Source: an uncultured bacterium (GTDB lineage: Bacteria > Muiribacteriota > Ozemobacteria > Ozemobacterales > Ozemobacteraceae). Taken from it: DNA of 64,000 bases. The position numbers and the translations under genes are program-made. Location of the stretch: the NCBI GenBank assembly GCA_937949615.1, contig CALEDQ010000008.1, forward strand, positions 827,556 to 891,555. The letters are read 5' to 3'. Positions 1-64,000 of this stretch are shown piece by piece (within the stretch, counting starts at the first letter, position 1; each line of letters begins with the position of its first letter). Under the pieces are notes generated by a model. It was not told where the DNA came from. It saw nothing but the letters and a program-made list of their open reading frames with translations, and did not search any database.

Positions 1-463
1 CCTGCTGCAGACGGCTGGCGGTTTCGTGGTTTAACGGGTAAACTACCTTGAACAGAGCGGTTCTGGCGGGGGGGTTCTCAGGCATCAGCTTGCCAAGAAT
101 CACGATAAAAATGGCAAACAGACCGGCAGCACCGGTTGCAATGGTGTAATAACCGCTACCGCAGGTCATTCCGATCGCAATCGACATAAAAAGCCAGGCC
201 AGATCAACAGTACTTTTAACGGCAGTGCGAAAGCGAATCAGACTGAGAGCTCCGATAGCGCCGAAGGCGCGCGCCAGGCTGTTGCCGATAACGGCCATGA
301 TCAGGCTGACGACCGCACCGAGCAGAATCATCGTTCTTGCCATGGTTCGGTCGCTGGTCGGGTCTGCCGGGCTACAGGCCTTGACAATGCGGCTCAGTAT
401 CGCACAGAGAATGAATGCCAGGCCCATGCCCATGAAAACATCATAAGCATTGAGGTCGATCAT
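1..463 (-). CDS. Membrane protein, DUF4956-like (partial; C-terminus lies beyond the window edge)
   Basis: Reverse-strand translation from the ATG at 463 gives MIDLNAYDVFMGMGLAFILCAILSRIV...GALSLIRFRTAVKSTVDLAWLFMSIAIGM... This is a hydrophobic multi-TM protein. The LSLIRFRT block is reminiscent of the DUF4956 family. The gene runs off the window at position 1. The plus-strand ORF at 225-446 is antisense to it. Confidence 0.5.
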   Translation of the reverse strand, partial: MIDLNAYDVFMGMGLAFILCAILSRIVKACSPADPTSDRTMARTMILLGAVVSLIMAVIGNSLARAFGAIGALSLIRFRTAVKSTVDLAWLFMSIAIGMTCGSGYYTIATGAAGLFAIFIVILGKLMPENPPARTALFKVVYPLNHETASRLQQ

Positions 464-659
464 CTTCAAAAGCGGGGGAGAAAAGGAATTCTCATTCACC
501 GGCAGTCACCTCCCGGCAGTTTCATCTGCCTTCTGCGATTATTGAATTCTGAATAAACAAAGTAAAACCTGTTCGTCAACCCGGTCTGTCAGTCGGGTTG
601 CCATTATGATTACTCCATTACCCCGATCTAGTCAATATCAAACCACAATCATACATGCC

Positions 660-696
660 TGAAAAGCAAAACCGCAGCCCATGTCTGAGCTGCGGC
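660..696 (-). terminator. Rho-independent terminator candidate downstream of the fmdB-like gene
   Basis: Stem ccgcagc (672-678) pairs with gctgcgg (689-695) around a 10-nt loop. On the minus strand it is followed by a T-rich tract, the reverse complement of gaaaagcaaa at 661-670. It sits 23 nt past the stop of the 719-1090 gene. Confidence 0.5.
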
Positions 697-718
697 AGGG
701 TTATGTTCTAAGGAATAT

Positions 719-1090
719 TTAAGCGGCCTGAGCGACAGGGGTGGCAGGTGCAGCGGCCGGTTTGGAAGTAGAAGCAGGCTCTGATTTGGTGGCTGGAGCG
801 GCAGTCGCATCGCTTTTGGCGGGCTCAGCAGCCGGGGTGGCGGCTGTTTCAGTTTTGGCCGGGGCGGCTGTGCCGGTGCTGCCATCCTTCTTTTTGGCTT
901 CGATATAGCCTGAATCACGGTAATCAGTCGAATAAAAACCAGAGCCCTTGAAAATGATCGAACTGGCAGAAAGAAGTTTGGTTCCGGCAGCACCGCATTC
1001 GGGGCAGTGCTGTGGATCGGTGCACATCATTGAATGAAAGGCATCAAAAATCTTCTCACATTTTGTGCAGCGATAATTATAGGTTGGCAT
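719..1090 (-). CDS. FmdB-family zinc-ribbon protein with a long Ala/Pro/Thr-rich C-terminal tail
   Basis: The N-terminus MPTYNYRCTKCEKIFDAFHSMMCTDPQHCPECGAAG has the paired CxxC...CPxCG motif typical of FmdB/putative regulatory zinc ribbons. An AGGAGG Shine-Dalgarno sits 7 nt upstream of the ATG. The tail is low-complexity (TAAPAKTETAATPAAEPAKSDATAAPATKSEPAST...). Confidence 0.75.
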   Translation of the reverse strand: MPTYNYRCTKCEKIFDAFHSMMCTDPQHCPECGAAGTKLLSASSIIFKGSGFYSTDYRDSGYIEAKKKDGSTGTAAPAKTETAATPAAEPAKSDATAAPATKSEPASTSKPAAAPATPVAQAA

Positions 1091-1155
1091 TAACCTTTCC
1101 TCCTGTGATGATTAACAGCGGTTAGCACTCTTCAGTTTCGAGTGCTAATAATCTA

Positions 1156-2937
1156 TCATAAGCCCGCAGCTTGTTCAAGAAAATTATCAAATTCACAAAG
1201 CAGCCAGGCATAGTCGTCAACGAGACCATAGCATCTGCAGACCGCTTCATTGAGCCGGGAAAAAACTTCGCCATACTCTGGTGAAGCATGTGAAAGCTTC
1301 TGCAGCTTTCCGGCACAGTCGGCAACCAGAGCAAACAGCCTTTTGTTAAACGGCGGCAGAGGAACCTGCCTGACTTGTGTCACCGTTACATGAAAGCTGT
1401 GAAATCTGCCACTGAACCAGGCATTGACCGGCAAGCTGTTCAACAGACCAAGAAGAAACATTTCCGGGTAATCAGCCGATTCTGAAACAATAAATGAAAG
1501 CGAGTTCTTGGGGTAATAGCTCTCGGTGTCATAAGCCGCGACCAGGCGCGTCTTCAGTTTCTCATTGCGGATATTCTGATACAGAAGCTTGCTGCCGGCC
1601 CAGATTTTTTCGTCGCCGGCGTAGGCAAGATGCGGGCCAAAATCGATAAAAAAACCTTCCCAGTTGATTTTGAAAGGCGCCAGCTCACGCCCTTTGAGAA
1701 CCGGGCGATAATTATCTGCCAGTCGCGAATCACTTACAAACCTTGAGACCCGGTCGGTACGCTGCAACGATTCCTGAATACCGACGCCAATCTTCGCGAT
1801 GCTGCCAAGACAAATCCCTGAAGCCTGCATTTTTTCGAAAGCTGTTTTGAGATCTGAAGACACCAGCGACTGTCGCAGCCCGTTACCAGAGACAAAAGAG
1901 TCTGAGTGGGCCTTATAAGCTTCCGACCAGCCGCCACCTTCTGAATAACCAGAATTGACCATTACCAAATATGACGGTATCGATTCTTTACCTTTTTCAA
2001 CAAACGCCACCACCGGCAAGACACCGGGAGCTGCCGGGAAAAATCTTGCCGGCAGAAGGTTGATGGCGGTTACCCTGTTTTTTTCGAATAACAGCTGCCT
2101 GATCTTCCGGCATTGATGGTTTACCAGCCAGGTATGCGAAGTCAGCATGATCATCTGTCCGTCGTCTGATAAAACGTGCAAGCCGGCTTCAAGAAAGAAG
2201 GTGTAGAGATCTTTCTCGCCTTCGCCTGTCTCATAAAGCTCGTCCAGACGATTTTTATAATCTTCATTCAGATTGACGCGGTACGGCGGGTTGCCAATTA
2301 CCAGGTCAAATCTGGTTTCTGGAGGCTGCATGAGAAAATCACGCTGTTCGAGAACCGGCCAGCCACAGTTGGGAAAAGCGCACAACAGACGGGTCAGACA
2401 GATAAACAATGCCTGCTGATCGATATCGTAACCATGCAGATTTGCAAGAAAGTCGCCTGAATTCACGCCGGCAATTCTTCGGGCATAAACTCGGCCTTTC
2501 GGCCCTTCGACTCCTTCGGACTGACAGGATTGACTCAACACTTCGGCCACCGCCATCAGAAAACTGCCATCGCCGCAGGCAGGGTCGAGTATAAGAGCGT
2601 CTTTGCCCAAAGGGTGCGACAACCCGGCAAGACGCGCCGCAAGCGATTCGGGCGTATAAAACTGACCGGTGCTGCGCTTGCGTTTCTTTTCACGCCGCTC
2701 AAGATCAGGAACTTCGCCTTCACCCGCCTGTTTAAGAACAATTTCACAATCCATTAAGGAAGTGAAGGTTTCGGTCAGATGAACGGGGGCGCCCAATTCC
2801 CGCAGAGTATCTGCGGGATGCCCGGTCGGACGGACGGAAAAACAGTCGGCAATCTTCTCGTTGAACCAGGCGAACAGCGATTTGGGTTCAGATCGATCTG
2901 ATGGATTTTTCATTATAAAATCAACCGTTATAAACAT
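1156..2937 (-). CDS. Gamma-class N6-adenine DNA methyltransferase (Eco57I/TaqI-like), apparently orphan
   Basis: The protein carries motif X (TGQFYTPESLA), motif I (LDPACGDGSFL) and motif IV (IGNPPYRV), the hallmark order of gamma-class N6A methyltransferases. It has a ~250-aa C-terminal region consistent with a target-recognition domain. No restriction endonuclease gene is adjacent. An alternative start at M9 (coordinate 2913) is possible. Confidence 0.85.
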   Translation of the reverse strand: MFITVDFIMKNPSDRSEPKSLFAWFNEKIADCFSVRPTGHPADTLRELGAPVHLTETFTSLMDCEIVLKQAGEGEVPDLERREKKRKRSTGQFYTPESLAARLAGLSHPLGKDALILDPACGDGSFLMAVAEVLSQSCQSEGVEGPKGRVYARRIAGVNSGDFLANLHGYDIDQQALFICLTRLLCAFPNCGWPVLEQRDFLMQPPETRFDLVIGNPPYRVNLNEDYKNRLDELYETGEGEKDLYTFFLEAGLHVLSDDGQMIMLTSHTWLVNHQCRKIRQLLFEKNRVTAINLLPARFFPAAPGVLPVVAFVEKGKESIPSYLVMVNSGYSEGGGWSEAYKAHSDSFVSGNGLRQSLVSSDLKTAFEKMQASGICLGSIAKIGVGIQESLQRTDRVSRFVSDSRLADNYRPVLKGRELAPFKINWEGFFIDFGPHLAYAGDEKIWAGSKLLYQNIRNEKLKTRLVAAYDTESYYPKNSLSFIVSESADYPEMFLLGLLNSLPVNAWFSGRFHSFHVTVTQVRQVPLPPFNKRLFALVADCAGKLQKLSHASPEYGEVFSRLNEAVCRCYGLVDDYAWLLCEFDNFLEQAAGL

Positions 2938-2961
2938 CGGGGTTCAACATGTTGAACCCCG
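2938..2961. repeat. Perfect 24-bp palindrome CGGGGTTCAACATGTTGAACCCCG immediately 5' of the methyltransferase start codon
   Basis: Read directly from the sequence as ggttcaacatgttgaacccc flanked by cg..cg. It lies 37 nt downstream of the wzz-like stop and abuts the ATG at 2937 on the minus strand. It could be an operator, an RNA hairpin or a terminator. Confidence 0.9.
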
Positions 2962-2997
2962 ACAGAAATAAAACCAACAAATATTAACCAGTTTTAA

Positions 2998-4221
2998 TCA
3001 GCTCGCGGCAGCGGTCTTTGCTTCCTGCTCTTTGCGGCGGCGGATGAATTCGATCAGAAAAGCGGCGAAGACACCGAGCACACCAGCACTTAGACCAGCC
3101 AGAATAACCATGATCGAGCGGCGGGGTTTCGATTTGACTTCGGGAGCCCGCGCCCGGTCGACCACTTCGAACTGACTGCCTTCTTCTGCCTCAGCAATTT
3201 TAGCCATTTCATACTGCTCGGTCAGAACGCCGAAAATCTTCGTCTTGACGCTGAGATTGCGCTGCAAACGGGCAAATTCGAGGGCCAGTTCGGGCAGAAC
3301 GCCGATCTCCTTCTCGACCAGAGCGATTTCCTTGTCGAGAGCCGAAATTTTGGCTTCTTCGGCCACCTTCTGTGCTTCGACCTTAACCAGCTCAGGAACA
3401 CTGCCCGAAGATTTGAGCAGACTTTCCTGCATCTGCAGAGACACGCCGGCGGCGATCTTCTGAGATTCAAGACCTGCAAGCTTTTCGATTACTGCTGAAG
3501 CCTGCTTTTCAAGAGTAAACATTTTGTGTTTGTCCTGAAAAACCTTGAAGTCGTTTTCAGCGGCCGCCAGTTCTTTGCTGACGATTTCAAGCTGTCGTTC
3601 TATGAACAGGCGCTTTTCTTTCTGCGGGCCGCGGGTAAAGCCACTCAGATATTCAATATAGGCACTGGCGATTTCAGCCGACACTTCTGGCGACATTGTC
3701 TCAGCAGTAATCGTAATCAGGCCTTCCTTGTCTTTATCGACCGAAACAATCTTTGAGACAGTCTTGACCACATCATCATATTTGATTTTATCCGGGGTCG
3801 GCGGGTTATCACCAACGATCGCCGGGTTGGTAGCGATACCAAACCTGGCAATGATTCGATCGCTCATGGTGCGGCTTTTCAGATAAACCATCAGATATTC
3901 AGCCCCACCGCCGCCAAGTCCAGGTATCATGCCTGCAAACGGGAGACTGCTCAAAGCACTCAGTTTACCACTTGAGTGAACGAAAATAGTTGCACTGGCC
4001 TTGAAATGGTTTGGCAGCGTCAGGCTGTAGACAGCTGTAACGACAGCCACAATCAGAGGCATCAGAACAACCAGTTTCCAGTGCTTGAGCAGAACCCTGA
4101 ACAGCTCGAAAAGGTCAATTTCGTCTTCTTCGAGACCCATAAGAATCTCGCGTTTGAGAAGTTCTTCTTTAACCTCTTTCTTCAGCTGTTCAGGATTGAT
4201 GTCGTTGAATTTTTCTGTCAT
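2998..4221 (-). CDS. Polysaccharide chain-length determinant (Wzz/GumC-like, PCP family without kinase domain)
   Basis: The N-terminal Wzz signature is EIDLFELFRVLLKHWKLVVLMPLIVAVVTAVYSLTLPNHFKASATIFV, with TM1. It is followed by a long periplasmic coiled-coil region and a C-terminal TM2 (IMVILAGLSAGVLGVFAAFLIEF). The start codon sits 3 nt after the stop of the upstream gene, indicating translational coupling. Confidence 0.8.
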   Translation of the reverse strand: MTEKFNDINPEQLKKEVKEELLKREILMGLEEDEIDLFELFRVLLKHWKLVVLMPLIVAVVTAVYSLTLPNHFKASATIFVHSSGKLSALSSLPFAGMIPGLGGGGAEYLMVYLKSRTMSDRIIARFGIATNPAIVGDNPPTPDKIKYDDVVKTVSKIVSVDKDKEGLITITAETMSPEVSAEIASAYIEYLSGFTRGPQKEKRLFIERQLEIVSKELAAAENDFKVFQDKHKMFTLEKQASAVIEKLAGLESQKIAAGVSLQMQESLLKSSGSVPELVKVEAQKVAEEAKISALDKEIALVEKEIGVLPELALEFARLQRNLSVKTKIFGVLTEQYEMAKIAEAEEGSQFEVVDRARAPEVKSKPRRSIMVILAGLSAGVLGVFAAFLIEFIRRRKEQEAKTAAAS

Positions 4222-4224
4222 GGT

Positions 4225-5346
4225 TTATTCTTCGATGATTTCAACGTTGGCGCGCGGCAGAACGAATTTTTCACCAGAAGCGGTCTGAATCTCGACAACG
4301 CGCACTTTCGCTTCAGAAGGAATGATAACCGGTTTTTCGGGAAGTGAAACGACTTTGGCAACTTCGCCAAAATGCGGCTGTCTGATGATACGCACGTTGC
4401 TGCCAATAGTCATGCCGGTATTCGGAGCGTGCTTCTGTTCGTTGATGTCAGCAACTTCGATCGGAATGACAACTTCGGGCCTGATAACGCCGGCACGAAT
4501 CTGTGTGGCGCCGTTAATCGAGGCTTTGCGGCCTTCGGCGTTTTTCAGCAGATCGAAGGTTTTCTTCGCCATATTGATCTGGCCAAAACCTTCGGTGACG
4601 ACGAGGGTGATGCCCTTGTCTTCGGTGCCGGTGATGGCAACGCCAAGGTCGTAGCCGAGGAATTCCTTGAGGTCGTGCGCATCATAACCACCGACGATGA
4701 CGCCCTTGACGCCGACTTCGACGGCCCGGGTCAGCGCGGCAGCGGTTACCAGCGAGCCACCGACCACGATTTTCCCTTTGTGCTCGATCTTGATGCTGTC
4801 TTTGTCGAGAACGTCAGATGGTGATTTTGCCGCCATTACCAGATTGCCGATCACTTCGCCGCCGATACCGAAAATGCCCTGAATGAAAGAGGCAACGGTG
4901 TTGACCTTTACCCCTTCTTCGGCGTAGACATCGTCAACGATACCGTCAACGTAGGCATGCACTTCTACCGGAATCGGCGGCTCGCGCAGAATCGCCTGAC
5001 CGGTTACAGTCGACAGGCTTTCGATGGTGCCTTTGATCGGTGAGCGCACGTAGGTTTTGAAAAAGCCGAAGAAACCCTGGGTTTCGGCGAGAACATCGTC
5101 TTTTTCAATTGCGTCGCCTTCTTTTTTAACAAGAAAGTCGGTGATTTCGCGGGCTTCACAGCCCAGCAGATTGGCGACATTCAGCGGGTAAACGTTGCCG
5201 GGCAGGTCTGTCGATGCGACGACCGTTTCAGCAGTAACTTTATCACCTTTTTTTACGAGAACCTGGCCTTTGAGAGGCAGTTTGCGTTCTTTTTCGACCA
5301 GAGTTTTAGCTACAATCTTGAGACCTGGGGTATATGCACTAGCCAT
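4225..5346 (-). CDS. Hypothetical protein (373 aa) co-transcribed with the ASKHA ATPase
   Basis: Long ORF with an AAGGA Shine-Dalgarno, 18 nt after the stop of the 604-aa gene. The product is Gly/Val-rich and soluble-looking (GIFGIGGEVIGNLVMAAK...GVKGVIVGGYDAHDLKEFLGYDLGVAITGTEDKGITLVVTEGFGQ). I recognise no family with confidence. Confidence 0.6.
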   Translation of the reverse strand: MASAYTPGLKIVAKTLVEKERKLPLKGQVLVKKGDKVTAETVVASTDLPGNVYPLNVANLLGCEAREITDFLVKKEGDAIEKDDVLAETQGFFGFFKTYVRSPIKGTIESLSTVTGQAILREPPIPVEVHAYVDGIVDDVYAEEGVKVNTVASFIQGIFGIGGEVIGNLVMAAKSPSDVLDKDSIKIEHKGKIVVGGSLVTAAALTRAVEVGVKGVIVGGYDAHDLKEFLGYDLGVAITGTEDKGITLVVTEGFGQINMAKKTFDLLKNAEGRKASINGATQIRAGVIRPEVVIPIEVADINEQKHAPNTGMTIGSNVRIIRQPHFGEVAKVVSLPEKPVIIPSEAKVRVVEIQTASGEKFVLPRANVEIIEE

Positions 5347-5364
5347 TGTTCAGTGTCCTTTCGC

Positions 5365-7179
5365 TCAGAGACCGGGATAAAGATCCATGGCTTTATACCA
5401 GGACTTCACCAGCTTAACGCGTTCAGCATTGTCTTTTGGCAGGGTGAACGGGCGACCGCGTGTATCGAAAATAAGACCGACAACGCCGCCGTGCACTTCT
5501 GATTCCATTTCACGGCCATCGCCATTGCCCATGTCAAAGCCCCATTTCGGTTTAACGAACAGCTTCGCGGTTTCACCGACTGCGAGTGGCACGACGTTCA
5601 GTTCGCCACCCTTGAGGGTTTTGCTGATCTTTTCGCCGTTGGCTTTGGTAAGAGTAAAATCGAGCACCGGCTCATCACGTTTCACATTACCGGTCGGGGC
5701 AACGCAGGTGCCGAGATAAATCAGGCAGTCGCGTTCGAAAACGCTGAGAGCGGCTTCTTCGTGAACCTTGGCAAGAACGCCGAGCTGCGGCATCATAAAG
5801 ATCGAGTCGACGGTCAGCTGGGTAATACCTTCGGGCAGGAAAGAGTCGATCAGCATCATCGCGGTCTGCTGTCTTCTCGGGGCATGCGAAAGAACGCCGC
5901 CCGAACCGATCAGCATATTGAGATCCTTGAGATTAACAAGGCTTTCACCGGTCATTGACTGGTCAAAAACGTCGCCGATGGTGCGTTCCTGCTGAATACC
6001 CTTCAGACCGACAGCAAGCGAGCGGTGCTGGTCGAATGAAAGGCGCAGAGCTTCGCGGGCGCAGGCCTGTTCGACCATCAGTTCTTCGATAAGCGAAGGA
6101 ATCGTGGTCGGGCGGATCATCTTGTTTTTGACGCGGTTGCGCAGATCTCTTTCGTCCATTTCGAAAGGAACCCAGCGCATGATGTTTTCGAGTCCGGCTT
6201 CAGCAAATACGTTGCTGATAGAATAGCTCATGCCGTAGTTGGCAGAAACCGATTTGTTATAAATGCCGCTGAAAACGCTGAAAACGTCAGTAGTGGCACC
6301 ACCGATGTCGGCACCGACAACCGTCAGGCCTTTGCGCTTTGAGATCAGCTGCATGATATCGCCTACTGCGCCAGGAGTCGGCATGATGTCTTCATCTGTG
6401 AGTTCCATAAGGTGCGGGTAACCCGGCGCATGGCTCATGACGTGCTCAAGAAACAGATGCTGAATCTTCTGACGGGTCGGCATCAGGTTTTCTTTTTCGA
6501 GAGTCGGTCTGAGGTTATCGGCGATGTCGAGAGCAACACGGTCCTGCAGGCGTTCTTTGATCAGCGACTGCGCATCTTTGTTGCCAGAATAAAGAACCGG
6601 CAGCTCGTAACCGGCGCCAAGGCGGGCCTTCGGGCTGGCAGCCGCAATGATTTCGGCCAGCTCGACGACGTGCGAAGTGGTACCGCCGTCAACGCCGCCC
6701 GAGAGCAGAATCATATCGGGGCGCAGATGTCTGATGCGCTGAATTTTCTGGTAGGGAAGTCGGCCATCATTGGTGGCCAGAACGTCCATGACGATGGCGC
6801 CAGCGCCAAGAGCTGCGCGGGTTGCCGATTCGCCTGACATGGTTTTGACAACGCCGGTGACCATCATCTGCAGACCGCCGCCAGCAGAGCTGGTCGACAC
6901 ATAAAGATCAACGCCCTTACCGTTGGTGACAGGCTTGATGATCGCTTTGCCGTCATCGGTCAGAATCTGCCGGCCGGCAAGTTCCTGAACCTCAGAAACA
7001 GCGTTGAGAACGCCCTGTGTAACGTCTTCAACCGGAGCTTCAACGGTGGTTGGGGCTTCGCCGCGCACGATCAGGCGGAAAACGCCGTCGCGCTTTTCAA
7101 TCAGAATCGCTTTGGTAGTCGTGCTACCGCAGTCCGTAGCCAGGATGCTTTGAATATCACCTTTGCTCACGAGATTCAC
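5365..7179 (-). CDS. Actin-like ATPase of the ASKHA superfamily (GlmL/MutL- or ParM-like phosphate motifs), 604 aa
   Basis: The N-terminus carries a phosphate-1 motif ILATDCGSTTTKAILIE (DxGST..K). Later there is GADIGGATTDVFSVF (DIGGxTTD, the phosphate-2/adenosine motif of the FtsA/MreB/ParM/GlmL type). The start codon is GTG, preceded by AAGGAAG. Confidence 0.7.
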   Translation of the reverse strand: MNLVSKGDIQSILATDCGSTTTKAILIEKRDGVFRLIVRGEAPTTVEAPVEDVTQGVLNAVSEVQELAGRQILTDDGKAIIKPVTNGKGVDLYVSTSSAGGGLQMMVTGVVKTMSGESATRAALGAGAIVMDVLATNDGRLPYQKIQRIRHLRPDMILLSGGVDGGTTSHVVELAEIIAAASPKARLGAGYELPVLYSGNKDAQSLIKERLQDRVALDIADNLRPTLEKENLMPTRQKIQHLFLEHVMSHAPGYPHLMELTDEDIMPTPGAVGDIMQLISKRKGLTVVGADIGGATTDVFSVFSGIYNKSVSANYGMSYSISNVFAEAGLENIMRWVPFEMDERDLRNRVKNKMIRPTTIPSLIEELMVEQACAREALRLSFDQHRSLAVGLKGIQQERTIGDVFDQSMTGESLVNLKDLNMLIGSGGVLSHAPRRQQTAMMLIDSFLPEGITQLTVDSIFMMPQLGVLAKVHEEAALSVFERDCLIYLGTCVAPTGNVKRDEPVLDFTLTKANGEKISKTLKGGELNVVPLAVGETAKLFVKPKWGFDMGNGDGREMESEVHGGVVGLIFDTRGRPFTLPKDNAERVKLVKSWYKAMDLYPGL

Positions 7180-7504
7180 CTTCCTTAACTTCCTTTTTAG
7201 ACTTTTCCAGGTCTTCGATGCGCTCGATCAGGTTCTCGATGCGATTGCGATCGCCGATGAGAGCCTGCAGCTTTTCTGTCTTGACCGGGTCAAAAATCAG
7301 TTCGAGAATCGGCCCGAAAATGACCAGACTGCTGTAGCCAACAAACGACAGCGGTTTGACCATTTCGAGCGCCATAATTACCGGAACACTCATACGACGG
7401 CTGTGAACAGCTTCGGCCAGAACCCTGACGAATTCGTCGAGTTCTTCAGGCGAAAACTTCGACTGCTCGGGGTCTTTCGGAATCGTCCACATGCCCATCG
7501 TCAA
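7157..7504 (-). CDS. Hypothetical small protein (about 113-115 aa)
   Basis: ORF with an AGGAG Shine-Dalgarno. The start is either the TTG at 7504 or the ATG at 7498. It overlaps the start of the ATPase gene by 23 nt, consistent with an operon. The C-terminus is charged and helical (ENLIERIEDLEKSKKEVKEGE). Confidence 0.55.
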   Translation of the reverse strand: MTMGMWTIPKDPEQSKFSPEELDEFVRVLAEAVHSRRMSVPVIMALEMVKPLSFVGYSSLVIFGPILELIFDPVKTEKLQALIGDRNRIENLIERIEDLEKSKKEVKEGESREQR

Positions 7505-7517
7505 AACATCTCCTGAA

Positions 7518-8177
7518 TCAGACTATATTGAGCCAGTCATGCAGCAGAAACTGGAAACGGCCGATCAGCAGAGAGATACGACCCATGACGGTGGCGCCGA
7601 AAGCGGCACCGAAGCTCAGCATCAGATACCAGATACCGACTCTGGCGACGTTGCCGTAAATCGGGCCACGATGTTCGGTGCTGAAAAAGAAGTAAAACAG
7701 ACAGGCAACCGAACCAACCACCAGAACCAGATTTGAGAAGCTCTGGAAGAAGTCGCCGGCAACAACGATCGGTCTGATCGCTTTGGCAATCTGCGGCATA
7801 AGATACTGCTGAACCGAATAAACGATACCCAGACCGGTCGATACGCCCATAACAAAGGCAACCGTAAAACGGCTGACCCATGAGTATGTAGCCGAGAACC
7901 TGAAAAGCATCAACAGACCCATGAAGCCCGGAATCAGCAGCATGTATTCAGGAGTGGCGGTCGCGGCAGCGCCGGTGGCGAACTGAGCCGGCATGATCTT
8001 CGCAAGCAGGTTCGGTTTGAGAACCTGGTGGAAAGAAATCAGTGAGAAGTAATAACCCGCCGAAACCCCGACGAAGAGATGTTCGGCAAAGCGGTAGAAA
8101 GGGTTGTCACGATAGAGAAAACTGAAGCAGCAAAGGGTGATGACGGCCCCCACCCATACTGAAAGCGTTAATGTCAT
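7518..8177 (-). CDS. Polytopic membrane protein, unknown function
   Basis: Strongly hydrophobic 219-aa product with about 6 predicted TM segments. A GGAGG Shine-Dalgarno sits 7 nt upstream. Confidence 0.7.
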   Translation of the reverse strand: MTLTLSVWVGAVITLCCFSFLYRDNPFYRFAEHLFVGVSAGYYFSLISFHQVLKPNLLAKIMPAQFATGAAATATPEYMLLIPGFMGLLMLFRFSATYSWVSRFTVAFVMGVSTGLGIVYSVQQYLMPQIAKAIRPIVVAGDFFQSFSNLVLVVGSVACLFYFFFSTEHRGPIYGNVARVGIWYLMLSFGAAFGATVMGRISLLIGRFQFLLHDWLNIV

Positions 8178-8191
8178 GGTTAGGTTCCTCC

Positions 8192-9091
8192 TCAGGCTTT
8201 CTTCTTGGCTTTTCTCTGTTCGGCGATAAACGCGATGTTACCGGCGATGATGAAAAGCATGATGATCAGGTGAGCAATCGACTGCGGAGCCATGCCCTCG
8301 CGGCCCTTGCCGAAGTATTCGATGAGTTTTTCGTATTCAGCAGCACCGGGCAGACCTCCGGTCATGCCGACCAGTTGGCCAGTCTGCAGATAAGTCACGA
8401 ATCTCGGAATATTGACCGAGGTGCAGCCTGCTGCCATCGGGCGTTTGTGTTCGCCGGCAACGCTGATGAAAGACTCGATACCACCAGTACCGGCGGTAAA
8501 GCTGACGATGATACCGACATCGGTCATGGCGAATTTGCGACCGTCAGGATTCATGAAGATCGGCATTTCTTTGGTAGAATTGCCGTCACGGTCCTGCGGA
8601 TACGGGCCCATGAAATCGCTGCACAAGGCTTTAACGTGAATGATTGCACCCGGCTTGTAACCAAGGTTTACATAGTCAACACCCTTTTCAACGGACGGTT
8701 TGCAGCCGGCAGCCAGTTTCCCGGCGCTTTTCATATTTTCGTAAGTAGACTTATAGATATCGGCAGCAGTAGAAAGAGCTGCTTCAGCCATTTCCCCTCC
8801 AAGAGGCCAGTTCCCGCCGCACAAAGGTTTCAGGTTCTTTCTGAACATGTGCGTCAGAATAGCGATGGCAGAAGGCCCGAGTTCGGGTTCAGATGCCGGA
8901 TCGAAATCGAATGAGAGAAAGCAGCGGGTGCCTTCTGGCAGCTGATCTACAAATTTATAGAGACCTTCGACACTCTTGCCGGGAAAAACGGGAAAGTCCA
9001 TTTTGAAGATCATCGGCAGCATTACTGAGAAGGCTACACACAGGAATACCCAGCGGCGATCGAGGTTTTTCAGTTTGATAAACAGTTCCAT
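8192..9091 (-). CDS. Membrane-anchored protein with N- and C-terminal TM helices and a central extracytoplasmic domain
   Basis: The N-terminal TM is RRWVFLCVAFSVMLPMIF and the C-terminal TM is IAHLIIMLFIIAGNIAFIA followed by a KAKKKA tail. A GGAGA Shine-Dalgarno is present. The gene is tightly packed, 12 nt from the upstream gene. Confidence 0.7.
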   Translation of the reverse strand: MELFIKLKNLDRRWVFLCVAFSVMLPMIFKMDFPVFPGKSVEGLYKFVDQLPEGTRCFLSFDFDPASEPELGPSAIAILTHMFRKNLKPLCGGNWPLGGEMAEAALSTAADIYKSTYENMKSAGKLAAGCKPSVEKGVDYVNLGYKPGAIIHVKALCSDFMGPYPQDRDGNSTKEMPIFMNPDGRKFAMTDVGIIVSFTAGTGGIESFISVAGEHKRPMAAGCTSVNIPRFVTYLQTGQLVGMTGGLPGAAEYEKLIEYFGKGREGMAPQSIAHLIIMLFIIAGNIAFIAEQRKAKKKA

Positions 9092-9103
9092 GATTGTGTC
9101 TCC

Positions 9104-9976
9104 TTAGCTTTCGCCACCGAGGTGTGAACGTTCGACGCCGAAGATGATCTTCATCGAGGCAGAAATTACACCAAGCATGGCGCCAATCAGAATGGCGCTC
9201 TGAGCGGCTGAACTTGGGTAAGCCATGATCCATTCCTTGATCAGGGCGATATCAAGATACTGACCTATGAAAGGAATGTAAGCGAGGTATTTCGAGACCA
9301 GATTGCCGATCGGAACGTTACCAAGCATAACGACAAAGGCGGCGCCCATCAGCAAACCGGCTTCTTTCGATTTTACACGGAAAGCGCGGAACGAAGCCGA
9401 AGCGACGAAGAAAGCAAGCAGCGAGAACATGGTTGCCTGGCCGTTTTTGAAAACACCAACAAACAGAATCTGCTGCAGGCTGTTGACCAGGTTCATGAAG
9501 CTGCCCTTCAGGCGATCCGAGGGAGCTCTTTCAGGAGTAGAGGAGCCTTCAGGGGTCACGTCGACAAGCACGTTACCTTCGGCGTCCTTTTCCACTTTCG
9601 AAACGGTAACCAGCGTTGAAGACTGGCTGTTCTCAGAGAGCAAATAATATTTCTGCCCAACCTGAACTTCTTTTTCAAACATTGGCCAGCTGCCAGACAG
9701 GAAACCAAGGATCGCCATGGTGACAAAACCGATAACGAGAACCAGGCTGTAACCCCAGCCGTCGCCTTTGCGACTGATCTTGTGCAGGTTGATGCGCAGC
9801 AGGCTGAATGCGCCCAGGACCATAGTAAAAGACATGATAATCTGAATCCACTGAGGAAACACTTCTTCGAGTGACTTGATGGTTGGCAGTGCCGGGCCGC
9901 TGAAAAAAGCGATGATCATGATGATGCCCGTCACGAATGTGATGATGAGAGGAACAGTTCTTTTAATAAACAGCAT
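9104..9976 (-). CDS. Polytopic membrane protein, unknown function
   Basis: 290-aa hydrophobic protein with multiple TM segments. It lies 13 nt downstream of the 9990-11372 gene. Confidence 0.7.
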   Translation of the reverse strand: MLFIKRTVPLIITFVTGIIMIIAFFSGPALPTIKSLEEVFPQWIQIIMSFTMVLGAFSLLRINLHKISRKGDGWGYSLVLVIGFVTMAILGFLSGSWPMFEKEVQVGQKYYLLSENSQSSTLVTVSKVEKDAEGNVLVDVTPEGSSTPERAPSDRLKGSFMNLVNSLQQILFVGVFKNGQATMFSLLAFFVASASFRAFRVKSKEAGLLMGAAFVVMLGNVPIGNLVSKYLAYIPFIGQYLDIALIKEWIMAYPSSAAQSAILIGAMLGVISASMKIIFGVERSHLGGES

Positions 9977-9989
9977 GTTCAGGTCTACC

Positions 9990-11372
9990 TCACTTCAGGA
10001 GCCGCATAAAGTTTTCGGCAAGGCTGACGAAAACAGTACCGGATGCATATTCAGTTTTGGAAATGGTTACCAGCAGAGTGCCGATGATCATGAAAACGAT
10101 AATGATCAGCTTGATCATATCCTGGCCTTTGAGAGAACCGACTTCACGGGGGTTCTTCGACAGGTAGGCAGAGGCGGCAAACAGTTCTTCACCGATCAGG
10201 GTGTAGTCGCAGGCGGCGACGAAGAACGGAATCTGCGAAGGTTCGGCAGTACCGGCGATCTGAATCGCGCCAACGGCGTTACCGGTTTCGGCGAGAATCA
10301 GAGATTCGGCGTAGAAAGTGCCGAGATAGAAACATGCGGCCGGTTTTTCGCGCATCATGATACCACCGACGCCGGCGACATAACCGAACTGGTCGTCAGT
10401 GAGGTAGTTGATACGGTCAGGTCTGAAAGCATCGGGGCGACCCTTTTCAAGGTAAGCCTGTTTAACGACTTCCTGGGCAACCGACATAACGAAAGACCTG
10501 GTCATCGGCGCATAAAGAGGTGTGTCGTATTCGGCGGTTTTTTTGGCGACATGACCCATGATGGTTACACCGGCGATGGTCTGAATGTCATCCATGTCCA
10601 TGATGCCGGGGATATAAAGAACGCCGCGACCCATTTCGGTGGCACGGCCAACGGCATCTTCAAGAGCCGAAAGGCCGCTGATTCTTCTGATGAAGAGTTC
10701 TTTACCTCTCTGGGCATGGAAAGTGTAATAAGTCACGAATGCCATCAGAGTAATGATGATCACGAGAACATTGGCGCGGTTCATGTCGAAGTAATACATT
10801 TCTTCGGCAGCAGGCGCCGGAGCGGCAGCCGGTTCGGCAACTGCAACCGCGACCGTAGGCTCGGTAGCGCTGGCAGTTTCTGAAGTTTTGGCGGCTTCAG
10901 TTGCAGGCTCAGTCTGGGCGGCCGGAGCAGCCGGGGTTTCTACTGCAGCGGCAGGAACTGCCACCGGAGCAACCACGGATGATTCAGCGGGAGCTGCTGG
11001 AGCTGCCGGTTCGGCAACTGCCTGGGCAGGCTGAGTTTCCGGAGCTGCCGGGGGAGCCGGCGGTTCAACCGGCTGAGTCTGCGCAGGAGCGGCATCAACG
11101 GCTGGAGCCGCGGGTGCAGTTTCTGCTGCAGCCGGTTCGGCGACCTGGGCAACAGGCTGTGTCTCATCTACAGCCGGGGCAACTGCTGGCTGTTCTTTAA
11201 CAGAATCAGCAGTAATTTCAGTCATGCCGGTATCGTCAACAGCAGAAGACTGAACAGGTGCGGCTGCCGGAATTTCTTCCTGCTGGGCCACAACAACCAA
11301 AGCCGATACCATACACAGGAAAAGAACCAGAAATGGCAGCAGTTTCCTGGGTGGTCGCCAGACAACGCTCAT
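9990..11372 (-). CDS. Secreted/membrane protein with an Ala/Pro/Glu-rich low-complexity region and a conserved C-terminal domain
   Basis: Start reassigned to the ATG at 11372 (MSVVWRPPRKLLPFLVLFLCMVSALVVVAQQ, a signal-peptide-like N-terminus). This ATG has a GGAGG Shine-Dalgarno 9 nt upstream. Then comes a ~170-aa PAAAP/ETAPAAP repeat-like region. A ~270-aa C-terminal domain with at least 2 TM segments follows. Confidence 0.7.
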   Translation of the reverse strand: MSVVWRPPRKLLPFLVLFLCMVSALVVVAQQEEIPAAAPVQSSAVDDTGMTEITADSVKEQPAVAPAVDETQPVAQVAEPAAAETAPAAPAVDAAPAQTQPVEPPAPPAAPETQPAQAVAEPAAPAAPAESSVVAPVAVPAAAVETPAAPAAQTEPATEAAKTSETASATEPTVAVAVAEPAAAPAPAAEEMYYFDMNRANVLVIIITLMAFVTYYTFHAQRGKELFIRRISGLSALEDAVGRATEMGRGVLYIPGIMDMDDIQTIAGVTIMGHVAKKTAEYDTPLYAPMTRSFVMSVAQEVVKQAYLEKGRPDAFRPDRINYLTDDQFGYVAGVGGIMMREKPAACFYLGTFYAESLILAETGNAVGAIQIAGTAEPSQIPFFVAACDYTLIGEELFAASAYLSKNPREVGSLKGQDMIKLIIIVFMIIGTLLVTISKTEYASGTVFVSLAENFMRLLK

Positions 11373-11415
11373 GGAAAGACCTCCAAAACGACAGAATTGC
11401 ATTTACAAGCTAGTG

Positions 11416-11444
11416 ATTATAAACGACCCCTACCGGTAAGTCAA
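11416..11444 (-). promoter_or_regulatory. Near-consensus sigma-70 promoter (TTGACT-N17-TATAAT) driving the 11372->2998 operon
   Basis: On the minus strand, the -35 TTGACT is the reverse complement of 11439-11444. A 17-nt spacer follows, then the -10 TATAAT as the reverse complement of 11416-11421. The predicted transcription start is about 35 nt upstream of the ATG at 11372. Confidence 0.5.
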
Positions 11445-11614
11445 CGAAAGCGTGTACCCCTTTTTTTGTGATAATGAATACCGGCCAAATGAAAATTGTC
11501 GCAACCACCCGATTGTTGAACCTTGTCGAAGCAACGTGATTTTTATTGTTCTTTGCCACAGATCGGCGTTTATCTGTGTTCATCCGTGGCTATTTCATTT
11601 CCCCGTGGCAGTTA

Positions 11615-12634
11615 TCAGTGGTGCCAGCAGGCAACCCGGTGACCTTCACCAATCTGCAGCAGGGGTGGAGCTTCGCAGCATTTATCAGTTTGAAGCGGAC
11701 AGATACTTCTGTAACAGCAGCCTTCGGCGGAAAAAACCGGCGCAGCGTTTTGCATTCTGGACTTGAGCGGATTACCTTCGCGAAGAAACATCGCTGATTC
11801 CAGCAGGCGGCGCGTGTAAGGGTGGCGCGAACCATCAATCAGCTTATCGGCTGGCAGTTCTTCGACCAGGTGGCCATGATACAGCAAAATGATCCGGTCA
11901 GAAATCTGCCTGACAACAGCTACGTCGTGCGAAATAAAAAGCAGCGACAGCTGCCGGTCGGCACGCAGTTTCATCAACAGTTCAAGAATCTGCGCCTGCA
12001 CCGAAACATCGAGAGCAGACACGGCTTCGTCGGCAATTATCAGCTGCGGGCACAAAATCAAAGCCCGGCAGATGCCAATACGCTGCCGCTGACCACCGCT
12101 GAATTCAGATGGGTATCTTTCAAGGGCGCCCGGCTCAAGACCAACCTCATGCAGTGCCTGCTGCAACATTTTTTCCATGCCGCCCTCAGGCTTGATTCCA
12201 TGAATTTTAAGCGGTTCGGCAATAATCTGGCGCACCGTCATTCTCGGGTCAAGCGAACCGAACGGGTCCTGAAAAATCATCTGCATCTGGCGCAAAACCG
12301 CCATACGGTCAGCCCCGCTCGCGCCAATGACCTCGCGACCGGCAAGTTTTGCCTGGCCACTGTCGGCTTCATAAATACCCATCAGAACTCTGGCCAGAGT
12401 CGATTTTCCAGAACCGCTCTCACCGAGAATCCCGAGAGTTTCGCCTCTGGCAACCGAAAATCCCTGAATATCGAGCGCCACGACTCTTGACGCGGCTTCT
12501 CGACTGAAAAGACGCCTGAAGCGCTGGGCGAAGGTGTCTTCGACGACAAAACTTTTGCGCAGCTGACCAACCGAAAGAATCGGGTTGGTTACAGCCTGAC
12601 AATTTTCAGATTGGTGCAGCATCTTTTTCAACAA
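11615..12634 (-). CDS. Oligopeptide/dipeptide ABC transporter ATP-binding protein (OppF/DppF type)
   Basis: Walker A GESGSGKST, signature LSGGQRQR and Walker B IIADEAVSALD are present. The Cys-containing C-terminal extension typical of the Opp/Dpp ATPase subfamily is also present. Confidence 0.85.
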   Translation of the reverse strand: MLKKMLHQSENCQAVTNPILSVGQLRKSFVVEDTFAQRFRRLFSREAASRVVALDIQGFSVARGETLGILGESGSGKSTLARVLMGIYEADSGQAKLAGREVIGASGADRMAVLRQMQMIFQDPFGSLDPRMTVRQIIAEPLKIHGIKPEGGMEKMLQQALHEVGLEPGALERYPSEFSGGQRQRIGICRALILCPQLIIADEAVSALDVSVQAQILELLMKLRADRQLSLLFISHDVAVVRQISDRIILLYHGHLVEELPADKLIDGSRHPYTRRLLESAMFLREGNPLKSRMQNAAPVFSAEGCCYRSICPLQTDKCCEAPPLLQIGEGHRVACWHH

Positions 12635-12693
12635 TCATCAGAATTCTGCAAACATCATCGACAACTGCAGATGATTTTTTGAACTCTTTCGCA

Positions 12694-13734
12694 TCAGGCC
12701 TTTGCGACTGAGGATGAGCCAACTTCATTTTTCAGCGGGTAGAAACAGGCGACTTTTCGGCCATCAGGCAGCGATTCTGAGCCAGGCCGCTCCCTGCGGC
12801 ATTTTTCCTGCGCAAAGCGACAGCGGTCTGAATAAACACAACCAGATGGCTTACGGTCGGGAGCCGGCAGACTCCCCGGTATCGCAACCGGCAGCTTTCT
12901 TTCTGGTATCAGCCGCGGCAAAGCCGCAACCAGATCGGCAGTATAAGGGTGTGCCGGCGCCGCCAGAATCTGGCGCGTTTCGCCGTTCTCGACCAGACAG
13001 CCACAGTAAAAAACCGCAAGATGATCAGAAACAGCTCGAATGACACCCAGATCGTGACTGATAAAAATCATTGTGCGGCCCTCATTTTCTATCTGGGCGC
13101 GCAATTCAGCCAGCAGCTGCACCTGAAGTTCAGCATCGATAGCCGTGGTCGGCTCATCGGCAATAATCAGGTCAGGCTCCATGACCAGTGCCATGGCAAT
13201 CATCGCCCGCTGCCGCATACCACCACTCAACTGATGCGGGTAAGAATGCAGAAACCTGTCCGGATCAGAAAAACCGGCGCGCAGCAATGCCCGCCTGACC
13301 TTCTCATCGACCTGTTCCCGCGCGGCTTTCGCTTCGTGGGCATAAACCGTTTCGCTGATCTGATCATACAGCGTCATGAGCGGATTCATCGCGGTCATCG
13401 GCTCCTGAAATATGAACCCGATGCGCCGCCCCCTGAATTTCTGCCAGGTTGCCTCATCGGCACCGGTCAGCGTCTGCCCGGCAAACTCGATCTGCCCAGA
13501 ACGCGCCGAAACCACCGCCTCAGGAAAAAGGCCGGCAATGTTCATCGCCAGAACCGACTTCCCCGAGCCCGACTCGCCTGCTATCCCAAGACAGCGACCG
13601 GCCGGAACTTCGAGTGAAATGTTTTCGAGCACAGGCAGCAGGCGCCCGTCAGTGGCGCGAAGCCGCAGCGAAAAATCCTGTATTTTCAACACTTGGGGCC
13701 GCCCTGGGTCACAGCTGCGATTCAGCCGGACCAA
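12694..13734 (-). CDS. Oligopeptide/dipeptide ABC transporter ATP-binding protein (OppD/DppD type)
   Basis: Walker A GESGSGKS, signature LSGGMRQR and Walker B LIIADEPTTAID are present. The C-terminal oligopeptide-ABC domain carries the CxxC region. The precise start is uncertain because the ORF overlaps the SBP gene by 26 nt. Confidence 0.85.
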   Translation of the reverse strand: MVRLNRSCDPGRPQVLKIQDFSLRLRATDGRLLPVLENISLEVPAGRCLGIAGESGSGKSVLAMNIAGLFPEAVVSARSGQIEFAGQTLTGADEATWQKFRGRRIGFIFQEPMTAMNPLMTLYDQISETVYAHEAKAAREQVDEKVRRALLRAGFSDPDRFLHSYPHQLSGGMRQRAMIAMALVMEPDLIIADEPTTAIDAELQVQLLAELRAQIENEGRTMIFISHDLGVIRAVSDHLAVFYCGCLVENGETRQILAAPAHPYTADLVAALPRLIPERKLPVAIPGSLPAPDRKPSGCVYSDRCRFAQEKCRRERPGSESLPDGRKVACFYPLKNEVGSSSVAKA

Positions 13735-15406
13735 ATAGAAGTTTCCAGTTCAGAACGTCGTTCCAGATAGCACAGGCCGCAGTCGAAAGCCCGGCATCGG
13801 CGTGATAAAGACCAACATCCATGGGTCTGACCAGAAATGCCATCGGACGAGATTCTTCAAGATAAGCTGACAGGCTTGCAACCGCCTGATTTCTGTCGAC
13901 ACCGTCGAGCATCGAATCAAGCTCCTCAAGAGTTTTATCGACCTGTCCATCCTTGACTCCGGCATAATTCAAATTATCAAGCACCTTCGGCGACGAATGC
14001 AGGAGCGAAACCCAGTTTCCACCAGCAGGAAACTGATAGCTGAGCAACGCTGTGCTGAATTCACCCTGTCTGAGGCGTTTTGATACGAAATCAGACCAGG
14101 AAACAGCTTCAACCGAAGCTTTAATATGGGCACGCCCCAGATCTACAACGATCTGGTCTGCGATCACCCGGCGCGAAAGATTGTCATCGTTGATCAGAAT
14201 CTTTATTTCAAAGGGACTGCCGTTGAAATCACGCCAGTTGTCATTGTTTGAATCTTTAACACCGGCTGCATCGAGCATTTTTTCGCCGCTGGCGAAACGG
14301 TTAGAATATTCTTCCGGGGCTGCCGGCCCTGAAGCCAGAATATTGCTGTAAAGTGCGACACCATCACCCGGGAACTGGTTTAATATGCGATTCCGGTCAA
14401 CCAGCAGGTCAAGGGCGGTACGAACTTTCGCATCAGCAAGAGATGCGTCACGGGTGTTGAAAACCCAGACCATCGCAGCCTGATTCGGGTATTTTACAAA
14501 CTTTACCTGGTCGAGCTTCATGTTTTCGAGCTGCTCTGAAATCATTGAAGGTAGATTGATCCAGTCGTATTTTTTCTGCCTGAAATTAGAAACAAGCTGC
14601 TGAAAATCATAGCTGCTGTGAATCAGAACCGCCGGGCGCGATGCGGTCCGGTCATCGAGAAAATACGGATTGGCTTCAAGCAGAAGATAAGAGCTTTTTT
14701 CGCGGGCCTTGATCATATAAGGGCCGAGGCCAACCGGTTTATCTGCATACATTTCGAGCACCGAGGCCGCGCTGGCATTTTTGACTTCACCGGCAGCCGA
14801 TGCTGTTACAGATTGATCGGCAGATGCCGCCGGTTTATCTGAGTCGAGAATATGCTTAGGCAGCAGCCCGACGCAGAGCAGATCGAGATACTGGCGCGAA
14901 TTACCGGCAAATATCATGTGGCATCTCTGCCCCTGCCCGATCGAGGAAACAGCCAGAACTCCTTTTGCCAGTTCGACATAAGGGCTGTTGTTTTTGGGAT
15001 CAGCCATCATTCTGATGGTAAATTCGAGAGCGCGCGGGTCAAATTCGGTTCCGTCATGCCATTTCAGGCCGCGGCGCCAGACGGCATCGAGAACTACAGT
15101 GCCGTTTTCACCGGGAGTCAAATAATATTCAGAAAAAAGATAAGGCACGAAACTACCGTCGGCAAGCTTGCGCAGCGGTGCAGCATGAATGAAGTTACTG
15201 ACCATCTGCCCATGTTCTGATTCAAGATGTTCAATAGGATTAAGACCGAGCGGATCGCCGTAAATCCCGAGCCTGACAACCCTGCCACTCGAATCATCAA
15301 GCATGGCAGCGATTTCGCCAGGAAGTTCCTGAGTGCGCCGGCAGCCGGAAAAATTCACCAGCGCCGCAATCAAAACGAATATCAATAGAATGCGGTAATT
15401 TTTCAT
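13709..15406 (-). CDS. ABC transporter substrate-binding lipoprotein, family 5 (peptide/nickel/opine type)
   Basis: The N-terminal lipoprotein signal is MKNYRILLIFVLIAALVNFSGC. The 565-aa size and general composition fit SBP family 5. An AAGGAA Shine-Dalgarno is present. The two Opp-type ATPases follow directly. Confidence 0.8.
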   Translation of the reverse strand: MKNYRILLIFVLIAALVNFSGCRRTQELPGEIAAMLDDSSGRVVRLGIYGDPLGLNPIEHLESEHGQMVSNFIHAAPLRKLADGSFVPYLFSEYYLTPGENGTVVLDAVWRRGLKWHDGTEFDPRALEFTIRMMADPKNNSPYVELAKGVLAVSSIGQGQRCHMIFAGNSRQYLDLLCVGLLPKHILDSDKPAASADQSVTASAAGEVKNASAASVLEMYADKPVGLGPYMIKAREKSSYLLLEANPYFLDDRTASRPAVLIHSSYDFQQLVSNFRQKKYDWINLPSMISEQLENMKLDQVKFVKYPNQAAMVWVFNTRDASLADAKVRTALDLLVDRNRILNQFPGDGVALYSNILASGPAAPEEYSNRFASGEKMLDAAGVKDSNNDNWRDFNGSPFEIKILINDDNLSRRVIADQIVVDLGRAHIKASVEAVSWSDFVSKRLRQGEFSTALLSYQFPAGGNWVSLLHSSPKVLDNLNYAGVKDGQVDKTLEELDSMLDGVDRNQAVASLSAYLEESRPMAFLVRPMDVGLYHADAGLSTAACAIWNDVLNWKLLFGPAESQL

Positions 15407-15430
15407 AATTCTGTTTCCTTATTCAACATT

Positions 15431-15462
15431 CGGTAGGGTGCCCTCGCGAGTGCACCCTACCG
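15431..15462. repeat. 11-bp-stem inverted repeat in the opp leader region
   Basis: cggtagggtgc (15431-15441) pairs with gcaccctaccg (15452-15462). It lies 26 nt upstream of the SBP start codon and 55 nt past the stop of the 934-aa gene. No U-tract follows, so it is more likely a regulatory or stability hairpin than a canonical terminator. Confidence 0.4.
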
Positions 15463-15516
15463 TGCAGCCTACGCAGGACATTTCATTTATTTTGCACATT
15501 CAATTTTGTCAAAGGA

Positions 15517-18321
15517 TCAGTTCCCCTGTGGGGCCTGAAAAATCACGTTCCCTGAAGGAGTAACCGATGTTGCCTCACCGGTGCCTGCGCCTGTTTCACC
15601 GCCCGGAGCAGTAAGTGGCTGCTGCAAAGGCATCTGGGGAGCGGGAGTCGGCATTTCCGCAGGCTGGCGATTATTCTTTCTGATCATTTCTTCGGCCCAT
15701 TGCCTGGTTTCGGTAGCGGTAAGTGCTGAGCCAGCGATTCTCGAAAGCATCGGCACAGCTTCGCCAGCTTTACCATTCTGAAGCAGTGACCTGCTCATAT
15801 TTACCTCGGCTTCGGTAATTGAAGCAACAAGCGAAATGGCGTGGCTTCTGATTTCCGGGGGGGCGGCCGGTGAGGCGGCAGCAGTTTCTAGGTGCTGACG
15901 TGCCCGGCCAAGCTGCTGCGAACGCACCAGAATCACGCCCAGGTCGCGATGGAACACGGGGTTGTCAGGATTCAGGTCGAGAGCTTTCAGCATCGCTTCC
16001 TCGGCCCGCTGCTGCAGACCGATGTTCGAGGCAGAAATGCCGACGATGTTCAGCATCGTCGGGTCGCGGTCCTGAACGAGTGCTGAGACAGAAGCCGCGT
16101 AGTTGTAGGCTTCTTCCCATTTCTGAGTGCCGGCTTTAGCGACTGCTAGCGAAGCTTTCGCCTGCAGTTCGAAAGACGGAAAGGCGAGAGCTTTTGTCAG
16201 GTATTTTTCGGCCTGAGCCAGCAGTTCGGTCTTTCTTTCTTCTGGAATAGCGTATCTGGTAATATCGAGAGCGATCTTGCCGGCATACATGTAATAAATC
16301 GAACGCGCCTCACCGGCGGTGAGTTCGAGACCGTGTATCGCTTCCTGGTAGGCTTCGACAAGTTTGTTCATCAGGTGATAGTAGATGTGCATTTTGCGGA
16401 AAACCACCGAATGATAGGTCGATCTGGCGTTGAAATTGATATTCTGCATCGATCTGTCGGCGTAAACCATGGCCCGTTGCGGATCCTGTTCCTGGGCGTA
16501 AATTGCTGAAAGTTTCAGGTAGGGATCACCAGGAAGCGGGTCGAGGACGATAGCATCGGTTAAAAGAGCTTTAGCCCGGTTGACCGCTTCTGCCTGGGTA
16601 TATTTCATATACATGTCAGCTTCGCGCACCATCTCATCGGCCTTCCAGCAGCGCATCTCATGAACGGTGTTGGTTATGCCGCCAAGCAGCGCAACCCCGG
16701 CGAATGCCAGAGCAACAGTCTGATCGATATTGATTTTACGACGCACGAGCGGCGAATTGAAAAAGTCGGTTTCGGTAAGCACCGGCACCAGACCGAGAAA
16801 GAGAACAGCGTAAACCGCAGTTTCAATACGATGGAACGGGAAATCCGGAATGGCGGCGAGCATCTGCGACACCATCGCGGCACCGAGCCCGATCAGCAGA
16901 ATATGTTCGCCACGCATTTCCCCGTCGGGGCGGCTGAAGATTTCGCGACGCAGAGCCAGTTGAATGCTGGCAAAAAAGCGATAAACGACAAACAGAAACA
17001 GCAGCATACCCACGACGCCCATCTCGGAAATAAGCTGCAGCCAGTCATTGTGCGCCTGACGGAAAGTGACCGCGGTAAAAGTCTCTTTGTTGTCTTCAGA
17101 GAAGGTTTTGCCTTCCTGCAGCGGGAAAAAGTGCTTGAAAGCCCCGAAACCACGCCCGAAAAGCGTATCGAAAACCGAGCCATCGAAGGCCTTGATAGTG
17201 CCATACCAGACCCACATGCGCTCATAGGTGTTGCTGGCAAGGCGATCGAGGGTAAAGGTGTATTTGATTTTGTCGAGAATGCTCTCAGACTGAATCGTCT
17301 TGACCGACAACGCAAAAAGACCGGCGAAAATCAGAACCACTGCGGTCAGGAAAAAGGGTGCATTCTTGCGCATCAGCTTCTGCTTGCGGTCGTTGAGAAA
17401 AAGCATGATGGCCATGTAGACAATACCACAGGCAATACCGATGAGGGCCGCGCGGCAACGGGTGATGTAAAGGCCGTAAAGAAGCCAGCCATACAGCCCG
17501 AGCGATATGACCTTCATTACCGTGCTGCGATAGTAAAAGAAGAAGGCCAGAGGCAGAAAGGCCGTGAACATCGCGAATGTGCCGAGATAGTTGCGGTTTC
17601 CGAAGGTCGAAACGACCGAACCCATGTCGTAGTTCCGGTTGGCAAGTTGAGGAAACAAAGGCAGATAGTAGCCATTCGGGTCGACCTGACCGTTGAGCAC
17701 TTCCTCTTTTACGTATCGGATGAGGCTCTGGGCATCGAACTTAAAATAGAAATTGTAGGTTTCCATGATACCGATCGTCGAGGTGGCGATGCCGGTAAAA
17801 ATGACGGCCCAGAGAATAAGTTCGACCTGCCAGCGACTGCGAACCACATTTGCCACCAGCGGGAAAAGCAGGATTATGCTAAAAACCCCGCGCAAATCGC
17901 GAATCGCCGACGGCACGTTGTAATTCCACATCACCGACAGGGCTGCAAAGCCGAAGAACAGCGTCAGCGGAAAATCGATACTGGTGCGAGCCAGAGCCGG
18001 CGTTCGCCGGGTAAACAGGCGGGCGCAGTAGATGCCGGCAAGAATGGCGATCGCGATTTTCGAGAAGAACTCTTTCGGAGTCAGAAAGTTTTCGGTCGTG
18101 GCACGGCTGTAGAGAAACGGCATCACCAGAACAACGAGAAGAATGCCAATATAGACAATCCAGTCAGTAACCGAGAGTTCGGCACGGGTCTCATTGTTGT
18201 TCTTGCGGAACAACCGGTAAAAAAAGTCTTCAAAAGCCTGCAGCCCCGATGGCTGACTGCCGACTACGCCTTCAGGCTTGTCGCTGCCGGCTGCCAAAGT
18301 TCTGACCCGTTTTTTTGCCAT
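15517..18321 (-). CDS. O-antigen ligase/PglL-family (Wzy_C) polytopic membrane protein fused to C-terminal TPR repeats
   Basis: The N-terminal ~560 aa have at least 10 TM segments. They carry the conserved ligase motifs R..AALIG, FGRGFGAF and QAHNDWLQLISEMGVVG (the H-N-x-x-L catalytic-region signature). The C-terminal ~350 aa contain multiple TPR-like repeats. The tail is Pro-rich (PAEMPTPAPQMPLQQPLTAPGGETGAG). Confidence 0.8.
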   Translation of the reverse strand: MAKKRVRTLAAGSDKPEGVVGSQPSGLQAFEDFFYRLFRKNNNETRAELSVTDWIVYIGILLVVLVMPFLYSRATTENFLTPKEFFSKIAIAILAGIYCARLFTRRTPALARTSIDFPLTLFFGFAALSVMWNYNVPSAIRDLRGVFSIILLFPLVANVVRSRWQVELILWAVIFTGIATSTIGIMETYNFYFKFDAQSLIRYVKEEVLNGQVDPNGYYLPLFPQLANRNYDMGSVVSTFGNRNYLGTFAMFTAFLPLAFFFYYRSTVMKVISLGLYGWLLYGLYITRCRAALIGIACGIVYMAIMLFLNDRKQKLMRKNAPFFLTAVVLIFAGLFALSVKTIQSESILDKIKYTFTLDRLASNTYERMWVWYGTIKAFDGSVFDTLFGRGFGAFKHFFPLQEGKTFSEDNKETFTAVTFRQAHNDWLQLISEMGVVGMLLFLFVVYRFFASIQLALRREIFSRPDGEMRGEHILLIGLGAAMVSQMLAAIPDFPFHRIETAVYAVLFLGLVPVLTETDFFNSPLVRRKINIDQTVALAFAGVALLGGITNTVHEMRCWKADEMVREADMYMKYTQAEAVNRAKALLTDAIVLDPLPGDPYLKLSAIYAQEQDPQRAMVYADRSMQNINFNARSTYHSVVFRKMHIYYHLMNKLVEAYQEAIHGLELTAGEARSIYYMYAGKIALDITRYAIPEERKTELLAQAEKYLTKALAFPSFELQAKASLAVAKAGTQKWEEAYNYAASVSALVQDRDPTMLNIVGISASNIGLQQRAEEAMLKALDLNPDNPVFHRDLGVILVRSQQLGRARQHLETAAASPAAPPEIRSHAISLVASITEAEVNMSRSLLQNGKAGEAVPMLSRIAGSALTATETRQWAEEMIRKNNRQPAEMPTPAPQMPLQQPLTAPGGETGAGTGEATSVTPSGNVIFQAPQGN

Positions 18322-18323
18322 GA

Positions 18324-19082
18324 TTAATTAGCCTTGATAACAACCGGATCAGCCGGATATTCGCCGGTCGAGCCGTTGGCCTTGCGGTCAGAATAATCTT
18401 TTATGCGGCTGTTGCCTGGAGAGACTCTGACAGTTGAAGATCCCGGATAAAATGCGGTGTCGCTTGCGAGATTGTTGAATTCAAGAAGAATTTCAGCAGC
18501 AGAAGCGGGAAAACTTGCCGGGCTGGCAAAAATACTGACTGCCACGTCTGAAGAAAACAAAAGATCACCGGCAGAGGGCGAAGCATTATCGTAAACAAGA
18601 GCGGTGTCAGACGCCGGAATAAAGCGTGAGAATTCAAGACGGAGCAGATCTTTCTGGCTTATCATACGGTTATTGTCGATGTCGACCCAGGTAGCGCGCT
18701 GCAGCGTCAACGGCGGTTTGTAATCAACGACGATATCATCGCGCTCGACACTGTTATCCGGGCCATTTGACTTAACCTGGCCCTTCAGCCAGTCGACTTC
18801 GTAATCGCGACCCCATGGGTCACGGGGCAGGTCCTGCAGGTAATGCCCGAGCAGTACGCGCAGGTCGGTTCCCTGGAATGGCCGTTCGGCCATTGTGTCA
18901 TGCTTAACCAGAGCCTCTTTGATGATATCAAGTTCGTGTTTGGCCTTGGCAAGACGCGACTGCCTTACATAATCCTGATAATAAGGCAGGGCAACGCCAA
19001 TCAGTATGGCGATGATGGTAACGACGATCAACAGTTCAATCAAAGAAAATGCTCGTTTATTCATGGTTGAAAATACTACCAT
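18324..19082 (-). CDS. Extended GspG-like pseudopilin (prepilin-type N-terminal cleavage/methylation domain), 252 aa
   Basis: The class-III leader plus hydrophobic helix is MNKRAFSLIELLIVVTIIAILIGVALPYYQDY. GspG core motifs DPWG and GPDNS are present. The shared linker is YKPPLTLQRATWVDIDNN...LRLEFSRF, followed by a variable C-terminal ~90 aa. The gene ends 2 nt from the start of the 934-aa ligase gene. Confidence 0.8.
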   Translation of the reverse strand: MVVFSTMNKRAFSLIELLIVVTIIAILIGVALPYYQDYVRQSRLAKAKHELDIIKEALVKHDTMAERPFQGTDLRVLLGHYLQDLPRDPWGRDYEVDWLKGQVKSNGPDNSVERDDIVVDYKPPLTLQRATWVDIDNNRMISQKDLLRLEFSRFIPASDTALVYDNASPSAGDLLFSSDVAVSIFASPASFPASAAEILLEFNNLASDTAFYPGSSTVRVSPGNSRIKDYSDRKANGSTGEYPADPVVIKAN

Positions 19083-19172
19083 ACCCTTTTTCTCCCAACA
19101 ACTAAAAGCTTAATACGAACACAAGACAGAGCTGCTCAACATTAGATCCACAGAAAATTTTGCGCCGGCTCT

Positions 19173-21140
19173 TCATTTCTCAGTCTGGTTCAGATTGATG
19201 CGGTTGGCGGCGATACCCATACCAAGAAGGCCCCAGAAAACCGGGGCAATGCCGACAATGCTGTCATTGAAAATTGCAGCGACCAGATACGCCACTATCG
19301 CAGCCATTATTCCAAGGCCTGCGATTTCAGATAAACTTTCAAATCGGCATTTCCAGTATATTTTTGCCGACTCCCGCAGATAAACCGCAAACAGTGCCAG
19401 AATCGCAAACAGCGAAATCATACCGGAGTTGATGGCAATCTGAAGATAAAGATTATGCGGCTTTTCGATCATGGTAAAGATACCACTCGGCCAGACCCGC
19501 AGTTTTCCAAGATAATCGTGATTGGGGAAATGGAAAGCGAAAGTATCAGGGCCATAGCCGACCAGCAAAGTCTTTTTGAGCATGGGCAGCGTTCGCGACC
19601 AGATATACCCGCGATTGCTGGCCAGGCCCTGACAACCGGCAAAACCAAATGCTTCGACTTCCTGAACATCGACCGGTTTACCAAACTGATTGATCAGCTT
19701 GAAGCCCCTATCAGTGTTCACCACATAAAAACTGACGCCGCCACGCCCGATTTCGAAAACATTGTATTCAGGCCAGGCATAGATAAGAAAGCCACGCATC
19801 TTTTTTTCAGGAAAAATCAGCAGATACTCTTTTGAAGTGAAGAAACCACGGCCGGTTCCTGAGGCAGTTTCGCTTCCGGTTGTCGTTACAGCGACAGGTG
19901 TTACCGCCTGATTTCCGGGCAGCGACTGGAAAATGCTCGTCGAGCTGCTCGCCAGTGCGGTAAAAGAAGCGAGCGGCGATTTATTGTCAGTTCTCAGATG
20001 CGGGTTAGGTAAAAGACTGTAGTTAACCAACTCCCCTTTGTGATCGTAGAACTCGACCTGCTCATTGTTCAGTCTGACTTCAGTTTTCAGGTCGTCGAAA
20101 ACGAACGAGAATGAATCGGTGGCCAGCTTGAGATCCTGAAAATTGCCAAAAAGATTGTTTCTGACCTCTACGGGTCTGGCGATAGAAGTTTCAAGAAATC
20201 TAGGCACTTCTTTTTCTTTCCAGGTAAAGGCATCCATGGCGAACGGCATCAGGGAGAAGCACAATAGAAGCAGAGCCAGCCGCCGCTTGCGCGCCCAGAC
20301 TTCGCGCCAGACGAAAGGAAGCAAGATTAAAGCTGCAATTACAGCACCGAGAAAACCGGCCCTCGATTTGGAGCCGAGCAGATTGCAGAAAATCAGCAGA
20401 TTGATCGGTATCAGGGCAAATTTCAGGCGGTTGTTAACGAGCAAAGCCAGCGCGAAAGTCAGGGCGAAAAGCATGGCCATGTAGCTGCCGGTGAAGTTGC
20501 CGTTGCCAAAGGTCAGAAAAATCGAATGCATACTGCCTTTCAGCTGGCTGAGATTGATGCCGGGCTGCAGCTGCCGCACTTTTTCAGGCACGATAAGCCA
20601 GTCAGCCATTTCAGAATACAAAAAATTGGCACCCAGAAACTGGGCAACGCCGGCAATCGCAAGAATTGTGGCTGAGACCAGCAGCATGCCCAGCAGAATT
20701 TTAAGCTCCCGCCGCGTTTCGGTCAGGTTGATAAAGAGAAAAATGATGCTCATGTAGCTGAGATGCACGAGCATTCCCTCGTGTCGGTGCGGATCGCCGA
20801 AGAACGCAATCTGCCAGTGGTCGGCAAAAATCGTCGAGACAATGATGAAAAAGCTGTATACAGCAAGAGGCCGATGATACCAATTTGCGGTTGTTACACG
20901 GTTACATCGATACCACGCCAGCGCTGTCGCCGCCAGAATACAGGTCCATACCGATTTATAGAAAGAAAACAGATCGCCCTGAATCGAAGGCCCATAAGTC
21001 TCAGCAGCGGCGCCTTCAAAGGTCACCAGCCGCATATAAACTATCATAGGCAGCAACCCGATGATCGCACCCATCAGCAGTAGCGGCAATGCCGAAACCG
21101 GTCTTGTCGGAACAGACTTTTCTTCTAAAGATTCGCTCAC
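19173..21140 (-). CDS. O-antigen ligase/PglL-like membrane protein with a ~200-aa periplasmic insert (655 aa)
   Basis: Polytopic. It carries GNGNFTG, SRAGFLGAVIAAL and GYGPDTF....EKPHNLYLQIAINSGMIS (GxGxxxF...H-N-x-Y-L-Q). It is a paralog of the 21232-23271 product. The start codon is GTG. Confidence 0.75.
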   Translation of the reverse strand: MSESLEEKSVPTRPVSALPLLLMGAIIGLLPMIVYMRLVTFEGAAAETYGPSIQGDLFSFYKSVWTCILAATALAWYRCNRVTTANWYHRPLAVYSFFIIVSTIFADHWQIAFFGDPHRHEGMLVHLSYMSIIFLFINLTETRRELKILLGMLLVSATILAIAGVAQFLGANFLYSEMADWLIVPEKVRQLQPGINLSQLKGSMHSIFLTFGNGNFTGSYMAMLFALTFALALLVNNRLKFALIPINLLIFCNLLGSKSRAGFLGAVIAALILLPFVWREVWARKRRLALLLLCFSLMPFAMDAFTWKEKEVPRFLETSIARPVEVRNNLFGNFQDLKLATDSFSFVFDDLKTEVRLNNEQVEFYDHKGELVNYSLLPNPHLRTDNKSPLASFTALASSSTSIFQSLPGNQAVTPVAVTTTGSETASGTGRGFFTSKEYLLIFPEKKMRGFLIYAWPEYNVFEIGRGGVSFYVVNTDRGFKLINQFGKPVDVQEVEAFGFAGCQGLASNRGYIWSRTLPMLKKTLLVGYGPDTFAFHFPNHDYLGKLRVWPSGIFTMIEKPHNLYLQIAINSGMISLFAILALFAVYLRESAKIYWKCRFESLSEIAGLGIMAAIVAYLVAAIFNDSIVGIAPVFWGLLGMGIAANRINLNQTEK

Positions 21141-21231
21141 AAAATGCCTCGCAGAAACGGTTGTAAAATCAATAGCATTTAATCAGCTGCGAGGCAAGCT
21201 TTGAATAGCAGCAGTAATTCACAGTGCAGCT

Positions 21232-23271
21232 CTATTGCACAACCGGCGGAGTAAGAGGTTCAGCCTTGTTTCTGGTCAGGTTTTCCATAACCATACGGTT
21301 TGTGGCAAGCCCCAACCCGAGCAAACCCCAGAAAACCGGAGCGGTTCCCACCATACTGTCATTGAAAAAACCATTAACCAGATAACTGAAAATTGCCACA
21401 AAAATTGCAGCACCAGAAACACTAAGATAATCATTCAAATCGATTCTAAAATATAGATAGGCCGAATTGAATAAATACCTTACCCAGAAAATCAATATTG
21501 CTATCAGCGCAATAATCCCATTGTTAAAAGCAATCTGCAGATAAAGACTGTGGGGCTTTTCGATCAGAAGGTTCATCCCCTGAATCCAGTGTCTAAGCTT
21601 GCCAAGATGATCATAATTCGGGAAATGGGCAATGAAGGTATCCGGACCATAACCCAGCAAAACAGCGTGCTTCAGCAAAGGCAATGTTCGAGACCAGATA
21701 TAGCCACGGCCACTTCCAAAACCCTCCATTCCCTTGAATCCCCATGATTCAACTTCTCTTATTACAGCCGGCTTCCCTCTATGATTCAACAATTTAAAAC
21801 CATTTTCACCATAAGACAGAAAAAAAGTCACGCCGCCCCGACCGATTCTTAGAATATTTCTGTGCGGCCAGATATTGATAATAAAACCGCGCAATCTGTT
21901 TTCAAGAAATTCTACCAGCTGTGGATGACCAAGAAAAAGCTCTTCGGAAGATATCACAGGAGCAGAAAAAGTAGCATTACCTGTTTTATTGGCAGATTCT
22001 TTATACTCTTCATGCTCTTCACCAAGTAGAAGCTTGGTTTCGTCAAGCATCATAAAGACAGGTTTTCCCAAAGAACTGCCTGAAGCTGATTGAGCAGCAA
22101 GAGAAGCGCTTGAAGTGGCAGACCCACGTTTTAACAGTTTAAAAGCTACAGGCGCTCCAGTCGAATCAAAAAACTCAAGCTCTCCGGCATCAGATTTGAT
22201 CTTTAATTTTACCTGGTCAAATATTACTTCCGCAGAATTTCCATTTAAAATCAAGTCTTTAAAGACTCCATAGCTCCCCAGCGAATAAATCAGAGGCCTG
22301 CCAAAAGAAGAAGAAAAAAATCGTGTCTGTCCATTTCGCAAAGAATGTGCATCCATAACGAATGGAATCAAAGAGAAACAGGCGATTATGATTAAAAGCG
22401 ATCCAATCTGATTTTTAAGTCTTTTCCGAAAAAGAAGAATACAAAAAACACCACCGAGCATACCCGCCAAAATCGCTGATCTGGCGACACAACCGAGCAT
22501 GACGATGTAAAGGACAAGGCAGAGTGCTGCAACACAAAACTTTTTCCAGCCTCGCAAGTTAAGAAAAAACGAAAACGCAAGCGGGAACAGCATCGATACA
22601 TAAATACCCGTATAATTACTGTTGCCAAAAGTGGCAAAAATCGTTTCTGTCGATTTTTGAATTTTTTCAAGTGCGTAAGCCGGCATTATTTCTTTAATAC
22701 GGCCTGGAATCAGTATCGACGTCCCAAGCTCTGAGAAAAAATAATCAAACCCAAAAAATTGCGAGGTTCCAACAATTGCAATTATTAAAGCCGATGCCAG
22801 CAAAGATTTCATTAAGAAATTAGATGTGGAAACATTTCGAACAATGTTAAGAAAAAGAAGCAGAATGGCCATGTAACACAAATTGACAATAAGCCCCTCG
22901 TGGCGCTCCGGGTCTCCCCACAAGGCCAGGCGCCAATGAACAGCAAACACCGTAGACAGTATCGCTGCGGTGGAATAAACAACCAGCAGGCGCGAGTAGA
23001 CGAAATTACCGCCTCGATGAAAAAGAAACCATAAAACAGAAGCTCCTGAAAGGAGAATTATCCAAACCATCTTGTACCAGGTAAAAAAATCAGTATTGAA
23101 ATCTTTGGCAAATATTTCCCTGGAAATCCCCTCGTAAGGAACAATACGAAGATATACAATCAACGGAACAAGGCTGATTATAGCAGCTAAAAGAGCCTTA
23201 ATTAAAAAAGTAGGCTCAGCTTCTCCCTGCGAAGAATCATCGCGCAAATTGGCATTTTCAAAATTTTGCAT
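21232..23271 (-). CDS. O-antigen ligase/PglL-like membrane protein with a periplasmic insert (679 aa)
   Basis: HWRLALWGDPERHEGLIVNL, GNSNYTG and GYGPDTFIAHF...EKPHSLYLQIAFNNGIIAL match the paralog at 19173-21140 and the ligase motif. The start lies 10 nt after the stop of the upstream pseudopilin gene. Confidence 0.75.
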   Translation of the reverse strand: MQNFENANLRDDSSQGEAEPTFLIKALLAAIISLVPLIVYLRIVPYEGISREIFAKDFNTDFFTWYKMVWIILLSGASVLWFLFHRGGNFVYSRLLVVYSTAAILSTVFAVHWRLALWGDPERHEGLIVNLCYMAILLLFLNIVRNVSTSNFLMKSLLASALIIAIVGTSQFFGFDYFFSELGTSILIPGRIKEIMPAYALEKIQKSTETIFATFGNSNYTGIYVSMLFPLAFSFFLNLRGWKKFCVAALCLVLYIVMLGCVARSAILAGMLGGVFCILLFRKRLKNQIGSLLIIIACFSLIPFVMDAHSLRNGQTRFFSSSFGRPLIYSLGSYGVFKDLILNGNSAEVIFDQVKLKIKSDAGELEFFDSTGAPVAFKLLKRGSATSSASLAAQSASGSSLGKPVFMMLDETKLLLGEEHEEYKESANKTGNATFSAPVISSEELFLGHPQLVEFLENRLRGFIINIWPHRNILRIGRGGVTFFLSYGENGFKLLNHRGKPAVIREVESWGFKGMEGFGSGRGYIWSRTLPLLKHAVLLGYGPDTFIAHFPNYDHLGKLRHWIQGMNLLIEKPHSLYLQIAFNNGIIALIAILIFWVRYLFNSAYLYFRIDLNDYLSVSGAAIFVAIFSYLVNGFFNDSMVGTAPVFWGLLGLGLATNRMVMENLTRNKAEPLTPPVVQ

Positions 23272-23281
23272 ATGATAAGAC

Positions 23282-23995
23282 TCAGAGAGGCTTTATGAGA
23301 ACCGGCGAATCATTTTTGCATGGTTTGCCATCGCCATCCACTATTTTACAGTCGCTTTTCACAGAAAGAGTGTCAACACCAACTAAGAATGGCGATGACG
23401 GCCCAAAGTCCAGTGTAACCTTGACCATCATATCATGTTCTCCATATTCGATTGATTGATAAGGATTACCCGGCGCGCCATTCGAATAAACGAAGTCATC
23501 GTCTGCAATCGGTGCGAGAACCGGCCCATCGACTGCCAGTCTACGAAGAGGCCGGGTAAACTTGACCTTTAATTTATCGCCAGTATCTACGATCTGAGAC
23601 TTATTTGAGTCTTCCCAGAAAACACGGGAAATCGCAAGAGGGGGGCGAAAATAAAGAGCTATTTCATCGCCGGTTCCGGCCAGCCTGTCAGGCCCGGTTG
23701 AATAACAGGTAGATGACGCCGGCGAAACCATATATGAAACACCCCATGGGTCTGCCATGCCTTTATTCAAATAAGATCCAATAAGCCGATGTAAACCATT
23801 CTCGGTATAAGACGTCTCCTGGTCAGATTCAAAACGCATCAAAGCATTTCTAATTTCTGTTAAGTCCTGCTTTGCTTTTGTCAGGCGGGCCTCTTCGACA
23901 TAATGCTGCACGAATGGAAGTACCGCTCCCACAAGAATGGCGATAATCGTGATTATAATAAGGAGTTCCAGCAGGGTGAAAGCATTTTTTTTCAT
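23282..23995 (-). CDS. Extended GspG-like pseudopilin, 237 aa
   Basis: MKKNAFTLLELLIIITIIAILVGAVLPFVQHYVEEARLTKAKQDL, then DPWG and TGPDRLAG. The shared linker is FRPPLAISRVFWEDSNKSQIVDTGDKLKVKFTRPL, followed by a variable tip. An A8 homopolymer sits in codons 2-4. Confidence 0.8.
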   Translation of the reverse strand: MKKNAFTLLELLIIITIIAILVGAVLPFVQHYVEEARLTKAKQDLTEIRNALMRFESDQETSYTENGLHRLIGSYLNKGMADPWGVSYMVSPASSTCYSTGPDRLAGTGDEIALYFRPPLAISRVFWEDSNKSQIVDTGDKLKVKFTRPLRRLAVDGPVLAPIADDDFVYSNGAPGNPYQSIEYGEHDMMVKVTLDFGPSSPFLVGVDTLSVKSDCKIVDGDGKPCKNDSPVLIKPL

Positions 23996-24003
23996 TGGTT
24001 CCG

Positions 24004-24040
24004 CCTAAAAAAATAAGCCCTCTGGCAAAGCCAGAGGGCA
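24004..24040 (-). terminator. Rho-independent terminator between two pseudopilin genes
   Basis: Stem gccctctggc (24017-24026) pairs with gccagagggc (24030-24039) around an aaa loop. On the minus strand it is followed by TTATTTTTTTT. It begins 8 nt past the TGA stop of the 24047-24784 gene. Confidence 0.65.
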
Positions 24041-24046
24041 ATTCCA

Positions 24047-24784
24047 TCACTTAAGAGGCTTGATCGAATATTCGTTTGCGTTACATTCGTTCGGAGTAGG
24101 AGTAACCTGATCGCGCAAACTGCCGTTTCTAACATAGTAAAGAGCATCGCGACCAGAGACGAAAGAAGTTGAAGGAATACCACCAAAGGTGAGAACTGCT
24201 TCACGTGCTCCAGTACCCATAGCACATGTAATTGTCACGCCGCCCATCATAGCTGCGATAGTGCCAGTTGTTCCATTGATATTAACGCCCCAGTCAGCAT
24301 TGTCCATACCGCCAACATCAGTGGTAGAAACCGGTCTTGAGAATCTTACGCGCAGAGAGTCGTTGGTTGTAACAGAAGCTGAGTTGTCGGCATCAACAAA
24401 GAACACCTTGGTAACGGCAAGAGGAGCTCTGAAATCAACATTGATGTCATCACCCTGACCATCATTGTCAACTCTGTTAGCGCCCCATGAGCGAATCTGA
24501 CAGTCATTGTTAATTACCTGATAAGGAACGCCCCATGGGTCTGTAATAGCCTTGCCAAGATAAGCACCGACGAGAGGAGTGATTGTGGCATCAGTGTATT
24601 CAGTGCCACGATCGAGTTCGTAGCGGGTAAGAGCGTTCTTGATTTCGTTCATATCGGCTTTTGCAGTTGCGATACGAGCGTCTTCGACATAATCCTGCAC
24701 ATAGGGGATCGCGGCGCCGGCGAGGATTGCGATGATCGTGATGACGATCAACAGTTCAATGAGAGTAAAACCTTTTCTAAGCAT
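24047..24784 (-). CDS. Extended GspG-like pseudopilin, 245 aa
   Basis: Start moved to the second ATG (MLRKGFTLIELLIVITIIAIL), which has an AGGAGG Shine-Dalgarno 8 nt upstream. DPWG is present, and the linker is FRAPLAVTKVFFVDADNSASVTTNDSLRVRFSRPV. The C-terminal tip is variable. Confidence 0.8.
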   Translation of the reverse strand: MLRKGFTLIELLIVITIIAILAGAAIPYVQDYVEDARIATAKADMNEIKNALTRYELDRGTEYTDATITPLVGAYLGKAITDPWGVPYQVINNDCQIRSWGANRVDNDGQGDDINVDFRAPLAVTKVFFVDADNSASVTTNDSLRVRFSRPVSTTDVGGMDNADWGVNINGTTGTIAAMMGGVTITCAMGTGAREAVLTFGGIPSTSFVSGRDALYYVRNGSLRDQVTPTPNECNANEYSIKPLK

Positions 24785-25004
24785 GTACATGCCCTCCTGT
24801 AAATTATGATCTTATCAGATCTGAATCACCCAACAGACTTTTGCAGTGGGTTTTGCCGCCCACCTACGGCGTCTTCACCAGTCATTCAGTTTTGGCAGCT
24901 GCAGCGACACAACACACCTCACTGCCCGGCACCTCCTGGTCTTCGAGATTCCGTTTTTCTGAAATCATTCAGATACTTCGTAAAACCAACCTGTCTAAGT
25001 TGTA

Positions 25005-25021
25005 AGCAAAAGCTGTACCAA
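25005..25021 (-). promoter_or_regulatory. Sigma-54-type promoter candidate (TGGTAC-N5-TTGCT) upstream of the 24047-24784 gene
   Basis: The minus strand reads TTGGTACAGCTTTTGCT. The GG (-24) and GC (-12) elements are separated by exactly 10 nt as in the TGGCAC-N5-TTGCW consensus. It lies 8 nt after the upstream gene stop and ~220 nt upstream of the ATG. Confidence 0.4.
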
Positions 25022-25028
25022 CTTTAAA

Positions 25029-25775
25029 TCACTGCGGCAGAATTGTTACATTCTGACTGCTGAGACAGTAGTTTTTGTCTGGAGACTGGTCGAAGATCGT
25101 GTTATGACCGTCTGTTACCACAACATAGTCGCCACCAAGAGTGAAAGCATTGTTTGCAGCCACTTTATACACCAGAACCTTGCTTGAACCAACCAGAGTC
25201 GGACCGTATGTTGGCGAAACGCCAACCAGACCAGGCTGCAAAACCGTGACTCCATTGAGATAAAGGTTAAGACCAATGCTGGTAATCCCAACTCCACTTC
25301 CAAGCTTTCGGCTGAAAGCAAGGTGCAGCTCATCACTAACATTCTGGGTATCTACTGCTCCAGACTGGTTTTTGTCTACCCATTTGGCACTCACAAGAGC
25401 AAGCGGCGGCTGATAAGGCACGCTGATATTGTCATATTTGTCTTCATCAGCATCAGTATCAATACCAGAACGGTCGGGCCCGAGGGAAAAGACAGTCCCT
25501 CTCTCAGGAGAAACAACATAGGCAGAACCCCATGGGTCAATCGGGGATTTATTCAGGTAACGACCTGTAAGATCGCCGACGTCTTCCTTGGTGTATTCAC
25601 CTTCTCTGGTCTCATAAACTGCCAGAGCGCGGGCAACTTCTTCAAGGTCGGTCTTGGCCTTGGCAATACGTGATTCTTCAACGTAGTTCTGAACATACGG
25701 CAGTGCAGCCCCGGCCAGTACCGCGAGAATGGTTATGACAACCAGAAGCTCTATCAAAGTAAAACCTTTTTTCAT
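25029..25775 (-). CDS. Extended GspG-like pseudopilin, 248 aa (tandem paralog)
   Basis: MKKGFTLIELLVVITILAVLAGAALPYVQNYVEESRIAKAKTDLEE, then DPWG and LGPDRSG. The linker is YQPPLALVSAKWVDKNQSGAVDTQNVSDELHLAFSRKL. A GAAGGA Shine-Dalgarno is present. The N-terminal ~150 aa are near-identical to the 25800 paralog. Confidence 0.85.
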   Translation of the reverse strand: MKKGFTLIELLVVITILAVLAGAALPYVQNYVEESRIAKAKTDLEEVARALAVYETREGEYTKEDVGDLTGRYLNKSPIDPWGSAYVVSPERGTVFSLGPDRSGIDTDADEDKYDNISVPYQPPLALVSAKWVDKNQSGAVDTQNVSDELHLAFSRKLGSGVGITSIGLNLYLNGVTVLQPGLVGVSPTYGPTLVGSSKVLVYKVAANNAFTLGGDYVVVTDGHNTIFDQSPDKNYCLSSQNVTILPQ

Positions 25776-25799
25776 TTTAATCCTTCTTTCAAATTCAGT

Positions 25800-26546
25800 T
25801 TATTGTGGCAGAATGTAAACTTTCTGACTGCTCAAACAATAATTTTTCGGAGCTGCAACGTCAAAAATCTCGCCATGACTGTCGGTCACGATCAAATAAT
25901 CCTGGCCAACGGTAAAAACAGGGTTAGCGGCCACTTTGTATACAAGCACTTTGCTTGCACCGACAACTGTCGGCCCATAGGGGGTCACACCAACCACCAT
26001 CGGGCTCACGCCCGAGGACAATTTGGTAGCAGAGTTCAAGTAGATATGATCACCAAAATTTGTTATGGTAACAGCGCCCAGTTTGCGACTGAAGGTAAGA
26101 TGGAGCTCGTCGCTGACGTTCTGCGTGTCAACCGCACCCGACTGGTTTTTATCGACCCATTTGGCACTTACCAGGGCAAGCGGCGGCTGGTAAGGAACAT
26201 TGATATTATCGTAATTATTGGAATCACTGCCATCCAGGCGGTCAGGGCCTTTGGAATAAACAATGCCGTTGCTCGAGGAAACAATGTATTCTGAACCCCA
26301 CGGATCGATGGGCGATTTGTTCAGGTAACGACCAGTAAGATCTGAAACGGTAGTCTTGGTGTATTCGCCTTCACGAGTCTCGTAGATGGCGAGAGCACGG
26401 GCAATCTCTTCGAGGTCAGTTTTGGCCTTGGCAAGACGCGACTCGGCAACGTAGTTCTGCACGTAAGGCAGAGCAGCGCCGGCGAGAATTGCCAGAATGG
26501 TAATGACCACCAGCAGTTCAATAAGTGTGAAACCTCTTCTCAACAT
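25800..26546 (-). CDS. Extended GspG-like pseudopilin, 248 aa (tandem paralog)
   Basis: MLRRGFTLIELLVVITILAILAGAALPYVQNYVAESRLAKAKTDLEE, then DPWG and KGPDRLDG. The linker is identical to the 25029 paralog over YQPPLALVSAKWVDKNQSGAVDTQNVSDELHL. An AAGGAG Shine-Dalgarno is present. Confidence 0.85.
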   Translation of the reverse strand: MLRRGFTLIELLVVITILAILAGAALPYVQNYVAESRLAKAKTDLEEIARALAIYETREGEYTKTTVSDLTGRYLNKSPIDPWGSEYIVSSSNGIVYSKGPDRLDGSDSNNYDNINVPYQPPLALVSAKWVDKNQSGAVDTQNVSDELHLTFSRKLGAVTITNFGDHIYLNSATKLSSGVSPMVVGVTPYGPTVVGASKVLVYKVAANPVFTVGQDYLIVTDSHGEIFDVAAPKNYCLSSQKVYILPQ

Positions 26547-26573
26547 AAAAATGAAATCTCCTTTAGAGAATTG

Positions 26574-27311
26574 TTACCTGGATGACGTTATCGTCACGTT
26601 TTGACTGGTAATGCAATAATTGGCTGTACCCGGCGCCCGGTCACGAATGCCGGAGCCGTCATAAACCCACAGAGAGTCGCTGCCAGGGCCAAAAACGTTT
26701 TCGAGGCCATTATCAACGGCGACCGTCATGACATTACCAGATGAATCAAGCTTCAGAGAGCTCCAGTCCATGGCGGTGGTTATGCTGGGCGCGGTCCAGC
26801 GGAAATACTTGTGCGCCTCATCAGGCGAAACCAACGCCGGGCTGGTGGCCACAATCTTTCTTGAAAACATCAGCTGCAGATAATCACTGACATTCTGGGT
26901 ATCTACCGCCCCGGAATTATTGGCATCGACCCACTTTACAGAGACAAGAGCCAGCGGCGGCTGATAGCTCACGGTGATATCGTCGAGATTATTGTCAATA
27001 CGGTCCGGACCACTCGAAAAGACAACGCCGGCGCCGGTTGCGACCACATAAGACTTACCCCACGGGTCGATAGGCGATGAATTAAGGTAGCGGCCGGTCA
27101 ACAGCCGCAAAGTCGAGTCATTGTAAGTACCCTCTCTGGTTTCATAAACCGCCAGGGCTCTCTTGATCTCTTCAAGATCAGATTTTGCTTTCGCAATGCG
27201 GCTCTCAGCCACATAATTCTGCACATAGGGAAGCGCTGCTCCCACCAGAATGGCGAGAATCGTAATTACCACCAGCAGTTCGATCAGCGTAAAACCAGAT
27301 CTTTTAAGCAA
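26574..27311 (-). CDS. Extended GspG-like pseudopilin, 245 aa (tandem paralog; TTG start)
   Basis: The TTG start is preceded by GGAGGG at 4-nt spacing. The product is LKRSGFTLIELLVVITILAILVGAALPYVQNYVAESRIAKAKSDLEE with DPWG and SGPDRIDN. The linker is YQPPLALVSVKWVDANNSGAVDTQNVSDYLQLMFSRK. The C-terminal tip is divergent. Confidence 0.8.
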   Translation of the reverse strand: MLKRSGFTLIELLVVITILAILVGAALPYVQNYVAESRIAKAKSDLEEIKRALAVYETREGTYNDSTLRLLTGRYLNSSPIDPWGKSYVVATGAGVVFSSGPDRIDNNLDDITVSYQPPLALVSVKWVDANNSGAVDTQNVSDYLQLMFSRKIVATSPALVSPDEAHKYFRWTAPSITTAMDWSSLKLDSSGNVMTVAVDNGLENVFGPGSDSLWVYDGSGIRDRAPGTANYCITSQNVTITSSR

Positions 27312-27440
27312 TTTTCCCTCCAGAACTCGTACCTGATCTTAAAAAGTAACCCAGTAACACAGCTTAGTCAACTTTTACCGAATCTTTTCAAATTATAAAT
27401 AAATATTTCTTTATCTTTTATAAGAATTTTATTCTCAACC

Positions 27441-27456
27441 CGCAAGCAATGTACCT
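27441..27456 (-). promoter_or_regulatory. Sigma-54-type promoter candidate (aGGTAC-N5-TTGCg) upstream of the tandem pseudopilin genes
   Basis: The minus strand reads AGGTACATTGCTTGCG, with GG/GC spacing as in the consensus. It lies ~130 nt upstream of the TTG start at 27311 and shares the GGTACA core with the 25005-25021 candidate. Confidence 0.4.
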
Positions 27457-27687
27457 TTTTTTCAATTCACAAAGACTCGCAGACATCACCCTAAAAAGAC
27501 TAGAAGAAGAACCTGACCACACAACACATTACATCAATTCAGACAATCCGATTTAAAACAAAACACACACATGTGATTTTTTCACACCTTCAAGCCGAGG
27601 AATTTCGCACATTCAACCGTGAGGCAACCCAGCCTCACAAAGGAATTTTTCCCCGGAATAATACAGAATTTTTTATCATTACAAATT

Positions 27688-28446
27688 TCATTTTTTACGT
27701 TTTTCAATCACCAGGTTATCAACCCGGCCAAGGCGCTGGGGTTTGGGCGAATAGTCAACAATAGATTCAATATATTCACGTGGGAACAACCTGGTTTGCC
27801 CCGGAACCAAAGTCGGCGCAATCGGTGGCGCAAAATCGATTCTTGCCTTGAAATAGTTGTCACCAGGCCTTACAACTGCTGAACCCAGGGCCTTTTTCGG
27901 CAAATCGGTTTCAAAATCGATACCCAGCGGATCTTTCAACTGTGCCGGCCGCGAAAAAGTCAGCTCGATATAATCACTGATATCAACCAGATTGTTCAGA
28001 TTAACATCGACATACTCAGCCCTGGTAACAAAAAAGTTCTGTGGCAGGTAATAAACGGCGATATCATCACTCTCTGAAGCGACATTAGTCGTCTGAGGTC
28101 TTCCATCAGGGCCGCAGGAAAAAACTACACCCTGCTTTACGTCATGCAGGTAATATACTCCCCAGGGGTCACGCGGTGGTTCCTTTTCAAGATATGTTCC
28201 GATAAAGGTTCCGAGAGCCTGCGGCGAAAAAACCTCTGTCTCAAACTGTCTTGATTCCTTGATGTTATAGAGACGCACCGCCTTAACCAGCTCATCGATA
28301 TCGGCGCGGGCGCGGGTAATTCGGGTGCTGGCAATATGGCGACGGTATTCCTCAAGTGCGAAAATCAGCAGGGCAGAAATGATCAGCAGGGTTACCAGCA
28401 ACTCTATCAGAGCGAAACCCTTGGCAAACCTGCGGTTCATTGGCAC
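27688..28446 (-). CDS. Extended GspG-like pseudopilin, 252 aa
   Basis: MPMNRRFAKGFALIELLVTLLIISALLIFALEEYRRH, then PRDPWG and CGPDGRPQ. The linker is YYLPQNFFVTRAEYVDVNLNNLVDISDYIELTFSRPA. The C-terminal tip is variable. Confidence 0.8.
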   Translation of the reverse strand: MPMNRRFAKGFALIELLVTLLIISALLIFALEEYRRHIASTRITRARADIDELVKAVRLYNIKESRQFETEVFSPQALGTFIGTYLEKEPPRDPWGVYYLHDVKQGVVFSCGPDGRPQTTNVASESDDIAVYYLPQNFFVTRAEYVDVNLNNLVDISDYIELTFSRPAQLKDPLGIDFETDLPKKALGSAVVRPGDNYFKARIDFAPPIAPTLVPGQTRLFPREYIESIVDYSPKPQRLGRVDNLVIEKRKK

Positions 28447-28582
28447 AACCTGCTTTCTTTTATTTACGAAACTCGATCAGATTTCTATACCCCTTCGGGG
28501 CATGAACGCCGGAATAACAACTGCTTCAATCCTTCGCAACCTTCGTCCCTACTACAAGCTCAGGGACTGAAGGAGTCGGGAA

Positions 28583-30466
28583 TCAGTCAAGACCAACGGT
28601 TACAGAATCCTGCGATGGAACTTCTTCGTCGAGATAATCGACGTTGACCAGTCTCGGAGTGACCAGCATGATCATTTCAGAATTGTTGGTCTTGTTGTTA
28701 TTATGAGTCAAAAGTGTCTTCAGCAGAGGAACTTTATTGAGAAGCGACGGCGAGTTTTTCTGCTCAGAGCCCTGATGATTGATAAGACCGCCAAGCACTA
28801 CCGTTTCGCCGTTCTTGATGCGGACATAGGTCTGGGTATTTCTTTCTGAGCGATGGATCTGACCGTCTTCGTTGATATTGAGAACTGAGTCAACGGTGGT
28901 GTTGAGCTCCATGCTGATTTCGTTGTCACGAGTGATCTCGGGAGTAACTTCGAGTCTGATACCAACTTGAACGTCGCGGTATTCTTTATACACCTGGGGA
29001 GTATATCCCAGGTAACTGTTACTGGCGTTTTCATATCTGAAATACGGCACCGGAATCACTTCGCCGATATTGATCGAGGCTTTTTTACCATGCACAGCCC
29101 TGATCTTCGGGCTGGCAAGCACCTTCGCCTTGCTTTCCTGTTCAAGGAAATCGAGAGTGGCAGGCAGAGCGTAATTGCTGGGCAGACGACCGATATCGCC
29201 GACGTTGATCTTGTAGCCATCGAGCTTGATACCAAGCTGACGCAGGCTGGTGCGGTTGATTTCGACCAGTTTAACTTCGATAACCGCCTGTTTAACTTTC
29301 TCATCGACGCTTTCGATGATTTTTTCAATCAGGTTGAGGTTTTCGACCGTGTCATATACAGAGAGAGTATTGATTCTTTCGTTCAGCGAGAAGTTACCGG
29401 TGTCGATCTTTTCAGCGAGCGACTTGCTGCTGCTGATCATTTTAACGACTTCTTCAGGCTTGGCATTGATCAGTTTGAACGTGCGATACTGCTTCTTGCC
29501 AAATTCACTGGCGCTGTCCTTGGCCAGAATGACGAAGGTATTGTCGTTGTGAGGCTTCTTCACCAGTCCGTTGGTTTCGATCAGCAGATCGAGAAGCTCA
29601 TCGAGATTGAGGTTTTCGACATAAAAATTAACCTGTTTGTCTTCAACGCTTTCATGAATGATGAGGTTGATGTTCATCATTTTCGACAGAGTCTGCAGCG
29701 CGTCCTTAAGACTCAGATCGCGGAAAAGGAGCTCACGTGCCATTCTGCTGCTGTCAGTGCCGAGCGAAATAACCGTCAGATCGCGCCCCTTGAGGGTATA
29801 CTGAAAGTTTCTCTGCAGAAGCAGGTTTTTGAGGATTTCGCGCAAAGTCACATCCTGTGCATTAACGCTGAATTTCCCCTTAACGCCTGAATCGGCAAAA
29901 ATTCTCAGGTTGAATTTGACCGCCAGGGCGTTAAGAATAGTCATAAGATCTTCCTGATCGAAGCTCAAACTGACTCTCGCATCGAGCACGCTTGCTGAAC
30001 TTCCTGAAAAAGCGGCCATTTCAGCGGCGTTTCCGGCAGCAACCTTTGCAAGCGGTGAAGTTTCTAGAACCAGGTTTCGGTCGACCCTCCTTGGACTGAC
30101 CTTAAGTGGTTCATTAAAGACGATAATCGCCCTGACAACGTCGGGGCGTGTGCTTACCTGACTGATACGCATAAATTTCACCAGCGAATGTGGAGCGGGG
30201 ATAATAGTGCTGGCAGCGGCGAATTCCCAGTCATAAAAATCGGCGCGGACAACTTCCGGAGCTTCCATGGTTACGTTGAATTCCTTTACTTCATGTGCAG
30301 GAAACAGCACCATGCCATTGGCCCCATATCCGGCAATTTTCAGCTCGGTCAGCTTTTCAGCTGCTCCTGCCGGCATACTTATAATAACCGCCAGCAGAAA
30401 AACCAGAGCCAGCCGCACATTACAGCACGTGTGCCGCAGGTCTCTGCAGTTTTTTAGAAACTTCAT
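28583..30466 (-). CDS. Secretin (PilQ/GspD family) with N-terminal AMIN/STN-like domains
   Basis: Start set at the ATG with an AAGGAG Shine-Dalgarno (MKFLKNCRDL..., signal peptide). The central region has N0/N1-like domains. The C-terminal secretin domain includes ETVVLGGLINHQ...KVPLLKTLL...MIMLVTPRLV. Confidence 0.85.
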   Translation of the reverse strand: MKFLKNCRDLRHTCCNVRLALVFLLAVIISMPAGAAEKLTELKIAGYGANGMVLFPAHEVKEFNVTMEAPEVVRADFYDWEFAAASTIIPAPHSLVKFMRISQVSTRPDVVRAIIVFNEPLKVSPRRVDRNLVLETSPLAKVAAGNAAEMAAFSGSSASVLDARVSLSFDQEDLMTILNALAVKFNLRIFADSGVKGKFSVNAQDVTLREILKNLLLQRNFQYTLKGRDLTVISLGTDSSRMARELLFRDLSLKDALQTLSKMMNINLIIHESVEDKQVNFYVENLNLDELLDLLIETNGLVKKPHNDNTFVILAKDSASEFGKKQYRTFKLINAKPEEVVKMISSSKSLAEKIDTGNFSLNERINTLSVYDTVENLNLIEKIIESVDEKVKQAVIEVKLVEINRTSLRQLGIKLDGYKINVGDIGRLPSNYALPATLDFLEQESKAKVLASPKIRAVHGKKASINIGEVIPVPYFRYENASNSYLGYTPQVYKEYRDVQVGIRLEVTPEITRDNEISMELNTTVDSVLNINEDGQIHRSERNTQTYVRIKNGETVVLGGLINHQGSEQKNSPSLLNKVPLLKTLLTHNNNKTNNSEMIMLVTPRLVNVDYLDEEVPSQDSVTVGLD

Positions 30467-30567
30467 AAGCCGCTCCTTAATCAAATGATCAATTGCAAAA
30501 AAATTAATATCCCCGTTACATCATTCGACATCTGCAAAACAAAACTTTATAGCAAATTAAAAATTTG

Positions 30568-30603
30568 AAAAAAAAAGAGCGGCCCGCAAGCCGCTCTTTT
30601 TTT
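30568..30603. terminator. Bidirectional rho-independent terminator between gspF and the secretin gene
   Basis: Stem gagcggc (30577-30583) pairs with gccgctc (30590-30596) around loop ccgcaa. An A9 tract lies 5' and a T9 tract 3', so it terminates gspF on the minus strand. Confidence 0.7.
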
Positions 30604-30616
30604 ACGGAAGCTGAAT

Positions 30617-31777
30617 TTACATGGCCGGCTGAGTTGCGCCTGTTGAACCGCCCGAAACGACACGGGCCATACGAAAAATCGGCAGATACATCGCCAGTAC
30701 GATAACACCGACAATAGCACCAATAACAACAATGAAAGCCGGCTCAACCAGTGCCGTGATCTGATCGATCAAGAAATTGATTTCGTCTTCGTAAAATTCA
30801 GCAACCTTCTCCAACATTTCATCGAGATTACCAGATTCTTCACCGACCTCGATCATCTGAGTCGACAGCTCAGGCATGATCTCGACCTTGGCCAGAGCCC
30901 TCGATATCGGAATACCACCCTCAACTTCTTTAACAACGTCGTCGAGAGATTCCTGGATAATCATATTTTCAACGGCTTCATTACTGATCTTCATCGCAGA
31001 AATAATATTGATGCCCGACTCGAAAAGCGTCGCCAGGTTTCTGGCATAAAGAGCAATGATGTATTTCTGCAACAGACCTCCGAAAACAGGCAACTTCAGC
31101 TTGACCCAGTCGAAAAAGTGACGCCCGGAACGGGTCTGATCGATCTGAAAAAGAATGATAAAAAAAGCCAGGCCGGCAGCAAAAAGCAGCAGAAGATTGT
31201 TTCCGATAAAACCTGAAAAATTGATCACCTGCTGGGTCAGCCAGGGCAGTTCTTGATTGAACTGGGTAAACAGATTGGCAAACTGCGGAATGACGAACAG
31301 CATCAGGAACATGACGACCAGAGCTGCCACCGCAGAAATGATCAACGGATAGGTCATCGCCCCGATAACGCGGCGACGAATAGATATCTGCCGTTCCATA
31401 AGCTTGGTCAGGCGGTCGAGGACCATGACCAGTCGACCAGACTCTTCGCCAACCTTTATCAGATTCGAATAGAGCATGCCGAAAATATCATCGTGCTTTT
31501 TAAAACACATATGCAGAGGCATGCCGCCTTCTACTTCGGTCTTGGAATCCCAAATGATTTTTCTGAAGCGCCAGGTCTTCATCTGACGCGAAAGGGTGCC
31601 CAGTGACCGCAAAACCGAAATACCGGCACGGGAAAGGGTAGTGAAATATTTAGTGAACAACAGGCGCTCACTCAGCCCGATATTACCGTAAAACGGGTTC
31701 AGATATGACAGAACCGGCCGGTTCTCTTCTCCTGGACCCTCTTGCCTGACATCTTCATTAGTGTTTAAATCTACCAT
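30617..31777 (-). CDS. gspF: Type II secretion / type IV pilus platform protein GspF/PilC family
   Basis: 386 aa with the typical duplicated GspF cytoplasmic domains (LLFTKYFTTLSRAGISVLRSLGTLS ... LYARNLATLFESGINIISAMKI) and three TM segments. Confidence 0.85.
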   Translation of the reverse strand: MVDLNTNEDVRQEGPGEENRPVLSYLNPFYGNIGLSERLLFTKYFTTLSRAGISVLRSLGTLSRQMKTWRFRKIIWDSKTEVEGGMPLHMCFKKHDDIFGMLYSNLIKVGEESGRLVMVLDRLTKLMERQISIRRRVIGAMTYPLIISAVAALVVMFLMLFVIPQFANLFTQFNQELPWLTQQVINFSGFIGNNLLLLFAAGLAFFIILFQIDQTRSGRHFFDWVKLKLPVFGGLLQKYIIALYARNLATLFESGINIISAMKISNEAVENMIIQESLDDVVKEVEGGIPISRALAKVEIMPELSTQMIEVGEESGNLDEMLEKVAEFYEDEINFLIDQITALVEPAFIVVIGAIVGVIVLAMYLPIFRMARVVSGGSTGATQPAM

Positions 31778-31810
31778 CTTTGCCGCTCCATGATTATTTT
31801 CTGATTTATT

Positions 31811-32233
31811 TTACCACGGCATCTCAGTACCATTTAATTTTATTCTGACATCGCGAATCTGTTTTCCGGCAGGAACAAGTTCCTGATCTGCCCAGAGATA
31901 AACCCGTTCATAAAAGCTAACCGTATCAAGACTTGAATTGTATTCAAGACGCAGCTTTGCATCTCCGGCAAGAGGTGTGATGAGAACCGATTCGACAGAT
32001 TGCTGCAGATACGGCCCCTCAAGCAATTTCAGACTGGTCGGGTATGCCATGTTATCTTTAAAATATCGGGAAATTGCATCGCGAACAATCTTCAGATTGG
32101 TTCTCGCAGTGTTTTCCCGGGCTTCCGGCAGAATGTCGGCATAATAGTTATAGCCGACCCCGGCGAGGACGGCTATTATTGCAACCACGATCAGCATTTC
32201 CATGAGGGTGAAGCCCCCACGCTGTCTATTCAT
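31811..32233 (-). CDS. gspG: Type II secretion major pseudopilin GspG (canonical size, 140 aa)
   Basis: MNRQRGGFTLMEMLIVVAIIAVLAGVGYNYYADILPEARENTARTNLKIVRDAISRY. The prepilin leader has G at -1 and E at +5. Its start overlaps the stop of the upstream Wza-like gene by 8 nt. Confidence 0.85.
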   Translation of the reverse strand: MNRQRGGFTLMEMLIVVAIIAVLAGVGYNYYADILPEARENTARTNLKIVRDAISRYFKDNMAYPTSLKLLEGPYLQQSVESVLITPLAGDAKLRLEYNSSLDTVSFYERVYLWADQELVPAGKQIRDVRIKLNGTEMPW

Positions 32234-33086
32234 CTCTAACCATCATCACTGTCTGTTCGGCCGGGCCCTTGAAGTCAACTACCTGACGGTGCTGACGATA
32301 GCCCTTGCGCTTCAGAGTAATTTCTCCAAATTCTTTTTTGATCAGGCTGATCTTGAAAGACCCCTGTCGGTTGGTTGAAACCTTCGCATCGTCGAGCAGA
32401 ACTTCAACATTCGGAAGCGGCTGGCGGGTAAAGGCATCTACAACAGTGATTGTAACAGAGTCTGCGAGTTTGATTGGCTTCAGGTAGATTTTCGACGGGT
32501 TCCCGGCCTTGAGCATCTCTTCTAACTGACCAGCAGCAGTTGAGAAACCATCAGCAATGATGACCACATAACCGGAACTCTCGTCAAGCAGAATCTGACC
32601 AAGACGGTTCGACTGATAGATCTTGTTACCGAGCATCATGGCGACATCTGCAATACCGTTTCTGGAACCAGCATCGACGATTTCAACAAGAACCTGTCGG
32701 TCTGCAGCCGGAGCTGAAGCGGCGTTGTCGGCACCTGCCGGAGAAACCGGTGCAGTGTCACTCTTGGCGACTGCTTTTGCCGAACCTTTGCCTTTAAGAG
32801 TTACCTGAACCAGAGGGTCTTTTAGATAGCCATCTTCAAGCATCTGCGAGATCAGACGGGCTGCGTCGGTAGTTTTCATACCAGTGACACCAACAGAACC
32901 GATCAAGGGCATAATGATGCTTCCGTCTCTGCCTACCTGTCTCTCTACCGACAGTTCTGGTTCACCTTTGACCCAGATACTGATGGTATCACCGGCCCCA
33001 AGCAAAGCGGGCGCGGCCGCATTAACCAGGCCAGACGCGCTTACCAGGCCGATGAAAATAAAGATTAACCACTTAATTTTGTTCAT
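32226..33086 (-). CDS. Periplasmic polysaccharide export protein (Wza/OPX-like Poly_export domain) with a C-terminal carboxypeptidase-regulatory-like beta domain
   Basis: A signal peptide precedes a Poly_export signature GDTISIWVKGEPELSVERQVGRDGSIIMPLIGSVGVTGMKTTDAARLISQMLEDGYLKDPLVQV. An Ala-rich linker follows. The C-terminal VEVLLDDAKVSTNRQGSFKISL...GYRQHRQVV resembles a CarboxypepD_reg-like domain. There is no C-terminal amphipathic helix. Confidence 0.7.
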   Translation of the reverse strand: MNKIKWLIFIFIGLVSASGLVNAAAPALLGAGDTISIWVKGEPELSVERQVGRDGSIIMPLIGSVGVTGMKTTDAARLISQMLEDGYLKDPLVQVTLKGKGSAKAVAKSDTAPVSPAGADNAASAPAADRQVLVEIVDAGSRNGIADVAMMLGNKIYQSNRLGQILLDESSGYVVIIADGFSTAAGQLEEMLKAGNPSKIYLKPIKLADSVTITVVDAFTRQPLPNVEVLLDDAKVSTNRQGSFKISLIKKEFGEITLKRKGYRQHRQVVDFKGPAEQTVMMVRDE

Positions 33087-33330
33087 ATTTGTCCATTAAG
33101 TTAGATTAGGCTGCAAACTATATCGGACAACGATTATCATTTACTTAGTAGAAAAATAACATATTTTATCTGCAATACAAAATTTTTTAGCGGATAAGAT
33201 GGTAAACACAAGCCTTTTTCTTTCCGGCAAATTTCGCTTATGCAATCGCCAGACCTGCCAAAACCCTCATTTAGAAATAATCAGTTGCCAAAAAAAGCCA
33301 TAGAAAGCCGGAAGCAACTAATTTAACGGC

Positions 33331-34785
33331 TCAGTGCTGTTTGCGGGCTGATGAGCTCGGAATATTCAATTCGATGCGATACTTGGCAACTGTGCGGCGG
33401 GCAAGAAAAATACCGTCTTTTTTCAGCAAATCTACGATATGACTGTCAGAAAGAGGTTTTTTGGGGTTCTCTGCCTTTACCAGGTCGTCAATGCGTTTCT
33501 TGACAGCCATCGTTGACACGTCTTCACCGCTCTGAGTCCGAGCCGCGCCTGAAAAGAAAAACTTCAGTTCGAAAAGACCGCGCGGCGTCTGCACATATTT
33601 GCCGCTGGTGGCGCGGCTGACCGTCGACTCATGCACGCCGGCCATGCCGGCGACATCCTGAAGGGTCAGGGGCTTGAGATGCAGAATACCAAAGTCGAGA
33701 AAGTCGCGCTGTACTTCACAGATGGCACGGGTAACGCTGAGAATTGTCTCTTTGCGTTTATCGACATATTTAAGAAAAGACCTGGCGGCTTCGAGTTTGT
33801 TGCGAATGAACTCGTAGGTCTCTTTCTCAGTTTTATCGCGGTGTTTCATCGCATCTTTGTAAAGGTTGTTGATACGCAGCCGCGGCAGATCACGTTCATT
33901 CATGGTGACAACATACTCATCGTCGACTTTTTCAACAAAAACTTCGGGCGAAACATAGATTTCGTCGCCAGTTGAAGGAAAACTTGCGCCAGGCTTCGGG
34001 TTAAAGCCTTTGATGATCTCGACCGCGGCCTGCACATCTTCAAGCTCGAAACCAGTGGCCTTAATGATATTGTTGATGCGATTCTGGGCGAGATCTTCAA
34101 GATGACTGGAAATAATTGCAGTCACGGCGTCATCACCATATCCCTCTTCGTGGGCCTGAATGAGCAGACATTCACGCAAATCGAAGGCCCCTACCCCGGC
34201 CGGATCCATGGTTTGAATCGCCTTGCGAATTCTCTCAACCACGGCAGTATCAACCTTCAACAGCTCAGAAATCTGCTCGCTGGTGTGCCTGAGATAGCCA
34301 TTGCGGTCGATCAGACCGATCAGATATTCACCGATCTTCTGTTCGGTCGGATTGAGGTTGACCTCACGCAGCTGAGTAGTCAGATGTTCGCGCAGATTGC
34401 TTTTTTTCGAGACGAAATTTTCGAATGATGTTTCTTCGTCGCGATTGTAGCTGCCTGAAGAAATTTTGAACTCTGAATGTTCGTTATCTTCAATATATCT
34501 CTGCCAGTCGACACCAAAATCATCACGACCGGCTTCTTTGAATTCGCGTGACGGCGGCCCGGCTTCCGGAAGCTTCTCGCCAAGTTTTTCGAGCGGCAGT
34601 TCGTTCTGCTTGGCCGACTTCTCATCAAGTTCAACGACCGGATTGGTTTCAAGCACCTCGAGAATCTGATTTTTCAGCTCAACGCTGTTAAGCTGCAGAA
34701 TCTTGATCGCAAGCTGCATCTCCGGGGTCATTTTCAGGGTCTGGGTGAGCTTCTGAGACAACCCGAGTCTGAGTGAATTATCCAT
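33331..34785 (-). CDS. rpoN: RNA polymerase sigma-54 factor
   Basis: N-terminal region I is MDNSLRLGLSQKLTQTLKMTPEMQLAIKILQL. A C-terminal HTH and RpoN box are present (ARRTVAKYRIELNIPSSSARK). Length is 484 aa. Confidence 0.9.
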   Translation of the reverse strand: MDNSLRLGLSQKLTQTLKMTPEMQLAIKILQLNSVELKNQILEVLETNPVVELDEKSAKQNELPLEKLGEKLPEAGPPSREFKEAGRDDFGVDWQRYIEDNEHSEFKISSGSYNRDEETSFENFVSKKSNLREHLTTQLREVNLNPTEQKIGEYLIGLIDRNGYLRHTSEQISELLKVDTAVVERIRKAIQTMDPAGVGAFDLRECLLIQAHEEGYGDDAVTAIISSHLEDLAQNRINNIIKATGFELEDVQAAVEIIKGFNPKPGASFPSTGDEIYVSPEVFVEKVDDEYVVTMNERDLPRLRINNLYKDAMKHRDKTEKETYEFIRNKLEAARSFLKYVDKRKETILSVTRAICEVQRDFLDFGILHLKPLTLQDVAGMAGVHESTVSRATSGKYVQTPRGLFELKFFFSGAARTQSGEDVSTMAVKKRIDDLVKAENPKKPLSDSHIVDLLKKDGIFLARRTVAKYRIELNIPSSSARKQH

Positions 34786-34875
34786 TTTATGACAAACCTT
34801 ACTGAAACTTTGATGAGAGAAATCTATCTCAAGGCCATTATACCGTATCAGACCAATTACAACAACCGCAGAGTT

Positions 34876-37326
34876 TTAAGCGCGGGAGGGGGAATTTTTG
34901 CCGGTCTGGCGCGGGTCGAGAGGATCATTATCGGCTTCGGGTTTGAAAACGACGACAGTGACACCAAGATCCCCTTCGCCGTAGCGACCAGAGCGAAATT
35001 TCTTTTTCCAGGGACTGCTTTTGAGATAATCGGTGATCGCCTTCTGCAGAGCTCCGGTGCCCTTGCCGTGAATAATGAACACTCGACCCAGGTCTGTCTC
35101 ACTGACGATCTTGAGATAGGTTTCGACTTCGTCGACAGCCTCTTCTACCCGCATGCCGCGCACATCGATTTCGCTTTTTATCAGGGGGCGAATCGCAAAT
35201 ACATTGCCGCCAGCCTTTTCTTTTTCAGTCGAGGACTTCTGCGAACCGGCCGCCAGTTCTGAAGCATGCACAACCATCATTTTTCCGTCGAAATCGACTT
35301 CGACACGCTTGCGGCCAGCCTGCCGGATTACGGTGCCCTGGCGCAGATTGAGTTTCCAGACTACATTCATGCCAGGCTTGAGCTCGTCAATTTTCAGCGA
35401 CGGCTTATCTGAAACCGGTGCAATACGGTCTTCTACCGGCTTATTCACTTCAGCCAGGCTCTTTCTGGTTTCTGAATGCGCCTGACGTGCCTCATCAAGA
35501 GCTTTCAGCATTTCTGGCGACTCATTTTTCGTAGCAATCTGCCGCAACCGATTGATCAGAGTTTCGATGTCACGCAATCTGGCGCGCAATTCGACGGTAA
35601 ATTCTTCGGTGAGTTTGTCGCGTTTTGTTTTGCGGAATTCCTGCAGCTGCTGGGTGGTTTTTTCGATTTCCTGCTCGCGGGCGCGCAGAGTCGACAGCTT
35701 CTGAACATAAGTTCTTCGCAGAGCCTCGGCGCGGTTGCGTTCGCGTTCGATGGCTTCTATAAGCCCTTTTTCATCGCGGCGCTCACCGGCATTAGACTGC
35801 ACCAGTTCAGCAAGAACCGATTCTGGCAGCCCGAATACTCTTGCCATCGCGAGAGCGTTACTCTTGCCGGGAATACCGATCTGAAAGCGAAACGTCGGCT
35901 TGAAGGTCTCGTAATCGAATTCCATGGCGGCATTGATGAAACCCTCGGTGGTAAACGCAACATGTTTTAGAGAATCATAATGAGAAGTCACGACACAGAA
36001 GGCGCCACGCGAACTCAGTTCTTTGAGAAAGCCTGAAGCCAGCGCCCCACCCTCGACCGGGTCAGTACCGACACAGATTTCGTCGATCAGAATAAGAGAA
36101 TGTGCGCCACCGATATCGATCATCTCTTTCAGGCGTTTGAGATGCGCGGTAAAAGTCGAAAGATGATCTTCGATGCTCTGACTCTCACCAATGTCGGAAA
36201 GCACCTGATGAAAAACCGGTATTCTGGCGTCACGGGCCGCGAGAACATAGTTGCCGGTCTGCATCAATAGAGCATTGATCCCTACTGTTTTCAAAGCAAC
36301 CGTTTTACCGCCGCCGTTCGGGCCGGTAATGATTATACAGCGCTGAGCAGAATTCATCTTTATGTCGAGAGGCACGCAGTTAGGATGGATCAGGGGATGA
36401 CGAGCCTGATTCAACAACAGATCCGACTTGTCAGAGACTTCGGGACGACTGGCCTCATATCTGATCGAGAACTCGCTGCGGGCCCGCACCATATCGAGCC
36501 AGGTGAGGGTTTCAAACTGTTCGGTCATCGCCCCGAGCGACTGATAAAGCAGTGAAGTCAGGCTGTTGAAAATCTTTCGAATTTCTTCGCGTTCAGAAAG
36601 CCGCAGCTGCGCCAGACGGTTGTTGACCGGCAAAAACTGCAGGGGCTCGATAAATACCGTCTGCCCGGTAGCAGACTGATCATGCACGATACCCTGAATA
36701 CGGCTCTGAGCCGAAGCGAGAACCGGCACGACATAGCGATCGTTGCGCAGCGTAAAATAACGGTCCTGAACGTCTTCGGCATGATGCGCCAGAAATGCCG
36801 CCAGCTGTTTCTCGATGTTGCCGACTGTCTGCGTATATTCACGGCGTATCGAGGCAAGAGCCGGTGAAGCGTCATTACGCACCTGTCCCCGGTCATCGAG
36901 ACAGTCGTCAATTCTCTGAAAAAGCCCGGAAAGCAGCGGCATGCCGCGAATCCGCTCAGCAATACGCCCCTGGGTTTTAAGCGTAATGCTGGCAGCGTGG
37001 CTGTCAAAAGCCTTTCTCAGCCCGGCAGCCGTTTCGATATTGGCTTTGACTTTGAGAAAATCTTCTGAACCGAGAACGGTCGAACCGGCCTGCAGAATCT
37101 CGATAATTTCACGAATATCGCGAAGACCGCCCGGATTGATTTTTACACCGGAATGTGAATATTCGAGGTATTCGTCAATTTCGGCCAGCCAGCCACTGAT
37201 CTGATTGGCATCAGTAGAAGGGTGCAACGTCAGAATTTTTTCTTTGGCAGCACGCGAACCGGCGAACGAAGCGATGATCGCCAGTATTTTGTTGAATTCT
37301 AAATTGTCTAATGATTTCTGTTCCAC
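34876..37326 (-). CDS. mutS2: Endonuclease MutS2 (MutS domain plus C-terminal Smr domain)
   Basis: Walker A IITGPNGGGKTVALKT is present. There is a long coiled-coil, and the C-terminal Smr domain includes IDVRGMRVEEAVDEVETYL...IHGKGTGALQ. Confidence 0.9.
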   Translation of the reverse strand: MEQKSLDNLEFNKILAIIASFAGSRAAKEKILTLHPSTDANQISGWLAEIDEYLEYSHSGVKINPGGLRDIREIIEILQAGSTVLGSEDFLKVKANIETAAGLRKAFDSHAASITLKTQGRIAERIRGMPLLSGLFQRIDDCLDDRGQVRNDASPALASIRREYTQTVGNIEKQLAAFLAHHAEDVQDRYFTLRNDRYVVPVLASAQSRIQGIVHDQSATGQTVFIEPLQFLPVNNRLAQLRLSEREEIRKIFNSLTSLLYQSLGAMTEQFETLTWLDMVRARSEFSIRYEASRPEVSDKSDLLLNQARHPLIHPNCVPLDIKMNSAQRCIIITGPNGGGKTVALKTVGINALLMQTGNYVLAARDARIPVFHQVLSDIGESQSIEDHLSTFTAHLKRLKEMIDIGGAHSLILIDEICVGTDPVEGGALASGFLKELSSRGAFCVVTSHYDSLKHVAFTTEGFINAAMEFDYETFKPTFRFQIGIPGKSNALAMARVFGLPESVLAELVQSNAGERRDEKGLIEAIERERNRAEALRRTYVQKLSTLRAREQEIEKTTQQLQEFRKTKRDKLTEEFTVELRARLRDIETLINRLRQIATKNESPEMLKALDEARQAHSETRKSLAEVNKPVEDRIAPVSDKPSLKIDELKPGMNVVWKLNLRQGTVIRQAGRKRVEVDFDGKMMVVHASELAAGSQKSSTEKEKAGGNVFAIRPLIKSEIDVRGMRVEEAVDEVETYLKIVSETDLGRVFIIHGKGTGALQKAITDYLKSSPWKKKFRSGRYGEGDLGVTVVVFKPEADNDPLDPRQTGKNSPSRA

Positions 37327-37470
37327 GGATGAACTCTGTAATAGTTATGGCGGAAATAAATACAGCCACGGATAAACACGGATGAACACGAATGAGAGGC
37401 TAGCGGATTATCTGCAATAATACGCGGTAATATGCGGGGGTTCAGCATGCCGAACCCCCGACGTTATTTT

Positions 37471-39303
37471 TTATTCTACTGTTACTGATTTAGCGAGGTT
37501 GCGGGGCTGATCGACATCAAGGCCGCGCAGATCGGCGACGTAGTAGGCGAACAGCTGCAGCGGCACGACATTGATGATCGGTGAGAAAATGTCGGAAACC
37601 TTTGGCACTTCGATGACGTGATCGGTCAGAGCTCGAATTTCGTGATCGCCTTCGGTGGCGATGGCAAGCAGGCGACCGGAGCGCGCCTGAACTTCCTTGA
37701 GGTTCGAAATCGTTTTGTCATAGAGTTCAGATTCGGTGACAATAGCCATTACCGGCATTTCGTGATCGATCAGAGCGATGGGTCCATGCTTCATCTCGCC
37801 GGCAGCATAGCCTTCGGCATGAATATAGCTCAGTTCTTTAAGTTTCAAAGCCCCTTCAAGTGCGGTCGGGTAATTCAGACCGCGGCCGAGAAACAGAAAA
37901 CTGCGGGCGTCGAGATATTTCGATGCCAGATCGCGGATCTGTTCATGCTTGTCGAGAACTCTTTCTATCTGCTGGGGCAGAACTTTGAGCTCACGGATCT
38001 TTTCCTGCACATAAGCCGGGTCGAGGACAGAACGAATCTTGCCCAGCATCAGCGCCAGAAGAGTCAGAGCGGTCAGCATGGCGATATAGGCTTTGGTTGA
38101 GGCAACGCCGATTTCCGGGCCGGCATGAATATAGACCAGACCATCGACTTCGCGGGTCAATGAAGATTCTTTCGCATTAACGATACCAAGAACCTTGGCT
38201 CCGCGTTTGCGGGCTTCTTTAACGGCAGCGAGGGTGTCGGCAGTTTCGCCCGACTGACTGATGGCTATTACCAGGGTATTCGAATCGACAAGTGGCGAGC
38301 GATACCGAAATTCACTGGCGAGATCACACTCAACCGGTATTTTTACCAGACTCTCGATAAGATATTTACCAACACAGGCCGAGTAATAAGCGGTACCGCA
38401 GGCAACCATGACGATGCGCTGGGCACGATAAATGTCTGGGCCGGTAAGCTTTAGTTCTTCGAGGTAAATCTTGCCTTCTTCTTCAGAAGTGCGACCGCCG
38501 ATAGTGTTGCGAATAACCTGCGGCTGCTCGTAAATTTCTTTCAGCATGAAGTGCGAGAAACCGCCTTTTTCTGCCGCAACAGGGTTCCAGTCGATCTGAA
38601 CCGGGTTTTTGACAACTGACTCGCCGCCAAGAGCGAAGAATTCGATGCCTGAGCGGCTGACTACGGCACCTTCAAAATTATCCAGATAGACAACTTTGCG
38701 TGTGTATTGCAGAATTGCAGTTACATCTGAGGCAACGAAGTTTTCATCCTTGCCCAGTCCGACGATCAGCGGGCTTTCTTTGCGCATGCAAACAATCTGC
38801 TCGGGGTGATCACGGTGAATTACGGCAATGGCATAAGCCCCTTCCACCGATTTGACCGCATCGAGAACTGCCTGCTTCAGATCGCCTTTATAGTTGGCTT
38901 CAATCAGGTGAGCAAGCACTTCAGAATCGGTTTCTGAAGAAAAATGGTGACCTGAGTCAGTGAGGCTTTTGCGCAGCTTCATGAAATTCTCGATGATGCC
39001 GTTATGGGCCACCATCAGAGTACTCTGACAATCGCCATGTGGATGGGCATTGAAGGCAGAAGGCCGGCCATGCGTTGCCCAGCGGGTATGCCCGATACCA
39101 ATCGTCGAGGCCGAGGCAAATTCATCGACCAGCATTTTTCTGATATTGCGCAGTTTACCAATATCTTTGCGCACATGGATTTTCTTGTCATCGACAACGG
39201 CGATGCCGGCTGAATCATAGCCACGGTATTCTAGACGGGTCAACCCGTCGAAAATCACTTCATTCGCGGGTTTGCTGCCAATATATCCGATAATTCCGCA
39301 CAT
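37471..39303 (-). CDS. glmS: Glutamine--fructose-6-phosphate aminotransferase
   Basis: Start set at MCGIIGYIG (the Cys nucleophile directly follows Met). An AAAGGAA Shine-Dalgarno is present. Two SIS domains and the C-terminal ...VDQPRNLAKSVTVE are typical of GlmS. Confidence 0.9.
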   Translation of the reverse strand: MCGIIGYIGSKPANEVIFDGLTRLEYRGYDSAGIAVVDDKKIHVRKDIGKLRNIRKMLVDEFASASTIGIGHTRWATHGRPSAFNAHPHGDCQSTLMVAHNGIIENFMKLRKSLTDSGHHFSSETDSEVLAHLIEANYKGDLKQAVLDAVKSVEGAYAIAVIHRDHPEQIVCMRKESPLIVGLGKDENFVASDVTAILQYTRKVVYLDNFEGAVVSRSGIEFFALGGESVVKNPVQIDWNPVAAEKGGFSHFMLKEIYEQPQVIRNTIGGRTSEEEGKIYLEELKLTGPDIYRAQRIVMVACGTAYYSACVGKYLIESLVKIPVECDLASEFRYRSPLVDSNTLVIAISQSGETADTLAAVKEARKRGAKVLGIVNAKESSLTREVDGLVYIHAGPEIGVASTKAYIAMLTALTLLALMLGKIRSVLDPAYVQEKIRELKVLPQQIERVLDKHEQIRDLASKYLDARSFLFLGRGLNYPTALEGALKLKELSYIHAEGYAAGEMKHGPIALIDHEMPVMAIVTESELYDKTISNLKEVQARSGRLLAIATEGDHEIRALTDHVIEVPKVSDIFSPIINVVPLQLFAYYVADLRGLDVDQPRNLAKSVTVE

Positions 39304-39331
39304 AACAGAAGAATTTCCTTTCGAAATTGTT

Positions 39332-40954
39332 TCAGAATTTAACTTTTCCGGGGCGCAGATTCTGGCCTTCAGGAGCCTTAGCTCCACCACTCTCGCCTTT
39401 CAGCTTTTCAGAAAGACGGGCGATACCTTCCTCGGCCTGCTGGGCATAAGCGGTTTCCTTGAACTGTTCAGCGATCTCACGATAGGCAACCATTGCGTCT
39501 TCTTCCTGCCCAGAAGTTTCAAGAAACTGTGCATATTCAAAAGAAGCGCGGGGCTGACCGGCCGACAGCTGCAGGTATTCGCTGAAATACTCTTTTGCCT
39601 TCTCTTTTTCACCATTGCGCAAAGCAGCAGAAGCACGCAAATATGGCACCTGCGGGTGGCGCATCTTTTTTTCGACTGCCTGCAGATGCTCTTCGGCATC
39701 ACCAACCGCGCCACTCATTATCAGGCCTTCGGCAAGAACCAGTCTGGCATCAATATTATCAGGGAATTCACGCATAATCGCAGCAGCTTCTTCGAGGCCG
39801 CGCGCGACATTGAAGCCGCGCACCAACGCCAGGGCTCGCAGTGACCGGTATTTAAGACTACCAGGAACGGCCAGCATCGCTTTTCCAGCTTCTTCGGCCG
39901 CTTCATCGAAAAGTTTATTCTCTATGAGAATAAGAGCTTTGATATAGTTGGCTTCTGGGTTACCGCCGCCAGCTGCGATAACTTTGTTAACCATCTCAGA
40001 GGCTTCTTCGATTTTTCCCTGGTAGAGTTTGATCTGAGCGAGACCGATTCTGGCGTCAGAAACTTCGGCATCTTTTTTAAGAATTTTATCGAAGACTTCC
40101 TCGGCTTCCTTGAAGCGCCCCTGTTTAACGATGGCATCGGCGAGGTTGAGCATGGCAAAGACGTCTTCTTTGATTTCGATGGCTTTGCGAAACTGCTCTT
40201 CAGCCTTTTTGTAATCGTCCATGGCCCGATAGCAGTCTCCCATGAGAAATCGGCTCTGAAAGCTTTTGCTGTCAGCGGCCAGAGCTTTTTCAAAGTCTTT
40301 GATCGCCTCAGCATACTTGCCAGTGTTGAATTTTACCAGGCCGAGGTGATGCAATGCCTTTGCATTTGCGGGCTCTTTCGCAAGAATCTCATTGAGAAGA
40401 GTTGTTGCGGAAGCATAAAGTTCTTCATCAATTTTTTCGATGGCAAGATCGAGCGGCGTTTTTTCCTTTGGCGGAGCGATTTCGCGCGTATGGGTACTGA
40501 CCACAGGCTCGCGCATCGTATCGAGAGACTGATAACCGCCAAGAACGACTTCTTTCGGAACAGAGCGCACGGTTGCCTGCTGCTGTTTCTGCTGCTGAAC
40601 CTTGGCAATCTCGCCTTCGAGCTGCTTTACCAGATCAGAATACTGCTTTTCGGCAGGTTTGGCGGCAGCGAGACGGCGGGCGTGACTGAGAGCAAGTTCG
40701 CGGTTTCCCGACATGGCGAGGCTATAGACAAGATAGAACCTTGCCTGTTCGTGCTCCGGCGCCATATCGACGACCTGCCCGAGGTAATCGGCTGCCCCGC
40801 TGTAATCTTTGGCGGCATACAGACGCAGACCTTGGTCAAGCAGAGCCGGAACCAGGTCCTGGGCTGTGCCGATGCCAAAACCTGACAAAATAAACATGGC
40901 AATAATCACAAAGAGTCGAGCCCGGCCATTTGAGCTGTTTTTTGCGGGTTTCAT
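39332..40954 (-). CDS. Secreted TPR-repeat protein
   Basis: A signal peptide (RARLFVIIAMFILSGFGIGTA) is followed by more than 10 TPR-like repeats (AxxxLGxxxxxxGxYxEAxxxFxKAL pattern). Confidence 0.75.
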   Translation of the reverse strand: MKPAKNSSNGRARLFVIIAMFILSGFGIGTAQDLVPALLDQGLRLYAAKDYSGAADYLGQVVDMAPEHEQARFYLVYSLAMSGNRELALSHARRLAAAKPAEKQYSDLVKQLEGEIAKVQQQKQQQATVRSVPKEVVLGGYQSLDTMREPVVSTHTREIAPPKEKTPLDLAIEKIDEELYASATTLLNEILAKEPANAKALHHLGLVKFNTGKYAEAIKDFEKALAADSKSFQSRFLMGDCYRAMDDYKKAEEQFRKAIEIKEDVFAMLNLADAIVKQGRFKEAEEVFDKILKKDAEVSDARIGLAQIKLYQGKIEEASEMVNKVIAAGGGNPEANYIKALILIENKLFDEAAEEAGKAMLAVPGSLKYRSLRALALVRGFNVARGLEEAAAIMREFPDNIDARLVLAEGLIMSGAVGDAEEHLQAVEKKMRHPQVPYLRASAALRNGEKEKAKEYFSEYLQLSAGQPRASFEYAQFLETSGQEEDAMVAYREIAEQFKETAYAQQAEEGIARLSEKLKGESGGAKAPEGQNLRPGKVKF

Positions 40955-40986
40955 AAATTCTCCATCTGGTTCAACAGACTTTTAGG

Positions 40987-41340
40987 TCAGGCCGCCAGTA
41001 TCGACATGGCTTCGGTTTCGCTGCCAACCTGCTGTGCCATGAAAAATAGACCTGACATTTCGAGGACGACGGAATGATGTTTATCGAGGCCCCAGACAGC
41101 TATCTGCCCGGCAAAATCGTCGACGACCATACCGCTGATATCGAGAAGAGCGGCAACACCAGGGCTGCTTATCAGCTCGATCGTTGAAAAGTCGAGAGCA
41201 AACCGGCTGAGGCCGGTATCCAGGCATTTCTGCACATGCGCTTTCAAAGTGGTTCCACCGGTATCTTCAAGATAGCCCTTCAGCCGCATAATTTCGATCT
41301 GGCCACGGGTTTCTGAATTAAACGAGAATTGTTGATACAT
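40987..41340 (-). CDS. STAS-domain protein (anti-sigma-factor antagonist family)
   Basis: Start set at MYQQFSF with a GGGAGG Shine-Dalgarno 5 nt upstream. The product is ~117 aa. A STAS-like core is present (LDFSTIELISSPGVAALLDI). Confidence 0.65.
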   Translation of the reverse strand: MYQQFSFNSETRGQIEIMRLKGYLEDTGGTTLKAHVQKCLDTGLSRFALDFSTIELISSPGVAALLDISGMVVDDFAGQIAVWGLDKHHSVVLEMSGLFFMAQQVGSETEAMSILAA

Positions 41341-41923
41341 CCGAACCTCCCATAGGTTATAGAGTCTCAATACTATACTGAACAAGCTCTACAAAGCAAC
41401 CCCATAAAGAAACGCGGACATGGCAAACCGCGGGAATCTCCAGATAAAATCATGCAGGATGCCCTGCTGCGCAGGAATGACGGGCAGGCGGGCTAAAATA
41501 AAAAATGTGCCGTTTTAAGCGACACATTGAAAGGGAGTTAGGGATTTGGTTGTCCATTCACTTCAGGTCAACTCAAGTTAAAGTTGAACCTTACATGAAC
41601 TTCAAAATTCATATCGACGTATAAAGTTAAAGTATTTAGCTTTTTTTTAACTTTTTTATTTTTTCTTGCTTTTAATGATTTCAAAAGTCATCGAACATGA
41701 CAAAAATCTTTCCTAGCCAATCTTATAAGATGTTTCATAAATGGAACACCATCGGCAACAGGCCAAAACGTGGCAACAAAGTTATAGAACCACGATTTTT
41801 TCAGGGATCTTAGGCAAAAGTTATTTTTTAAAATTTACGGGCTCAATGTCGGCAGTTTTTGTGACGATAGGGAAATTACCGGTTAGTAAACATAATAAAA
41901 GAAAGATTTCGGAGGTAAACTCA

Positions 41924-42145
41924 ATGAAGAAAGAAAGCCTCATGACAATTCCAGAGTTGATGGACTTTCTGCAGGTCAAGCGCAATACTATCTACACTCT
42001 GAGAAATCTGGGTTTGCCAACAGTCAAGATCGGCAGATCAGTGCGTTTTCGTGCTGACAGCGTCATCAGATGGCTGAGTGACCTTGAAAAGACCAGCAAT
42101 TCACCGGTAAGCGGCCTGATTCACGACAACGCTCATCTGCTTTAA
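41924..42145 (+). CDS. Small helix-turn-helix DNA-binding protein (AlpA/excisionase-like, MerR-type HTH_17)
   Basis: A GGAGG Shine-Dalgarno sits 7 nt upstream of the ATG at 41924. The product is MKKESLMTIPELMDFLQVKRNTIYTLRNLGLPTVKIGRSVRFRADSVIRWL. The longer ORF from 41741 lacks a Shine-Dalgarno and is AT-rich. Confidence 0.6.
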   Translation: MKKESLMTIPELMDFLQVKRNTIYTLRNLGLPTVKIGRSVRFRADSVIRWLSDLEKTSNSPVSGLIHDNAHLL

Positions 42146-42319
42146 ACGACGATCATGAACGACTCGGCACGGGAAATTTTTTATCTGCTCAGTTTTTCGG
42201 TCGGCACTGGATTCATGCTGAGCAAAACGCTGTTCGCACTTTACAAGGAGTGGCAGAATGACAAAAGCCTCGAAAAGAGCCGCAATCGGCGCTTGAGGCC
42301 ATAACAGAAATTTCATGAC

Positions 42320-42362
42320 AAAAAGGGCTGCGGGATTAACCCCGCAGCCCTTTGTTTTTTTC
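42320..42362. terminator. Bidirectional rho-independent terminator between the HTH gene and slt
   Basis: Stem agggctgcggg (42324-42334) pairs with cccgcagccct (42340-42350) around loop attaa. T7 lies downstream on the plus strand and an A-tract gives a U-run on the minus strand. Confidence 0.65.
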
Positions 42363-42375
42363 GGCTTTGTCTCTA

Positions 42376-44427
42376 TTACAAAGTTTTATAAAGACGGGTG
42401 TAATTCCAGTGACTGCCCATAACCTTCTTATAATAGTCGCGGGTTTCGGGCAACGGAACACGGTCGAGACGTTCGAGCACCGGAAGACCGGCAAATGGTC
42501 CGGCTTCGACCTTTCTCTGAATATTACCCTGACCGCCGTTATAGGACGCAGAAGCAAGATAGAGATCACCGTTGAAAAGATCGGCAAGATAGCGCAGATA
42601 CCAGGAACCGTAGCGAATGTTAAGGTCGGCATCCCAGAGTCTGTCCTTTTTAAAACCTTTCTCACCGAGTTTGCCGGCAATCCATTTACCGGTATTGGGC
42701 AGAATCTGCATCAGACTCATGGCATTGCTGCGCGACAGGGTGTCAGGCTTGAAATGACTTTCTTCGCGCATGATTGAGAGAATCCAGAACGGATCAATCC
42801 CGAATTTACGGGCATTCTCGCGCACCTGTTTTTCATAAACCACTGGATAAAGTGCTTGCCAGCCCCATTCTGGCATTTCGACCAGTGACCGGTCAGCATC
42901 GAGAATCTGGCGTGCCAGGCGTTCTCCGTAGGCTACAATCTGGTTATAATCACCGTTTTCTCTGGCAATATCGATTATCGCCTTATACAAGGCAAGGTTT
43001 GCCGGATTTTTGTCAGTCAGACGTATTGCTTCAGCTCTTGCCTGACCTGCAAACGGACTTTTCCAGAGTTTTTTCAGGGCGGCAACTCTTGTCTGCAGAG
43101 CAGGCGACAGTTTGCCGGTTTTGCCGTTCTGAAGAATCAGATTTTCTTTCATCGACTGAGGCGAAACCCAGCCAACAAAGAATGAATTCGGGTATTTTTT
43201 CTTCAGAAGCTTGATGATAGCCTGACCTTCCTGCGTCTGAGGTCCAACCGCCATGGCAGAATAACCAAGCGCGTCGTCAGCGCGGTGATGCCCGGGGAAA
43301 CTGCGGCTGAGCAGCATAAAGAAAGGCACCGCGCGTGATTTCTGGCCGGCGTCGTAGCATTCGAGGCCCATTTCATAAATATGAACCGGCAGAAGCGGCC
43401 CGGCCATCGGCTGCGTTGCCAGTCTGCCCATGATTTCGAGAGCTTCGGCATCGCGGCCGATTCTGAAAGCCGAACGCATCAGGCGATATTCGGCGGCAAT
43501 AAGATTGGCAGGGAATCTTTTGAACTTGAGAACTTCTCGATAATCGGCGGCGGCAGAAGAGTGGTTTTCGGCAAAATGGTGCGCATCACCACGCAGCTGA
43601 TAAGCCAGCGTCATGGTTTCTGCACTCGCCTTCCGGCCGGAGATAACGGCATTGAAAATTTCCATTGCCTGCGGCAACTTATTCTGCTGTCTCAGATTGT
43701 CGGCTCTGAAAATCTCCGCAGCCTGCTGACCAAACCTGCCGAACAGAGCGGCGTAATTATGAGGTTTCTTGAAAAACTCGCCAATCAAGCCTTCATAAGA
43801 GGCAGAGAGAAGAATTTCAACCCATTCTTCATCGATAAACTGGTATTGTTCCGGATTCTGCAGAATTTTTTTCAGCAGGTCATGACATGCCGGTGCCTGG
43901 CGATAAAAAGTACTGTCAGAACGAAACTGCCGAACTGCATTCAAAGCAAACCGGCTCTTGCGGGCCCCGCTAAGAAACGGCAGTTCAGAAAGCTTAACCA
44001 TAGCAGTACCGCGCTGCCATGGAGTTGCCAGCTCAGATGCTTTTTTTTCAAGCCTGACTGCTGAATTTTCATCGGCAGCAGTTTCAAGCTGCAGCATGAA
44101 GCGAGGCATCTGGCTCTGAAAAGCCGATTCGCCATCAGGAAACTGGCTGACGATACGCTCATATAATGCCAGGGCTTCTGCCTTCCGACCAAGATTTTTC
44201 AGAGCTTCGGCTTCGAGAAACAGTCTGAGGTCATTGAGCTCTGCCGAGGCTTTCAAACCCTGCAGACGAGCGAGCAGATCAGCATGTTTCCCGCCCTCAA
44301 AAAGTCTGGCGACCTCGGCAAGATTTTTGTCAAAAGACTGACAGAAAGCTGATGCCGAAATAAATAAGAGAAGGATCAAAAACAGCAAAGTTTGCGCAAA
44401 CTTTAACTTGAACTTTAAGATTGTCAT
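42376..44427 (-). CDS. Soluble lytic murein transglycosylase (Slt70-like; superhelical N-domain plus SLT catalytic domain)
   Basis: Start set at MTILKFKL (signal peptide) with an AAGGAG Shine-Dalgarno. The C-terminal SLT motif is EESHFKPDTLSRSNAMSLMQILPNTG. The N-terminal region is TPR/superhelical-like. Confidence 0.8.
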   Translation of the reverse strand: MTILKFKLKFAQTLLFLILLLFISASAFCQSFDKNLAEVARLFEGGKHADLLARLQGLKASAELNDLRLFLEAEALKNLGRKAEALALYERIVSQFPDGESAFQSQMPRFMLQLETAADENSAVRLEKKASELATPWQRGTAMVKLSELPFLSGARKSRFALNAVRQFRSDSTFYRQAPACHDLLKKILQNPEQYQFIDEEWVEILLSASYEGLIGEFFKKPHNYAALFGRFGQQAAEIFRADNLRQQNKLPQAMEIFNAVISGRKASAETMTLAYQLRGDAHHFAENHSSAAADYREVLKFKRFPANLIAAEYRLMRSAFRIGRDAEALEIMGRLATQPMAGPLLPVHIYEMGLECYDAGQKSRAVPFFMLLSRSFPGHHRADDALGYSAMAVGPQTQEGQAIIKLLKKKYPNSFFVGWVSPQSMKENLILQNGKTGKLSPALQTRVAALKKLWKSPFAGQARAEAIRLTDKNPANLALYKAIIDIARENGDYNQIVAYGERLARQILDADRSLVEMPEWGWQALYPVVYEKQVRENARKFGIDPFWILSIMREESHFKPDTLSRSNAMSLMQILPNTGKWIAGKLGEKGFKKDRLWDADLNIRYGSWYLRYLADLFNGDLYLASASYNGGQGNIQRKVEAGPFAGLPVLERLDRVPLPETRDYYKKVMGSHWNYTRLYKTL

Positions 44428-44544
44428 CTGATTCTCCTTGTGTGTTCTTTGTACCAAAAAGTTTGTGCGGTTTTCAAGTGGCGTAAACAGGACATTTCGC
44501 CCGGTCAGCAACCTGCCGGAGTCCGCATGCGGTACTGATTGTCG

Positions 44545-44573
44545 TTGCAATTCCAAAAAATTTCCTGTATAAA
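44545..44573 (+). promoter_or_regulatory. Sigma-70 promoter candidate TTGCAA-N17-TATAAA for the EF-G-like gene
   Basis: The -35 is at 44545-44550 and the -10 at 44568-44573, with a 17-nt spacer. It lies about 55 nt upstream of the ATG at 44630. Confidence 0.5.
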
Positions 44574-44629
44574 TATGAGATTAAATTTTGTTAACCACTG
44601 TTTTAAACAGTATTTTTTAGGAGAAATGC

Positions 44630-46714
44630 ATGAAACTGTATACTACCGAAAAGATTCGTAACATTGGTCTCGTGGGCCATGGCGGCACCGGCAAAACTTC
44701 TCTGGCAGAAGCAATGCTGTTTCACACCGGCGCCAACACCCGCATCGGCAAAGTCGATGATGATACCTCGGTTATGAACTATGACCCCGAAGAAACCAAG
44801 CGCAAAGCCACCGTCGGCACTTCGCTTGCCGCCCTTGAATACAAGGATCACAAAATCAACCTGCTCGACGCACCCGGTTTTGATGATTTTCTCGGTGAAG
44901 TATACAAGATTTCCGGCGCCATCGACATGGCGATCGTGACCGTTAACGCCCAGTCAGGCGTTGAAGTCGGCACCGAAAAGAACTGGGCAATTCTTGAAGA
45001 AGCAAAGACCCCGAGAATCGTTTTCCTCAGCAAACTCGACAAAGAAAACATCAACCTCGACAAGACCATGACCCAGCTGAAGTCTCTCGACAGCAAGATC
45101 ACCCCGGTCATCGTTCCCTGGGGCACTTTCGACAAACTCAAAGGCGTTATCGACCTCATCGACATGAAAGCCTACGCATACAACGACGACAAGGGCAAAG
45201 CCATCGAAGTAAAAGACATTCCCGCCGATATGATGGATTATGCCAAGGGTCTGCGTGAACCTATGGTTGAATCGATCGTCGAATGCGACGAAGCTCTGAT
45301 GGAAAAATTCTTCGACGGTCAGGAAATCAGCCCGGCCGAACTGCGCGCCGCTCTGCGCAAAGGTCTGGCCAAGAACGAAATCAAGCCCCTGGTCAGCGGC
45401 ATGGCTCTCAAGAGCATCGGCACCGAAAACTTGCTCGACTTCATAGTCACCTGCACTCCGTCACCGGCAGAATGCCGCGTTCTCCCGGCTGTTAAAGCCG
45501 GCACTACCGAAGAAGTCGTCTTCACCAACGACCCGAACGGCCCGGTCTGCGGTTTCATCTTCAAGAAAATCAACGAACAGGCAGGCGATATGATCTTCAT
45601 GCGCGCCATCAGCGGCACCTTCCTGCCTGGCACTGAATATTACAACCCGACCACTGAAAACTTCGAAAGATTCAGCGCCTTTGCCACTCTGCGCGGCAAA
45701 ACCAAGATCGACATCGAAAAAGTCGTCGCCGGTGACATCGTCGCCCTGGTTAAACCGAAAAACTCGACCCACGGCCACACTCTGTGTGAAAAAGCCAACC
45801 AGGTACTGGTAAAAGTGCCGGCTCTGCCGCAGGCCAAGCTGACCTATGCAGTTAACCCCCGCACCAAACAGGATCAGGAAAAGATGGGCGTTGGCCTCAA
45901 CACCCTCTGCGCCGACGACGGCGTTCTCACCTATAAATTCGACCCCGAACTCGGTCAGGGTCTGCTCTCTGGCCTCGGTGACACTCATATCGACGTAACC
46001 GTCAGCCGCCTGAAATCACGCTGGGGCGTTGACGTAGACATCTCCAAACCGAAAATTCCTTACAGAGAAACAATCAAAGGTAAATCAAGAGTCCAGGGCA
46101 AGCACAAGAAACAGTCCGGTGGTCGCGGTCAGTATGGTGACGTCTGGATTCGCTTCGAACCGCTTCCCGGTGGCGATTTTGAATTCGTCGACGAAATCGT
46201 CGGCGGTGCCGTTCCGGGCAACTTTGTTCCGGCCGTAGAAAAAGGTCTGCAGGAAGCCCGCCGCCGTGGCGCCCTCGCCGGATTCCACACCATCGGTTTC
46301 AAAGCCACCATCGACTTCGGCTCATATCATGACGTCGACTCTTCAGAAATGGCATTCAAACTTGCCGCAACCATAGCCTTCAAAAAAGGTATCGTTGAAG
46401 CCAAGCCGGTTCTGCTTGAGCCAATCTATGAAGTAGCCGTCACCGTTCCTGATGAATTCATGGGCTCGATCATCGGTGACCTGAACTCAAGACGCGGCCG
46501 CATTCTTGGCATGGAACCCCTTGGCGGTCAGCAGGTCGTCAAAGCCAGAGTTCCGTTGGCAGAAATGTATAAATATGCCACCGACCTCAAGTCGATGACC
46601 CAGTCGCGCGCCGACTTCACCATGACTTTCAGCTCATACGAAGAAGTTCCGGCCAACGTTACTGAACAGATCATCAAAGAATATAAGACCGCCGACGAAG
46701 AAACAGAAGCCTGA
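44630..46714 (+). CDS. Elongation factor G paralog with a degenerate GTPase active site
   Basis: All five EF-G domains are recognisable, and the domain IV/V motifs LNSRRGRILGME...VPLAEMYKYATDLKSMTQSRADFTM are conserved. G1 is GHGGTGKTS. G3 is DAPGFDDF in place of DTPGHVDF, so Phe replaces the catalytic His. G4 is SKLD in place of NKxD. An AGGAG Shine-Dalgarno is present. Confidence 0.85.
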   Translation: MKLYTTEKIRNIGLVGHGGTGKTSLAEAMLFHTGANTRIGKVDDDTSVMNYDPEETKRKATVGTSLAALEYKDHKINLLDAPGFDDFLGEVYKISGAIDMAIVTVNAQSGVEVGTEKNWAILEEAKTPRIVFLSKLDKENINLDKTMTQLKSLDSKITPVIVPWGTFDKLKGVIDLIDMKAYAYNDDKGKAIEVKDIPADMMDYAKGLREPMVESIVECDEALMEKFFDGQEISPAELRAALRKGLAKNEIKPLVSGMALKSIGTENLLDFIVTCTPSPAECRVLPAVKAGTTEEVVFTNDPNGPVCGFIFKKINEQAGDMIFMRAISGTFLPGTEYYNPTTENFERFSAFATLRGKTKIDIEKVVAGDIVALVKPKNSTHGHTLCEKANQVLVKVPALPQAKLTYAVNPRTKQDQEKMGVGLNTLCADDGVLTYKFDPELGQGLLSGLGDTHIDVTVSRLKSRWGVDVDISKPKIPYRETIKGKSRVQGKHKKQSGGRGQYGDVWIRFEPLPGGDFEFVDEIVGGAVPGNFVPAVEKGLQEARRRGALAGFHTIGFKATIDFGSYHDVDSSEMAFKLAATIAFKKGIVEAKPVLLEPIYEVAVTVPDEFMGSIIGDLNSRRGRILGMEPLGGQQVVKARVPLAEMYKYATDLKSMTQSRADFTMTFSSYEEVPANVTEQIIKEYKTADEETEA

Positions 46715-46720
46715 CGATAA

Positions 46721-46757
46721 CAACGGGTGCGGGCATTTCTGGCCGCACCCGTTTTAT
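46721..46757 (+). terminator. Terminator-like hairpin after the EF-G-like gene
   Basis: A 10-bp stem acgggtgcgg (46723-46732) pairs with ccgcacccgt (46743-46752), followed by TTTTA. The U-tract is short. Confidence 0.45.
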
Positions 46758-46780
46758 AACCTGAAAAAACAGGAAACAGC

Positions 46781-47545
46781 ATGCAGGATCAAAGACAGGA
46801 AAATCAGAACCGCAGTTGCCGACTGGCATTACAGTTTCATATCGACAACGACGAGATTAACGCTCTTTGCACTAGATTCAGAACAGCTGTTACTGAAGGG
46901 CGTGACAAGGGGTATTCGTGCGGCATGATTGCGGTAACGCTTACCCGCATTATCAAAGAAGCGATCGACCTCAAATTCGAAAAGAAGCCAGTCAGCGCCG
47001 AACATCTTGTGCTGGCCCACGACAGCCATGAACCGGAATTCAACAAATTAAAAGCAAGCCTGGTGCGCGGCATGTTTTTAACCTGTATCGAACACCCGCA
47101 GGGTTTTCCCGGACTGTTCGACATTCTTGCCGGCATCGCTGCAGCCGGTATGGGTTACGGGTCATTTTTACTCCCGGAAACCAATCAAAGAATCAAACTT
47201 GAAGAAATTCACAGCTTGTGCCCTGACCAGACCTGGGTCAGAGAAACGACTATCGAAGTCATGCTGCACCTTCTGGTTCCCGAAAAAATAGCGGGCTTTG
47301 CCAGTGCCAGAATAGGTCTCTTCAGCATGCTGGTGGGCAGTTCTCTTCTGCCATTTTACGCAGTAGCGGCCAGTCATACCACTAATATGCCACCTGATCG
47401 GGAAAAAGTTATCGCCATGGTCTGCGGTCGATTCAGCCCAGATTCTGAGAGACTAAAAAAATTTCTTGGGCAAAATCTTTTCCTGGTTTTCTTCGAAGAA
47501 TTATTCACCCATGAGTCGACAGTTTTTTCAATTTTCAACCTCTGA
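46781..47545 (+). CDS. Hypothetical protein (254 aa)
   Basis: ORF with an AGGAA Shine-Dalgarno, on the same strand as the EF-G-like gene and just downstream of it. I recognise no family motifs. Confidence 0.55.
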   Translation: MQDQRQENQNRSCRLALQFHIDNDEINALCTRFRTAVTEGRDKGYSCGMIAVTLTRIIKEAIDLKFEKKPVSAEHLVLAHDSHEPEFNKLKASLVRGMFLTCIEHPQGFPGLFDILAGIAAAGMGYGSFLLPETNQRIKLEEIHSLCPDQTWVRETTIEVMLHLLVPEKIAGFASARIGLFSMLVGSSLLPFYAVAASHTTNMPPDREKVIAMVCGRFSPDSERLKKFLGQNLFLVFFEELFTHESTVFSIFNL

Positions 47546-47717
47546 TACTCTCAGTCAGTCCTTTTTAAGCTGTTAATGAGATACCGACACCGTTTTAAGA
47601 ACGGCCCTACCTTCGACAGAGTCACAGACCATTGTATGTTTTTAGGTCTTTGAGACTGTCGAAGCGATTTTGAGCAGTTCAGCGGGCAAATTTTGCCAGA
47701 ATATTTGCTTTGGGTCA

Positions 47718-47747
47718 TTGACATCGCTGTGTATTCCGGTTGATAAT
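47718..47747 (+). promoter_or_regulatory. Sigma-70 promoter candidate TTGACA-N18-GATAAT for the giant lipoprotein gene
   Basis: A perfect -35 lies at 47718-47723 and a -10-like GATAAT at 47742-47747. The ATG is at 47787. Confidence 0.5.
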
Positions 47748-47786
47748 GTGTGCATTCAAGTATTACTTCTGGGGGATTGAATCACT

Positions 47787-50700
47787 ATGGCCGGAAAAAG
47801 CCGCAGTCTTAATTTTGTTCTGCTTGTTTGTGCATTGATCGGTGCAGCTCTATTTTATGGCTGCGGCGGAGGCGGCGGGAATTCGTCCGATCCGCTCCCC
47901 GTTCCAATAATGCAGATTTCCGGCAATATCAAATCGTCGGCCGAACTTGCAAATATTGCCTACGAAGGAAATCTGCTGCCGGACGCTCGTGCACAGTTTG
48001 CTGCCCCCGGAGTCACTGTGCATCTTGAATCCGATGCGACAAAAAGCACAACGACAGACAGCAATGGCAACTACGTTCTGTCAGGGATTCCAGTCGGAAC
48101 CCATCGAGTTGTTGCAAGAATCAGAACCTTGAGCGGCAAAACCTACAAGGTAATTTCGAGTCCGGTAACCGTTTCAGAAAGAGCTGCCGAAGTTGTGGCC
48201 CCCCAGCTTGAACTTCGCCAGGCAACTGTGGCTCTCTCAGGCATATTGAGGAAGGCAGATGGATCGGCTTTTCCCTTTGCACGTATGACGCTGTGGGGCG
48301 AACCATTCACGACTGACGCAAACGGAATTTTTTCAACACCACCTATGCCTGAAGGCACCGTTGAAAACATCGTCATCACCAATTCCGGCTTTCAGGAAGT
48401 AAAAATCAACTCAAGCTTTGTCGAAAACGCGCCTTTCATCGAGCAGGTAGTTGTAAGCAGCGCCGCAACCAACCGGGCACCTACTGCAACCCTGACTGCG
48501 ACGAAATATTCGGTGGACAGATTGTATGAAGTAAACCTCACCGGGGTTGCCTTAGACCCGGACAACAACATCGCTACCTATACGTGGTCAGCCAACAGTG
48601 GCTATTTCACTTCAAATATCGCGAGCGACACACAGCGCATGTGGGTTGCGCCAAATTCAGACACTATCGCCACCCTGACATTCACTGCGATTGACACTGC
48701 CGGTCTGAGAGGTTCTGCCAGCATTCAGGTCAAGGTTGGCAGGGGCATAGTCGTTCCGAACAACACTCCTGTAATCAGTAATATCACTGTTTCACCGGCC
48801 GATCTTTCAGGCAATCGAAATTACACCCTCTCTGCCACAGCCACTGATGCTGATGGCGACACACTCGCCTATTCCTGGAATGCCAGCGCAAGCAATGGCA
48901 ACATTGGCAAACTTACCTCTTTGAACTCTTCGTCGATTGCCTGGGTTACCCCTGATGTCACAGCAACGACAAGCGTCACAATAACACTCACTGTCAATGA
49001 TCTCAAAGAAAACGGCCTTAAATCTAGATCGCAGGTATTCACTGTTTCGCCGACCCGCATAAATCAGGCGCCGACAAATCTGGCGATAGATATCGCCGAC
49101 CTCAACAATGTTGCCACAACAACTTTTTATGCCTACCGCGATTATATCCTCAAAGGATCAGCAACTGATCCTGAAGGCGAGACAACCACCTGGCAGTGGT
49201 CGGTCAACAAAGGCACTGTATATACCCCCACAGCTACAAGCACCAGATGGCTGACGCCATCGACGCCGCAGACTGCTGAAATAACGCTGACCGTAACCGA
49301 TATCAAGGGCTCATCTTCAATTCTCAAGAAAACAGTGAACATTCTTGATTCAGGCCTGCAGAGACCTGATGTAAGCATTGTCGCTTCACCCTCGGGCAAA
49401 ATCATCAAAGTTGCTCAGAATATTTCATTTGAAGGTCTGGCAACCACCTCAGCCGGCGCCGATATAACTTCAGACCGCTTCACCTGGAGTGAAACCGATG
49501 GGGTCATCTCACCCGTTACAATTAATACCGGCAGCAAAACCATCAGCCGATCTTATGCCAAACCTGCTACTTACACCATTATTCTCGAAGCTCTCGATTA
49601 TGTCGGTGTGCCCGGCACCTACGAATATTCATTCAGAGTTAACGCCACCCCGACCTCAACTATTTCTCAGCCGGCAAATAACGCCAGCTACGACCAGTAT
49701 GCCGCGGTAACTTTCACCGCCAATGCCTCTGACACTGAAGATGGGGTTATAACAACCGACAGTCAGTTTGTCTGGACCTTTCCGGCACCCACAGGTGTAA
49801 AAACCGGTAGAACCTTTTCTCTGACCGATCTGGCGACCGGAACCCATAACATCTCGCTTTCAGTAGCCGATGCGCTCGGCGATTTTTCGGCCACCTCGAC
49901 GGTCAAAATCACCATCAACGAGAACCGGCCGCCTGTTGCGACCATCACCGCTCCGGCCAACAACTCAACTGTTCTTATCAATACGCCACTCACCTTTACA
50001 GCAACCGCTTCTGACCCGGAAGACACAACCATTCCGGCCGGCAACTTTTTCTGGACCTTCCCCGACCCGATAAATGCCACCACCGGAACTTCGATCACCG
50101 TCAGCAATCTGCTCGTCAGCACCCAGACAATCAAGCTTCAGGTCATGGACAGCCGCGGGCGTTATTCTGCCACCAGAACCGTTGATGTATATGTTAACCG
50201 CCCGCCGGTCATCTCTATGATATCGATAGATTCAATAGCAAACGCTTCGGGCGCTGCCGTGCTGCTTGGTTCTCCAGCAAGATTTGGCGTCAGCGTCGAC
50301 GATGAAGAAGGGCTTCTTAATCAGATCGCCTGGTACAGCGGAACAACGCTTCTTGGCCTTGGTCAGTATATCGAAGTCAGCACCCTCACCGCCGGCCTGC
50401 ACCCGATTGAAGTCAGAGCAACCGATAGACGCGGCGCCATTACAGCCTCACAGACCGGGGTTTTTATCAACGAACGCCCGGTCATGACGATCATAAACCC
50501 GGCAAATACAATTTCTGTTGGCCTGAGCCAGCCGATTCTATTCGAAGGCTCTGGAACAGACACTGTCGGCACTGTTGGTCTCGGCTCTTTCAGATGGTAT
50601 GACTACAGCTACAAACTAGGAGCAACCAATACATTCAATGCCGGTCTCGGAAACAATACCTTCACCTTTGATGGCTATACAAAGGCTACTGAGTTTGGCA

Positions 50701-52271
50701 CCCACACGATAACGCTCGAAGGAGCTGACCAGTATAATGCACTGGGCTTTGCTTACCGCGAAATATTCGTTAACAGCAAACCAACGGTGGCAATGACAAG
50801 TCCGGCTTCAGGCACTCGAATTGATACCGACAACGATGCCATCTTTACTGCAATGGTTTATGAGGACGACTCGGAAGACAGTCTGACCGTTCGCTGGTAT
50901 GCCGATACTTATCCGTCGACTGTTCTTAAGACAGAGGTAGCAACCTCGTCGGCAACCGGCAAAGCATTCAGCTACAACACCGCTGCCCTGGCATCAGGAT
51001 CTCATACAATTTTCTGTGAAGTCACCGACATGTATGGTCTGCAGGCAGTCGCCTCGACAGGCGTTTTCATCAACCGCCTGCCATATGCTCAAAGCGGAAA
51101 GATTCAGATTTCGACAACCCAGTATGCGACAGCTCCTGCCAATATACCGGTTTTCATATCTGCCAATCCAAGCATGAGCATCTCATTCTCTGTCGATGAC
51201 TTTGACTACGAACTCAACGGCACCGTTAATGCGTATAAACCGGAAAATATCAAATGGGAATCAGACCGCGGACTTTTCGGCCCGGACAGCAAGGGCTCAA
51301 GCATTTCTCAGTCTTTCCCGATCGGCTACAATGAAGTCACAGCCAGAATTTACGATACCTTCTACCCACAGTTTGAGCATCAGGCCAGCACTTCTTACAA
51401 AATCGCATTCTATGTATGGCAGAGCAAAGATCTGTTAGTTGATGCCGGTGCAGTAGATATTCACGGAAATGGCGACACCCTGTTTATCTCAAGCAATCAG
51501 GGTCCGGCAATTCGCGAATTCAAATATACCGGTGGCGCCGAACCCAATCCGTATATTCTGGAAGACACAGACAGACTGCGTGATCTCAATGCAACTGCAA
51601 CTTTGAATACTGTCTACTGCAGTTCTTACTCACAGGATTCAAAAGTAGTCGTTCTTGGAACTGACGGCAGTGATATTCTCTACAAATTTGAAGACATAAC
51701 CAATCCGGTCTCTCATACTTTTGCAGGACTCGCCGGCGCAAGAAGCCTTGCCTGCAATACCCAGTATGCGACAATCGCATACTTTACCCGCGGCACAGAA
51801 CTGGTTCCCTTCAATCCTTCGACATGGCAGGTTGATGGAACCGCTGTCAGCGCCGTTGACGGAGTTAATTTCGGCACTCTTGGCCGGGTGAGATATTCAT
51901 ATCTGACGACCGACTACACCAGCCGTGTTTTTGTTGCTGATACAACCAACAACAGAGTGGTCAGGTTCATGACCGATTCTCTGAGTGAACCAAGAACTGT
52001 ATCTGCTTCTTCTCCGATCGACATCGCTGCGACCAGGAAGCGCCTGCTGACTCTCAGCAACACCGACAGCAAGGTCACCCTGCATGCTGTCGATAATGCC
52101 AGCAGCTCGGTCATGATGAGTTTCGGCACGGCCGGTACCGGTGTCGGGCAGTTCAACAATCCTGTTTCTATCTATTTCTACGAAAAAGACCTTCTGGTTC
52201 TTGAATTAGGAAATGCTGGAAACAAGCGCCTGCAGCTAATCCGCAGCGGTCATGACGACTGGTTGAAATAA
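47787..52271 (+). CDS. Giant repeat-rich surface lipoprotein (1494 aa) with tandem Ig/PKD-like domains and C-terminal NHL-type beta-propeller repeats
   Basis: The signal peptide plus lipobox-like sequence ALFYGCGGGGGNSS is followed by about 10 tandem ~90-aa units. These units share [ST]A.A.D.[ED]. motifs, for example TATASDPEDTTIPAGNFFWTFPDPINATTG and TANASDTEDGVITTDSQFVWTFPAPTGVKTG. The C-terminal ~350 aa carry NHL-like repeats (RVFVADTTNNRVVRF, QLIRSG). Confidence 0.8.
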   Translation: MAGKSRSLNFVLLVCALIGAALFYGCGGGGGNSSDPLPVPIMQISGNIKSSAELANIAYEGNLLPDARAQFAAPGVTVHLESDATKSTTTDSNGNYVLSGIPVGTHRVVARIRTLSGKTYKVISSPVTVSERAAEVVAPQLELRQATVALSGILRKADGSAFPFARMTLWGEPFTTDANGIFSTPPMPEGTVENIVITNSGFQEVKINSSFVENAPFIEQVVVSSAATNRAPTATLTATKYSVDRLYEVNLTGVALDPDNNIATYTWSANSGYFTSNIASDTQRMWVAPNSDTIATLTFTAIDTAGLRGSASIQVKVGRGIVVPNNTPVISNITVSPADLSGNRNYTLSATATDADGDTLAYSWNASASNGNIGKLTSLNSSSIAWVTPDVTATTSVTITLTVNDLKENGLKSRSQVFTVSPTRINQAPTNLAIDIADLNNVATTTFYAYRDYILKGSATDPEGETTTWQWSVNKGTVYTPTATSTRWLTPSTPQTAEITLTVTDIKGSSSILKKTVNILDSGLQRPDVSIVASPSGKIIKVAQNISFEGLATTSAGADITSDRFTWSETDGVISPVTINTGSKTISRSYAKPATYTIILEALDYVGVPGTYEYSFRVNATPTSTISQPANNASYDQYAAVTFTANASDTEDGVITTDSQFVWTFPAPTGVKTGRTFSLTDLATGTHNISLSVADALGDFSATSTVKITINENRPPVATITAPANNSTVLINTPLTFTATASDPEDTTIPAGNFFWTFPDPINATTGTSITVSNLLVSTQTIKLQVMDSRGRYSATRTVDVYVNRPPVISMISIDSIANASGAAVLLGSPARFGVSVDDEEGLLNQIAWYSGTTLLGLGQYIEVSTLTAGLHPIEVRATDRRGAITASQTGVFINERPVMTIINPANTISVGLSQPILFEGSGTDTVGTVGLGSFRWYDYSYKLGATNTFNAGLGNNTFTFDGYTKATEFGTHTITLEGADQYNALGFAYREIFVNSKPTVAMTSPASGTRIDTDNDAIFTAMVYEDDSEDSLTVRWYADTYPSTVLKTEVATSSATGKAFSYNTAALASGSHTIFCEVTDMYGLQAVASTGVFINRLPYAQSGKIQISTTQYATAPANIPVFISANPSMSISFSVDDFDYELNGTVNAYKPENIKWESDRGLFGPDSKGSSISQSFPIGYNEVTARIYDTFYPQFEHQASTSYKIAFYVWQSKDLLVDAGAVDIHGNGDTLFISSNQGPAIREFKYTGGAEPNPYILEDTDRLRDLNATATLNTVYCSSYSQDSKVVVLGTDGSDILYKFEDITNPVSHTFAGLAGARSLACNTQYATIAYFTRGTELVPFNPSTWQVDGTAVSAVDGVNFGTLGRVRYSYLTTDYTSRVFVADTTNNRVVRFMTDSLSEPRTVSASSPIDIAATRKRLLTLSNTDSKVTLHAVDNASSSVMMSFGTAGTGVGQFNNPVSIYFYEKDLLVLELGNAGNKRLQLIRSGHDDWLK

Positions 52272-52287
52272 GCTGAATTTTAACGAA

Positions 52288-52320
52288 GCTGCCGGGGATA
52301 AAACCCCGGCAGTTTTTTTA
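52288..52320 (+). terminator. Rho-independent terminator after the giant lipoprotein gene
   Basis: Stem gctgccgggg (52288-52297) pairs with ccccggcagc-like 52304-52312, followed by T7. Confidence 0.7.
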
Positions 52321-52334
52321 TGCGCCGAAAATTA

Positions 52335-52370
52335 AAGCGCCAGAGGCTTGAACAGGCCTCTGGCGCTTTA
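52335..52370 (-). terminator. Terminator-like hairpin downstream of trmFO (convergent)
   Basis: A 14-bp stem aaagcgccagaggc pairs with gcctctggcgcttt. On the minus strand it is followed by AATTTTCGG, a short U-tract. Confidence 0.45.
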
Positions 52371-52390
52371 ATTGCGGACCAGAAAAAGAG

Positions 52391-53725
52391 TTAGAGCTGG
52401 TCGAAGAATTCTCTGAACTGGCGGCGCGCCTGGCGAATTATCTGTTCCTTGCGAACGTCGCCTTTGGCGCCTTCTTCACCGCTGAAAATACCGAAGTTGG
52501 CATTCATCGGATGAAAATCCTTATGCCCCTGGAAAGTGATGTAGTTGACCAGACCGCCGAGCATGGTGGCAGGTGGGGCAACGACCGGTTCTTTGCCGCT
52601 GATGATGCGAACGGCGTTGATGCCGGCAAGCAGACCGGTAGCTGCCGATTCGGTATAGCCTTCGACACCGCAGAGCTGGCCGGCGAAGAAAATGCGCGGG
52701 TCGCTGCGCAACTGCAAGGTCGGTGTAAGCAGTTCGGGCGAGTTGATGTATGAGTTGCGGTGCATCTGGCCCAATCTGACGAATTCAGCCTTCTCAAGCC
52801 CTGGAATCATACTGAAAACACGCTTCTGCTCGGCATGTTTCAGATTGGTCTGAAAACCGACCATATTGTAGAGGCTGGCGAGCAGGTTATCCTGGCGCAG
52901 CTGCACAACTGCATAAGGGCGCTTGCCGGTCTTCGGGTCGGTAAAACCAACCGGTTTCAGAGGCCCGAAGCGCAATGAATCGACACCTGATTCGGCAATT
53001 ATTTCGACCGGCTGGCAGGCATTAAAAAACTGTTTGCGCGCATTCTTTTCAAGGTCTGAAAGATCGATGCGCTCAGCTTCGAGCAACGCTTTGACGAACT
53101 CAAGATACTGTTCTTTGTTCATCGGGCAATTGAGATAATCGCCTTTGCCGGGCTCGCCATAGCGATTACCCTTGAAAGCGATTTCGCGGTCGATGCTGTC
53201 GGCAGCCACCAGAGGCGCAACGGCATCAAAAAATTCGAGTTTCTTTTTGCCAAGACGTTTTTGCAGGCTTTCGAGAAGAGCCGGCGAAGTCAGAGGCCCG
53301 GTAGCAACTATAACCAGGCCATCTTCTGGCAATTCGACCGCCTCTTCATTAACGAACTCAATAAGAGAATGGGTGCGCAGATAGCGGGTGATTTCGCGGG
53401 CGAAGGCACCTCGGTCGACGGCCAGAGCATTGCCGGCCGGCACCCGGTATTTGTAGGCGACTTCCATGAAATAGCTGCCCAGAAGGCGCATTTCTTCTTT
53501 AAGAAGCCCGGAAGCTCGATCTGGCAAATTGCTGCCAACTGAATTGCTGCATACCAGTTCAGCGAATTGATCGGTCGTATGGGCACCGGTGCTGACTTTC
53601 GGGCGCATTTCGATGAGACGCACTGGAATCTGGCGTCTGATAAGCTGAAAAACGGCCTCGGTGCCAGCGAGACCTGCACCAATAACAGTTACGGCGATTT
53701 CTTTATTCTTCCTGCTGCTCGTCAT
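52391..53725 (-). CDS. trmFO: Methylenetetrahydrofolate--tRNA-(uracil-5-)-methyltransferase TrmFO (Gid)
   Basis: An N-terminal FAD-binding GxGxxG (VIGAGLAGTEAVFQL) is present. The 444-aa size and overall pattern match TrmFO/Gid. Confidence 0.8.
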   Translation of the reverse strand: MTSSRKNKEIAVTVIGAGLAGTEAVFQLIRRQIPVRLIEMRPKVSTGAHTTDQFAELVCSNSVGSNLPDRASGLLKEEMRLLGSYFMEVAYKYRVPAGNALAVDRGAFAREITRYLRTHSLIEFVNEEAVELPEDGLVIVATGPLTSPALLESLQKRLGKKKLEFFDAVAPLVAADSIDREIAFKGNRYGEPGKGDYLNCPMNKEQYLEFVKALLEAERIDLSDLEKNARKQFFNACQPVEIIAESGVDSLRFGPLKPVGFTDPKTGKRPYAVVQLRQDNLLASLYNMVGFQTNLKHAEQKRVFSMIPGLEKAEFVRLGQMHRNSYINSPELLTPTLQLRSDPRIFFAGQLCGVEGYTESAATGLLAGINAVRIISGKEPVVAPPATMLGGLVNYITFQGHKDFHPMNANFGIFSGEEGAKGDVRKEQIIRQARRQFREFFDQL

Positions 53726-56045
53726 TATCTGTGCTGCCTTCCGGGATCGATTTAAACTTACAACCCTTACCTGAACACTTTATGTAATTACCAAGTTTTT
53801 TCGTCGCATGCCACACCAGCGGCGAACCACATTCCGGGCAGAGCTCACCGGTCGGTTTCGACCAGGTGGTCAAAGTACAGGTCGGGTAATTTGAACAACC
53901 ATAGAACAGTCGGCCACGTTTTGACTTCTTCTCAAGCATTTTACCATTACAGCCTTCGGCCGGACATGCCACACCAATTTCTTTCACTACCGGCCGGGTA
54001 TTTTTGCAGGCCGGATAATTGGTGCAGGCAATAAAACGCCCGAACTTACCATTACGGATATGCATATCAGAACCACACTTGTCGCATTTTTCTTCGACCA
54101 GCTCAAGTTCGCCGGGCTGCGGGGTGCCGACGCTTTCGAGAAGGGCTGTCATCTGCATCGGCGGCTGCGGAATGCCGTCGGCAAAAAGGAGCAGCTCTTC
54201 GGGAATATTGATCGTCGATTTACATTCAGGGTAACCAGAGCAGGCCAGAAACTTGCCGCTGCGGCCCATGCGTACAAGCATTGTCTGACCACATTTTTCG
54301 CATTTTATATCTGATTCGATCTGAACTTTTTCGACCTTTTCTTCAGCTGACTTGAGATCGCGCATGAAAGGCTCGTAAAATTCGCTTAAAACCTGCACCC
54401 AGTCGATTTCACCTTCTTCGATGCGATCGAGATGACTTTCCATGGTGGCGGTAAAGCCAGGATTGATGATGTCAGAGAAGCATTTTTCAAGAATGTGATT
54501 GACGAGAAAAGCGGCATCGGAAGGCTGAAATCTGCCATCGACCTTGCGCACGTATTTGCGCTGCTGAATGGTATCGACAATCGTGGCATAGGTTGATGGC
54601 CGGCCAATTCCTTCTTTTTCGAGGGTTTTGATGATCGAAGACTCGCTGTAGCGTGGCGGCGGGGAGGTAAAATTCTGCTCACCGGCGGCGCTGACAAGAG
54701 AAAGCTTTTCGCCCTTTTCGAGCGGCGGCAACTTCTGCTTGCCCTCTTCAGAAACTTCTGGCTCGGCATCTTCATCGCGACTGACGTTGTAAAGAGAGGT
54801 GAAGCCATCGAAAACCATGGTGGTGCCGGAAGCCTGCAGAATTGCCCCGTCGACATCGACCTCGACAGTAACGACGTTATAACGGGCATCGGCCATCTGA
54901 GAGGCAACGTAACGCCGCCAGACCAGCGTGTAGAGCTTTAATTGTTCTGGTTTGAGAAAGGCTGCCATCTGATCAGGAGTGCGATGTACCGAAGTCGGTC
55001 TGATGGCTTCGTGAGCATCCTGGGCGCCTTTTTTCATGCGGTAAGTGCGGGCGTGTGGCAGGCGGTATTCGCTGCTGAAATTCTCTTTAAGGTAGCCGTC
55101 AAGCTCAGTGAGGCCTTCGGGCGCAATACGCACCGAGTCGGTTCTCATATAGGTTATCAGACCGACCTGGCCCTCACTGCCAATTTCTACACCTTCATAA
55201 AGCTTCTGCGCTACCGACATGGTGCGGCGCGGTGTGAAACCGAACTTCTGTGCGGCTTCAGCCTGCATGGTACTTGTGATAAATGGCGGCGGCGGCGCCT
55301 GTCGGCGTTCGCGACTGTTGACCGAAGTGACCTGCAGCTCAGCCGATTTTATTTTTGCCAGAATCGCATCGGCGGTGGCTTTATCAGGAACAACCGTCTT
55401 TTTGCCAGAATATTTAACCAGCTTGAGCTGAAATTTACGTTGTTTTTCGCCTTTGACATCGGCGCTGAGAACCCAGTATTCCTCAGGTTTGAAAGCGAGA
55501 ATTTCTTTCTCGCGCTGACAGATCAGAGCGACAGCAACTGACTGAACGCGACCGGCCGACAGACCAAGACAGATTTTCTGCCACAGCAGTGGTGAAAGAC
55601 GATAACCTACGAGACGATCGAGAATACGCCGCGACTGCTGCGCATTTACCAGAGCAAAATCAATATTGCGCGGTTGCTCAAGCGATTTGAGAACGTCTTC
55701 CCTGGTAATCGAGTTGAAAGTGATGCGGCACTCAGACATCGGATCGATGTTGAGAACATTGGCAAGGTGCCAGCTGATCGCTTCGCCTTCGCGGTCAGGG
55801 TCAGGGGCGAGATAAATACGGTCGACGGTGCGGGCAACCTTCTGCAGTCGCAGAATAACTTCTTTGCGGTCTTTTACCACATGAAAATCAGGAACGAAAC
55901 CATTTTCAGTGCTGACCCCGAATCTTGACGGCGGCAGATCGATGACATGCCCCTTGCTGGCTTCGACAATAAAATCCTTGCCGAGAAACTTTGACAGTGT
56001 TTTGATCTTACCAGGTGATTCGACGATAATCAGATTTTTGGTCAT
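53703..56045 (-). CDS. topA: DNA topoisomerase I with C-terminal zinc-ribbon repeats
   Basis: Start set at MTKNLIIVESPGKIKTL (TOPRIM) with a GGAGG Shine-Dalgarno. Three C-terminal C4 zinc ribbons are present (CEKCGQTM...CSGYPEC; CDKCGSDM...CTNYPAC; CPAEGCNGK...CSNYPTC). The gene overlaps trmFO by 23 nt. Confidence 0.9.
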   Translation of the reverse strand: MTKNLIIVESPGKIKTLSKFLGKDFIVEASKGHVIDLPPSRFGVSTENGFVPDFHVVKDRKEVILRLQKVARTVDRIYLAPDPDREGEAISWHLANVLNIDPMSECRITFNSITREDVLKSLEQPRNIDFALVNAQQSRRILDRLVGYRLSPLLWQKICLGLSAGRVQSVAVALICQREKEILAFKPEEYWVLSADVKGEKQRKFQLKLVKYSGKKTVVPDKATADAILAKIKSAELQVTSVNSRERRQAPPPPFITSTMQAEAAQKFGFTPRRTMSVAQKLYEGVEIGSEGQVGLITYMRTDSVRIAPEGLTELDGYLKENFSSEYRLPHARTYRMKKGAQDAHEAIRPTSVHRTPDQMAAFLKPEQLKLYTLVWRRYVASQMADARYNVVTVEVDVDGAILQASGTTMVFDGFTSLYNVSRDEDAEPEVSEEGKQKLPPLEKGEKLSLVSAAGEQNFTSPPPRYSESSIIKTLEKEGIGRPSTYATIVDTIQQRKYVRKVDGRFQPSDAAFLVNHILEKCFSDIINPGFTATMESHLDRIEEGEIDWVQVLSEFYEPFMRDLKSAEEKVEKVQIESDIKCEKCGQTMLVRMGRSGKFLACSGYPECKSTINIPEELLLFADGIPQPPMQMTALLESVGTPQPGELELVEEKCDKCGSDMHIRNGKFGRFIACTNYPACKNTRPVVKEIGVACPAEGCNGKMLEKKSKRGRLFYGCSNYPTCTLTTWSKPTGELCPECGSPLVWHATKKLGNYIKCSGKGCKFKSIPEGSTDNDEQQEE

Positions 56046-56076
56046 TGTTCCTCCCGGGCCATTGCTGGCACGGTCT

Positions 56077-56571
56077 TCAGTGCAGTATGGCAGAATGCGG
56101 TGCCGGCGCGGTTTCCTGCCCTTCCATTTCGGAAGCGGGCTTGTGCATGATGACAATCAGCTCGAGCCGTGAGGCCGAGACCTGTCGCATATCGGTTTTC
56201 CAGATATATTCGAGGACCTTCTCGAAATGCAGCGGAGTGATAACGCCATCTTCAACGAGTTTCAACAGAAGCTGCTGCGCTTCAGGCAGCAGGCGTGCAG
56301 CTTCGCAGGCGTGCAGATGCCTGACTCCACTCGGGCGCCCGTCAGAACTGTGTTTGCGGTCGCCGACCCTGACGATCGGGTCAACCTTCTGGGTAATCAT
56401 GGCAACCAGATTCATGGCCGTGTCGATATCGCTGATTTTGAAACCCTTTTCGAGCAGCTTGCTGACCATCGGATCACGGCCGGTTTCGTCGACACCGCTG
56501 GTCTCAATTCGCTTGATGACAATACTCATGATCTTCATGATATTGGTCAACGGGCTTTTAATATTGTTCAT
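56077..56571 (-). CDS. smg: Smg-like protein (DUF494)
   Basis: A 164-aa acidic protein lies between dprA and topA. This is the conserved dprA(smf)-smg-topA synteny known from proteobacteria. Sequence similarity to Smg is weak but compatible. Confidence 0.5.
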   Translation of the reverse strand: MNNIKSPLTNIMKIMSIVIKRIETSGVDETGRDPMVSKLLEKGFKISDIDTAMNLVAMITQKVDPIVRVGDRKHSSDGRPSGVRHLHACEAARLLPEAQQLLLKLVEDGVITPLHFEKVLEYIWKTDMRQVSASRLELIVIMHKPASEMEGQETAPAPHSAILH

Positions 56572-56574
56572 AGC

Positions 56575-57714
56575 CTACCTTTTTTCATTCACTTTTTTTC
56601 TTGCCTGATAATTGCTTCCGGTTAGTTTAATCACATAATCTCTCATTTCGAGCTGCAAAAGTAAAGAAAACAATCTTTCGCGCTGCCAGCCATTTTCGAG
56701 CAACCGATCGAGAGAAACGGGCTCTGATGCCAGTTGCGAGAGCAATTTTTGCTCTTCATCCGTAAGATCATCTTCATGATTTTTTTCTGGCGCAACCGTT
56801 TTTTCGGGTAACAGAGCAGAATAATATCTGATGATTTCATCGGGGTCGGTCACGAGAATGCCGCCATCCTGCAGCAGACTCAAGGTTCCTTCAGATGTGC
56901 TCGATTTGATACTGCCGGGAATTGCGAAAATCTCGCGATTCTGCTCACCGGCCAGTCTGGCAGTTATCAGCGAACCACTGCGCGCACTGGCTTCGACAAC
57001 CAGGGTCGCCACACACATGCCGGAAATAATGCGGTTGCGAACCGGAAAAAACCAGGGCCTGGCAATGGTGCCGGGTGCGTATTCAGAAATTACCGCACCC
57101 TTTTTGAGTATTGCATCGCGAATTTTAAGATTCCCCCGCGGATAGACAACGTCAGGCCCGTTCGCAAGAACTGCGACCGTATGCCCGTCGGCTTCAAGGG
57201 CGCCACGATGCGCATAGGTATCGATACCCAGCGCCAGGCCGCTGACCACGACGAAGCCTGCTTTCGCCAGCCGGCAACCGAAATCACGGGCAATATCGTA
57301 ACCCATCTGAGTGCCGTTGCGGGCGCCAACTATGGCAATTGCCGGCGCATTGCCGAAATCAAGCCGGCCTCTGACAAACAAAGCGACCGGTGAATCAGGT
57401 ATTTCGCGCAGCAGCGCCGGGTATTCTTCATCATTGAAGGTAACGAGCCTGACATCTTTGCGGTCAAGAACTTCAGGCGGGCAGACGGGTTCGATGCGGG
57501 CTGCCTCGGCAACAAAGCGCTCGGCGCGTCTCATATCCCAGCCTTTTATCGCCAGCAGATCGCTTTTAGTGGCGCGAAAAGCCCGCTGCGGAGTTTCGAA
57601 TTCCTTGATCAGCCCGGCAGCAAGAGTAGCGCCGAGCCAGTTCATGGCCGCCAGCTTAAGCCAGGGCAGTCTGCGGTCGGCAGAAAAGACATCAGCCATA
57701 GAACATGCTCTCAC
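56575..57714 (-). CDS. dprA: DNA processing protein DprA (Smf)
   Basis: The Rossmann-like DprA core is VVSGLALGIDTYAHRGALEA...VIAVLANG...GSLITARLAGEQNREIFAIPGSI. A C-terminal winged-helix extension is present. Length is 379 aa. Confidence 0.85.
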   Translation of the reverse strand: MRACSMADVFSADRRLPWLKLAAMNWLGATLAAGLIKEFETPQRAFRATKSDLLAIKGWDMRRAERFVAEAARIEPVCPPEVLDRKDVRLVTFNDEEYPALLREIPDSPVALFVRGRLDFGNAPAIAIVGARNGTQMGYDIARDFGCRLAKAGFVVVSGLALGIDTYAHRGALEADGHTVAVLANGPDVVYPRGNLKIRDAILKKGAVISEYAPGTIARPWFFPVRNRIISGMCVATLVVEASARSGSLITARLAGEQNREIFAIPGSIKSSTSEGTLSLLQDGGILVTDPDEIIRYYSALLPEKTVAPEKNHEDDLTDEEQKLLSQLASEPVSLDRLLENGWQRERLFSLLLQLEMRDYVIKLTGSNYQARKKVNEKR

Positions 57715-60013
57715 GCGGCTGCTTGATCTGCTTCATAGCCTTTTTACACCAGAACACCATCGTTTCATCCTGTGTTTCTGTTGAAACCTGGGTCAGGCGG
57801 GCCATGACCTCCATCCCTGCGGCAACCAGAGCCTCACAGGCCATCGTTTTTATGGCGCTCTGCTCATGCCTGAAAAGGCCGATGAACAGATCAGGGTTAT
57901 CAAGAGCCATTTCACCAAGTGTTCGTTTTATGGTTCTGCCCTCACGTTCATCGCGCACCTTGCCTGAATGCGCCATCAACGAAAGAGCGTCGGCTTCGCT
58001 GTCGAGAGCACCAATTGCCTTGATCGCCGCCAGCCTGACTTTAAGAGAATTGTCGCTAAGCGCTTCATTGAGCATGGTCCTCGCCTTGAGGCCCGGAAAA
58101 CTGCCCAGAGCCTCGGCAGCACAAGCACGCGCCGATTCGTCAGTGTCTTCCATCAGCATGACGATATGATCGACACCGCGGTCATCTTTCATCTCAGCGA
58201 GTGCCAGAGCTGCGTTGCGTCGCAATTCAAGGTCTTCGCCCTCGATGCAGCGAATCAGTTCCTTGAAAACTTTATCGCCGAGCTTTTCGAAAGCGGTTAC
58301 CACATTGCGGTGCACGTCGGTGTTGCGGTCAGAAAAACTTCTGATCAGCGGAATAATCGAGCGGGGATCGCCGGTCTGCCCAAGCGAGATGGCCGCGTAG
58401 GTGCGCACCCATTCGCTGTCGTCACGTAAAGCGATGATCAGTGGCTCAACCAGGTCGGATGAATTGATCAGGCCGGCAGCCTGACAGGCATAGAGGCGCA
58501 ATTCGGCATCGCCTTTGCGCATCGCCTCGATCAGCCTCGGCAGGTAACGCGGGCCGATTTCTCTGATAATCTGACCGATCCAGTGGCGAATATCTTCATT
58601 ATCGCTCGAAATATGGCGCAGCAGGTCTTCAAGCGGCGGGTTATCGAGACGGCAGATACTTTCGGCAGCCGCCTTGCGCACGCTCCAGACTTCGTCCGAG
58701 AGAGCATGCACAAGAGATCTGGCTACCGACGAATCGAATGAGCTGCCAAGTGCCCGGGCGGCAAAGAACCTGATTTCGCGGTTCGGATCTTTTAACGCTC
58801 GTATCAGGAATGGAACGCCCGGCTCACCGATACTTTCGAGAATGCGGGTAACCCAGTAGCGCACATCATCGTTGGGACTTTTCAGGGCCTCAGCGATTTT
58901 ATCAACGCCGCGCTCGCCGATTTCGGTAAGCGCATAAGCGCTGCTGCGCCTGACGTTCCAGTCTTCGTGCGACAAGCCGTTGACCAGCACCGGTACGGCG
59001 CGAGGATTACCAATTTCCCCCAGCGCTGAAGCCGCAAAGGCCAGAATCTCAGGGTTTTTCAGTTTAAACAGTCGCATCAACGGTTCTACGACACGGGCGC
59101 CGATTTTGACGATCGACTTGCGAATCAGATAACGATGGTTTTCATCCATTTTGATGATTTCGTCGAAAAGGCGCTGCAGACTGGCATTCCCAGCCTTGAC
59201 CAGCGCTCTGAGACAGCCGTCACGAATTTCTTCGTTCGGGCCGCGCAGATATTCAAGCATCATGTCAACGGCATTATCACCGATTTCGGCAAGGGCCATA
59301 GTGGCGCTTTTGCGAATTGTCCAGTCGGGGTCGGCAAGCGATTCAATAAGTACCCTGATAACTCTTTTATCACCAGATTCGCCAAGGGCGGCCGCAATAA
59401 CATAGCGCGTCTGTTTATCACCGTTGCGCAAAGCCTCGAGCAGAAATCGCTGGGCTTTGGGCCCGAGTTTGCCGAGGGTTTTGATCGCCCAGAAGCGGAT
59501 ATCTTCATCTTCGGTAAGTTTAAGAACCTGCTGCAGCGGTGCAATTACCGCTTCACCATACTTTACCAGGGCGTCAGAAGCTGCTTTGCGCACGCGCCAG
59601 CGCTCGTCGCCCAGTGCTTTCAGCAGCATGGTGACACCCTGTGGAATCCTGGCGCTGCCAAGAGCGTTGCAGGCGAAGTATCTGATTTCGTCGTTGGTGC
59701 TCTTCATGGCCCGCAGAATGGCAGGCAGGCCCTTGGGGCCTATTTCGCCAAGAATCTGCAACGACCAGTGCTGCACATCCTGATTATAGGAGTTTATTGC
59801 CCCAGAAAGCACAGGAACAGCAGCGTCACCAAAATCTTTCACGATATCGGCGGCAGCTTTGCGCACTACCCAGAATTCATCAGCAAAGCACGAAACAAGA
59901 AACTGCAGAGCGTTCTCGTCTCTTACGGCGGCGATTTTGCGCAGAAGCTCCAGACGTTTCTGCCTGGTAGCGCTGGCAAAAAGTTCAACATAATACTGGC
60001 TGCTGTTTTCCAT
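57692..60013 (-). CDS. HEAT/PBS-lyase-type repeat protein (773 aa)
   Basis: More than 15 tandem ~31-aa repeats fit the pattern D.d..VR..AA.ALG.IGd..A...L...L.D. Examples are DEDIRFWAIKTLGKLGP, DWNVRRSSAYALTEIGE and DDVRYWVTRILESIGE. Confidence 0.8.
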   Translation of the reverse strand: MENSSQYYVELFASATRQKRLELLRKIAAVRDENALQFLVSCFADEFWVVRKAAADIVKDFGDAAVPVLSGAINSYNQDVQHWSLQILGEIGPKGLPAILRAMKSTNDEIRYFACNALGSARIPQGVTMLLKALGDERWRVRKAASDALVKYGEAVIAPLQQVLKLTEDEDIRFWAIKTLGKLGPKAQRFLLEALRNGDKQTRYVIAAALGESGDKRVIRVLIESLADPDWTIRKSATMALAEIGDNAVDMMLEYLRGPNEEIRDGCLRALVKAGNASLQRLFDEIIKMDENHRYLIRKSIVKIGARVVEPLMRLFKLKNPEILAFAASALGEIGNPRAVPVLVNGLSHEDWNVRRSSAYALTEIGERGVDKIAEALKSPNDDVRYWVTRILESIGEPGVPFLIRALKDPNREIRFFAARALGSSFDSSVARSLVHALSDEVWSVRKAAAESICRLDNPPLEDLLRHISSDNEDIRHWIGQIIREIGPRYLPRLIEAMRKGDAELRLYACQAAGLINSSDLVEPLIIALRDDSEWVRTYAAISLGQTGDPRSIIPLIRSFSDRNTDVHRNVVTAFEKLGDKVFKELIRCIEGEDLELRRNAALALAEMKDDRGVDHIVMLMEDTDESARACAAEALGSFPGLKARTMLNEALSDNSLKVRLAAIKAIGALDSEADALSLMAHSGKVRDEREGRTIKRTLGEMALDNPDLFIGLFRHEQSAIKTMACEALVAAGMEVMARLTQVSTETQDETMVFWCKKAMKQIKQPRESMFYG

Positions 60014-60036
60014 TTAAGATCCTTTGCTGCTGAGAA

Positions 60037-61293
60037 TCATCGGGGAGCTGAGTCAGAGGCATTTTTCGGCGGTTCTGGCTGGTCTGGCTGGTCTGGCTGG
60101 TCTTCAAGTTCGCTGACCTGAACCTGCAGGGTTTCGGGCACAATTTTCAGAACGGTGATATTACCGGGCAGACCAGCCGGCGCTGTCAGGTTTACCGGGT
60201 AAGAACCCGGCTTCATATTTTCTACATCCAGTGTCATCTGCAATTTGGCGTTGCTGATTTTGTCGAGGTCTTTCAGATACCCCTCGACTTCAATCGAGTA
60301 AGAAGACACAGAAACCGAAGCATGCTGGTGAGAGCCTTTCTTCAATTCAAAGGGAAGCCCCTGATAAACACGGGTTACCTTGCTGTCTACAAGTGTAAGA
60401 TGCAAAAGCACCGGTGCTGAAGAGATGAGTTTGACATTTTCGCCCGGGAATTCGAGCTTAACCGGAACTGCCCCTGACTCTTCAATTTTTGCGAGGTCTA
60501 CCGGCTTAAACGACAGGTCTTTCATCGGGTTTATCAGTCGTGCCGGGCCGCTGATCTGGACGCTTTCAGGCACGAGTTTGAAACCGTCAAGTTTTTTGCC
60601 TTCTGGTGATTTGTTGATAAAAACTGGTTTTGCCAATGGCAGAGTCTTTGTCGGATAGCCTTGCTTAACCGTCACGTCGACATTGATTTTGCCAGGAGTG
60701 ACGATTATTTCTTCATCCGTGATGCCAGACTCAAGAATTACCTTTATTTCGCGCTGTTCGCTGATCGAATTCTTTACCTGCTCAAGATTTATATCGACCT
60801 GACAGGCGGTAACCCTTTTTATGAGGGAATCAGGGCCTTCGATCGTCACCTGTGCAGGCGTCAGAAGAGGTTCATCAAAAAGAAAGCCATCAGCCGGCTG
60901 CCCAAGAATTTCGGCACGCACGTCGATTCTTTTGCGGATGATAGGCACCGCATCGACCTGAATCTGAGCCGGCGAAAGTGACACGACCGACAGCCCCGGC
61001 GCCGTGGTAACCCTGACCGGCAACTGGGCACGCCCGGGTCTAAGGTTATAAAGATCGACAGTAACCTGCAGTTTGTTGTTGGTTGCGAGAATAAAATCGC
61101 GGCGGGTGCCTTCGACCTGAACGTTGACGCTTGGCTTGACCGGGGTCACCTTAACGCTTTCGGGCACGTTGCGGTATTCTACCTCGGCCTCGATAGTTCT
61201 GCGAATCTGCGGTGGAATAACAAGGTTGACATAGATCCAGGCAAAGACGCCCAGAAGAATCGAAAGGGTTTTGAGCCAGATACGGTCAGTCAT
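60037..61293 (-). CDS. cdaR: YbbR-domain protein CdaR (regulator of diadenylate cyclase)
   Basis: An N-terminal TM anchor (LKTLSILLGVFAWIYVNLV) is followed by four YbbR-like repeats. The gene sits immediately downstream of cdaA, and its start overlaps the cdaA stop by 4 nt. Confidence 0.75.
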   Translation of the reverse strand: MTDRIWLKTLSILLGVFAWIYVNLVIPPQIRRTIEAEVEYRNVPESVKVTPVKPSVNVQVEGTRRDFILATNNKLQVTVDLYNLRPGRAQLPVRVTTAPGLSVVSLSPAQIQVDAVPIIRKRIDVRAEILGQPADGFLFDEPLLTPAQVTIEGPDSLIKRVTACQVDINLEQVKNSISEQREIKVILESGITDEEIIVTPGKINVDVTVKQGYPTKTLPLAKPVFINKSPEGKKLDGFKLVPESVQISGPARLINPMKDLSFKPVDLAKIEESGAVPVKLEFPGENVKLISSAPVLLHLTLVDSKVTRVYQGLPFELKKGSHQHASVSVSSYSIEVEGYLKDLDKISNAKLQMTLDVENMKPGSYPVNLTAPAGLPGNITVLKIVPETLQVQVSELEDQPDQPDQPEPPKNASDSAPR

Positions 61294-62105
61294 TTTTTAC
61301 CGAACAGCCCCCTTGCCCGGTTAACTCTGGTGAAAGCAGCCGTCACCAGTTTCTTGATACGATCCATGGTCAGGGCACGTGTCAGTTTGCCACCCTTGGC
61401 CTTTGAAATCTGACCGGTCTCTTCGCTGACCACAAGAACCAGCGCATCGGTAATTTCGGAAACACCGATCGCAGCGCGGTGCCTCGATCCAAGTTCCTTG
61501 GCCACCTCGTTGTGGTTGCTGGCCGAAGGCAAAAAACAGGCTGCCGCCTCGATCATCTGCCCCTTGATAATTACGGCACCGTCATGCAACGGCGTAAATG
61601 GCATGAAAATCGTATTCAACAGCTCGGCACTGATTTTACTGCGCATCATTACACCGTTTTCCATGAAATCTTTCAAACCGATTTCCTGCTCAAAAACAAT
61701 CAGAGCGCCGATGCGTTTCTTAGAGAAATTCTCGATTGCCTTGCACACCTCTTCAGCCAGCTCTTCTGCCGAATCTTCAGAGGTAACCTGTTCACCCAGA
61801 AAACGCCCCTTGCCGATATCTTCGAGAGCGCGCCGCAATTCAGGCTGAAAAATTACGACAAGTGCCAGAAAGCCTGTTGGCAGCGCATTCGACAGCGCCC
61901 AGCTGACCGTATTGAAATCGAGATCTTTGGTGACTACCAGCAGCACCAGAATTATGCCAAGGCCCTTGAGCAGGTTGTAGGCCCGCGTGCCTTCAATAAA
62001 AAGAAGAGCACGGTAAATGCCATAACTGACCAGCATGATATCGAAAAAATCAACGAGCGAGATATCACGCGCGATGGCGATAATGAGATCGAGAATCTGC
62101 TGCAA
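61290..62105 (-). CDS. cdaA: Diadenylate cyclase CdaA (3 N-terminal TM helices plus DAC domain)
   Basis: DAC motifs are present: LHDGAVIIKG (DGA), GSRHRAAIGVSE (RHR) and TDALVLVVSEETGQIS. Confidence 0.9.
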   Translation of the reverse strand: MQQILDLIIAIARDISLVDFFDIMLVSYGIYRALLFIEGTRAYNLLKGLGIILVLLVVTKDLDFNTVSWALSNALPTGFLALVVIFQPELRRALEDIGKGRFLGEQVTSEDSAEELAEEVCKAIENFSKKRIGALIVFEQEIGLKDFMENGVMMRSKISAELLNTIFMPFTPLHDGAVIIKGQMIEAAACFLPSASNHNEVAKELGSRHRAAIGVSEITDALVLVVSEETGQISKAKGGKLTRALTMDRIKKLVTAAFTRVNRARGLFGKK

Positions 62106-62109
62106 AATT

Positions 62110-62991
62110 TTACTCCAGGCCGGTAGTAAGCCTAATCATCAATTCCTTCGCTTTTGCCGATGGGCGGCACAGCGGCGGGCGGGTAAAATCTTCAATAATG
62201 CCGGCATTGGCAAGCGCAGCCTTGGCAGGCAAAGGGTTCGCTTCAATGAACAGGCCGCGATGCAGATCGAGCAGGCGATAATGAATCGCCCGTGCTTCGG
62301 CCCAGTTCCCGGCCAGAGCCGCATCGTTGAACTTTTTCATCATTGCCGGCGCCACATTGGCAGTTACCGAAATGGTGCCGATACCGCCGCAGGCCATAAT
62401 CGGAAGATTCAGAGCATCGTCACCCGAGAAAACACCGAATCCGGCAGGAACCCGGCGAATGATTTCCATTATCTGATCGAGATTGCCTGAAGCTTCTTTG
62501 ACCGCGACGATGTTCTTTTCAGCTGCAAGATCGACGACCGTATCGGGGAGCAGGTTACAGCCGGTACGCCCCGGAACGTTGTAAAGAACCACCGGCAGCG
62601 GCGTCGCCGCAGCAACGGCCTTATAATGAATTTTAAGGCCTTCCTGCGGCGGTTTGTTGTAATAAGGGGTAACGACAAGCACAGCATCAGCGCCAAGATC
62701 GACTGCTTTTGCGGTCAGCTCGACAACTGCGGCAGTATTGTTGCCGCCGGTACCGAACATGATCGGAACCTTGCCGGCGGTAATCTGCCTGACTTCAGCC
62801 ATCAGAGCCTTCTTCTCATCAAAAGTGAGAGTTACCGATTCCCCGGTGGTGCCGCAGATTAGAATGCCGTCAGTAGCAGCCGACATCTGCATCTTCACCA
62901 GCTTTTCAAAAGCCTTGAAGTCAATTTTGCCATCTTCTGTGAAAGGGGTAATCAGTGCTACCCATGAACCTCTAAGAAAATTCGTGCGCAT
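62110..62991 (-). CDS. dapA: 4-hydroxy-tetrahydrodipicolinate synthase
   Basis: Start set at MRTNFLRGSWVALITPF (ATG at 62991). GTTGESVTLTFDEKKAL and the Schiff-base lysine region IVAVKEASGNL are present. Length is 293 aa. Confidence 0.9.
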   Translation of the reverse strand: MRTNFLRGSWVALITPFTEDGKIDFKAFEKLVKMQMSAATDGILICGTTGESVTLTFDEKKALMAEVRQITAGKVPIMFGTGGNNTAAVVELTAKAVDLGADAVLVVTPYYNKPPQEGLKIHYKAVAAATPLPVVLYNVPGRTGCNLLPDTVVDLAAEKNIVAVKEASGNLDQIMEIIRRVPAGFGVFSGDDALNLPIMACGGIGTISVTANVAPAMMKKFNDAALAGNWAEARAIHYRLLDLHRGLFIEANPLPAKAALANAGIIEDFTRPPLCRPSAKAKELMIRLTTGLE

Positions 62992-63120
62992 TATTTGCCC
63001 CCGGGCGTTGTTTTTCCCTGTTATATTAACACCATTGGCAGCAAATTTCACGACAAAAAGAAGGGAAATTTTTGCAATATTGCGCATCGTAAAAATTGAC
63101 TTTGCCGATATTCAGGTTGT

Positions 63121-63825
63121 ATGTTAAAGCAGCTCATGCAAAACAGCAGCGAAAAATTGCCACAGACCCTGCGGCCACTGGTGTTGTTCTGTCTTCCTGA
63201 ACAACGCCCGATGACTGCTGATCTTGCCGTTCTCGATCTGCCACCGCTTTTTTCTCTGCCCGACTACGCCGTTTCGTGGTCAGCACAACAGAATGGCTGG
63301 TTGAGAACCCTGGCGCGCGATCATCGTGTCTTCTGCCAGCCGGACTGCGAAAACCTGACTCTGCGGCTTAACAGCTACGATCTGCTGATCGCCAGCCCCC
63401 TGAGTCTGAATACACTCGCCAAATTCGCACTCGGCCTGCGCGATTCGTTTCCGGCAGAGATTCTCTGGCAGTTTTCCGCGCTCGGCAAGCCGATTTTGCT
63501 TGACGAAAGCTGTCTGCCCGATGAAAAGACCGCGATGAACCCGCATCTGATTAAAATTTACCGCCGCCACTGGCAGGCGATTACCGGCGGCACCGTCAGC
63601 GGCTTCAACCACGACAATCTGTCTGAAATCGCTACCCGCATGATCAGAGCCAGAGCCGCGGCAGCCAGACAGGTCGTTCCCGGCAGCCGCGTCTTTATCA
63701 CCCGCGACGACGTTATCGCCGCTGCTGCCTCGCTCGAACCGATGCGCCTGCCATACAACGCCATCATCACTGATGCGGCCCGCGAAGAAGCCGAAGCTCG
63801 CGGTGTTGTCATCATTCAAGCCTGA
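63121..63825 (+). CDS. Hypothetical protein (234 aa)
   Basis: The plus-strand ORF has protein-like composition. The overlapping minus-strand ORF at 63280-63927 translates to Gly/Ala/Asp-rich low complexity. I recognise no family. Confidence 0.5.
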   Translation: MLKQLMQNSSEKLPQTLRPLVLFCLPEQRPMTADLAVLDLPPLFSLPDYAVSWSAQQNGWLRTLARDHRVFCQPDCENLTLRLNSYDLLIASPLSLNTLAKFALGLRDSFPAEILWQFSALGKPILLDESCLPDEKTAMNPHLIKIYRRHWQAITGGTVSGFNHDNLSEIATRMIRARAAAARQVVPGSRVFITRDDVIAAAASLEPMRLPYNAIITDAAREEAEARGVVIIQA

Positions 63826-63940
63826 CGCAAGCAACTCCTGCCCTTTCCCAAAACATATAAACAAAACCGCAAATTCTGTACATTGCTCTATGGATGTCGC
63901 TGTGGTATAATGGCCCACACTTCCCAAACTTGGAGGGTAT

Positions 63941-64000
63941 AATGTCAGGTCATAATAAGTGGGCCAAGGTCAAACACGTTAAGGCCAAAGTAGACGCGAT
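63941..64000 (+). CDS. YebC/PmpR-family transcriptional regulator (5' fragment; continues past window end)
   Basis: MSGHNKWAKVKHVKAKVDA matches the highly conserved YebC N-terminus (M.GHSKWA.IKH.KA..DA). A GGAGGG Shine-Dalgarno sits 9 nt upstream. Confidence 0.65.

Follow-up and report, generated by a model that had tools for sequence, protein, structure and literature searches.

A perfect 24-bp palindrome lying directly before the first ATG of a DNA methyltransferase gene raises an obvious question: does it control that gene, or does it belong to something else? The answer depends on what the enzyme is, on where its gene begins and on where else the palindrome occurs, and we examined all three in the window, by which we mean the whole 64-kb stretch of DNA that was analysed, and in public genomes. 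The methyltransferase (MTase) has the following features, with amino-acid positions numbered from the start at 2913:

1156..2937, minus strand: longest open reading frame, 593 codons from the first ATG
1156..2913, minus strand: predicted orphan gamma-class N6-adenine DNA methyltransferase gene from its conserved start, 585 aa
2647-2667, minus strand: motif X, GQFYTPE (aa 83-89)
2560-2589, minus strand: motif I, LDPACGDGSF (aa 109-118)
2281-2295, minus strand: motif IV, GNPPY, with the NPPY signature (aa 207-211)
about 1360-1704, minus strand: TaqI_C recognition domain (TRD) by Pfam, after motif IV

The motif order X - I - IV, followed by the TRD, is that of the gamma class (TaqI/Eco57I-like), and the open reading frame matches the Pfam families Eco57I (1.8e-18), N6_Mtase (5.4e-18) and TaqI_C (3.2e-14). 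In the PDB the best E-value is 2e-11, with the catalytic core covered, and the top solved relatives are M.TaqI, M.BseCI and CamA. With these three gamma-class N6-adenine MTases the window enzyme has in common the X-I-IV order, the NPPY signature and, at the C-terminus, a TaqI-like recognition domain, and its size (585 aa) resembles that of M.BseCI and CamA, but the overall resemblance is remote. NCBIfam gave generic MTase matches alone, all of them far below curated cut-offs. We therefore describe the protein as a predicted gamma-class N6-adenine MTase with a TaqI-like TRD; the gamma-order motifs and TRD reported in the earlier note are borne out by Pfam and by the motif positions. For the class itself, Pfam and the PDB suffice.

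The gene sits at the end of a co-directional cluster:

719..1090, minus strand: FmdB-family zinc-ribbon gene downstream of the MTase, with a strong AGGAGG Shine-Dalgarno sequence; position kept in most relatives
2998..4221, minus strand: Wzz/GNVR polysaccharide co-polymerase-like gene (wzz), 407 aa, with the palindrome at its 3' end; stop codon at 2998-3000
4225..11402, minus strand: upstream co-directional cluster genes, conserved in Riflebacteria generally; listed from the MTase outwards, 373 aa (barrel-sandwich hybrid-like), 604 aa (GlmL/MutL-like actin-fold ATPase), 115 aa, 219 aa, 299 aa, 290 aa and 470 aa (DUF6754)

Within 10 kb of the MTase, no restriction endonuclease, specificity subunit (HsdS) or C-protein was detected, which agrees with what the earlier note had stated, and PADLOC and NCBIfam found neither a defence system nor an MTase partner among ten cluster genes. 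A restriction-modification unit controlled by a C-protein and its operator was considered as a candidate and rejected, there being no helix-turn-helix controller or endonuclease gene and the palindrome being a generic repeat. At least 12 Riflebacteria genomes, down to 35% identity, have the same order GlmL-like / 373 aa / Wzz / MTase, and the MTase is the last gene of this same cluster in every genome examined. Its close relatives were found in Riflebacteria only, the family E-value falling from 1e-101 to 1e-24 outside this group. The MTase is a Riflebacteria-wide orphan, inherited as the final gene of a conserved cluster. Like the lineage-conserved orphan MTases Dam, CcrM and CamA, it has no partner endonuclease and is conserved throughout its lineage; unlike them, it is restricted to Riflebacteria and always comes last in a cluster with an envelope-type (Wzz-like) gene.

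Whether the palindrome truly touches the start of this gene depends on which ATG is used. The junction between wzz and the MTase reads as follows:

2962..2997, minus strand: spacer of 36 nt from the wzz stop codon (2998-3000) to the palindrome; the copy is 37 nt past that stop, a distance that is typical of the family
2938..2961, no strand assigned: perfect 24-bp palindrome CGGGGTTCAACATGTTGAACCCCG, extending to 26 bp at 2937-2962
2914..2937, minus strand: AT-rich 24-nt spacer from the hairpin to the conserved start; encodes 8 extra codons (MFITVDFI) in the longest-ORF call only, not conserved

All close MTase homologues begin at ATAATGAAAAA (MKN...), which is position 2913 in the window. The ATG that abuts the palindrome is present only in the window and in one relative (L107), where it is out of frame with the MTase and its own reading frame closes at a TGA five codons on; in two others (L123, L125) it is absent. 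Judged by this comparison, the predicted start of the MTase is the second ATG (2913), 24 nt beyond the palindrome. REP (repetitive extragenic palindrome) elements that seem to lie inside the 5' ends of ORFs usually reflect mis-called starts, with the true start downstream (PMC3733652). The earlier description of a perfect palindrome abutting the start codon thus stands in part: the palindrome is perfect and adjoins the first ATG, but that ATG is not the conserved start. No clear Shine-Dalgarno sequence precedes the MTase, and a sigma-70 promoter scan from the wzz stop to the MTase start found no promoter-like site, which is weak evidence, since Riflebacteria promoters may differ from the sigma-70 consensus.

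The palindrome itself had 0 matches in 100 shuffles, and RNA folding gives a hairpin of -19.4 kcal/mol (z = -5.2). In being a short, stable, hairpin-forming palindrome of 20-40 bp it has the form of a REP element. Its feet, however, are mutated, with GTCG...CGAT in place of GTAG/CTAC, so that the double foot is seen in the family and not in this copy, on which a transposase may no longer act. In the window, a second member of the family was found, no gene for a REP-associated tyrosine transposase (RAYT) was found, and Rfam returned no family at gathering score; another double-foot palindrome (15433-15460) had no copies among the fetched loci.

37435..37460, no strand assigned: second, slightly degenerate copy (CGGGGGTTCAGCATGCCGAACCCCCG), about 10 nt past the stop of an ORF at 37471-39390 (minus strand), its site orthologous to those of copies in two relatives (L074, L112)

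Beyond the window, the 22-nt core occurs at no fewer than 116 places in public genomes, mostly Riflebacteria MAGs, with at least 121 matches in at least 116 stretches; among the matches listed, 92 have the exact core and 22 a compensatory AGC/GCT variant. One Riflebacteria MAG (HGW-Riflebacteria-1) holds at least 11 copies, the 64-kb window holds 2, and further degenerate copies occur about once per 100 kb. Copies are also found in MAGs labelled as other phyla, labels which may include binning errors. The family consensus, GTAGGGGTTCAACATGTTGAACCCCTAC, spans 28 nt from GTAG to CTAC, with the feet in columns 8-11 and 32-35 conserved at 70-90%, and shows compensatory changes at pairs 19/24 (AU 87 : GC 17) and 9/34 (UA 69 : CG 16). 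The recurrence as a generic REP-like element that the earlier note had named as a finding that would tell against its reading was therefore observed, both at these places (at least 116) and in the second window copy, and the window palindrome is very probably a copy of a dispersed double-foot REP family. No paper containing the exact palindrome sequence was found in a literature search. None of 2.9 million viral contigs carries the palindrome, which gives no indication of a phage origin. A resemblance to attC and parS was considered and rejected, since length, architecture and copy distribution do not fit.

Where these copies lie is informative. Among the copies listed, 70% are intergenic (random positions: 18%), and only 5 are in spacers between divergent genes; some copies in other MAGs fall within coding sequences. 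At Riflebacteria loci most copies are 6-60 nt past an upstream stop, preceded by an A-rich tract (-10..-6 A/T-rich) and followed by a T-rich one (+6..+10, 60-72% T). The genes concerned are unremarkable: for 90 ORFs adjoining palindromes, the 25 Pfam families listed of the 93 matched are ordinary and mostly housekeeping (PNP_UDP_1, PfkB, ABC transporters, RRF, S12). At the wzz-MTase junction, the hairpin stays 24-47 nt from the wzz stop across relatives, and its distance to the MTase ATG runs from 25 to more than 200 nt (25-28 nt in five genomes, more than 200 nt in L025 and L087). The junction hairpin is kept in about 10 genomes or species whose MTases are only 49-86% identical and whose flanks have diverged, and many other copies are likewise at orthologous gene ends across species. 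It is absent ahead of more distant MTase orthologues (L119-L121, L124). With so many REP copies behind unrelated genes, the window palindrome appears to be a common kind of gene-end signal rather than a switch dedicated to the MTase.

The link to a transposase is found in relatives, where a cognate tyrosine-transposase (HUH/Y1) gene is flanked by or contains the palindrome. RAYT genes were detected by phmmer with E. coli RayT. In one Rifleibacteriota MAG (L082) the palindrome lies about 100 nt 3' of a RAYT gene (Y1_Tnp 7.4e-5), twice; in at least 10 RAYT homologues (L127-L137) it lies in frame inside the gene, translated as VGVQHVEPL, and in one of these (L137) further copies stand on either side of the gene. 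Another candidate RAYT (L113) was dropped for want of Pfam support.

Palindromes beside or inside RAYT genes are already published for subclass 2.4 double-foot REPs (PMC6006769). The double-foot REPs of TnpA_REP subclass 2.4 / RAYT group 4 (Quentin et al. 2018, PMC6006769; Bertels et al. 2017, PMC5581495) have a 5' GT[AG]G and a 3' complement C[TC]AC, as does the Riflebacteria family consensus; in both groups of elements the foot of the stem is made of G-C pairs, and both are scattered over several phyla. The window copy differs from them in its mutated feet and in lying in a window without a RAYT gene, and the consulted parts of these sources do not name Riflebacteria among the hosts. The placement rules of GTAG-/CGTC-tagged REPs, including the SMAG type, hold for the Riflebacteria family as well: they lie mostly between unidirectional or convergent ORFs, with some intragenic, near the upstream ORF's 3' end and with a variable gap to the downstream one (Di Nocera et al. 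2013, PMC3733652). In those elements, however, the tag is unpaired and at one end (PMC3733652), whereas in the Riflebacteria family it is paired and at both ends. In L107, L109 and a few others, CGTC replaces the GTAG tag on the same core.

How, then, should the adjacency to the MTase be read? The earlier note had suggested that the hairpin, if formed, would hide the ribosome-binding region of the MTase and that translation could still begin at the second ATG, clear of the hairpin; a close variant is that the hairpin covers the first start codon. The strength of the hairpin, its contact with the first in-frame ATG, its spacing of 25-28 nt to the start codon in five genomes and the lack of a clear Shine-Dalgarno sequence all speak for such control, but conservation does not extend to the first ATG, which in L107 is out of frame, the start that is conserved lies 24 nt past the stem, the distance exceeds 200 nt in L025 and L087, the hairpin is missing in L119-L121 and L124, and the same hairpin stands behind unrelated genes; we consider this very unlikely. 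It is extremely improbable that the palindrome is an operator for a dimeric regulator, or that it holds the MTase's own target and allows methylation-sensitive autoregulation, both of them suggestions of the earlier note. Perfect dyad symmetry, strong conservation of sequence as well as structure, the presence of CATG and other A-containing palindromic sub-sites in the window copy, and an adjacency to the MTase that is conserved in one clade would suit either idea. Neither survives the wider comparison, however: there is no regulator gene nearby, distant MTase orthologues lack the palindrome, and more than 100 copies, dozens of them with the identical sequence, stand behind unrelated genes, some of them in MAGs with labels of other phyla; close MTase relatives, by contrast, were found in Riflebacteria only. 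The conservation of the sequence would be explained by its recognition by a RAYT.

An explanation of another kind is that the palindrome is a selfish or neutral REP relic without a role in expression, which the permissive spacer behind wzz tolerates, and that its terminator-like flanks reflect the insertion sites that survived. The mutated feet of the window copy, its weak T-tract, the fact that the terminator scan did not call it and the occurrence of the same element even inside coding sequences in other MAGs are all consistent with this. On the other hand, the same site is occupied in about 10 species in spite of the divergence of MTases and flanks, other copies too are at orthologous sites, and the A and T tracts are position-specific; we regard a relic without a role as unlikely.

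The reading that we regard as probable is that the palindrome is a RAYT-associated double-foot REP forming the 3' hairpin of the wzz operon, with the MTase starting downstream at 2913. On the minus-strand transcript, the REP copy would form the 3' hairpin of the wzz-containing operon and there act as a terminator or attenuator and as a stabiliser of the mRNA 3' end, and the MTase would be expressed by read-through past the hairpin or from a separate putative promoter. Of the options in the earlier note, the data favour a terminator for the upstream wzz operon, and for the window hairpin as such the evidence leans slightly towards a terminator or attenuator. Of the features of an intrinsic (Rho-independent) terminator, the window copy has the stem-loop after a stop codon and, as its T-tract, only ATGTTTAT. 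The GTCG/CGAT feet, this weak T-tract and the absence of the palindrome from the list of a consensus terminator scan speak against a terminator. Intrinsic terminators have a GC-rich stem past the stop codon, as does the palindrome family, whose consensus stem is preceded by an A-tract and followed by a T-tract; in ordinary terminators, however, the stem sequence is not conserved across species and copies, whereas in the family it is. Within operons (malE-malF and related), enterobacterial REP/BIME elements stabilise mRNA 3' ends and act as attenuators, and the window element likewise lies between co-directional genes of one cluster.

Given that the hairpin is retained at this junction in about 10 genomes, it may have a part in determining how strongly the MTase is expressed. 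One could imagine that the MTase is a Dam/CcrM-like epigenetic regulator and that a domesticated REP hairpin at the wzz-MTase junction attenuates its dosage relative to the upstream genes, a proposal that we consider quite unlikely. It touches on two further observations: the MTase closes an eight-gene cluster (a GlmL-like ATPase, a Wzz-like protein and five unknowns), and the hairpin is held throughout the Rifleibacterium clade.

For gene annotation, the locus illustrates that longest-ORF calls beside REP elements mislead, and the start codon of the MTase is corrected here. The tempting story of a palindrome that controls its own methyltransferase is removed with it. What emerges is that a double-foot REP family showing the published hallmarks of RAYT subclass 2.4 is present in Riflebacteria, and that an orphan N6-adenine MTase found throughout the phylum in a fixed cluster would make a reasonable methylome target for this uncultured phylum.

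The palindrome between the wzz-like gene and the gene for the N6-adenine DNA methyltransferase (MTase) is very probably a copy of a family of repetitive extragenic palindromes (REPs), and as such a commonplace repeat of an established type. The features concerned are these:

1156-11402, minus strand: co-directional gene cluster, headed by DUF6754 in the window genome (relatives in L119-L125, loci from other genomes)
1156-2937, minus strand: longest MTase open reading frame, 593 codons
2938-2961: perfect palindrome CGGGGTTCAACATGTTGAACCCCG, extending to 26 bp at 2937-2962
2998-4221, minus strand: wzz-like gene, with Wzz and GNVR matches

As the earlier note had described it, the 24-bp palindrome 5' of the MTase is perfect; none of the window shuffles reproduced it, and on folding its RNA forms a hairpin of -19.4 kcal/mol (z = -5.2), 36 nt beyond the end of wzz, the upstream gene. 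A second, related copy lies at 37435-37460 of the window, and a family scan with the pattern GGGGTTCANCATGNNGAACCCC, using one genome per species, matched at least 116 stretches. Among the 121 matches listed, 92 carry the window's core exactly and 22 the doubly compensated variant GGGGTTCAGCATGCTGAACCCC; Riflebacteria MAGs supply most of them (at least 11 from HGW-Riflebacteria-1 alone), with other clusters in MAGs labelled Fibrobacteres, Nitrospirae, Patescibacteria and others, labels which may include binning errors. The 28-nt consensus from 106 distinct copies is GTAGGGGTTCAACATGTTGAACCCCTAC, with the feet (short complementary end motifs) GTAG...CTAC, versus GTCG...CGAT in the window copy. 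The inner stem was set by the search pattern and is thus uninformative for covariation; the variable stem positions stay paired through two-sided changes (pair 19/24, AU 87 : GC 17; pair 9/34, UA 69 : CG 16), with a covariation score of 0.156 (shuffles, 0.096; slid partners, no more than 0.075).

Several other repeats were seen alongside this family. Short direct repeats, CACGGAT(G/A)AAC, adjoin the second window copy at 37320-37395, in the spacer before the open reading frame at 34876-37326. An unrelated double-foot palindrome, GTAGGGTGC(A/C)CTCGCGAG(G/T)GCACCCTAC, stands at 15433-15460 between two co-directional genes, 55 nt past a stop codon and 25 nt ahead of the next start, and had no copies among the fetched loci. 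In MAG Fibrobacteres bog_1184 (L064, L073, L102, L116) a different palindrome, GTAGGGGCAACCCTGTGTGGTTGCCCC, often directly precedes the family palindrome, so that two REP families appear as compound units. In the MAG labelled Patescibacteria MM_PC_147 (L027, L072, L092, L110, L113) the 28-nt core caps longer perfect stems (36-42 bp) whose outer arms vary between copies; the core seems to occupy the loops of hairpins that were there before it, or else the arms seem to have arisen by inverted copying.

The family can also be linked to a REP-associated tyrosine transposase (RAYT, TnpA_REP). When every open reading frame of the fetched loci was searched by phmmer with E. coli RayT as query, a match appeared at L082:1137-1769, from a Rifleibacteriota MAG; this open reading frame has the HUH motif (MPNHVHG), the catalytic-tyrosine region (YIIQNP) and a Pfam Y1_Tnp match (7.4e-5). 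About 100 nt past the 3' end of this gene comes the palindrome, an arrangement that occurs twice, with partial gene duplication: the order in L082 1137-2344 is RAYT gene, palindrome, duplicate of the gene's 3' third (1974-2219) and second palindrome, so that gene end and REP together are locally duplicated in tandem. At least 10 of 77 metagenomic relatives, among them nearly all of those at 44-54% identity, carry the palindrome in frame within the gene, some 10-25 codons past the HUH motif and translated VGVQHVEPL. In L137, the locus's own palindrome variant stands ahead of, within and behind the RAYT gene. The wider family comprises 6094 matches, several named "REP element-mobilizing transposase RayT" by JGI, and has other palindrome-encoded peptides at that position within the gene, such as VGAKNFSPL and VGAQHAAPL. 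According to Quentin et al. 2018 (PMC6006769), TnpA_REP subclass 2.4 equals RAYT group 4, and its REPs are "double foot" (5' GT[AG]G, 3' C[TC]AC), with G-C pairs at the stem bottom, and scattered over phyla; the palindrome family and its in-gene arrangement are exactly as described there for this subclass. No RAYT gene was found within the window.

With a simple model of open reading frames, 30% of copies fall within them versus 82% of random positions, and just 5 copies lie in divergent-gene spacers; the neighbouring genes are ordinary, mostly housekeeping (25 most frequent families). When copies from Riflebacteria loci were oriented by their upstream gene, most lay 6-60 nt past its stop codon, in agreement with the REP distribution in PMC3733652. 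T makes up 60-72% at +6 to +10 after the core, -10 to -6 before it is A/T-rich with G or C nearly absent, and the outer stem reads C-G-Y-A ... T-R-C-G, which is the make-up of a putative bidirectional intrinsic terminator with a conserved hairpin at its centre. REP doublets are known to have been co-opted as terminators (PMC3337134).

Most genic copies come from one MAG, LacPavin_0920_SED3_MAG_51_16, with 16 identical 28-nt palindromes inside long open reading frames (loci L026, L031, L035, L047, L049, L055, L056, L059, L080, L083, L086, L089, L103, L104). Around them is a repeated, diverged segment with the look of a C-terminal sorting domain (...DINGRVV-GVQHVEPL-QAGSHEIQFDGS...); conservation is 100% in the palindrome but not in its flanks. 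These look like in-frame intragenic REPs of a paralogous family.

Clustering of open reading frames in the fetched loci showed orthology between species for several palindrome sites. The wzz-MTase spacer holds the palindrome in the window, L107, L010, L021, L025, L065, L060, L087, L123 and L125, and in L122 a variant whose loop is TAAT and whose perfect 26-bp stem takes in A- and T-tracts; no palindrome was found in this spacer in L119, L120 and L121 (MTase 35-46% identical) or L124. Across genomes carrying a junction copy its distance to the wzz stop is steady (24-47 nt) and that to the MTase ATG varies from 25 to more than 200 nt. From these distances and its absence at those four loci it follows that the palindrome belongs to the wzz 3' end and that the wzz-MTase adjacency predates it. 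The L119 spacer, at 30 nt and hairpin-free, suggests co-transcription of the two genes there.

On balance we favour, with some reserve, a role as terminator or attenuator: the REP copy would serve as the 3' hairpin of the wzz operon and as mRNA stabiliser, and the MTase would be translated from 2913. The reserve reflects the weak T-tract of the window copy, which the terminator scan of the window did not call. That it is a functionless relic is unlikely. A translational hairpin occluding the MTase ribosome-binding region, as proposed in the earlier note, is very improbable. The first in-frame ATG (2937-2935) does adjoin the palindrome, but MTase homologues of 78-99% identity all start MK(N/I/K)..., at the second ATG (2913). 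A spacer alignment across five related genomes keeps the ATAATGAAAAA motif there in 5/5; only the window and L107 have the abutting ATG, which in L107 soon meets a stop codon in its own frame, TGA (atg ttt ata acg gtt tga), and in L123 and L125 is absent. Because homologue N-termini and alignment both favour the second ATG, the gene is 1156..2913 (minus strand, 585 aa); the palindrome does not abut the conserved start, and the stem stops 24 nt short of it. Di Nocera et al. describe REPs seemingly in the 5' ends of open reading frames as the same mis-called-start artefact (PMC3733652). In L122 (5951-6006; MTase 49% identical) the annotated start ATGGCT falls within the 3' arm of the junction element, and this call, too, may be wrong.

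Gene-specific control of the MTase, also suggested earlier, is not supported. An operator or methylation-sensitive autoregulatory switch is scarcely credible: the sequence stands behind unrelated genes, some of them in MAGs labelled as other phyla, whereas close MTase relatives were found only in Riflebacteria, and distant orthologues lack the palindrome.

The annotation of the MTase itself is supported, with motifs in gamma order (X, GQFYTPE; I, LDPACGDGSF; IV, GNPPY), then a TaqI-like recognition domain, and Pfam matches to Eco57I, N6_Mtase and TaqI_C, each above cut-off; the closest solved structures are M.TaqI (2e-11), M.BseCI and CamA. The loop between motif I and LHGYDID (window ~2440-2560, residues ~120-160) has a hypervariable length in close homologues (P0003-P0009), several of which have peptides like RHSRVGGNPGHS or IPAAAGMT there, and the corresponding DNA of L107 (4690-4755) holds inverted repeats ATTCCCGC...GCGGGAAT; this suggests another small palindromic repeat inserted in frame.

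Its orphan status also holds: models of restriction enzymes, specificity subunits, controller proteins and defence systems gave no match among neighbours within 10 kb. Of about 99 homologues (35-99% identity), nearly all taxon-named ones are Riflebacteria or Ozemobacteraceae, beyond which matches drop to E 1e-24. Gene order is identical in every genome examined, down to 35% MTase identity: co-directional genes for proteins of ~290-300, 219 and ~115 aa, a GlmL/MutL-like actin-fold ATPase (~600 aa), a 373-aa protein, Wzz/GNVR and, last, the MTase; five of the encoded proteins match nothing in Pfam, NCBIfam or PADLOC. With no partner nearby, this taxon range and a fixed gene order, the MTase is a vertically inherited orphan, comparable in orphan status to Dam, CcrM and CamA. 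Of all this, only its phylum-wide retention within an invariant cluster is slightly out of the ordinary.

Follow-up and report, generated by a model that had tools for sequence, protein, structure and literature searches.

The window, a 64,000-nucleotide stretch of a Candidatus Rifleibacterium-like genome (GCA_937949615.1, CALEDQ010000008.1:827556-891555), harbors on its minus strand eight closely spaced genes, seven coding for the conserved core proteins G1 to G7 and the last for a Wzz protein, G8 (Table 1). They lie downstream of a sigma-70-like sequence that is the top-scoring promoter match within positions 900-12000. The intergenic distances from G1 to G8 are, in order, 13, 12, 14, 13, -23 (overlap), 18 and 3 nt, and purine tracts resembling Shine-Dalgarno sequences are found upstream of each of G1 to G7. 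Terminator-like matches within the operon are weak stems in coding sequence (20 found versus 12.8 +/- 3.8 expected). The sole strong hairpin is located 3' of Wzz in a 106-nt stretch folding at -26.5 kcal/mol, and probably marks the end of the operon. An earlier note on this DNA had described a tightly packed seven-gene operon starting from this promoter: the promoter match, the small gaps and the terminal hairpin bear out the packing, but the count is eight genes, the seven of the core plus Wzz. No strong internal terminator splitting Wzz off from the upstream genes was seen by sequence prediction. The next gene past the hairpin codes for a methyltransferase (1156-2937) that matches type II MTase models in PADLOC; none of the families in the PADLOC defence models is matched by G1 to G8.

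Table 1. Genes and regulatory features of the operon in the window
Feature	Position	Strand	Length	Description
Promoter	11416..11444	-		TTGACT-N17-TATAAT, sigma-70-like; 11/12 positions match; putative function
G1	9990..11372	-	460 aa	ATG start preceded by GGAGG; the ORF itself opens at 11402
G2	9104..9976	-	290 aa	Polytopic membrane protein; conserved motif MFSLLAFFVASASFRAFR
G3	8192..9091	-	299 aa	Bitopic; N- and C-terminal TM helices around a ~230-aa domain
G4	7518..8177	-	219 aa	Polytopic membrane protein; conserved FSFLYRDNPFY..AEH and FFFS.EH.G motifs
G5	7157..7504	-	115 aa	TTG start; single hydrophobic helix; C-terminal helix charged
G6	5365..7179	-	604 aa	GTG start; GlmL/MutL-family ASKHA ATPase; ~120-aa C-terminal extension
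G7	4225..5346	-	373 aa	Barrel-sandwich hybrid, swivelling beta/beta/alpha domain and KOW/SH3 barrel
G8 (Wzz)	2998..4221	-	407 aa	Wzz/GNVR polysaccharide co-polymerase without kinase domain
Hairpin	2936..2963	-	12 bp	GC-rich palindrome CGGGGTTCAACATGTTGAACCCCG, 3' of Wzz, overlapping the methyltransferase ATG; putative terminator

The membrane cassette

The first four genes constitute module M, in which the order G1-G2-G3-G4 is constant and which is present in one, two or three tandem copies per locus. In most tandem arrays, the last copy falls in a separate sequence cluster. According to hydropathy, G1 is composed of a signal or anchor helix, a ~170-aa linker rich in Ala, Pro, Glu and Thr, a TM helix, the DUF6754 domain (PF20539; E = 6e-121, 402.8 bits, residues 202-450) and a C-terminal TM helix. 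A periplasmic FN3 domain is present in place of the N-terminal linker in other phyla. DUF6754 is a family without assigned function, and its AF2 model is poor (pLDDT 54.7). G2, G3 and G4 have no match in Pfam, NCBIfam or the PDB, and no structural or sequence homologue was found for them or for the DUF6754 core. Among 80 loci anchored on G1, which is itself present in all of them, G2 was identified in 72, mostly directly after G1, G3 in 73 and G4 in 71. From its positive-inside residues, the ~230-aa domain of G3 is predicted to be periplasmic.

The ATPase module

The genes coding for G5, G6 and G7 form module A, which is single per locus except in three of the loci examined. G6 matches PF13941 (E = 3.7e-119, 398.9 bits versus a gathering score of 27), its residues 12-485 being aligned with profile positions 1-450. 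It scores below the NCBIfam cut-offs for GlmL (NF040745, 210 versus 475 bits), Or-4 (NF040744, 203 versus 600) and TIGR01319 (148 versus 204). The two ASKHA phosphate motifs are present as ATDCGSTTTK (phosphate-1) and DIGGATTD (phosphate-2), and their positions D16-K23 and D291-D298 are invariant in 19 orthologues with the exception of I292, which is nearly so. The conserved motifs confirm the earlier assignment of this protein to the actin-fold (ASKHA) ATPases with intact phosphate motifs. G6 also harbors three invariant cysteines (C17, C485 and C492), and has no PDB relative by sequence. G5 has no family match in Pfam or NCBIfam; it was detected in 23/80 and 26/80 loci of two 80-locus sets, upstream of G6 in most of them. 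In many lineages, a two-TM protein (c7) is encoded upstream of G5-G6-G7. Both G5 and c7 contain TM helices, and together with c52 in some lineages they represent the membrane proteins proper to module A.

The swivelling domain of G7 resembles that of DdrA. Two functional assignments of G7 were considered and rejected. As a biotinyl/lipoyl carrier, it scores 21.6 bits with Biotin_lipoyl versus a cut-off of 22.1, and K97 is invariant only in close relatives and not in the broad alignment. As a PEP-utilising mobile (phosphohistidine) domain, it has the swivelling fold but lacks the required catalytic histidine. The G7 alignment shows neither an invariant His nor an invariant Lys as a possible attachment site for a phosphoryl, biotinyl or lipoyl group.

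Searching each product against Pfam, as the earlier note had proposed, thus gave a family to G1 (DUF6754), G6 (PF13941) and G8 (Wzz/GNVR), and the five other core proteins match none in Pfam or NCBIfam. For none of the seven did sequence comparison yield a relative of solved structure. The core consists of seven conserved proteins without known function or solved structure, in line with the previous description of the module as mostly membrane-embedded and uncharacterised. In current annotations these proteins appear as “hypothetical protein”, “DUF6754”, or, misleadingly, “NusG” or “MutL”. A glutamate mutase should not be deduced from G6, and the NusG label of G7 is wrong. We found no literature on the G1-G7 system.

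Distribution and linkage of the two modules

We surveyed 160 related loci, 80 anchored on G1 and 80 anchored on G7, each of these proteins being represented by at least 8000 clusters at 90% identity. The loci are labelled, among others, Zixibacteria, Fermentibacteria, Cloacimonadota, WOR-3, Latescibacteria, Eisenbacteria, Gemmatimonadota, Ignavibacteriales, Phycisphaerae, Acidobacteriota and Riflebacteria. The G1-G7 core is conserved across many, mostly uncultured, bacterial phyla, and the window holds the Riflebacteria version of a widespread two-module system. Across phyla, the identity to the window protein is 57-73% for G1; outside Riflebacteria, it is 57-72% for G1 and 58-72% for G6. Conservation of such strength between co-inherited proteins over phylum-level distances usually marks central machinery.

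Among loci with full flanks, the distance from G1 to G6 or G7 is at most 10 kb in 19/36 and larger in 17/36; seen from G7, G1 is at most 10 kb away in 11/18 and more distant in 7/18. Several layouts were observed, for example c7-G5-G6-G7-(G1-4)n, G1-4-G5-G6-G7, G6/G7 between two cassettes, and divergent orientation. In some loci, G7 is solitary among housekeeping genes.

Proposed function and alternatives

We propose, with low confidence and a probability of about 0.4, that a reactivase-like ATP switch drives shared inner-membrane complexes. G6 and G7, which split between two proteins an architecture resembling the ASKHA-plus-swivelling-domain one of B12-enzyme reactivases such as DdrA, would form an ATP/ADP-driven conformational switch that would be anchored to the membrane by G5 (and c7) and would act on the conserved, predicted cytoplasmic alpha/beta part of G1. 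Both this domain and any contact between G1 and G7 are putative, because the pLDDT of the AF2 model is only 54.7. Via the G1-G4 complex, work would then be done on the periplasmic side, with the FN3 domain or long linker of G1 and the domain of G3, and may consist in the transport or assembly of an envelope component. As a shared energiser, the single ATPase module would work for as many as three paralogous cassettes, and in Riflebacteria the co-translated Wzz may channel the system's output into a polysaccharide pathway. To our knowledge, no ASKHA-driven transporter has been described. More tentatively, G1-G7 could represent an unrecognised class of envelope-spanning machine, which would belong to the core housekeeping functions of many candidate phyla, FCB-related and other. 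In it, one to three paralogous inner-membrane complexes of four subunits each would draw their power from a GlmL-family ASKHA ATPase and its swivelling-domain partner, in place of a P-loop ATPase or an ion-driven motor. Should the ATPase pair indeed energise the cassettes, ATP would be coupled to envelope work in a new way, and the reactivase-type ASKHA fold would have a role reaching past B12 enzymes.

Weak hints of a link to the envelope are present in the neighborhood of the modules. TolQ/ExbB-TolR-TolB/TonB genes lie next to them in 10/80 and 11/80 loci, in one lineage G1 is preceded by genes coding for UppP, a GT4 glycosyltransferase and a phosphoglycosyl transferase, LpxB is found among the immediate neighbors, and Wzz in Riflebacteria. 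These neighbors are few, phylogenetically clustered and mixed with housekeeping genes (GcvP, PPDK, AccA, Era).

A different and rather unlikely scenario is that the G1-G4 cassettes import related substrates, which G6/G7 would trap or activate as an ATP-dependent kinase, carboxylase or hydrolase. Many ASKHA enzymes are kinases or ATP-dependent enzymes of the hydantoinase/oxoprolinase type, and G6 has faint Hydantoinase_A matches; moreover, several paralogous cassettes per enzyme module would suit a range of substrates, and the neighbors are chiefly metabolic housekeeping genes. However, G7 has no invariant residue to act as a carrier, module A possesses membrane proteins of its own, and G1-G4 are unlike any known transporter family.

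That G1-G7 and Wzz constitute a polysaccharide chain-length or export system, with the ATPase module working together with Wzz, appears improbable. Wzz starts 3 nt past the G7 stop within one promoter-to-hairpin unit, six Riflebacteria-like genomes have retained it behind G7 with Wzz identities as low as 41%, and the UppP, GT4 and phosphoglycosyl transferase genes of another lineage could be read in the same way. Nevertheless, a Wzz homologue follows G7 only in these 6/80 G1-anchored loci (L001-L006); it is missing from the other 74 and from all 80 G7-anchored loci, and Wzz/GNVR is not among the 25 commonest Pfam families of 137 immediate neighbors outside Riflebacteria. As the unrelated Opp-type ABC genes and the methyltransferase that flank the operon are equally syntenic in the six genomes, the adjacency of Wzz is little informative on function, and in L006 the Wzz match begins ~145 nt after the end of the G7 match. 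No Wzx, Wzy, Wza, or KpsMT-type or polysaccharide-export ABC transporter is encoded in the operon; proteins with a Wzy_C domain are found 11-19 kb away, inside a pseudopilin cluster. Wzz is a lineage-specific add-on, the last gene of the operon. The coupling of ATPase and Wzz that the earlier note had put forward is therefore not a general layout, and its suggestion of an uncharacterised envelope or polysaccharide-length control system holds for the envelope but is unsupported for polysaccharide length, since Wzz trails the module only in Riflebacteria-like loci. Gene neighborhoods give the same picture: the membrane cassette and the ATPase module recur together, but outside the Riflebacteria-like loci Wzz does not recur with them.

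It is very unlikely that G6 polymerises like actin and, as a cytoskeletal protein, gives the membrane complexes their position or organisation. The ASKHA fold with intact nucleotide motifs, a weak MreB-like_C match (E = 0.0064) and a bactofilin in 2/137 immediate neighbors would agree with it, but that match is under threshold, GlmL/MutL is by far the best family for G6, and we know of no polymerising member of this family. We give equally little credence, or slightly less, to modules M and A being functionally independent and merely often syntenic, as could be suggested by the loci where they are more than 10 kb apart and by the solitary G7: about half of the loci have them adjacent, in many phyla and in several orders and orientations, which is far above chance (20 kb of ~3 Mb, or ~0.7%). 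Finally, the canonical GlmL role, with G6 (and G7) as the reactivase of a B12-dependent mutase and the membrane genes as neighbors without relation to it, is hardly tenable, since the full-length PF13941 match, the NCBIfam E-values (4e-62 for GlmL, 8e-60 for Or-4) and the DdrA-like swivelling domain are opposed by equivalog scores far under cut-off, by the absence of any B12-dependent mutase or B12-binding gene among the annotated genes of the window or the annotated conserved neighbors in 160 loci, by the absence of mutase families from the 25 commonest families of the 137 immediate neighbors, by the absence of any riboswitch in Rfam gathering-threshold scans of the window and seven related loci, and by a linkage of G6/G7 to G1-G4 that recurs in several gene orders. 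Of the possibility that the ATPase pair would turn out to be a mutase reactivase, the GlmL/MutL family membership stands, but no mutase is nearby and the conserved partners are a membrane cassette.

Comparison with known systems

Similarly to the PCP family, G8 has a Wzz N-terminal domain (PF02706; 5.5e-14, 52.7 bits) and a GNVR C-terminal domain (PF13807; 6.7e-10, 39.2 bits), both above cut-off, with a long helical region between two hydrophobic helices. It differs in scoring far below the cut-off of every NCBIfam PCP subfamily model, and in having neither a kinase domain nor Wzx, Wzy or Wza partners in its operon; outside Riflebacteria, the conserved system does not include it.

G6 shares with GlmL/MutL (PF13941; NF040745, TIGR01319) the whole 450-position Pfam model and the ASKHA phosphate motifs, whereas its scores under every NCBIfam cut-off, its C-terminal extension and its three invariant cysteines set it apart. 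Moreover, no locus examined has it beside mutase genes; it is accompanied by G5, G7 and the membrane cassettes. The resemblance to DdrA-DdrB (PduG-PduH; PDB 2d0o) is at the domain level only, as G6 has no sequence similarity to DdrA. In contrast to that system, the ASKHA and swivelling parts reside here in two proteins, of which G7 additionally contains a barrel-sandwich hybrid and a KOW barrel, and neither a DdrB-like subunit nor a dehydratase is present.

Finally, unlike group II ECF transporters and TonB-ExbBD, the system described here lacks a P-loop ATPase, and none of its proteins is homologous to an ECF, ABC or Ton component. Its likeness to these shared-energiser transporters is by analogy only, and lies in the arrangement of one ATPase module beside one to three paralogous cassettes.

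Gene organization of the operon

The minus strand of the window carries eight ORFs between 11444 and 2936, named g1 to g8 here, the corresponding orthologue families of the first seven being G1 to G7. A promoter of the form TTGACT-N17-TATAAT, the best match of the region, agrees at 11/12 positions. The successive gaps from g1 to g8 are 13, 12, 14, 13, -23, 18 and 3 nt, each gene from g1 to g7 is preceded by a purine-rich Shine-Dalgarno tract, and the terminator-like matches within the operon are weak stems lying inside coding sequence. Directly after g8 stands a perfect 12-bp GC-rich hairpin (palindrome CGGGGTTCAACATGTTGAACCCCG). It overlaps the annotated ATG of the methyltransferase gene that comes next, and could terminate transcription, occlude translation or bind a protein. 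The ORFs, gaps, promoter and 3' hairpin therefore bear out the operon described in the earlier note; the unit consists of seven core genes plus Wzz (g8). In the window, Wzz is very probably co-transcribed with the upstream genes and is perhaps translationally coupled to them.

Features of the operon and of the neighbouring genes (window positions)
Feature	Position	Strand	Remarks
Methyltransferase	1156-2937	-	Eco57I/TaqI_C-type, N6-adenine DNA
Hairpin	2936-2963		directly after g8
g8	2998-4221	-	Wzz
g7	4225-5346	-	373 aa
g6	5365-7179	-	604 aa; GTG start
g5	7157-7504	-	TTG start
g4	7518-8177	-
g3	8192-9091	-
g2	9104-9976	-
g1	9990-11372	-	460 aa counted from the ATG after GGAGG; ORF opens at 11402
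Promoter	11444..11416	-
Opp/Dpp-type ABC genes	11615-15406	-	upstream of the promoter
Wzy_C and pseudopilin genes	15517-30484	-

The methyltransferase directly follows the operon hairpin, and no nuclease was seen beside it. Its conservation at that position in 5/6 Riflebacteria-like loci (43-58% identity) suggests a lineage-wide orphan and not a mobile restriction-modification system. Several Riflebacteria-like loci also keep the Opp/Dpp-type ABC genes, which encode a family-5 solute-binding protein and two ATPases, in synteny with the operon. Further on, several N-methyl/T2SS-G-type pseudopilins alternate with three large proteins of the Wzy_C (O-antigen ligase-like) type, one of which bears TPR repeats. 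Next comes a secretin that carries FecR_C/STN domains. The cluster may encode a pilus or a type II secretion system in which pilins are glycosylated.

Protein families

The best homologues of the window proteins are proteins of Candidatus Rifleibacterium MAGs, with 100% identity. The g1 product contains DUF6754 (E = 6e-121) downstream of a signal/anchor helix and an acidic Ala/Pro-rich linker (~170 aa). The ATPase g6 covers the whole GlmL/MutL model PF13941 (E = 3.7e-119), scores 210 bits against the GlmL equivalog (cut-off 475 bits) and has a C-terminal extension of ~120 aa. The g8 product is a polysaccharide co-polymerase with Pfam Wzz and GNVR domains and without a kinase domain, far under the cut-off of every NCBIfam subfamily. 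No Pfam or NCBIfam family was found above threshold for g2, g3, g4, g5 and g7. Sequence and profile searches with g1-g4, g6 and g7 gave no PDB relatives except one FN3 domain, matched by the N-terminus of non-Riflebacteria G1 proteins in a profile search of PDB sequences. Foldseek found no full-length structural analogue of G7 (query-normalised TM-score <=0.19), and hhalign found no internal homology among G1-G4, G5, c7 (a two-TM protein of ~150-190 aa, absent from the window) and G7, nor any detectable homology of G1 to G4 to one another.

Among 19 G6 orthologues, three cysteines are invariant, C17 in the phosphate-1 motif and the pair C485-x6-C492, and the G6 profile has a faint match to a fumarate reductase Fe-S subunit near them (profile positions 471-503); the three may form a metal or Fe-S site. 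In the partner G7 no His and no Lys is invariant, K97 not being conserved in the broad alignment; roles as a phosphohistidine relay or as a carrier of biotin or lipoyl groups were rejected on this ground. Several G7 orthologues (P0266, P0274, P0275 and others) carry the JGI name "transcription antitermination factor NusG", likely a systematic misannotation that evidently comes from the C-terminal KOW barrel. An apparent G6-G7 fusion in locus L075 (7000-9990) is a false 809-aa ORF in a frameshifted, presumably long-read assembly, where G6 is split over three frames.

Distribution and modularity across phyla

The DUF6754 profile, run against one genome per GTDB species, gave more than 532 relatives, and 80 G1-anchored loci were kept, their gene content being determined by tblastn and ORF clustering. 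The labelled loci belong to Riflebacteria, Zixibacteria, Fermentibacteria, Aegiribacteria, Cloacimonadota, WOR-3, Stahlbacteria, Coatesbacteria, Latescibacteria, Eisenbacteria, Gemmatimonadota, Ignavibacteriales, Phycisphaerae, Acidobacteriota and Muiribacteriota. Throughout these 80 loci the G1-G2-G3-G4 cassette lies on one strand in a fixed order (G1 detected in 80/80, G2 in 72/80, G3 in 73/80, G4 in 71/80). Compared with the window proteins, orthologues outside Riflebacteria are 57-72% (G1), 58-72% (G6), 46-59% (G7) and 37-49% (G4) identical, a very high conservation for proteins annotated without function. The cassette is frequently duplicated or triplicated in tandem (triplicates in L031, L045, L048, L063, L066, L080 and others). 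In most tandem arrays the final copy, the third in most triplicate loci, clusters apart by sequence, which suggests that the duplications are old. Near the cassette of a WOR-3 chromosome (L024) we also observed an isolated 16S rRNA fragment (3638-4006, minus strand; model positions 39-400 only), which is an unusual partial rRNA if it did not arise in assembly.

G5-G6-G7 form a second module, found within 10 kb of G1 in 19/36 G1-anchored loci with full flanks. A metagenome scan anchored on G7 added 80 further loci; among the 18 with full flanks, 11 have G1 within 10 kb of G7. Their commonest layout is c7-G5-G6-G7 followed by one to three G1-G2-G3-G4 cassettes on a single strand. Alternatives are the cassette followed by G5-G7, as in the window, and G6/G7 flanked by two cassettes; in some loci, two divergent cassettes lie upstream of G6-c52-G7-TolQ, c52 being an extra membrane-anchored protein of ~250 aa inserted between G6 and G7 in one lineage (L045, L048, L067, L089-L093, L101, L102, L148, L164). 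There a TolQ/ExbB gene follows G7, with TolR and TolB as well where the flanks are long enough (L045, L048, L067). Full-length G7 occurs without G6 or cassettes in three loci (L117, L120, L162), adjoining a predicted membrane protein of ~300 aa, AccA and Era. Among the hits and loci listed, none is labelled as coming from a cultured isolate; this includes the best 120 profile matches, of which the labelled ones are metagenome-assembled Zixibacteria.

The place of Wzz

The earlier note saw the operon as coupling an actin-fold ATPase to Wzz, and a reading centred on Wzz is one of the rival explanations. As a general claim this coupling is not supported: among the G1-anchored loci, Wzz follows G7 only in the six Riflebacteria-like ones (L001-L006), no Wzz homologue was found in the 80 G7-anchored loci, and neither Wzz nor GNVR is among the 25 commonest Pfam families of 137 immediate neighbours outside Riflebacteria, which are led by GcvP (6), TPR families, MotA/ExbB (4) and LpxB (3). 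In the Riflebacteria-like loci the Opp-type ABC genes upstream and the methyltransferase downstream are equally syntenic, and local collinearity therefore accounts for the Wzz adjacency. In L006, ~145 nt separate the end of the G7 match from the start of the Wzz match. A lineage-specific functional tie of Wzz to the module is possible.

Proposed function and comparison with known systems

The analysis establishes the division into two modules and their copy numbers, the integrity of the ATP motifs, the domains that make up G7, and the membrane-type character of 5/7 proteins. Topologies were deduced from positive-inside residues. G1 would have a periplasmic N-terminal domain, represented by FN3 in most phyla and by a disordered linker in the window protein; after one TM helix would come a cytoplasmic part and then a final TM helix. 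The most conserved G1 motifs (GRATEMG, FYAESLILAETG, AIQIAGTA and ACDYTLIGEELFAASAYL) fall in this predicted cytoplasmic part; alternatively, DUF6754 may lie partly within the membrane in its second half, which is moderately hydrophobic. G3 would expose a periplasmic domain between two anchor helices.

We propose that G6/G7 would be a shared ATP-driven switch, with G5 and c7 as its tethers. It would act on one to three G1-G4 complexes from their cytoplasmic side, and these complexes would pass the work on to the periplasm. We hold this specific mechanism tentatively, at a probability of about 0.3-0.4. In 21/160 loci there are neighbouring TolQ/ExbB, TolR and TolB or TonB genes, and one lineage has UppP, a GT4 glycosyltransferase and a phosphoglycosyl transferase upstream of G1; together with LpxB among the immediate neighbours and Wzz in Riflebacteria, these give weak hints of an envelope role.

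The same genes could also be read as a transporter with a cytosolic ATP-dependent enzyme, or as an actin-like filament. For a canonical B12-mutase reactivation system, neither the window nor the related loci examined showed a mutase gene, and Rfam gave no riboswitch in the window and seven loci. Mere synteny of the parts is a further reading, and a defence island finds no PADLOC match for g1-g8.

Searching the literature by family identifier and name (DUF6754, PF13941, PF20539, GlmL-like) gave nothing relevant, and database names of the homologues are "hypothetical protein", "DUF6754 domain-containing protein", "Translation initiation factor 2" and "NusG". The composition is shared with no known system; we regard it as new as a system, with a function that is proposed. 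The likeness behind the proposed G6/G7 switch is to the DdrA-type reactivases, in which an ASKHA ATPase is combined with a swivelling domain and an ATP/ADP switch pries subunits apart, an architecture that G6/G7 would share.

Follow-up and report, generated by a model that had tools for sequence, protein, structure and literature searches.

The gene cluster described here on balance seems to be a Riflebacteria-specific type IV filament locus with a strain-variable island for pilin O-glycosylation; it is a variation on the known pilus glycosylation islands and not a novel type of machine. It occupies positions 15517-33086, on the minus strand, of the window (the whole 64,000-nucleotide stretch of DNA that was analysed) and encodes a short OPX-like protein, a 140-aa pilin, a GspF/PilC platform, a PilQ-like secretin, seven pilins of 237-252 aa and three Wzy_C proteins. 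In the model that we infer from these sequences, the locus would supply its own platform, outer-membrane secretin and one short pilin, the GspG-type modules of the seven bimodular pilins would form the filament core, and their S-layer-type Ig (Big_5-like) modules would coat the filament surface.

Gene content of the locus

Gene content was assigned by Pfam and NCBIfam searches. All 14 minus-strand ORFs of the preliminary description of this DNA are present where it had placed them; they are listed below, in the direction of transcription, together with the transcription signals.

32226..33086, minus strand: short OPX-like protein, 286 aa; Pfam Poly_export (2e-19) and CarboxypepD_reg
31811..32233, minus strand: short pilin, 140 aa; class III signal GGFTLMEM; Pfam N_methyl only
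30617..31777, minus strand: GspF/PilC-type inner-membrane platform, 386 aa; Pfam T2SSF (5e-57)
28583..30484, minus strand: secretin, 633 aa; Pfam Secretin (2e-35), STN and Secretin_N
27688..28446, minus strand: pil1, 252 aa; N_methyl and T2SSG
27442..27455, minus strand: sigma-54-type -24/-12 element 5' of pil2, GGTAC-N5-TTGC
26574-27311, minus strand: pil2, bimodular pilin; N_methyl and T2SSG
25800-26546, minus strand: pil3, bimodular pilin; N_methyl and T2SSG
25029-25775, minus strand: pil4, bimodular pilin; N_methyl and T2SSG
25006..25019, minus strand: sigma-54-type -24/-12 element 5' of pil5, GGTAC-N5-TTGC
24047..24790, minus strand: pil5, bimodular pilin, 247 aa; N_methyl and T2SSG
24017..24039, minus strand: intrinsic terminator 3' of pil5, 10-bp stem with 8 G-C pairs, then a T-run
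23282..23995, minus strand: pil6, bimodular pilin, 237 aa, Ala at -1; N_methyl and T2SSG
21232..23271, minus strand: WzyA, 679 aa; Pfam Wzy_C (1e-8)
19173..21140, minus strand: WzyB, 655 aa; Pfam Wzy_C (4e-11)
18324..19082, minus strand: pil7, bimodular pilin, 252 aa; Pfam N_methyl only
15517..18321, minus strand: WzyTPR, 934 aa; Pfam Wzy_C (2e-12) and TPR

The previously reported neighbours, a Wzz gene 11 kb away (2998-4221) and an adjoining rpoN (33331-34785), were located as well. The 140-aa pilin does not deserve its earlier designation as a canonical GspG: it has no Pfam T2SSG match and aligns with the NCBIfam GspG model over residues 7-69 only (39 bits, cut-off 89), and the GspG-like proteins of the locus are the extended paralogs. 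Its orthologs are 35-92% identical across Riflebacteria loci. The platform protein scores 310 bits against GspF and 308 bits against PilC, each under the equivalog cut-off (NCBIfam); its orthologs are found only in Riflebacteria (60-93% identity), the next relatives being PilC-type proteins (35-42%). The secretin, which carries STN/N0 and N1-type domains, appears by profile score to be nearer PilQ (TIGR02515, 184 bits) than GspD (TIGR02517, 127 bits).

Bimodular pilins, promoters and the variable centre

Alignment of the seven paralogs agrees with the preliminary description of extended GspG-like proteins; they share a leader, (G/A)F(T/S/A)L(I/L)ELL, a DPWG motif, a (P/A)(P/Q) linker and an F(S/T)R motif. 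Their modular build, with a separately folded C-terminal domain, likewise stands: the extra outer module on each of the seven is antibody-like (Ig), of the S-layer, Big_5-like type, and a profile of the tips also picks up giant multi-repeat surface proteins, some with Pfam Big_5. Identity among the paralogs is 34-79% in the N-module and 25-95% across the linker with the first Ig strands, and it falls to 14-35% in the tip, except for the tips of pil3 and pil4, which are 65% identical. The most divergent paralog is pil1 (29-31% identity to the others), the gene for which always lies immediately 3' of the secretin gene; in the pil7 orthologs, Ala at -1 and the NASPxAG and ASxPASS loops are all conserved.

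The GGTAC-N5-TTGC element 5' of pil2 recurs before the pil2 orthologs in ~20 Riflebacteria loci, and a sigma-54-type element is also kept 5' of the pil5-position genes; among 50 matches to GG(C/T)A(C/T)-N5-TTGC, 39 lie just 5' of pil2- or pil5-position genes. We predict that the pil2-pil3-pil4 tandem is one sigma-54 transcription unit, with a second promoter serving pil5; rpoN lies next to the locus. A single pilin gene between a sigma-54 promoter and a terminator is the classic arrangement of a major pilin, and this pattern is found in at least 13 loci; the monocistronic, terminator-flanked pil5 is probably the major subunit.

The only full-length relatives found come from Riflebacteria MAGs, where the order rpoN, OPX-like gene, pilin, platform, secretin and then 6-9 modular pilins is maintained in ~35 loci. 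Between close relatives, the array centre is hypervariable; it holds the Ig tips, pil5 and pil6, and the Wzy_C genes of the insert type. Compared with two such relatives, L009 and L023, the flanks retain ~85% DNA identity, whereas window positions 26076-21200 are unalignable with L009 and 26080-19113 align poorly with L023, yielding only N-module or paralogous matches of ~66-73%; at the protein level, the centre is 43-65% identical and the flanks 91-98%. The WzyA gene is absent from L023 and unalignable in L009, where the pil5 sigma-54 element sits in an 87.6%-identical island amid otherwise unalignable DNA. GC content in the centre drops to 0.43. The central genes and tips would form a low-GC cassette exchanged between closely related strains, as would be expected of a surface-exposed structure.

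The Wzy_C proteins and proposed pilin glycosylation

The three Wzy_C proteins had been described as O-antigen-ligase family members with an H-N-x-(Y/W)-L-Q motif, and all three match Wzy_C and carry the motif, in the form H-(N/S)-x-(Y/W)-L-Q, at residues 424 (WzyTPR, HNDWLQ), 562 (WzyB) and 574 (WzyA, HSLYLQ). The fold and the candidate catalytic His were both recovered: the sole meaningful PDB fold match found by Foldseek for the AF2 model of WzyB (pLDDT 83, pTM 0.83) is WaaL (7tpg, prob 1.00), and the His is aligned in the three proteins. Candidate catalytic residues of WzyB, in invariant columns, are R260, R510/R516 and H562, and the Arg...Arg...His pattern is kept in 3/3; all three are WaaL-fold enzymes. 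WzyA, 38% identical to WzyB, has a ~200-aa insert within the catalytic periplasmic loop, and WzyB is the second enzyme of this insert type; WzyTPR combines a WaaL-family membrane domain with an extra transmembrane helix and a ~380-aa TPR tail, which matches MamA and PilF and is predicted to be periplasmic by a crude hydropathy count. All three are larger than any protein of the known O-oligosaccharyltransferase (O-OTase) classes, and none matches PglL_A (PF15864).

These enzymes probably attach sugars to the pilins. The four known O-OTase families all have Wzy_C and the His and are usually encoded after their pilin gene (PMC9829042, PMC3643930), the position directly after a pilin gene, inside the pilin operon, being the signature of a pilin O-OTase (PMC3643930, PMC9829042). 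As in pilA-tfpO/PglL, Wzy_C genes here follow pilin genes on the same strand, with spacers of 10 nt (pil6-WzyA) and 2 nt (pil7-WzyTPR); the pil7/WzyTPR adjacency is found in 14 other loci (WzyTPR orthologs, 48-94% identity), and every insert-type gene in Riflebacteria sits within a pilin array. The most likely role of the WaaL-fold enzymes would be that of periplasmic O-OTases, transferring undecaprenyl-PP-linked glycans, synthesised by loci elsewhere, to Ser/Thr in the products of the immediately preceding pilin genes, with the TPR tail (also present C-terminally in the O-OTases WsfB and PglL; PMC2943079) or the loop insert as a possible acceptor-recognition part. The TfpO/TfpM mode is excluded because none of the pilins terminates in Ser or Thr.

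The number of insert-type genes per locus ranges from 0 to 3, and Rifleibacterium loci lack Wzy_C altogether; therefore, the machine can do without glycosylation, and the earlier notion of a dedicated apparatus, or of an obligatory one, is not supported. Together with the weak match of WzyA to the repeat-unit polymerase model TIGR04370 (2e-5, below cut-off) and the proximity of Wzz, this variation would also fit a reading that we consider unlikely, in which the Wzy_C proteins are unrelated to the pilins and serve as ligases or polymerases of O-antigen, EPS or S-layer glycan in a recombination-prone region, the pilus being unglycosylated. WaaL, Wzy and O-OTases are inseparable by sequence (PMC3643930), but the published criterion for O-OTases, location beside pilins and away from LPS loci (PMC3643930), points to pilin modification, as do the short spacers, the common strand and the conserved pil7-WzyTPR pair. 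Homologs outside the phylum lie in polysaccharide clusters beside Wzz, glycosyltransferases or Bac_transf, which favours the unrelated role; yet in Clostridium the homolog is the first gene of an S-layer-glycan-like cluster with its own separate plain Wzy_C as the polymerase candidate. No glycosyltransferase or flippase was found in the window. In one relative (L085), three insert-type genes abut genes for an acetyltransferase, a UDP-GlcNAc 2-epimerase, an oxidoreductase and a Wzx-type flippase, and at locus L086 one abuts Bac_transf.

Secretion, export and the source of the ATPase

The pilin modules are nearest the major pseudopilins EpsG and PulG (TIGR01710, 61 bits) and retain the DPWG and D-x-I motifs, the source annotations read 'general secretion pathway protein G', and the T2SSF and Secretin families are both in the locus. 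A type II secretion-like system, in which a short GspG-fold periplasmic pseudopilus would push folded exoproteins through the secretin, with the Ig modules as cargo-contact surfaces and with large surface proteins, for example a 1494-aa PKD protein encoded in the window, as candidate cargoes, is nevertheless quite improbable. GspC, GspL, GspM, GspE and GspH-K are absent from the locus and the surrounding 10 kb in ~35 loci, the secretin scores higher as PilQ, and the lone pilin gene has the layout of a major pilin. Periplasmic pseudopilins are conserved, whereas the outer Ig tips are hypervariable at the strain level, which argues for exposure outside the cell. Finally, adjacent O-OTase-like genes are known from pili and not from type II systems (PMC3643930).

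The OPX-like gene opens the conserved locus, with an ortholog in every Riflebacteria locus that extends that far. The label 'Wza-like exporter' overstated its product, which has a Sec signal without a lipobox, a Poly_export/PES D1 domain, an Ala/Ser/Pro linker and CarboxypepD_reg-like beta domain(s); NCBIfam matches are at the domain level only, and D2-D4 were not detectable with Pfam or NCBIfam. Short OPX proteins without an outer-membrane domain are known to work with a partner protein in the outer membrane (bioRxiv 10.1101/2022.04.04.486985), a point in favour of a hybrid exporter in which the OPX-like protein and the secretin would carry Wzy-polymerised polysaccharide with or instead of the filament. 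The gene is kept even at loci without Wzy_C, which makes it part of the pilus core and not of a glycan pathway; in the filament reading, this small periplasmic protein would probably dock below the secretin. Despite the adjacent secretin, the Wzy_C genes in the locus and the nearby Wzz, the hybrid exporter is highly implausible, given that Pfam found no flippase, PCP, glycosyltransferase or initiating transferase in the locus, that the D1-only, non-lipoprotein OPX-like protein has no outer-membrane-spanning feature, so that Wza-type co-export is not borne out, and that secretins are not known as polysaccharide exporters.

The reported absence of an ATPase, GspC/L/M, a prepilin peptidase and a glycosyltransferase was confirmed throughout the window: no T2SSE, Peptidase_A24, GspC/L/M or glycosyltransferase was detected in real ORFs of at least 150 aa, nor a GspE Walker/Asp-box motif in any frame. 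Of the two explanations offered for this, an unconventional machine without an ATPase was not upheld, and provision in trans gained support from T2SSE, PilM/N/O, PilT and secretins at other loci of the phylum. For the proposed type IV filament, the assembly ATPase and prepilin peptidase would come from type IV filament loci elsewhere in the genome. An Ozemobacteraceae genome encodes a secretin, T2SSE, PilM and T2SSF together (L083), another locus has the order PilB-PilT-PilC-pilins (L084), and PilM-N-O with a secretin (L047) occur in the same MAG as two fragments of the focal locus (L016 and L042).

Gene content, distribution and synteny of the locus

All 14 back-to-back minus-strand ORFs that the preliminary description had placed between positions 15517 and 33086 of the window were recovered in our ORF map; their products and Pfam matches are as follows.

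Genes of the locus, in order of transcription
32226-33086, minus strand: OPX-like protein (Poly_export and CarboxypepD_reg)
31811-32233, minus strand: short pilin, 140 aa (N_methyl)
30617-31777, minus strand: platform protein (T2SSF)
28583-30484, minus strand: secretin (Secretin, STN and Secretin_N)
27688-28446, minus strand: pil1, extended pilin (N_methyl and T2SSG)
26574-27311, minus strand: pil2, extended pilin (N_methyl and T2SSG)
25800-26546, minus strand: pil3, extended pilin (N_methyl and T2SSG)
25029-25775, minus strand: pil4, extended pilin (N_methyl and T2SSG)
24047-24790, minus strand: pil5, extended pilin (N_methyl and T2SSG)
23282-23995, minus strand: pil6, extended pilin (N_methyl and T2SSG)
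21232-23271, minus strand: WzyA, 679 aa (Wzy_C)
19173-21140, minus strand: WzyB, 655 aa (Wzy_C)
18324-19082, minus strand: pil7, extended pilin (N_methyl only)
15517-18321, minus strand: WzyTPR, 934 aa (Wzy_C, then TPR)

The seven extended proteins of 237-252 aa are indeed paralogs that can be aligned end to end and have in common the prepilin leader, the DPWG motif, the P-P-L-A linker and the F-S-R strand; N_methyl is matched by all eight pilins. The Wzz gene (2998-4221) and rpoN (33331-34785) lie where they had been placed. The 140-aa protein had been labeled a canonical GspG, but the GspG model covers only its residues 7-69 and T2SSG gives no match, and we refer to it as a short pilin. Rfam and tRNA scans of the window produced no matches.

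In a scan of one genome per GTDB species, full-length matches to the extended pilins were found in Riflebacteria MAGs only, and the matches outside Riflebacteria are restricted to the N-terminal 60-110 residues. The names attached to the extended-pilin homologs include Candidatus Riflebacteria, Ozemobacteraceae and Rifleibacterium amylolyticum. Some MAGs with a Riflebacteria-type locus (L010, L013, L019 and L033) are labeled Candidatus Methylomirabilis, Candidatus Avigastranaerophilus or Erysipelotrichia, which probably reflects mis-binned contigs or wrong taxonomy. The window sequence is found identically in metagenome contigs, including ERZ724079 NODE_4, and comparison loci L001-L006 are identical to it in our own ORF map; the apparent length variation among strains (245 versus 247, 633 versus 655 and 239 versus 252 aa) comes from gene-caller start choices only.

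Mapping of the window proteins onto approximately 35 Riflebacteria loci revealed a fixed gene order: MutS2, RpoN, the OPX-like protein, the short pilin, the platform, the secretin, pil1, pil2, pil3/4 (two or three copies), pil5, pil6, zero to two insert-type Wzy_C genes (the WzyA and WzyB kind), pil7, Wzy_C-TPR and an SBP/ABC transporter. Loci that span the whole array encode 6-9 extended pilins. The pil7/Wzy_C-TPR pair recurs in 14 other loci; the insert-type genes are present in zero, one or two copies per locus, with three in the Logan contig L085, and the Rifleibacterium locus has no Wzy_C gene at all. In the literature searched on Riflebacteria and Ozemobacter, this locus is not described; the phylum has been noted for its many unknown genes (PMC10849945). 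If confirmed, the locus would represent a concrete, conserved surface structure for an uncultured phylum.

Bimodular pilins in a hypervariable cassette

The N-terminal modules of the extended paralogs are 34-79% identical, compared to only 14-35% for the C-terminal modules (hereafter Ig tips), and the 5'-terminal 143 nt recurs in six of the seven genes. The AF2 model of an extended pilin contains a pilin head (residues 1-118, with a long N-helix at 8-58) and, apart from it, a beta-sandwich (125-247), in accord with the earlier suggestion of a separate C-terminal domain. A tip-only profile retrieved 116 proteins from 1.84 billion representatives: about half are pilin fusions of 230-320 aa, and the remainder are giant surface proteins with up to 16 repeats, some of which are matched by Pfam Big_5 and one of which carries a T9SS sorting domain. 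Because the tip profile finds both pilin fusions and non-pilin repeat proteins, the extended pilins are bimodular, consisting of a GspG-type pilin module and a Big_5-like Ig module. Modular pilins are a known and widespread design, but most of those described are minor subunits located at the tip; in Streptococcus sanguinis PilB (vWA) and PilC (lectin) and in ETEC CofB, for example, a short linker likewise connects the pilin module to a second module that folds on its own (PMC8179133). Those, however, are single minor tip pilins, whereas the array described here is modular throughout, including the probable major subunit, and its module is an S-layer-type Ig domain without a Pfam match of its own. 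Among the pil7 orthologs (L007, L009, L019, L020, L023 and others), position -1 is nearly always Ala rather than Gly, and the Ser-rich loops N-A-S-P-x-A-G and A-S-x-P/T-A-S-S are retained along with K-A-N-G-S/T near the C-terminus.

Both long intergenic gaps of the array hold a sigma-54-type element on the coding strand.

Predicted sigma-54-type elements
27442-27455, minus strand: GGTAC-N5-TTGC before pil2
25006-25019, minus strand: GGTAC-N5-TTGC before pil5

The specific element is matched four times in the window versus 0.96 expected, and 39 of the 50 matches to GG(C/T)A(C/T)-N5-TTGC in other Riflebacteria loci lie directly upstream of genes in the pil2 or pil5 position. The general sigma-54 consensus with two mismatches is not enriched in the window (42 found, 38 expected), and the meaningful signal is only the GG(C/T)AC-N5-TTGC form with its conservation across loci. 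These predicted promoters have the -24/-12 pattern of sigma-54-dependent pilin genes (GG-N10-GC), conserved in orthologs; a gene for a sigma-54 activator was not found in the window. The pil5 gene is followed by a perfect 10-bp G+C-rich terminator, and at least 13 loci repeat the combination of a sigma-54 site, a single pilin gene and a terminator. Genes for highly expressed major pilins (P. aeruginosa and Myxococcus pilA) are classically enclosed in this way, and because the arrangement is the same, pil5 likely encodes the major subunit, with pil2-4 as a co-regulated second set.

The center of the array is highly variable. When the window is aligned with two closely related loci, both flanks (from rpoN to pil2 and from pil7 to the ABC transporter) are collinear, with approximately 85% DNA identity and 91-98% protein identity, and the central pilins are only 43-65% identical. 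In the comparison with the L009 locus, window positions ~26076-21200 are unalignable save for an island of 87.6% identity that comprises the pil5 promoter and the 5' end of pil5; in that with the L023 locus, which lacks both insert-type Wzy_C genes, positions 26080-19113 diverge. The GC content is 0.43-0.48 across the pilin/Wzy_C array (window 20001-32000) and 0.43-0.47 in the variable center, versus 0.50-0.55 in the flanks, with the lowest value (0.426) over pil6 and WzyA. The identity of pil6 to the window sequence does not separate loci with and without insert-type Wzy_C genes. Constant 5' ends combined with exchanged 3' modules and accessory genes are also typical of pilin alleles with tfp accessory genes and of O-antigen loci. 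The conservation of the 5' ends alongside such exchange suggests that the Ig tips are exposed to selection from outside, and a hypervariable surface locus of this kind could be of use in strain typing and in addressing phage-host questions.

WaaL-fold enzymes encoded next to the pilins

Wzy_C was detected above the gathering score in WzyA, WzyB and WzyTPR, and the H-(N/S)-x-(Y/W)-L-Q motif previously noticed in the three proteins is present at residues 574, 562 and 424, respectively. The sole meaningful PDB neighbor of the WzyB AlphaFold model (pLDDT 83, pTM 0.83) is the WaaL O-antigen ligase 7tpg (probability 1.00, TM 0.54). Residues R260, R510, R516 and H562 of WzyB are invariant or nearly so among 22 homologs, and the Arg, Arg, His series is kept in all three proteins, with a spacing that resembles that in E. 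coli WaaL (R215/R288/H338) and N. meningitidis PglL (R224/R298/H349) (PMC3643930). Given this structural neighbor and the retained series, the initial reservation that these proteins might lack the Wzy_C fold or the catalytic His falls away. For the membrane domains, the fold search alone was informative: PDB sequence searches with WzyTPR, WzyB and a WzyA/B profile yielded no significant match (WaaL 7tpg, E 0.48). In WzyA and WzyB, ~200 aa are inserted into the large periplasmic loop before the R-G-Y-I-W motif; this insert is modeled in WzyB as two small beta-sheet subdomains plus a disordered Ser/Thr/Ala-rich stretch. The TPR tail of WzyTPR is periplasmic by transmembrane count, a crude method.

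Neither PglL_A (PF15864) nor Wzy_C_2 matched any of the three proteins at E <= 0.01, and WzyA shows a weak, sub-threshold match to a polymerase model. TfpO and TfpM are enzymes of 420-470 aa encoded immediately downstream of a cognate pilin that ends in Ser or Thr (PMC9829042). An upstream pilin is present here (pil6 before WzyA, pil7 before WzyTPR), but the two enzymes are 679 and 934 aa long and the C-terminal residue of the pilins is L, N, Q, K or R. Because PglL_A and Ser/Thr pilin ends are missing, the enzymes are 655-934 aa in length and WzyA weakly resembles a polymerase, we do not assign the Wzy_C proteins to PglL, TfpO, TfpM or PglS.

Sequence does not separate WaaL from protein O-oligosaccharyltransferases (O-OTases) (PMC3643930), and therefore context has to decide. 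Four contextual points favor O-OTase function. First, all four known O-OTase families possess Wzy_C with the His, and most members are encoded right after a pilin gene (PMC9829042), as are 21 of 31 PglL homologs (PMC3643930); in the window, the spacers are 10 nt between pil6 and WzyA and 2 nt between pil7 and WzyTPR. Second, there is precedent for C-terminal TPR in the O-OTases WsfB and PglL (PMC2943079). Third, in L085 (Logan SRR34294817_3388, 332-11803), pil5-like and pil6-like genes precede three tandem insert-type Wzy_C genes, which are followed by genes for a hexapeptide acetyltransferase, a UDP-GlcNAc 2-epimerase, a GFO/IDH/MocA oxidoreductase and a Polysacc_synt_3 (Wzx-type) flippase, and in another locus (L086), the neighbor of the insert-type gene encodes an initiating transferase. 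Fourth, the nearest insert-type homolog outside Riflebacteria, a 609-aa protein of Clostridium sp. JN-1 (CP033465.1; 34% identity over 98%), heads a cluster (L082, 1-21830) that encodes Wzz, an NTP transferase, GT4/GT2, a WsaF-like glycosyltransferase, a pyruvyl transferase and a second, plain Wzy_C, and lies 10 kb from a CW_binding_2/Big_5 wall protein gene. This cluster resembles S-layer glycosylation loci, in which a Wzy_C O-OTase modifies Ig-domain S-layer proteins, and because the homolog heads a polysaccharide cluster near the CW_binding_2/Big_5 gene, the insert-bearing subfamily in monoderms may be an S-layer or wall-protein glycan transferase.

The closest parallels are the pilin-linked O-OTase islands (pilA-tfpO of P. 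aeruginosa and Acinetobacter, comP-pglS of A. baylyi, pilin-tfpM of Moraxellaceae and pilin-linked PglL), in which a Wzy_C enzyme with the His is encoded on the same strand directly downstream of a pilin, its presence varies among strains and the glycan donor is made elsewhere (PMC9829042, PMC3643930). The enzymes of those islands, however, are 420-600 aa long, whereas the ones described here are 655-934 aa long; they lack PglL_A, two carry the catalytic-loop insert and one a TPR tail of ~380 aa; furthermore, up to three enzymes are found per locus, no pilin ends in Ser/Thr and the putative acceptors would be bimodular GspG-Ig pilins. Compared by description with the O-glycosylation of S-layer proteins in Geobacillus and Paenibacillus (SgsE/SpaA modified by WsaB/WsfB; SbsC-type Ig), the acceptor Ig domain would be carried by a diderm pilin instead. 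The findings as a whole suggest that the glycosylation of S-layers and that of pilins rely on related enzyme folds and related acceptor domains.

On balance, sequence and neighborhood make it somewhat probable that the three Wzy_C proteins work like pilin O-OTases. A role on polysaccharide or LPS only would agree with the sequences and with the variable presence of the genes; the tight, conserved pairing of pilin and enzyme speaks against it, and we consider it unlikely. Bacterial protein O-OTases serve as tools for bioconjugate vaccines; O-OTase function, if confirmed, would add two architectures, the insert-bearing and the TPR-fused, to a small set of such enzymes.

Filament type, proposed assembly and other genes in the window

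The features of a type IV filament are in place: class III signal peptides, a platform protein and a secretin. In NCBIfam comparisons, the secretin scores higher with PilQ (184 bits) than with GspD (127 bits, cut-off 351), and the platform scores about equally with GspF (310 bits, cut-off 424) and PilC (308 bits). The extended pilins conform to the GspG-type major pseudopilin, with 61 bits for the GspG model, below the equivalog cut-off of 89. GspC, GspL, GspM and the minor pseudopilins GspH/I/J/K yielded no Pfam or NCBIfam match, the pilins being GspG-like paralogs plus the one short pilin. The pilins differ from the T2SS major pseudopilin (EpsG 4lw9, PulG 5wda) by the appended Ig module of ~125 aa, and their genes by the tandem arrangement of 6-9 paralogs, the sigma-54 promoters and the hypervariable outer parts. 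The GspG fold speaks for a T2SS-like pseudopilus, but with the GspC/E/L/M/H-K set missing, a PilQ-like secretin, expression signals of the major-pilin type and hypervariable tips, such a pseudopilus seems quite unlikely.

With the type IVa pilus (PilB/C/D/M/N/O/P/Q/T; sigma-54/PilR-dependent pilA), the locus shares a PilC-like platform, a PilQ-like secretin, sigma-54 promoters before pilin genes and a terminator after the presumed major pilin. It differs in that the pilins are GspG-type, the OPX-like protein occupies the expected place of an alignment or adaptor protein, and the ATPase, the peptidase and PilMNOP are encoded at other Riflebacteria loci. As reported in the preliminary description, no T2SSE ATPase, prepilin peptidase, GspC/L/M or glycosyltransferase is encoded by genuine ORFs of at least 150 aa in the 64-kb window; T2SSE has no Pfam match in any window ORF, and PilB/PilT ATPases, PilD and PilMNOP are likewise missing from the locus and the window. 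The Walker A/Asp-box motif of GspE/PilB was found neither in the window nor in the ORFs of approximately 40 Riflebacteria loci, 10 kb to either side, and because this holds for every one of these loci, the absence of the ATPase from their surroundings is a conserved feature.

Riflebacteria do possess other type IV filament loci. One (L083; Ozemobacteraceae GCA_049305675.1) contains genes for a secretin of 889 aa, a T2SSE ATPase of 582 aa with MshEN, PilM, a pilin and a T2SSF paralog 35% identical to that of the window, as well as three small genes; another (L084, Riflebacteria RBG_13_59_9) encodes PilB, PilT, PilC and two pilins; and a third (L047) encodes PilM, PilN, PilO and a secretin of 463 aa and comes from a MAG that also contains pieces of the locus studied here (L016 and L042). 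Supply of the ATPase in trans is, in view of these loci, the economical reading. In L083 (1-4732), the secretin gene adjoins a gene for a large CarboxypepD_reg-repeat protein, similar to the situation in the window, where the neighbor of the secretin gene encodes the OPX-like protein with its CarboxypepD_reg part; CarboxypepD_reg proteins may be secretin partners in Riflebacteria.

The OPX-like protein had been described as a Wza-like exporter, which holds for the D1/PES domain (Poly_export, residues 24-97 only) and not for the rest: the signal peptide has no Cys and is of the non-lipoprotein type, CarboxypepD_reg-like domains take the place of further OPX domains, and neither D2/D3 nor the C-terminal amphipathic D4 helix of Wza-type proteins was found. 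The nearest analogs are the short OPX proteins of the M. xanthus EpsY type, which consist of D1/PES without the outer-membrane-spanning D4 helix and are encoded beside a large outer-membrane channel (bioRxiv 10.1101/2022.04.04.486985). Unlike these, the OPX-like protein is not a lipoprotein, has CarboxypepD_reg-like domains instead of D2 and is paired with a secretin rather than an 18-stranded beta-barrel, outside any context of a Wzx/Wzy-type PCP, flippase or polymerase. Co-export of polysaccharide through the OPX-like protein and the secretin is highly improbable, since genes for such a pathway are missing and loci without any Wzy_C gene still retain the OPX-like gene. Residues ~100-130 of this protein form an Ala/Ser/Pro-rich linker (...SDTAPVSPAGADNAASAPAADR). 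Low-complexity stretches of this type are targets of general PglL-type O-glycosylation in Neisseria (PMC3643930), and the OPX-like protein could itself be a glycosylation substrate.

From the observed gene content, folds, synteny and variability and the predicted promoters, we infer the following functional steps. Sigma-54 with an activator would turn on pil2-4 and pil5, and the prepilins would enter the inner membrane, where a peptidase encoded at another locus would cleave them after the G or A at position -1. Either before assembly or in the course of it, each pilin would receive Und-PP-linked glycans on Ser/Thr of its Ig module from its cognate WaaL-fold enzyme, with the N-A-S-P-x-A-G and A-S-x-P-A-S-S loops of pil7 as candidate sites, the former comparable to the Neisseria pilin glycosite N-T-S(glycan)-A-G (PMC3643930). 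The GspF/PilC-type platform, with a borrowed ATPase, would polymerize the pilins into a helical filament, with the GspG-type modules forming the core and the Ig modules facing outward, and the fibre would exit via the PilQ-like secretin, possibly with the OPX-like protein as an adaptor ring beneath. Because the central cassette is exchanged, strains would differ in both tips and glycans.

Taken jointly, these steps would define an undescribed class of type IV filament, a reading that we advance tentatively: all body subunits would combine a GspG-type pilin with an S-layer-like Ig domain, giving an Ig coat of several co-expressed paralogs; its glycans would be attached by WaaL-fold O-OTases of new classes, one with an acceptor-binding catalytic-loop insert of ~200 aa and one with a periplasmic TPR arm; the enzymes and pilin alleles would be swapped as a strain-specific cassette; and the role of the usual secretin adaptor would fall to a short, ring-forming OPX-like protein.

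There is precedent for pilin genes beside Wzy_C O-OTases, for modular pilins, for sigma-54 promoters of pilin genes and for type IV filament loci that are split; the missing ATPase can be explained conventionally and pilin glycosylation would conform to an established pattern, such that no new principle is involved, the pilin-plus-Wzy_C theme and trans-encoded ATPases both being familiar. What appears to be new is a filament system whose body is made up of a tandem array of 6-9 GspG-Ig bimodular pilins, the restriction of this array to one candidate phylum, the presence of insert-bearing and TPR-fused WaaL-fold enzymes within a hypervariable pilin cassette, and an OPX-D1 protein as a core gene of a pilus locus. 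If confirmed, the type IV filaments would be extended to fibres with bimodular major subunits, modular pilins being so far mainly rare tip subunits.

Elsewhere in the window, the minus-strand genes at 2998-11402 look like an uncharacterized operon beside a polysaccharide co-polymerase. The gene for the Wzz/GNVR chain-length regulator is followed by genes for proteins of 373 aa (weakly similar to biotin_lipoyl/RnfC_N), 604 aa (PF13941 'MutL protein' of the actin-like ATPase family, E 4e-119) and 470 aa (DUF6754, E 6e-121) and by three ORFs without Pfam matches. Also present are genes for a 1494-aa secreted protein with PKD, Big_7 and CarboxypepD_reg domains (47787-52271, plus strand), a 773-aa all-HEAT-repeat protein (57692-60013, minus strand) and an Eco57I/TaqI-type DNA methyltransferase (1156-2937, minus strand).
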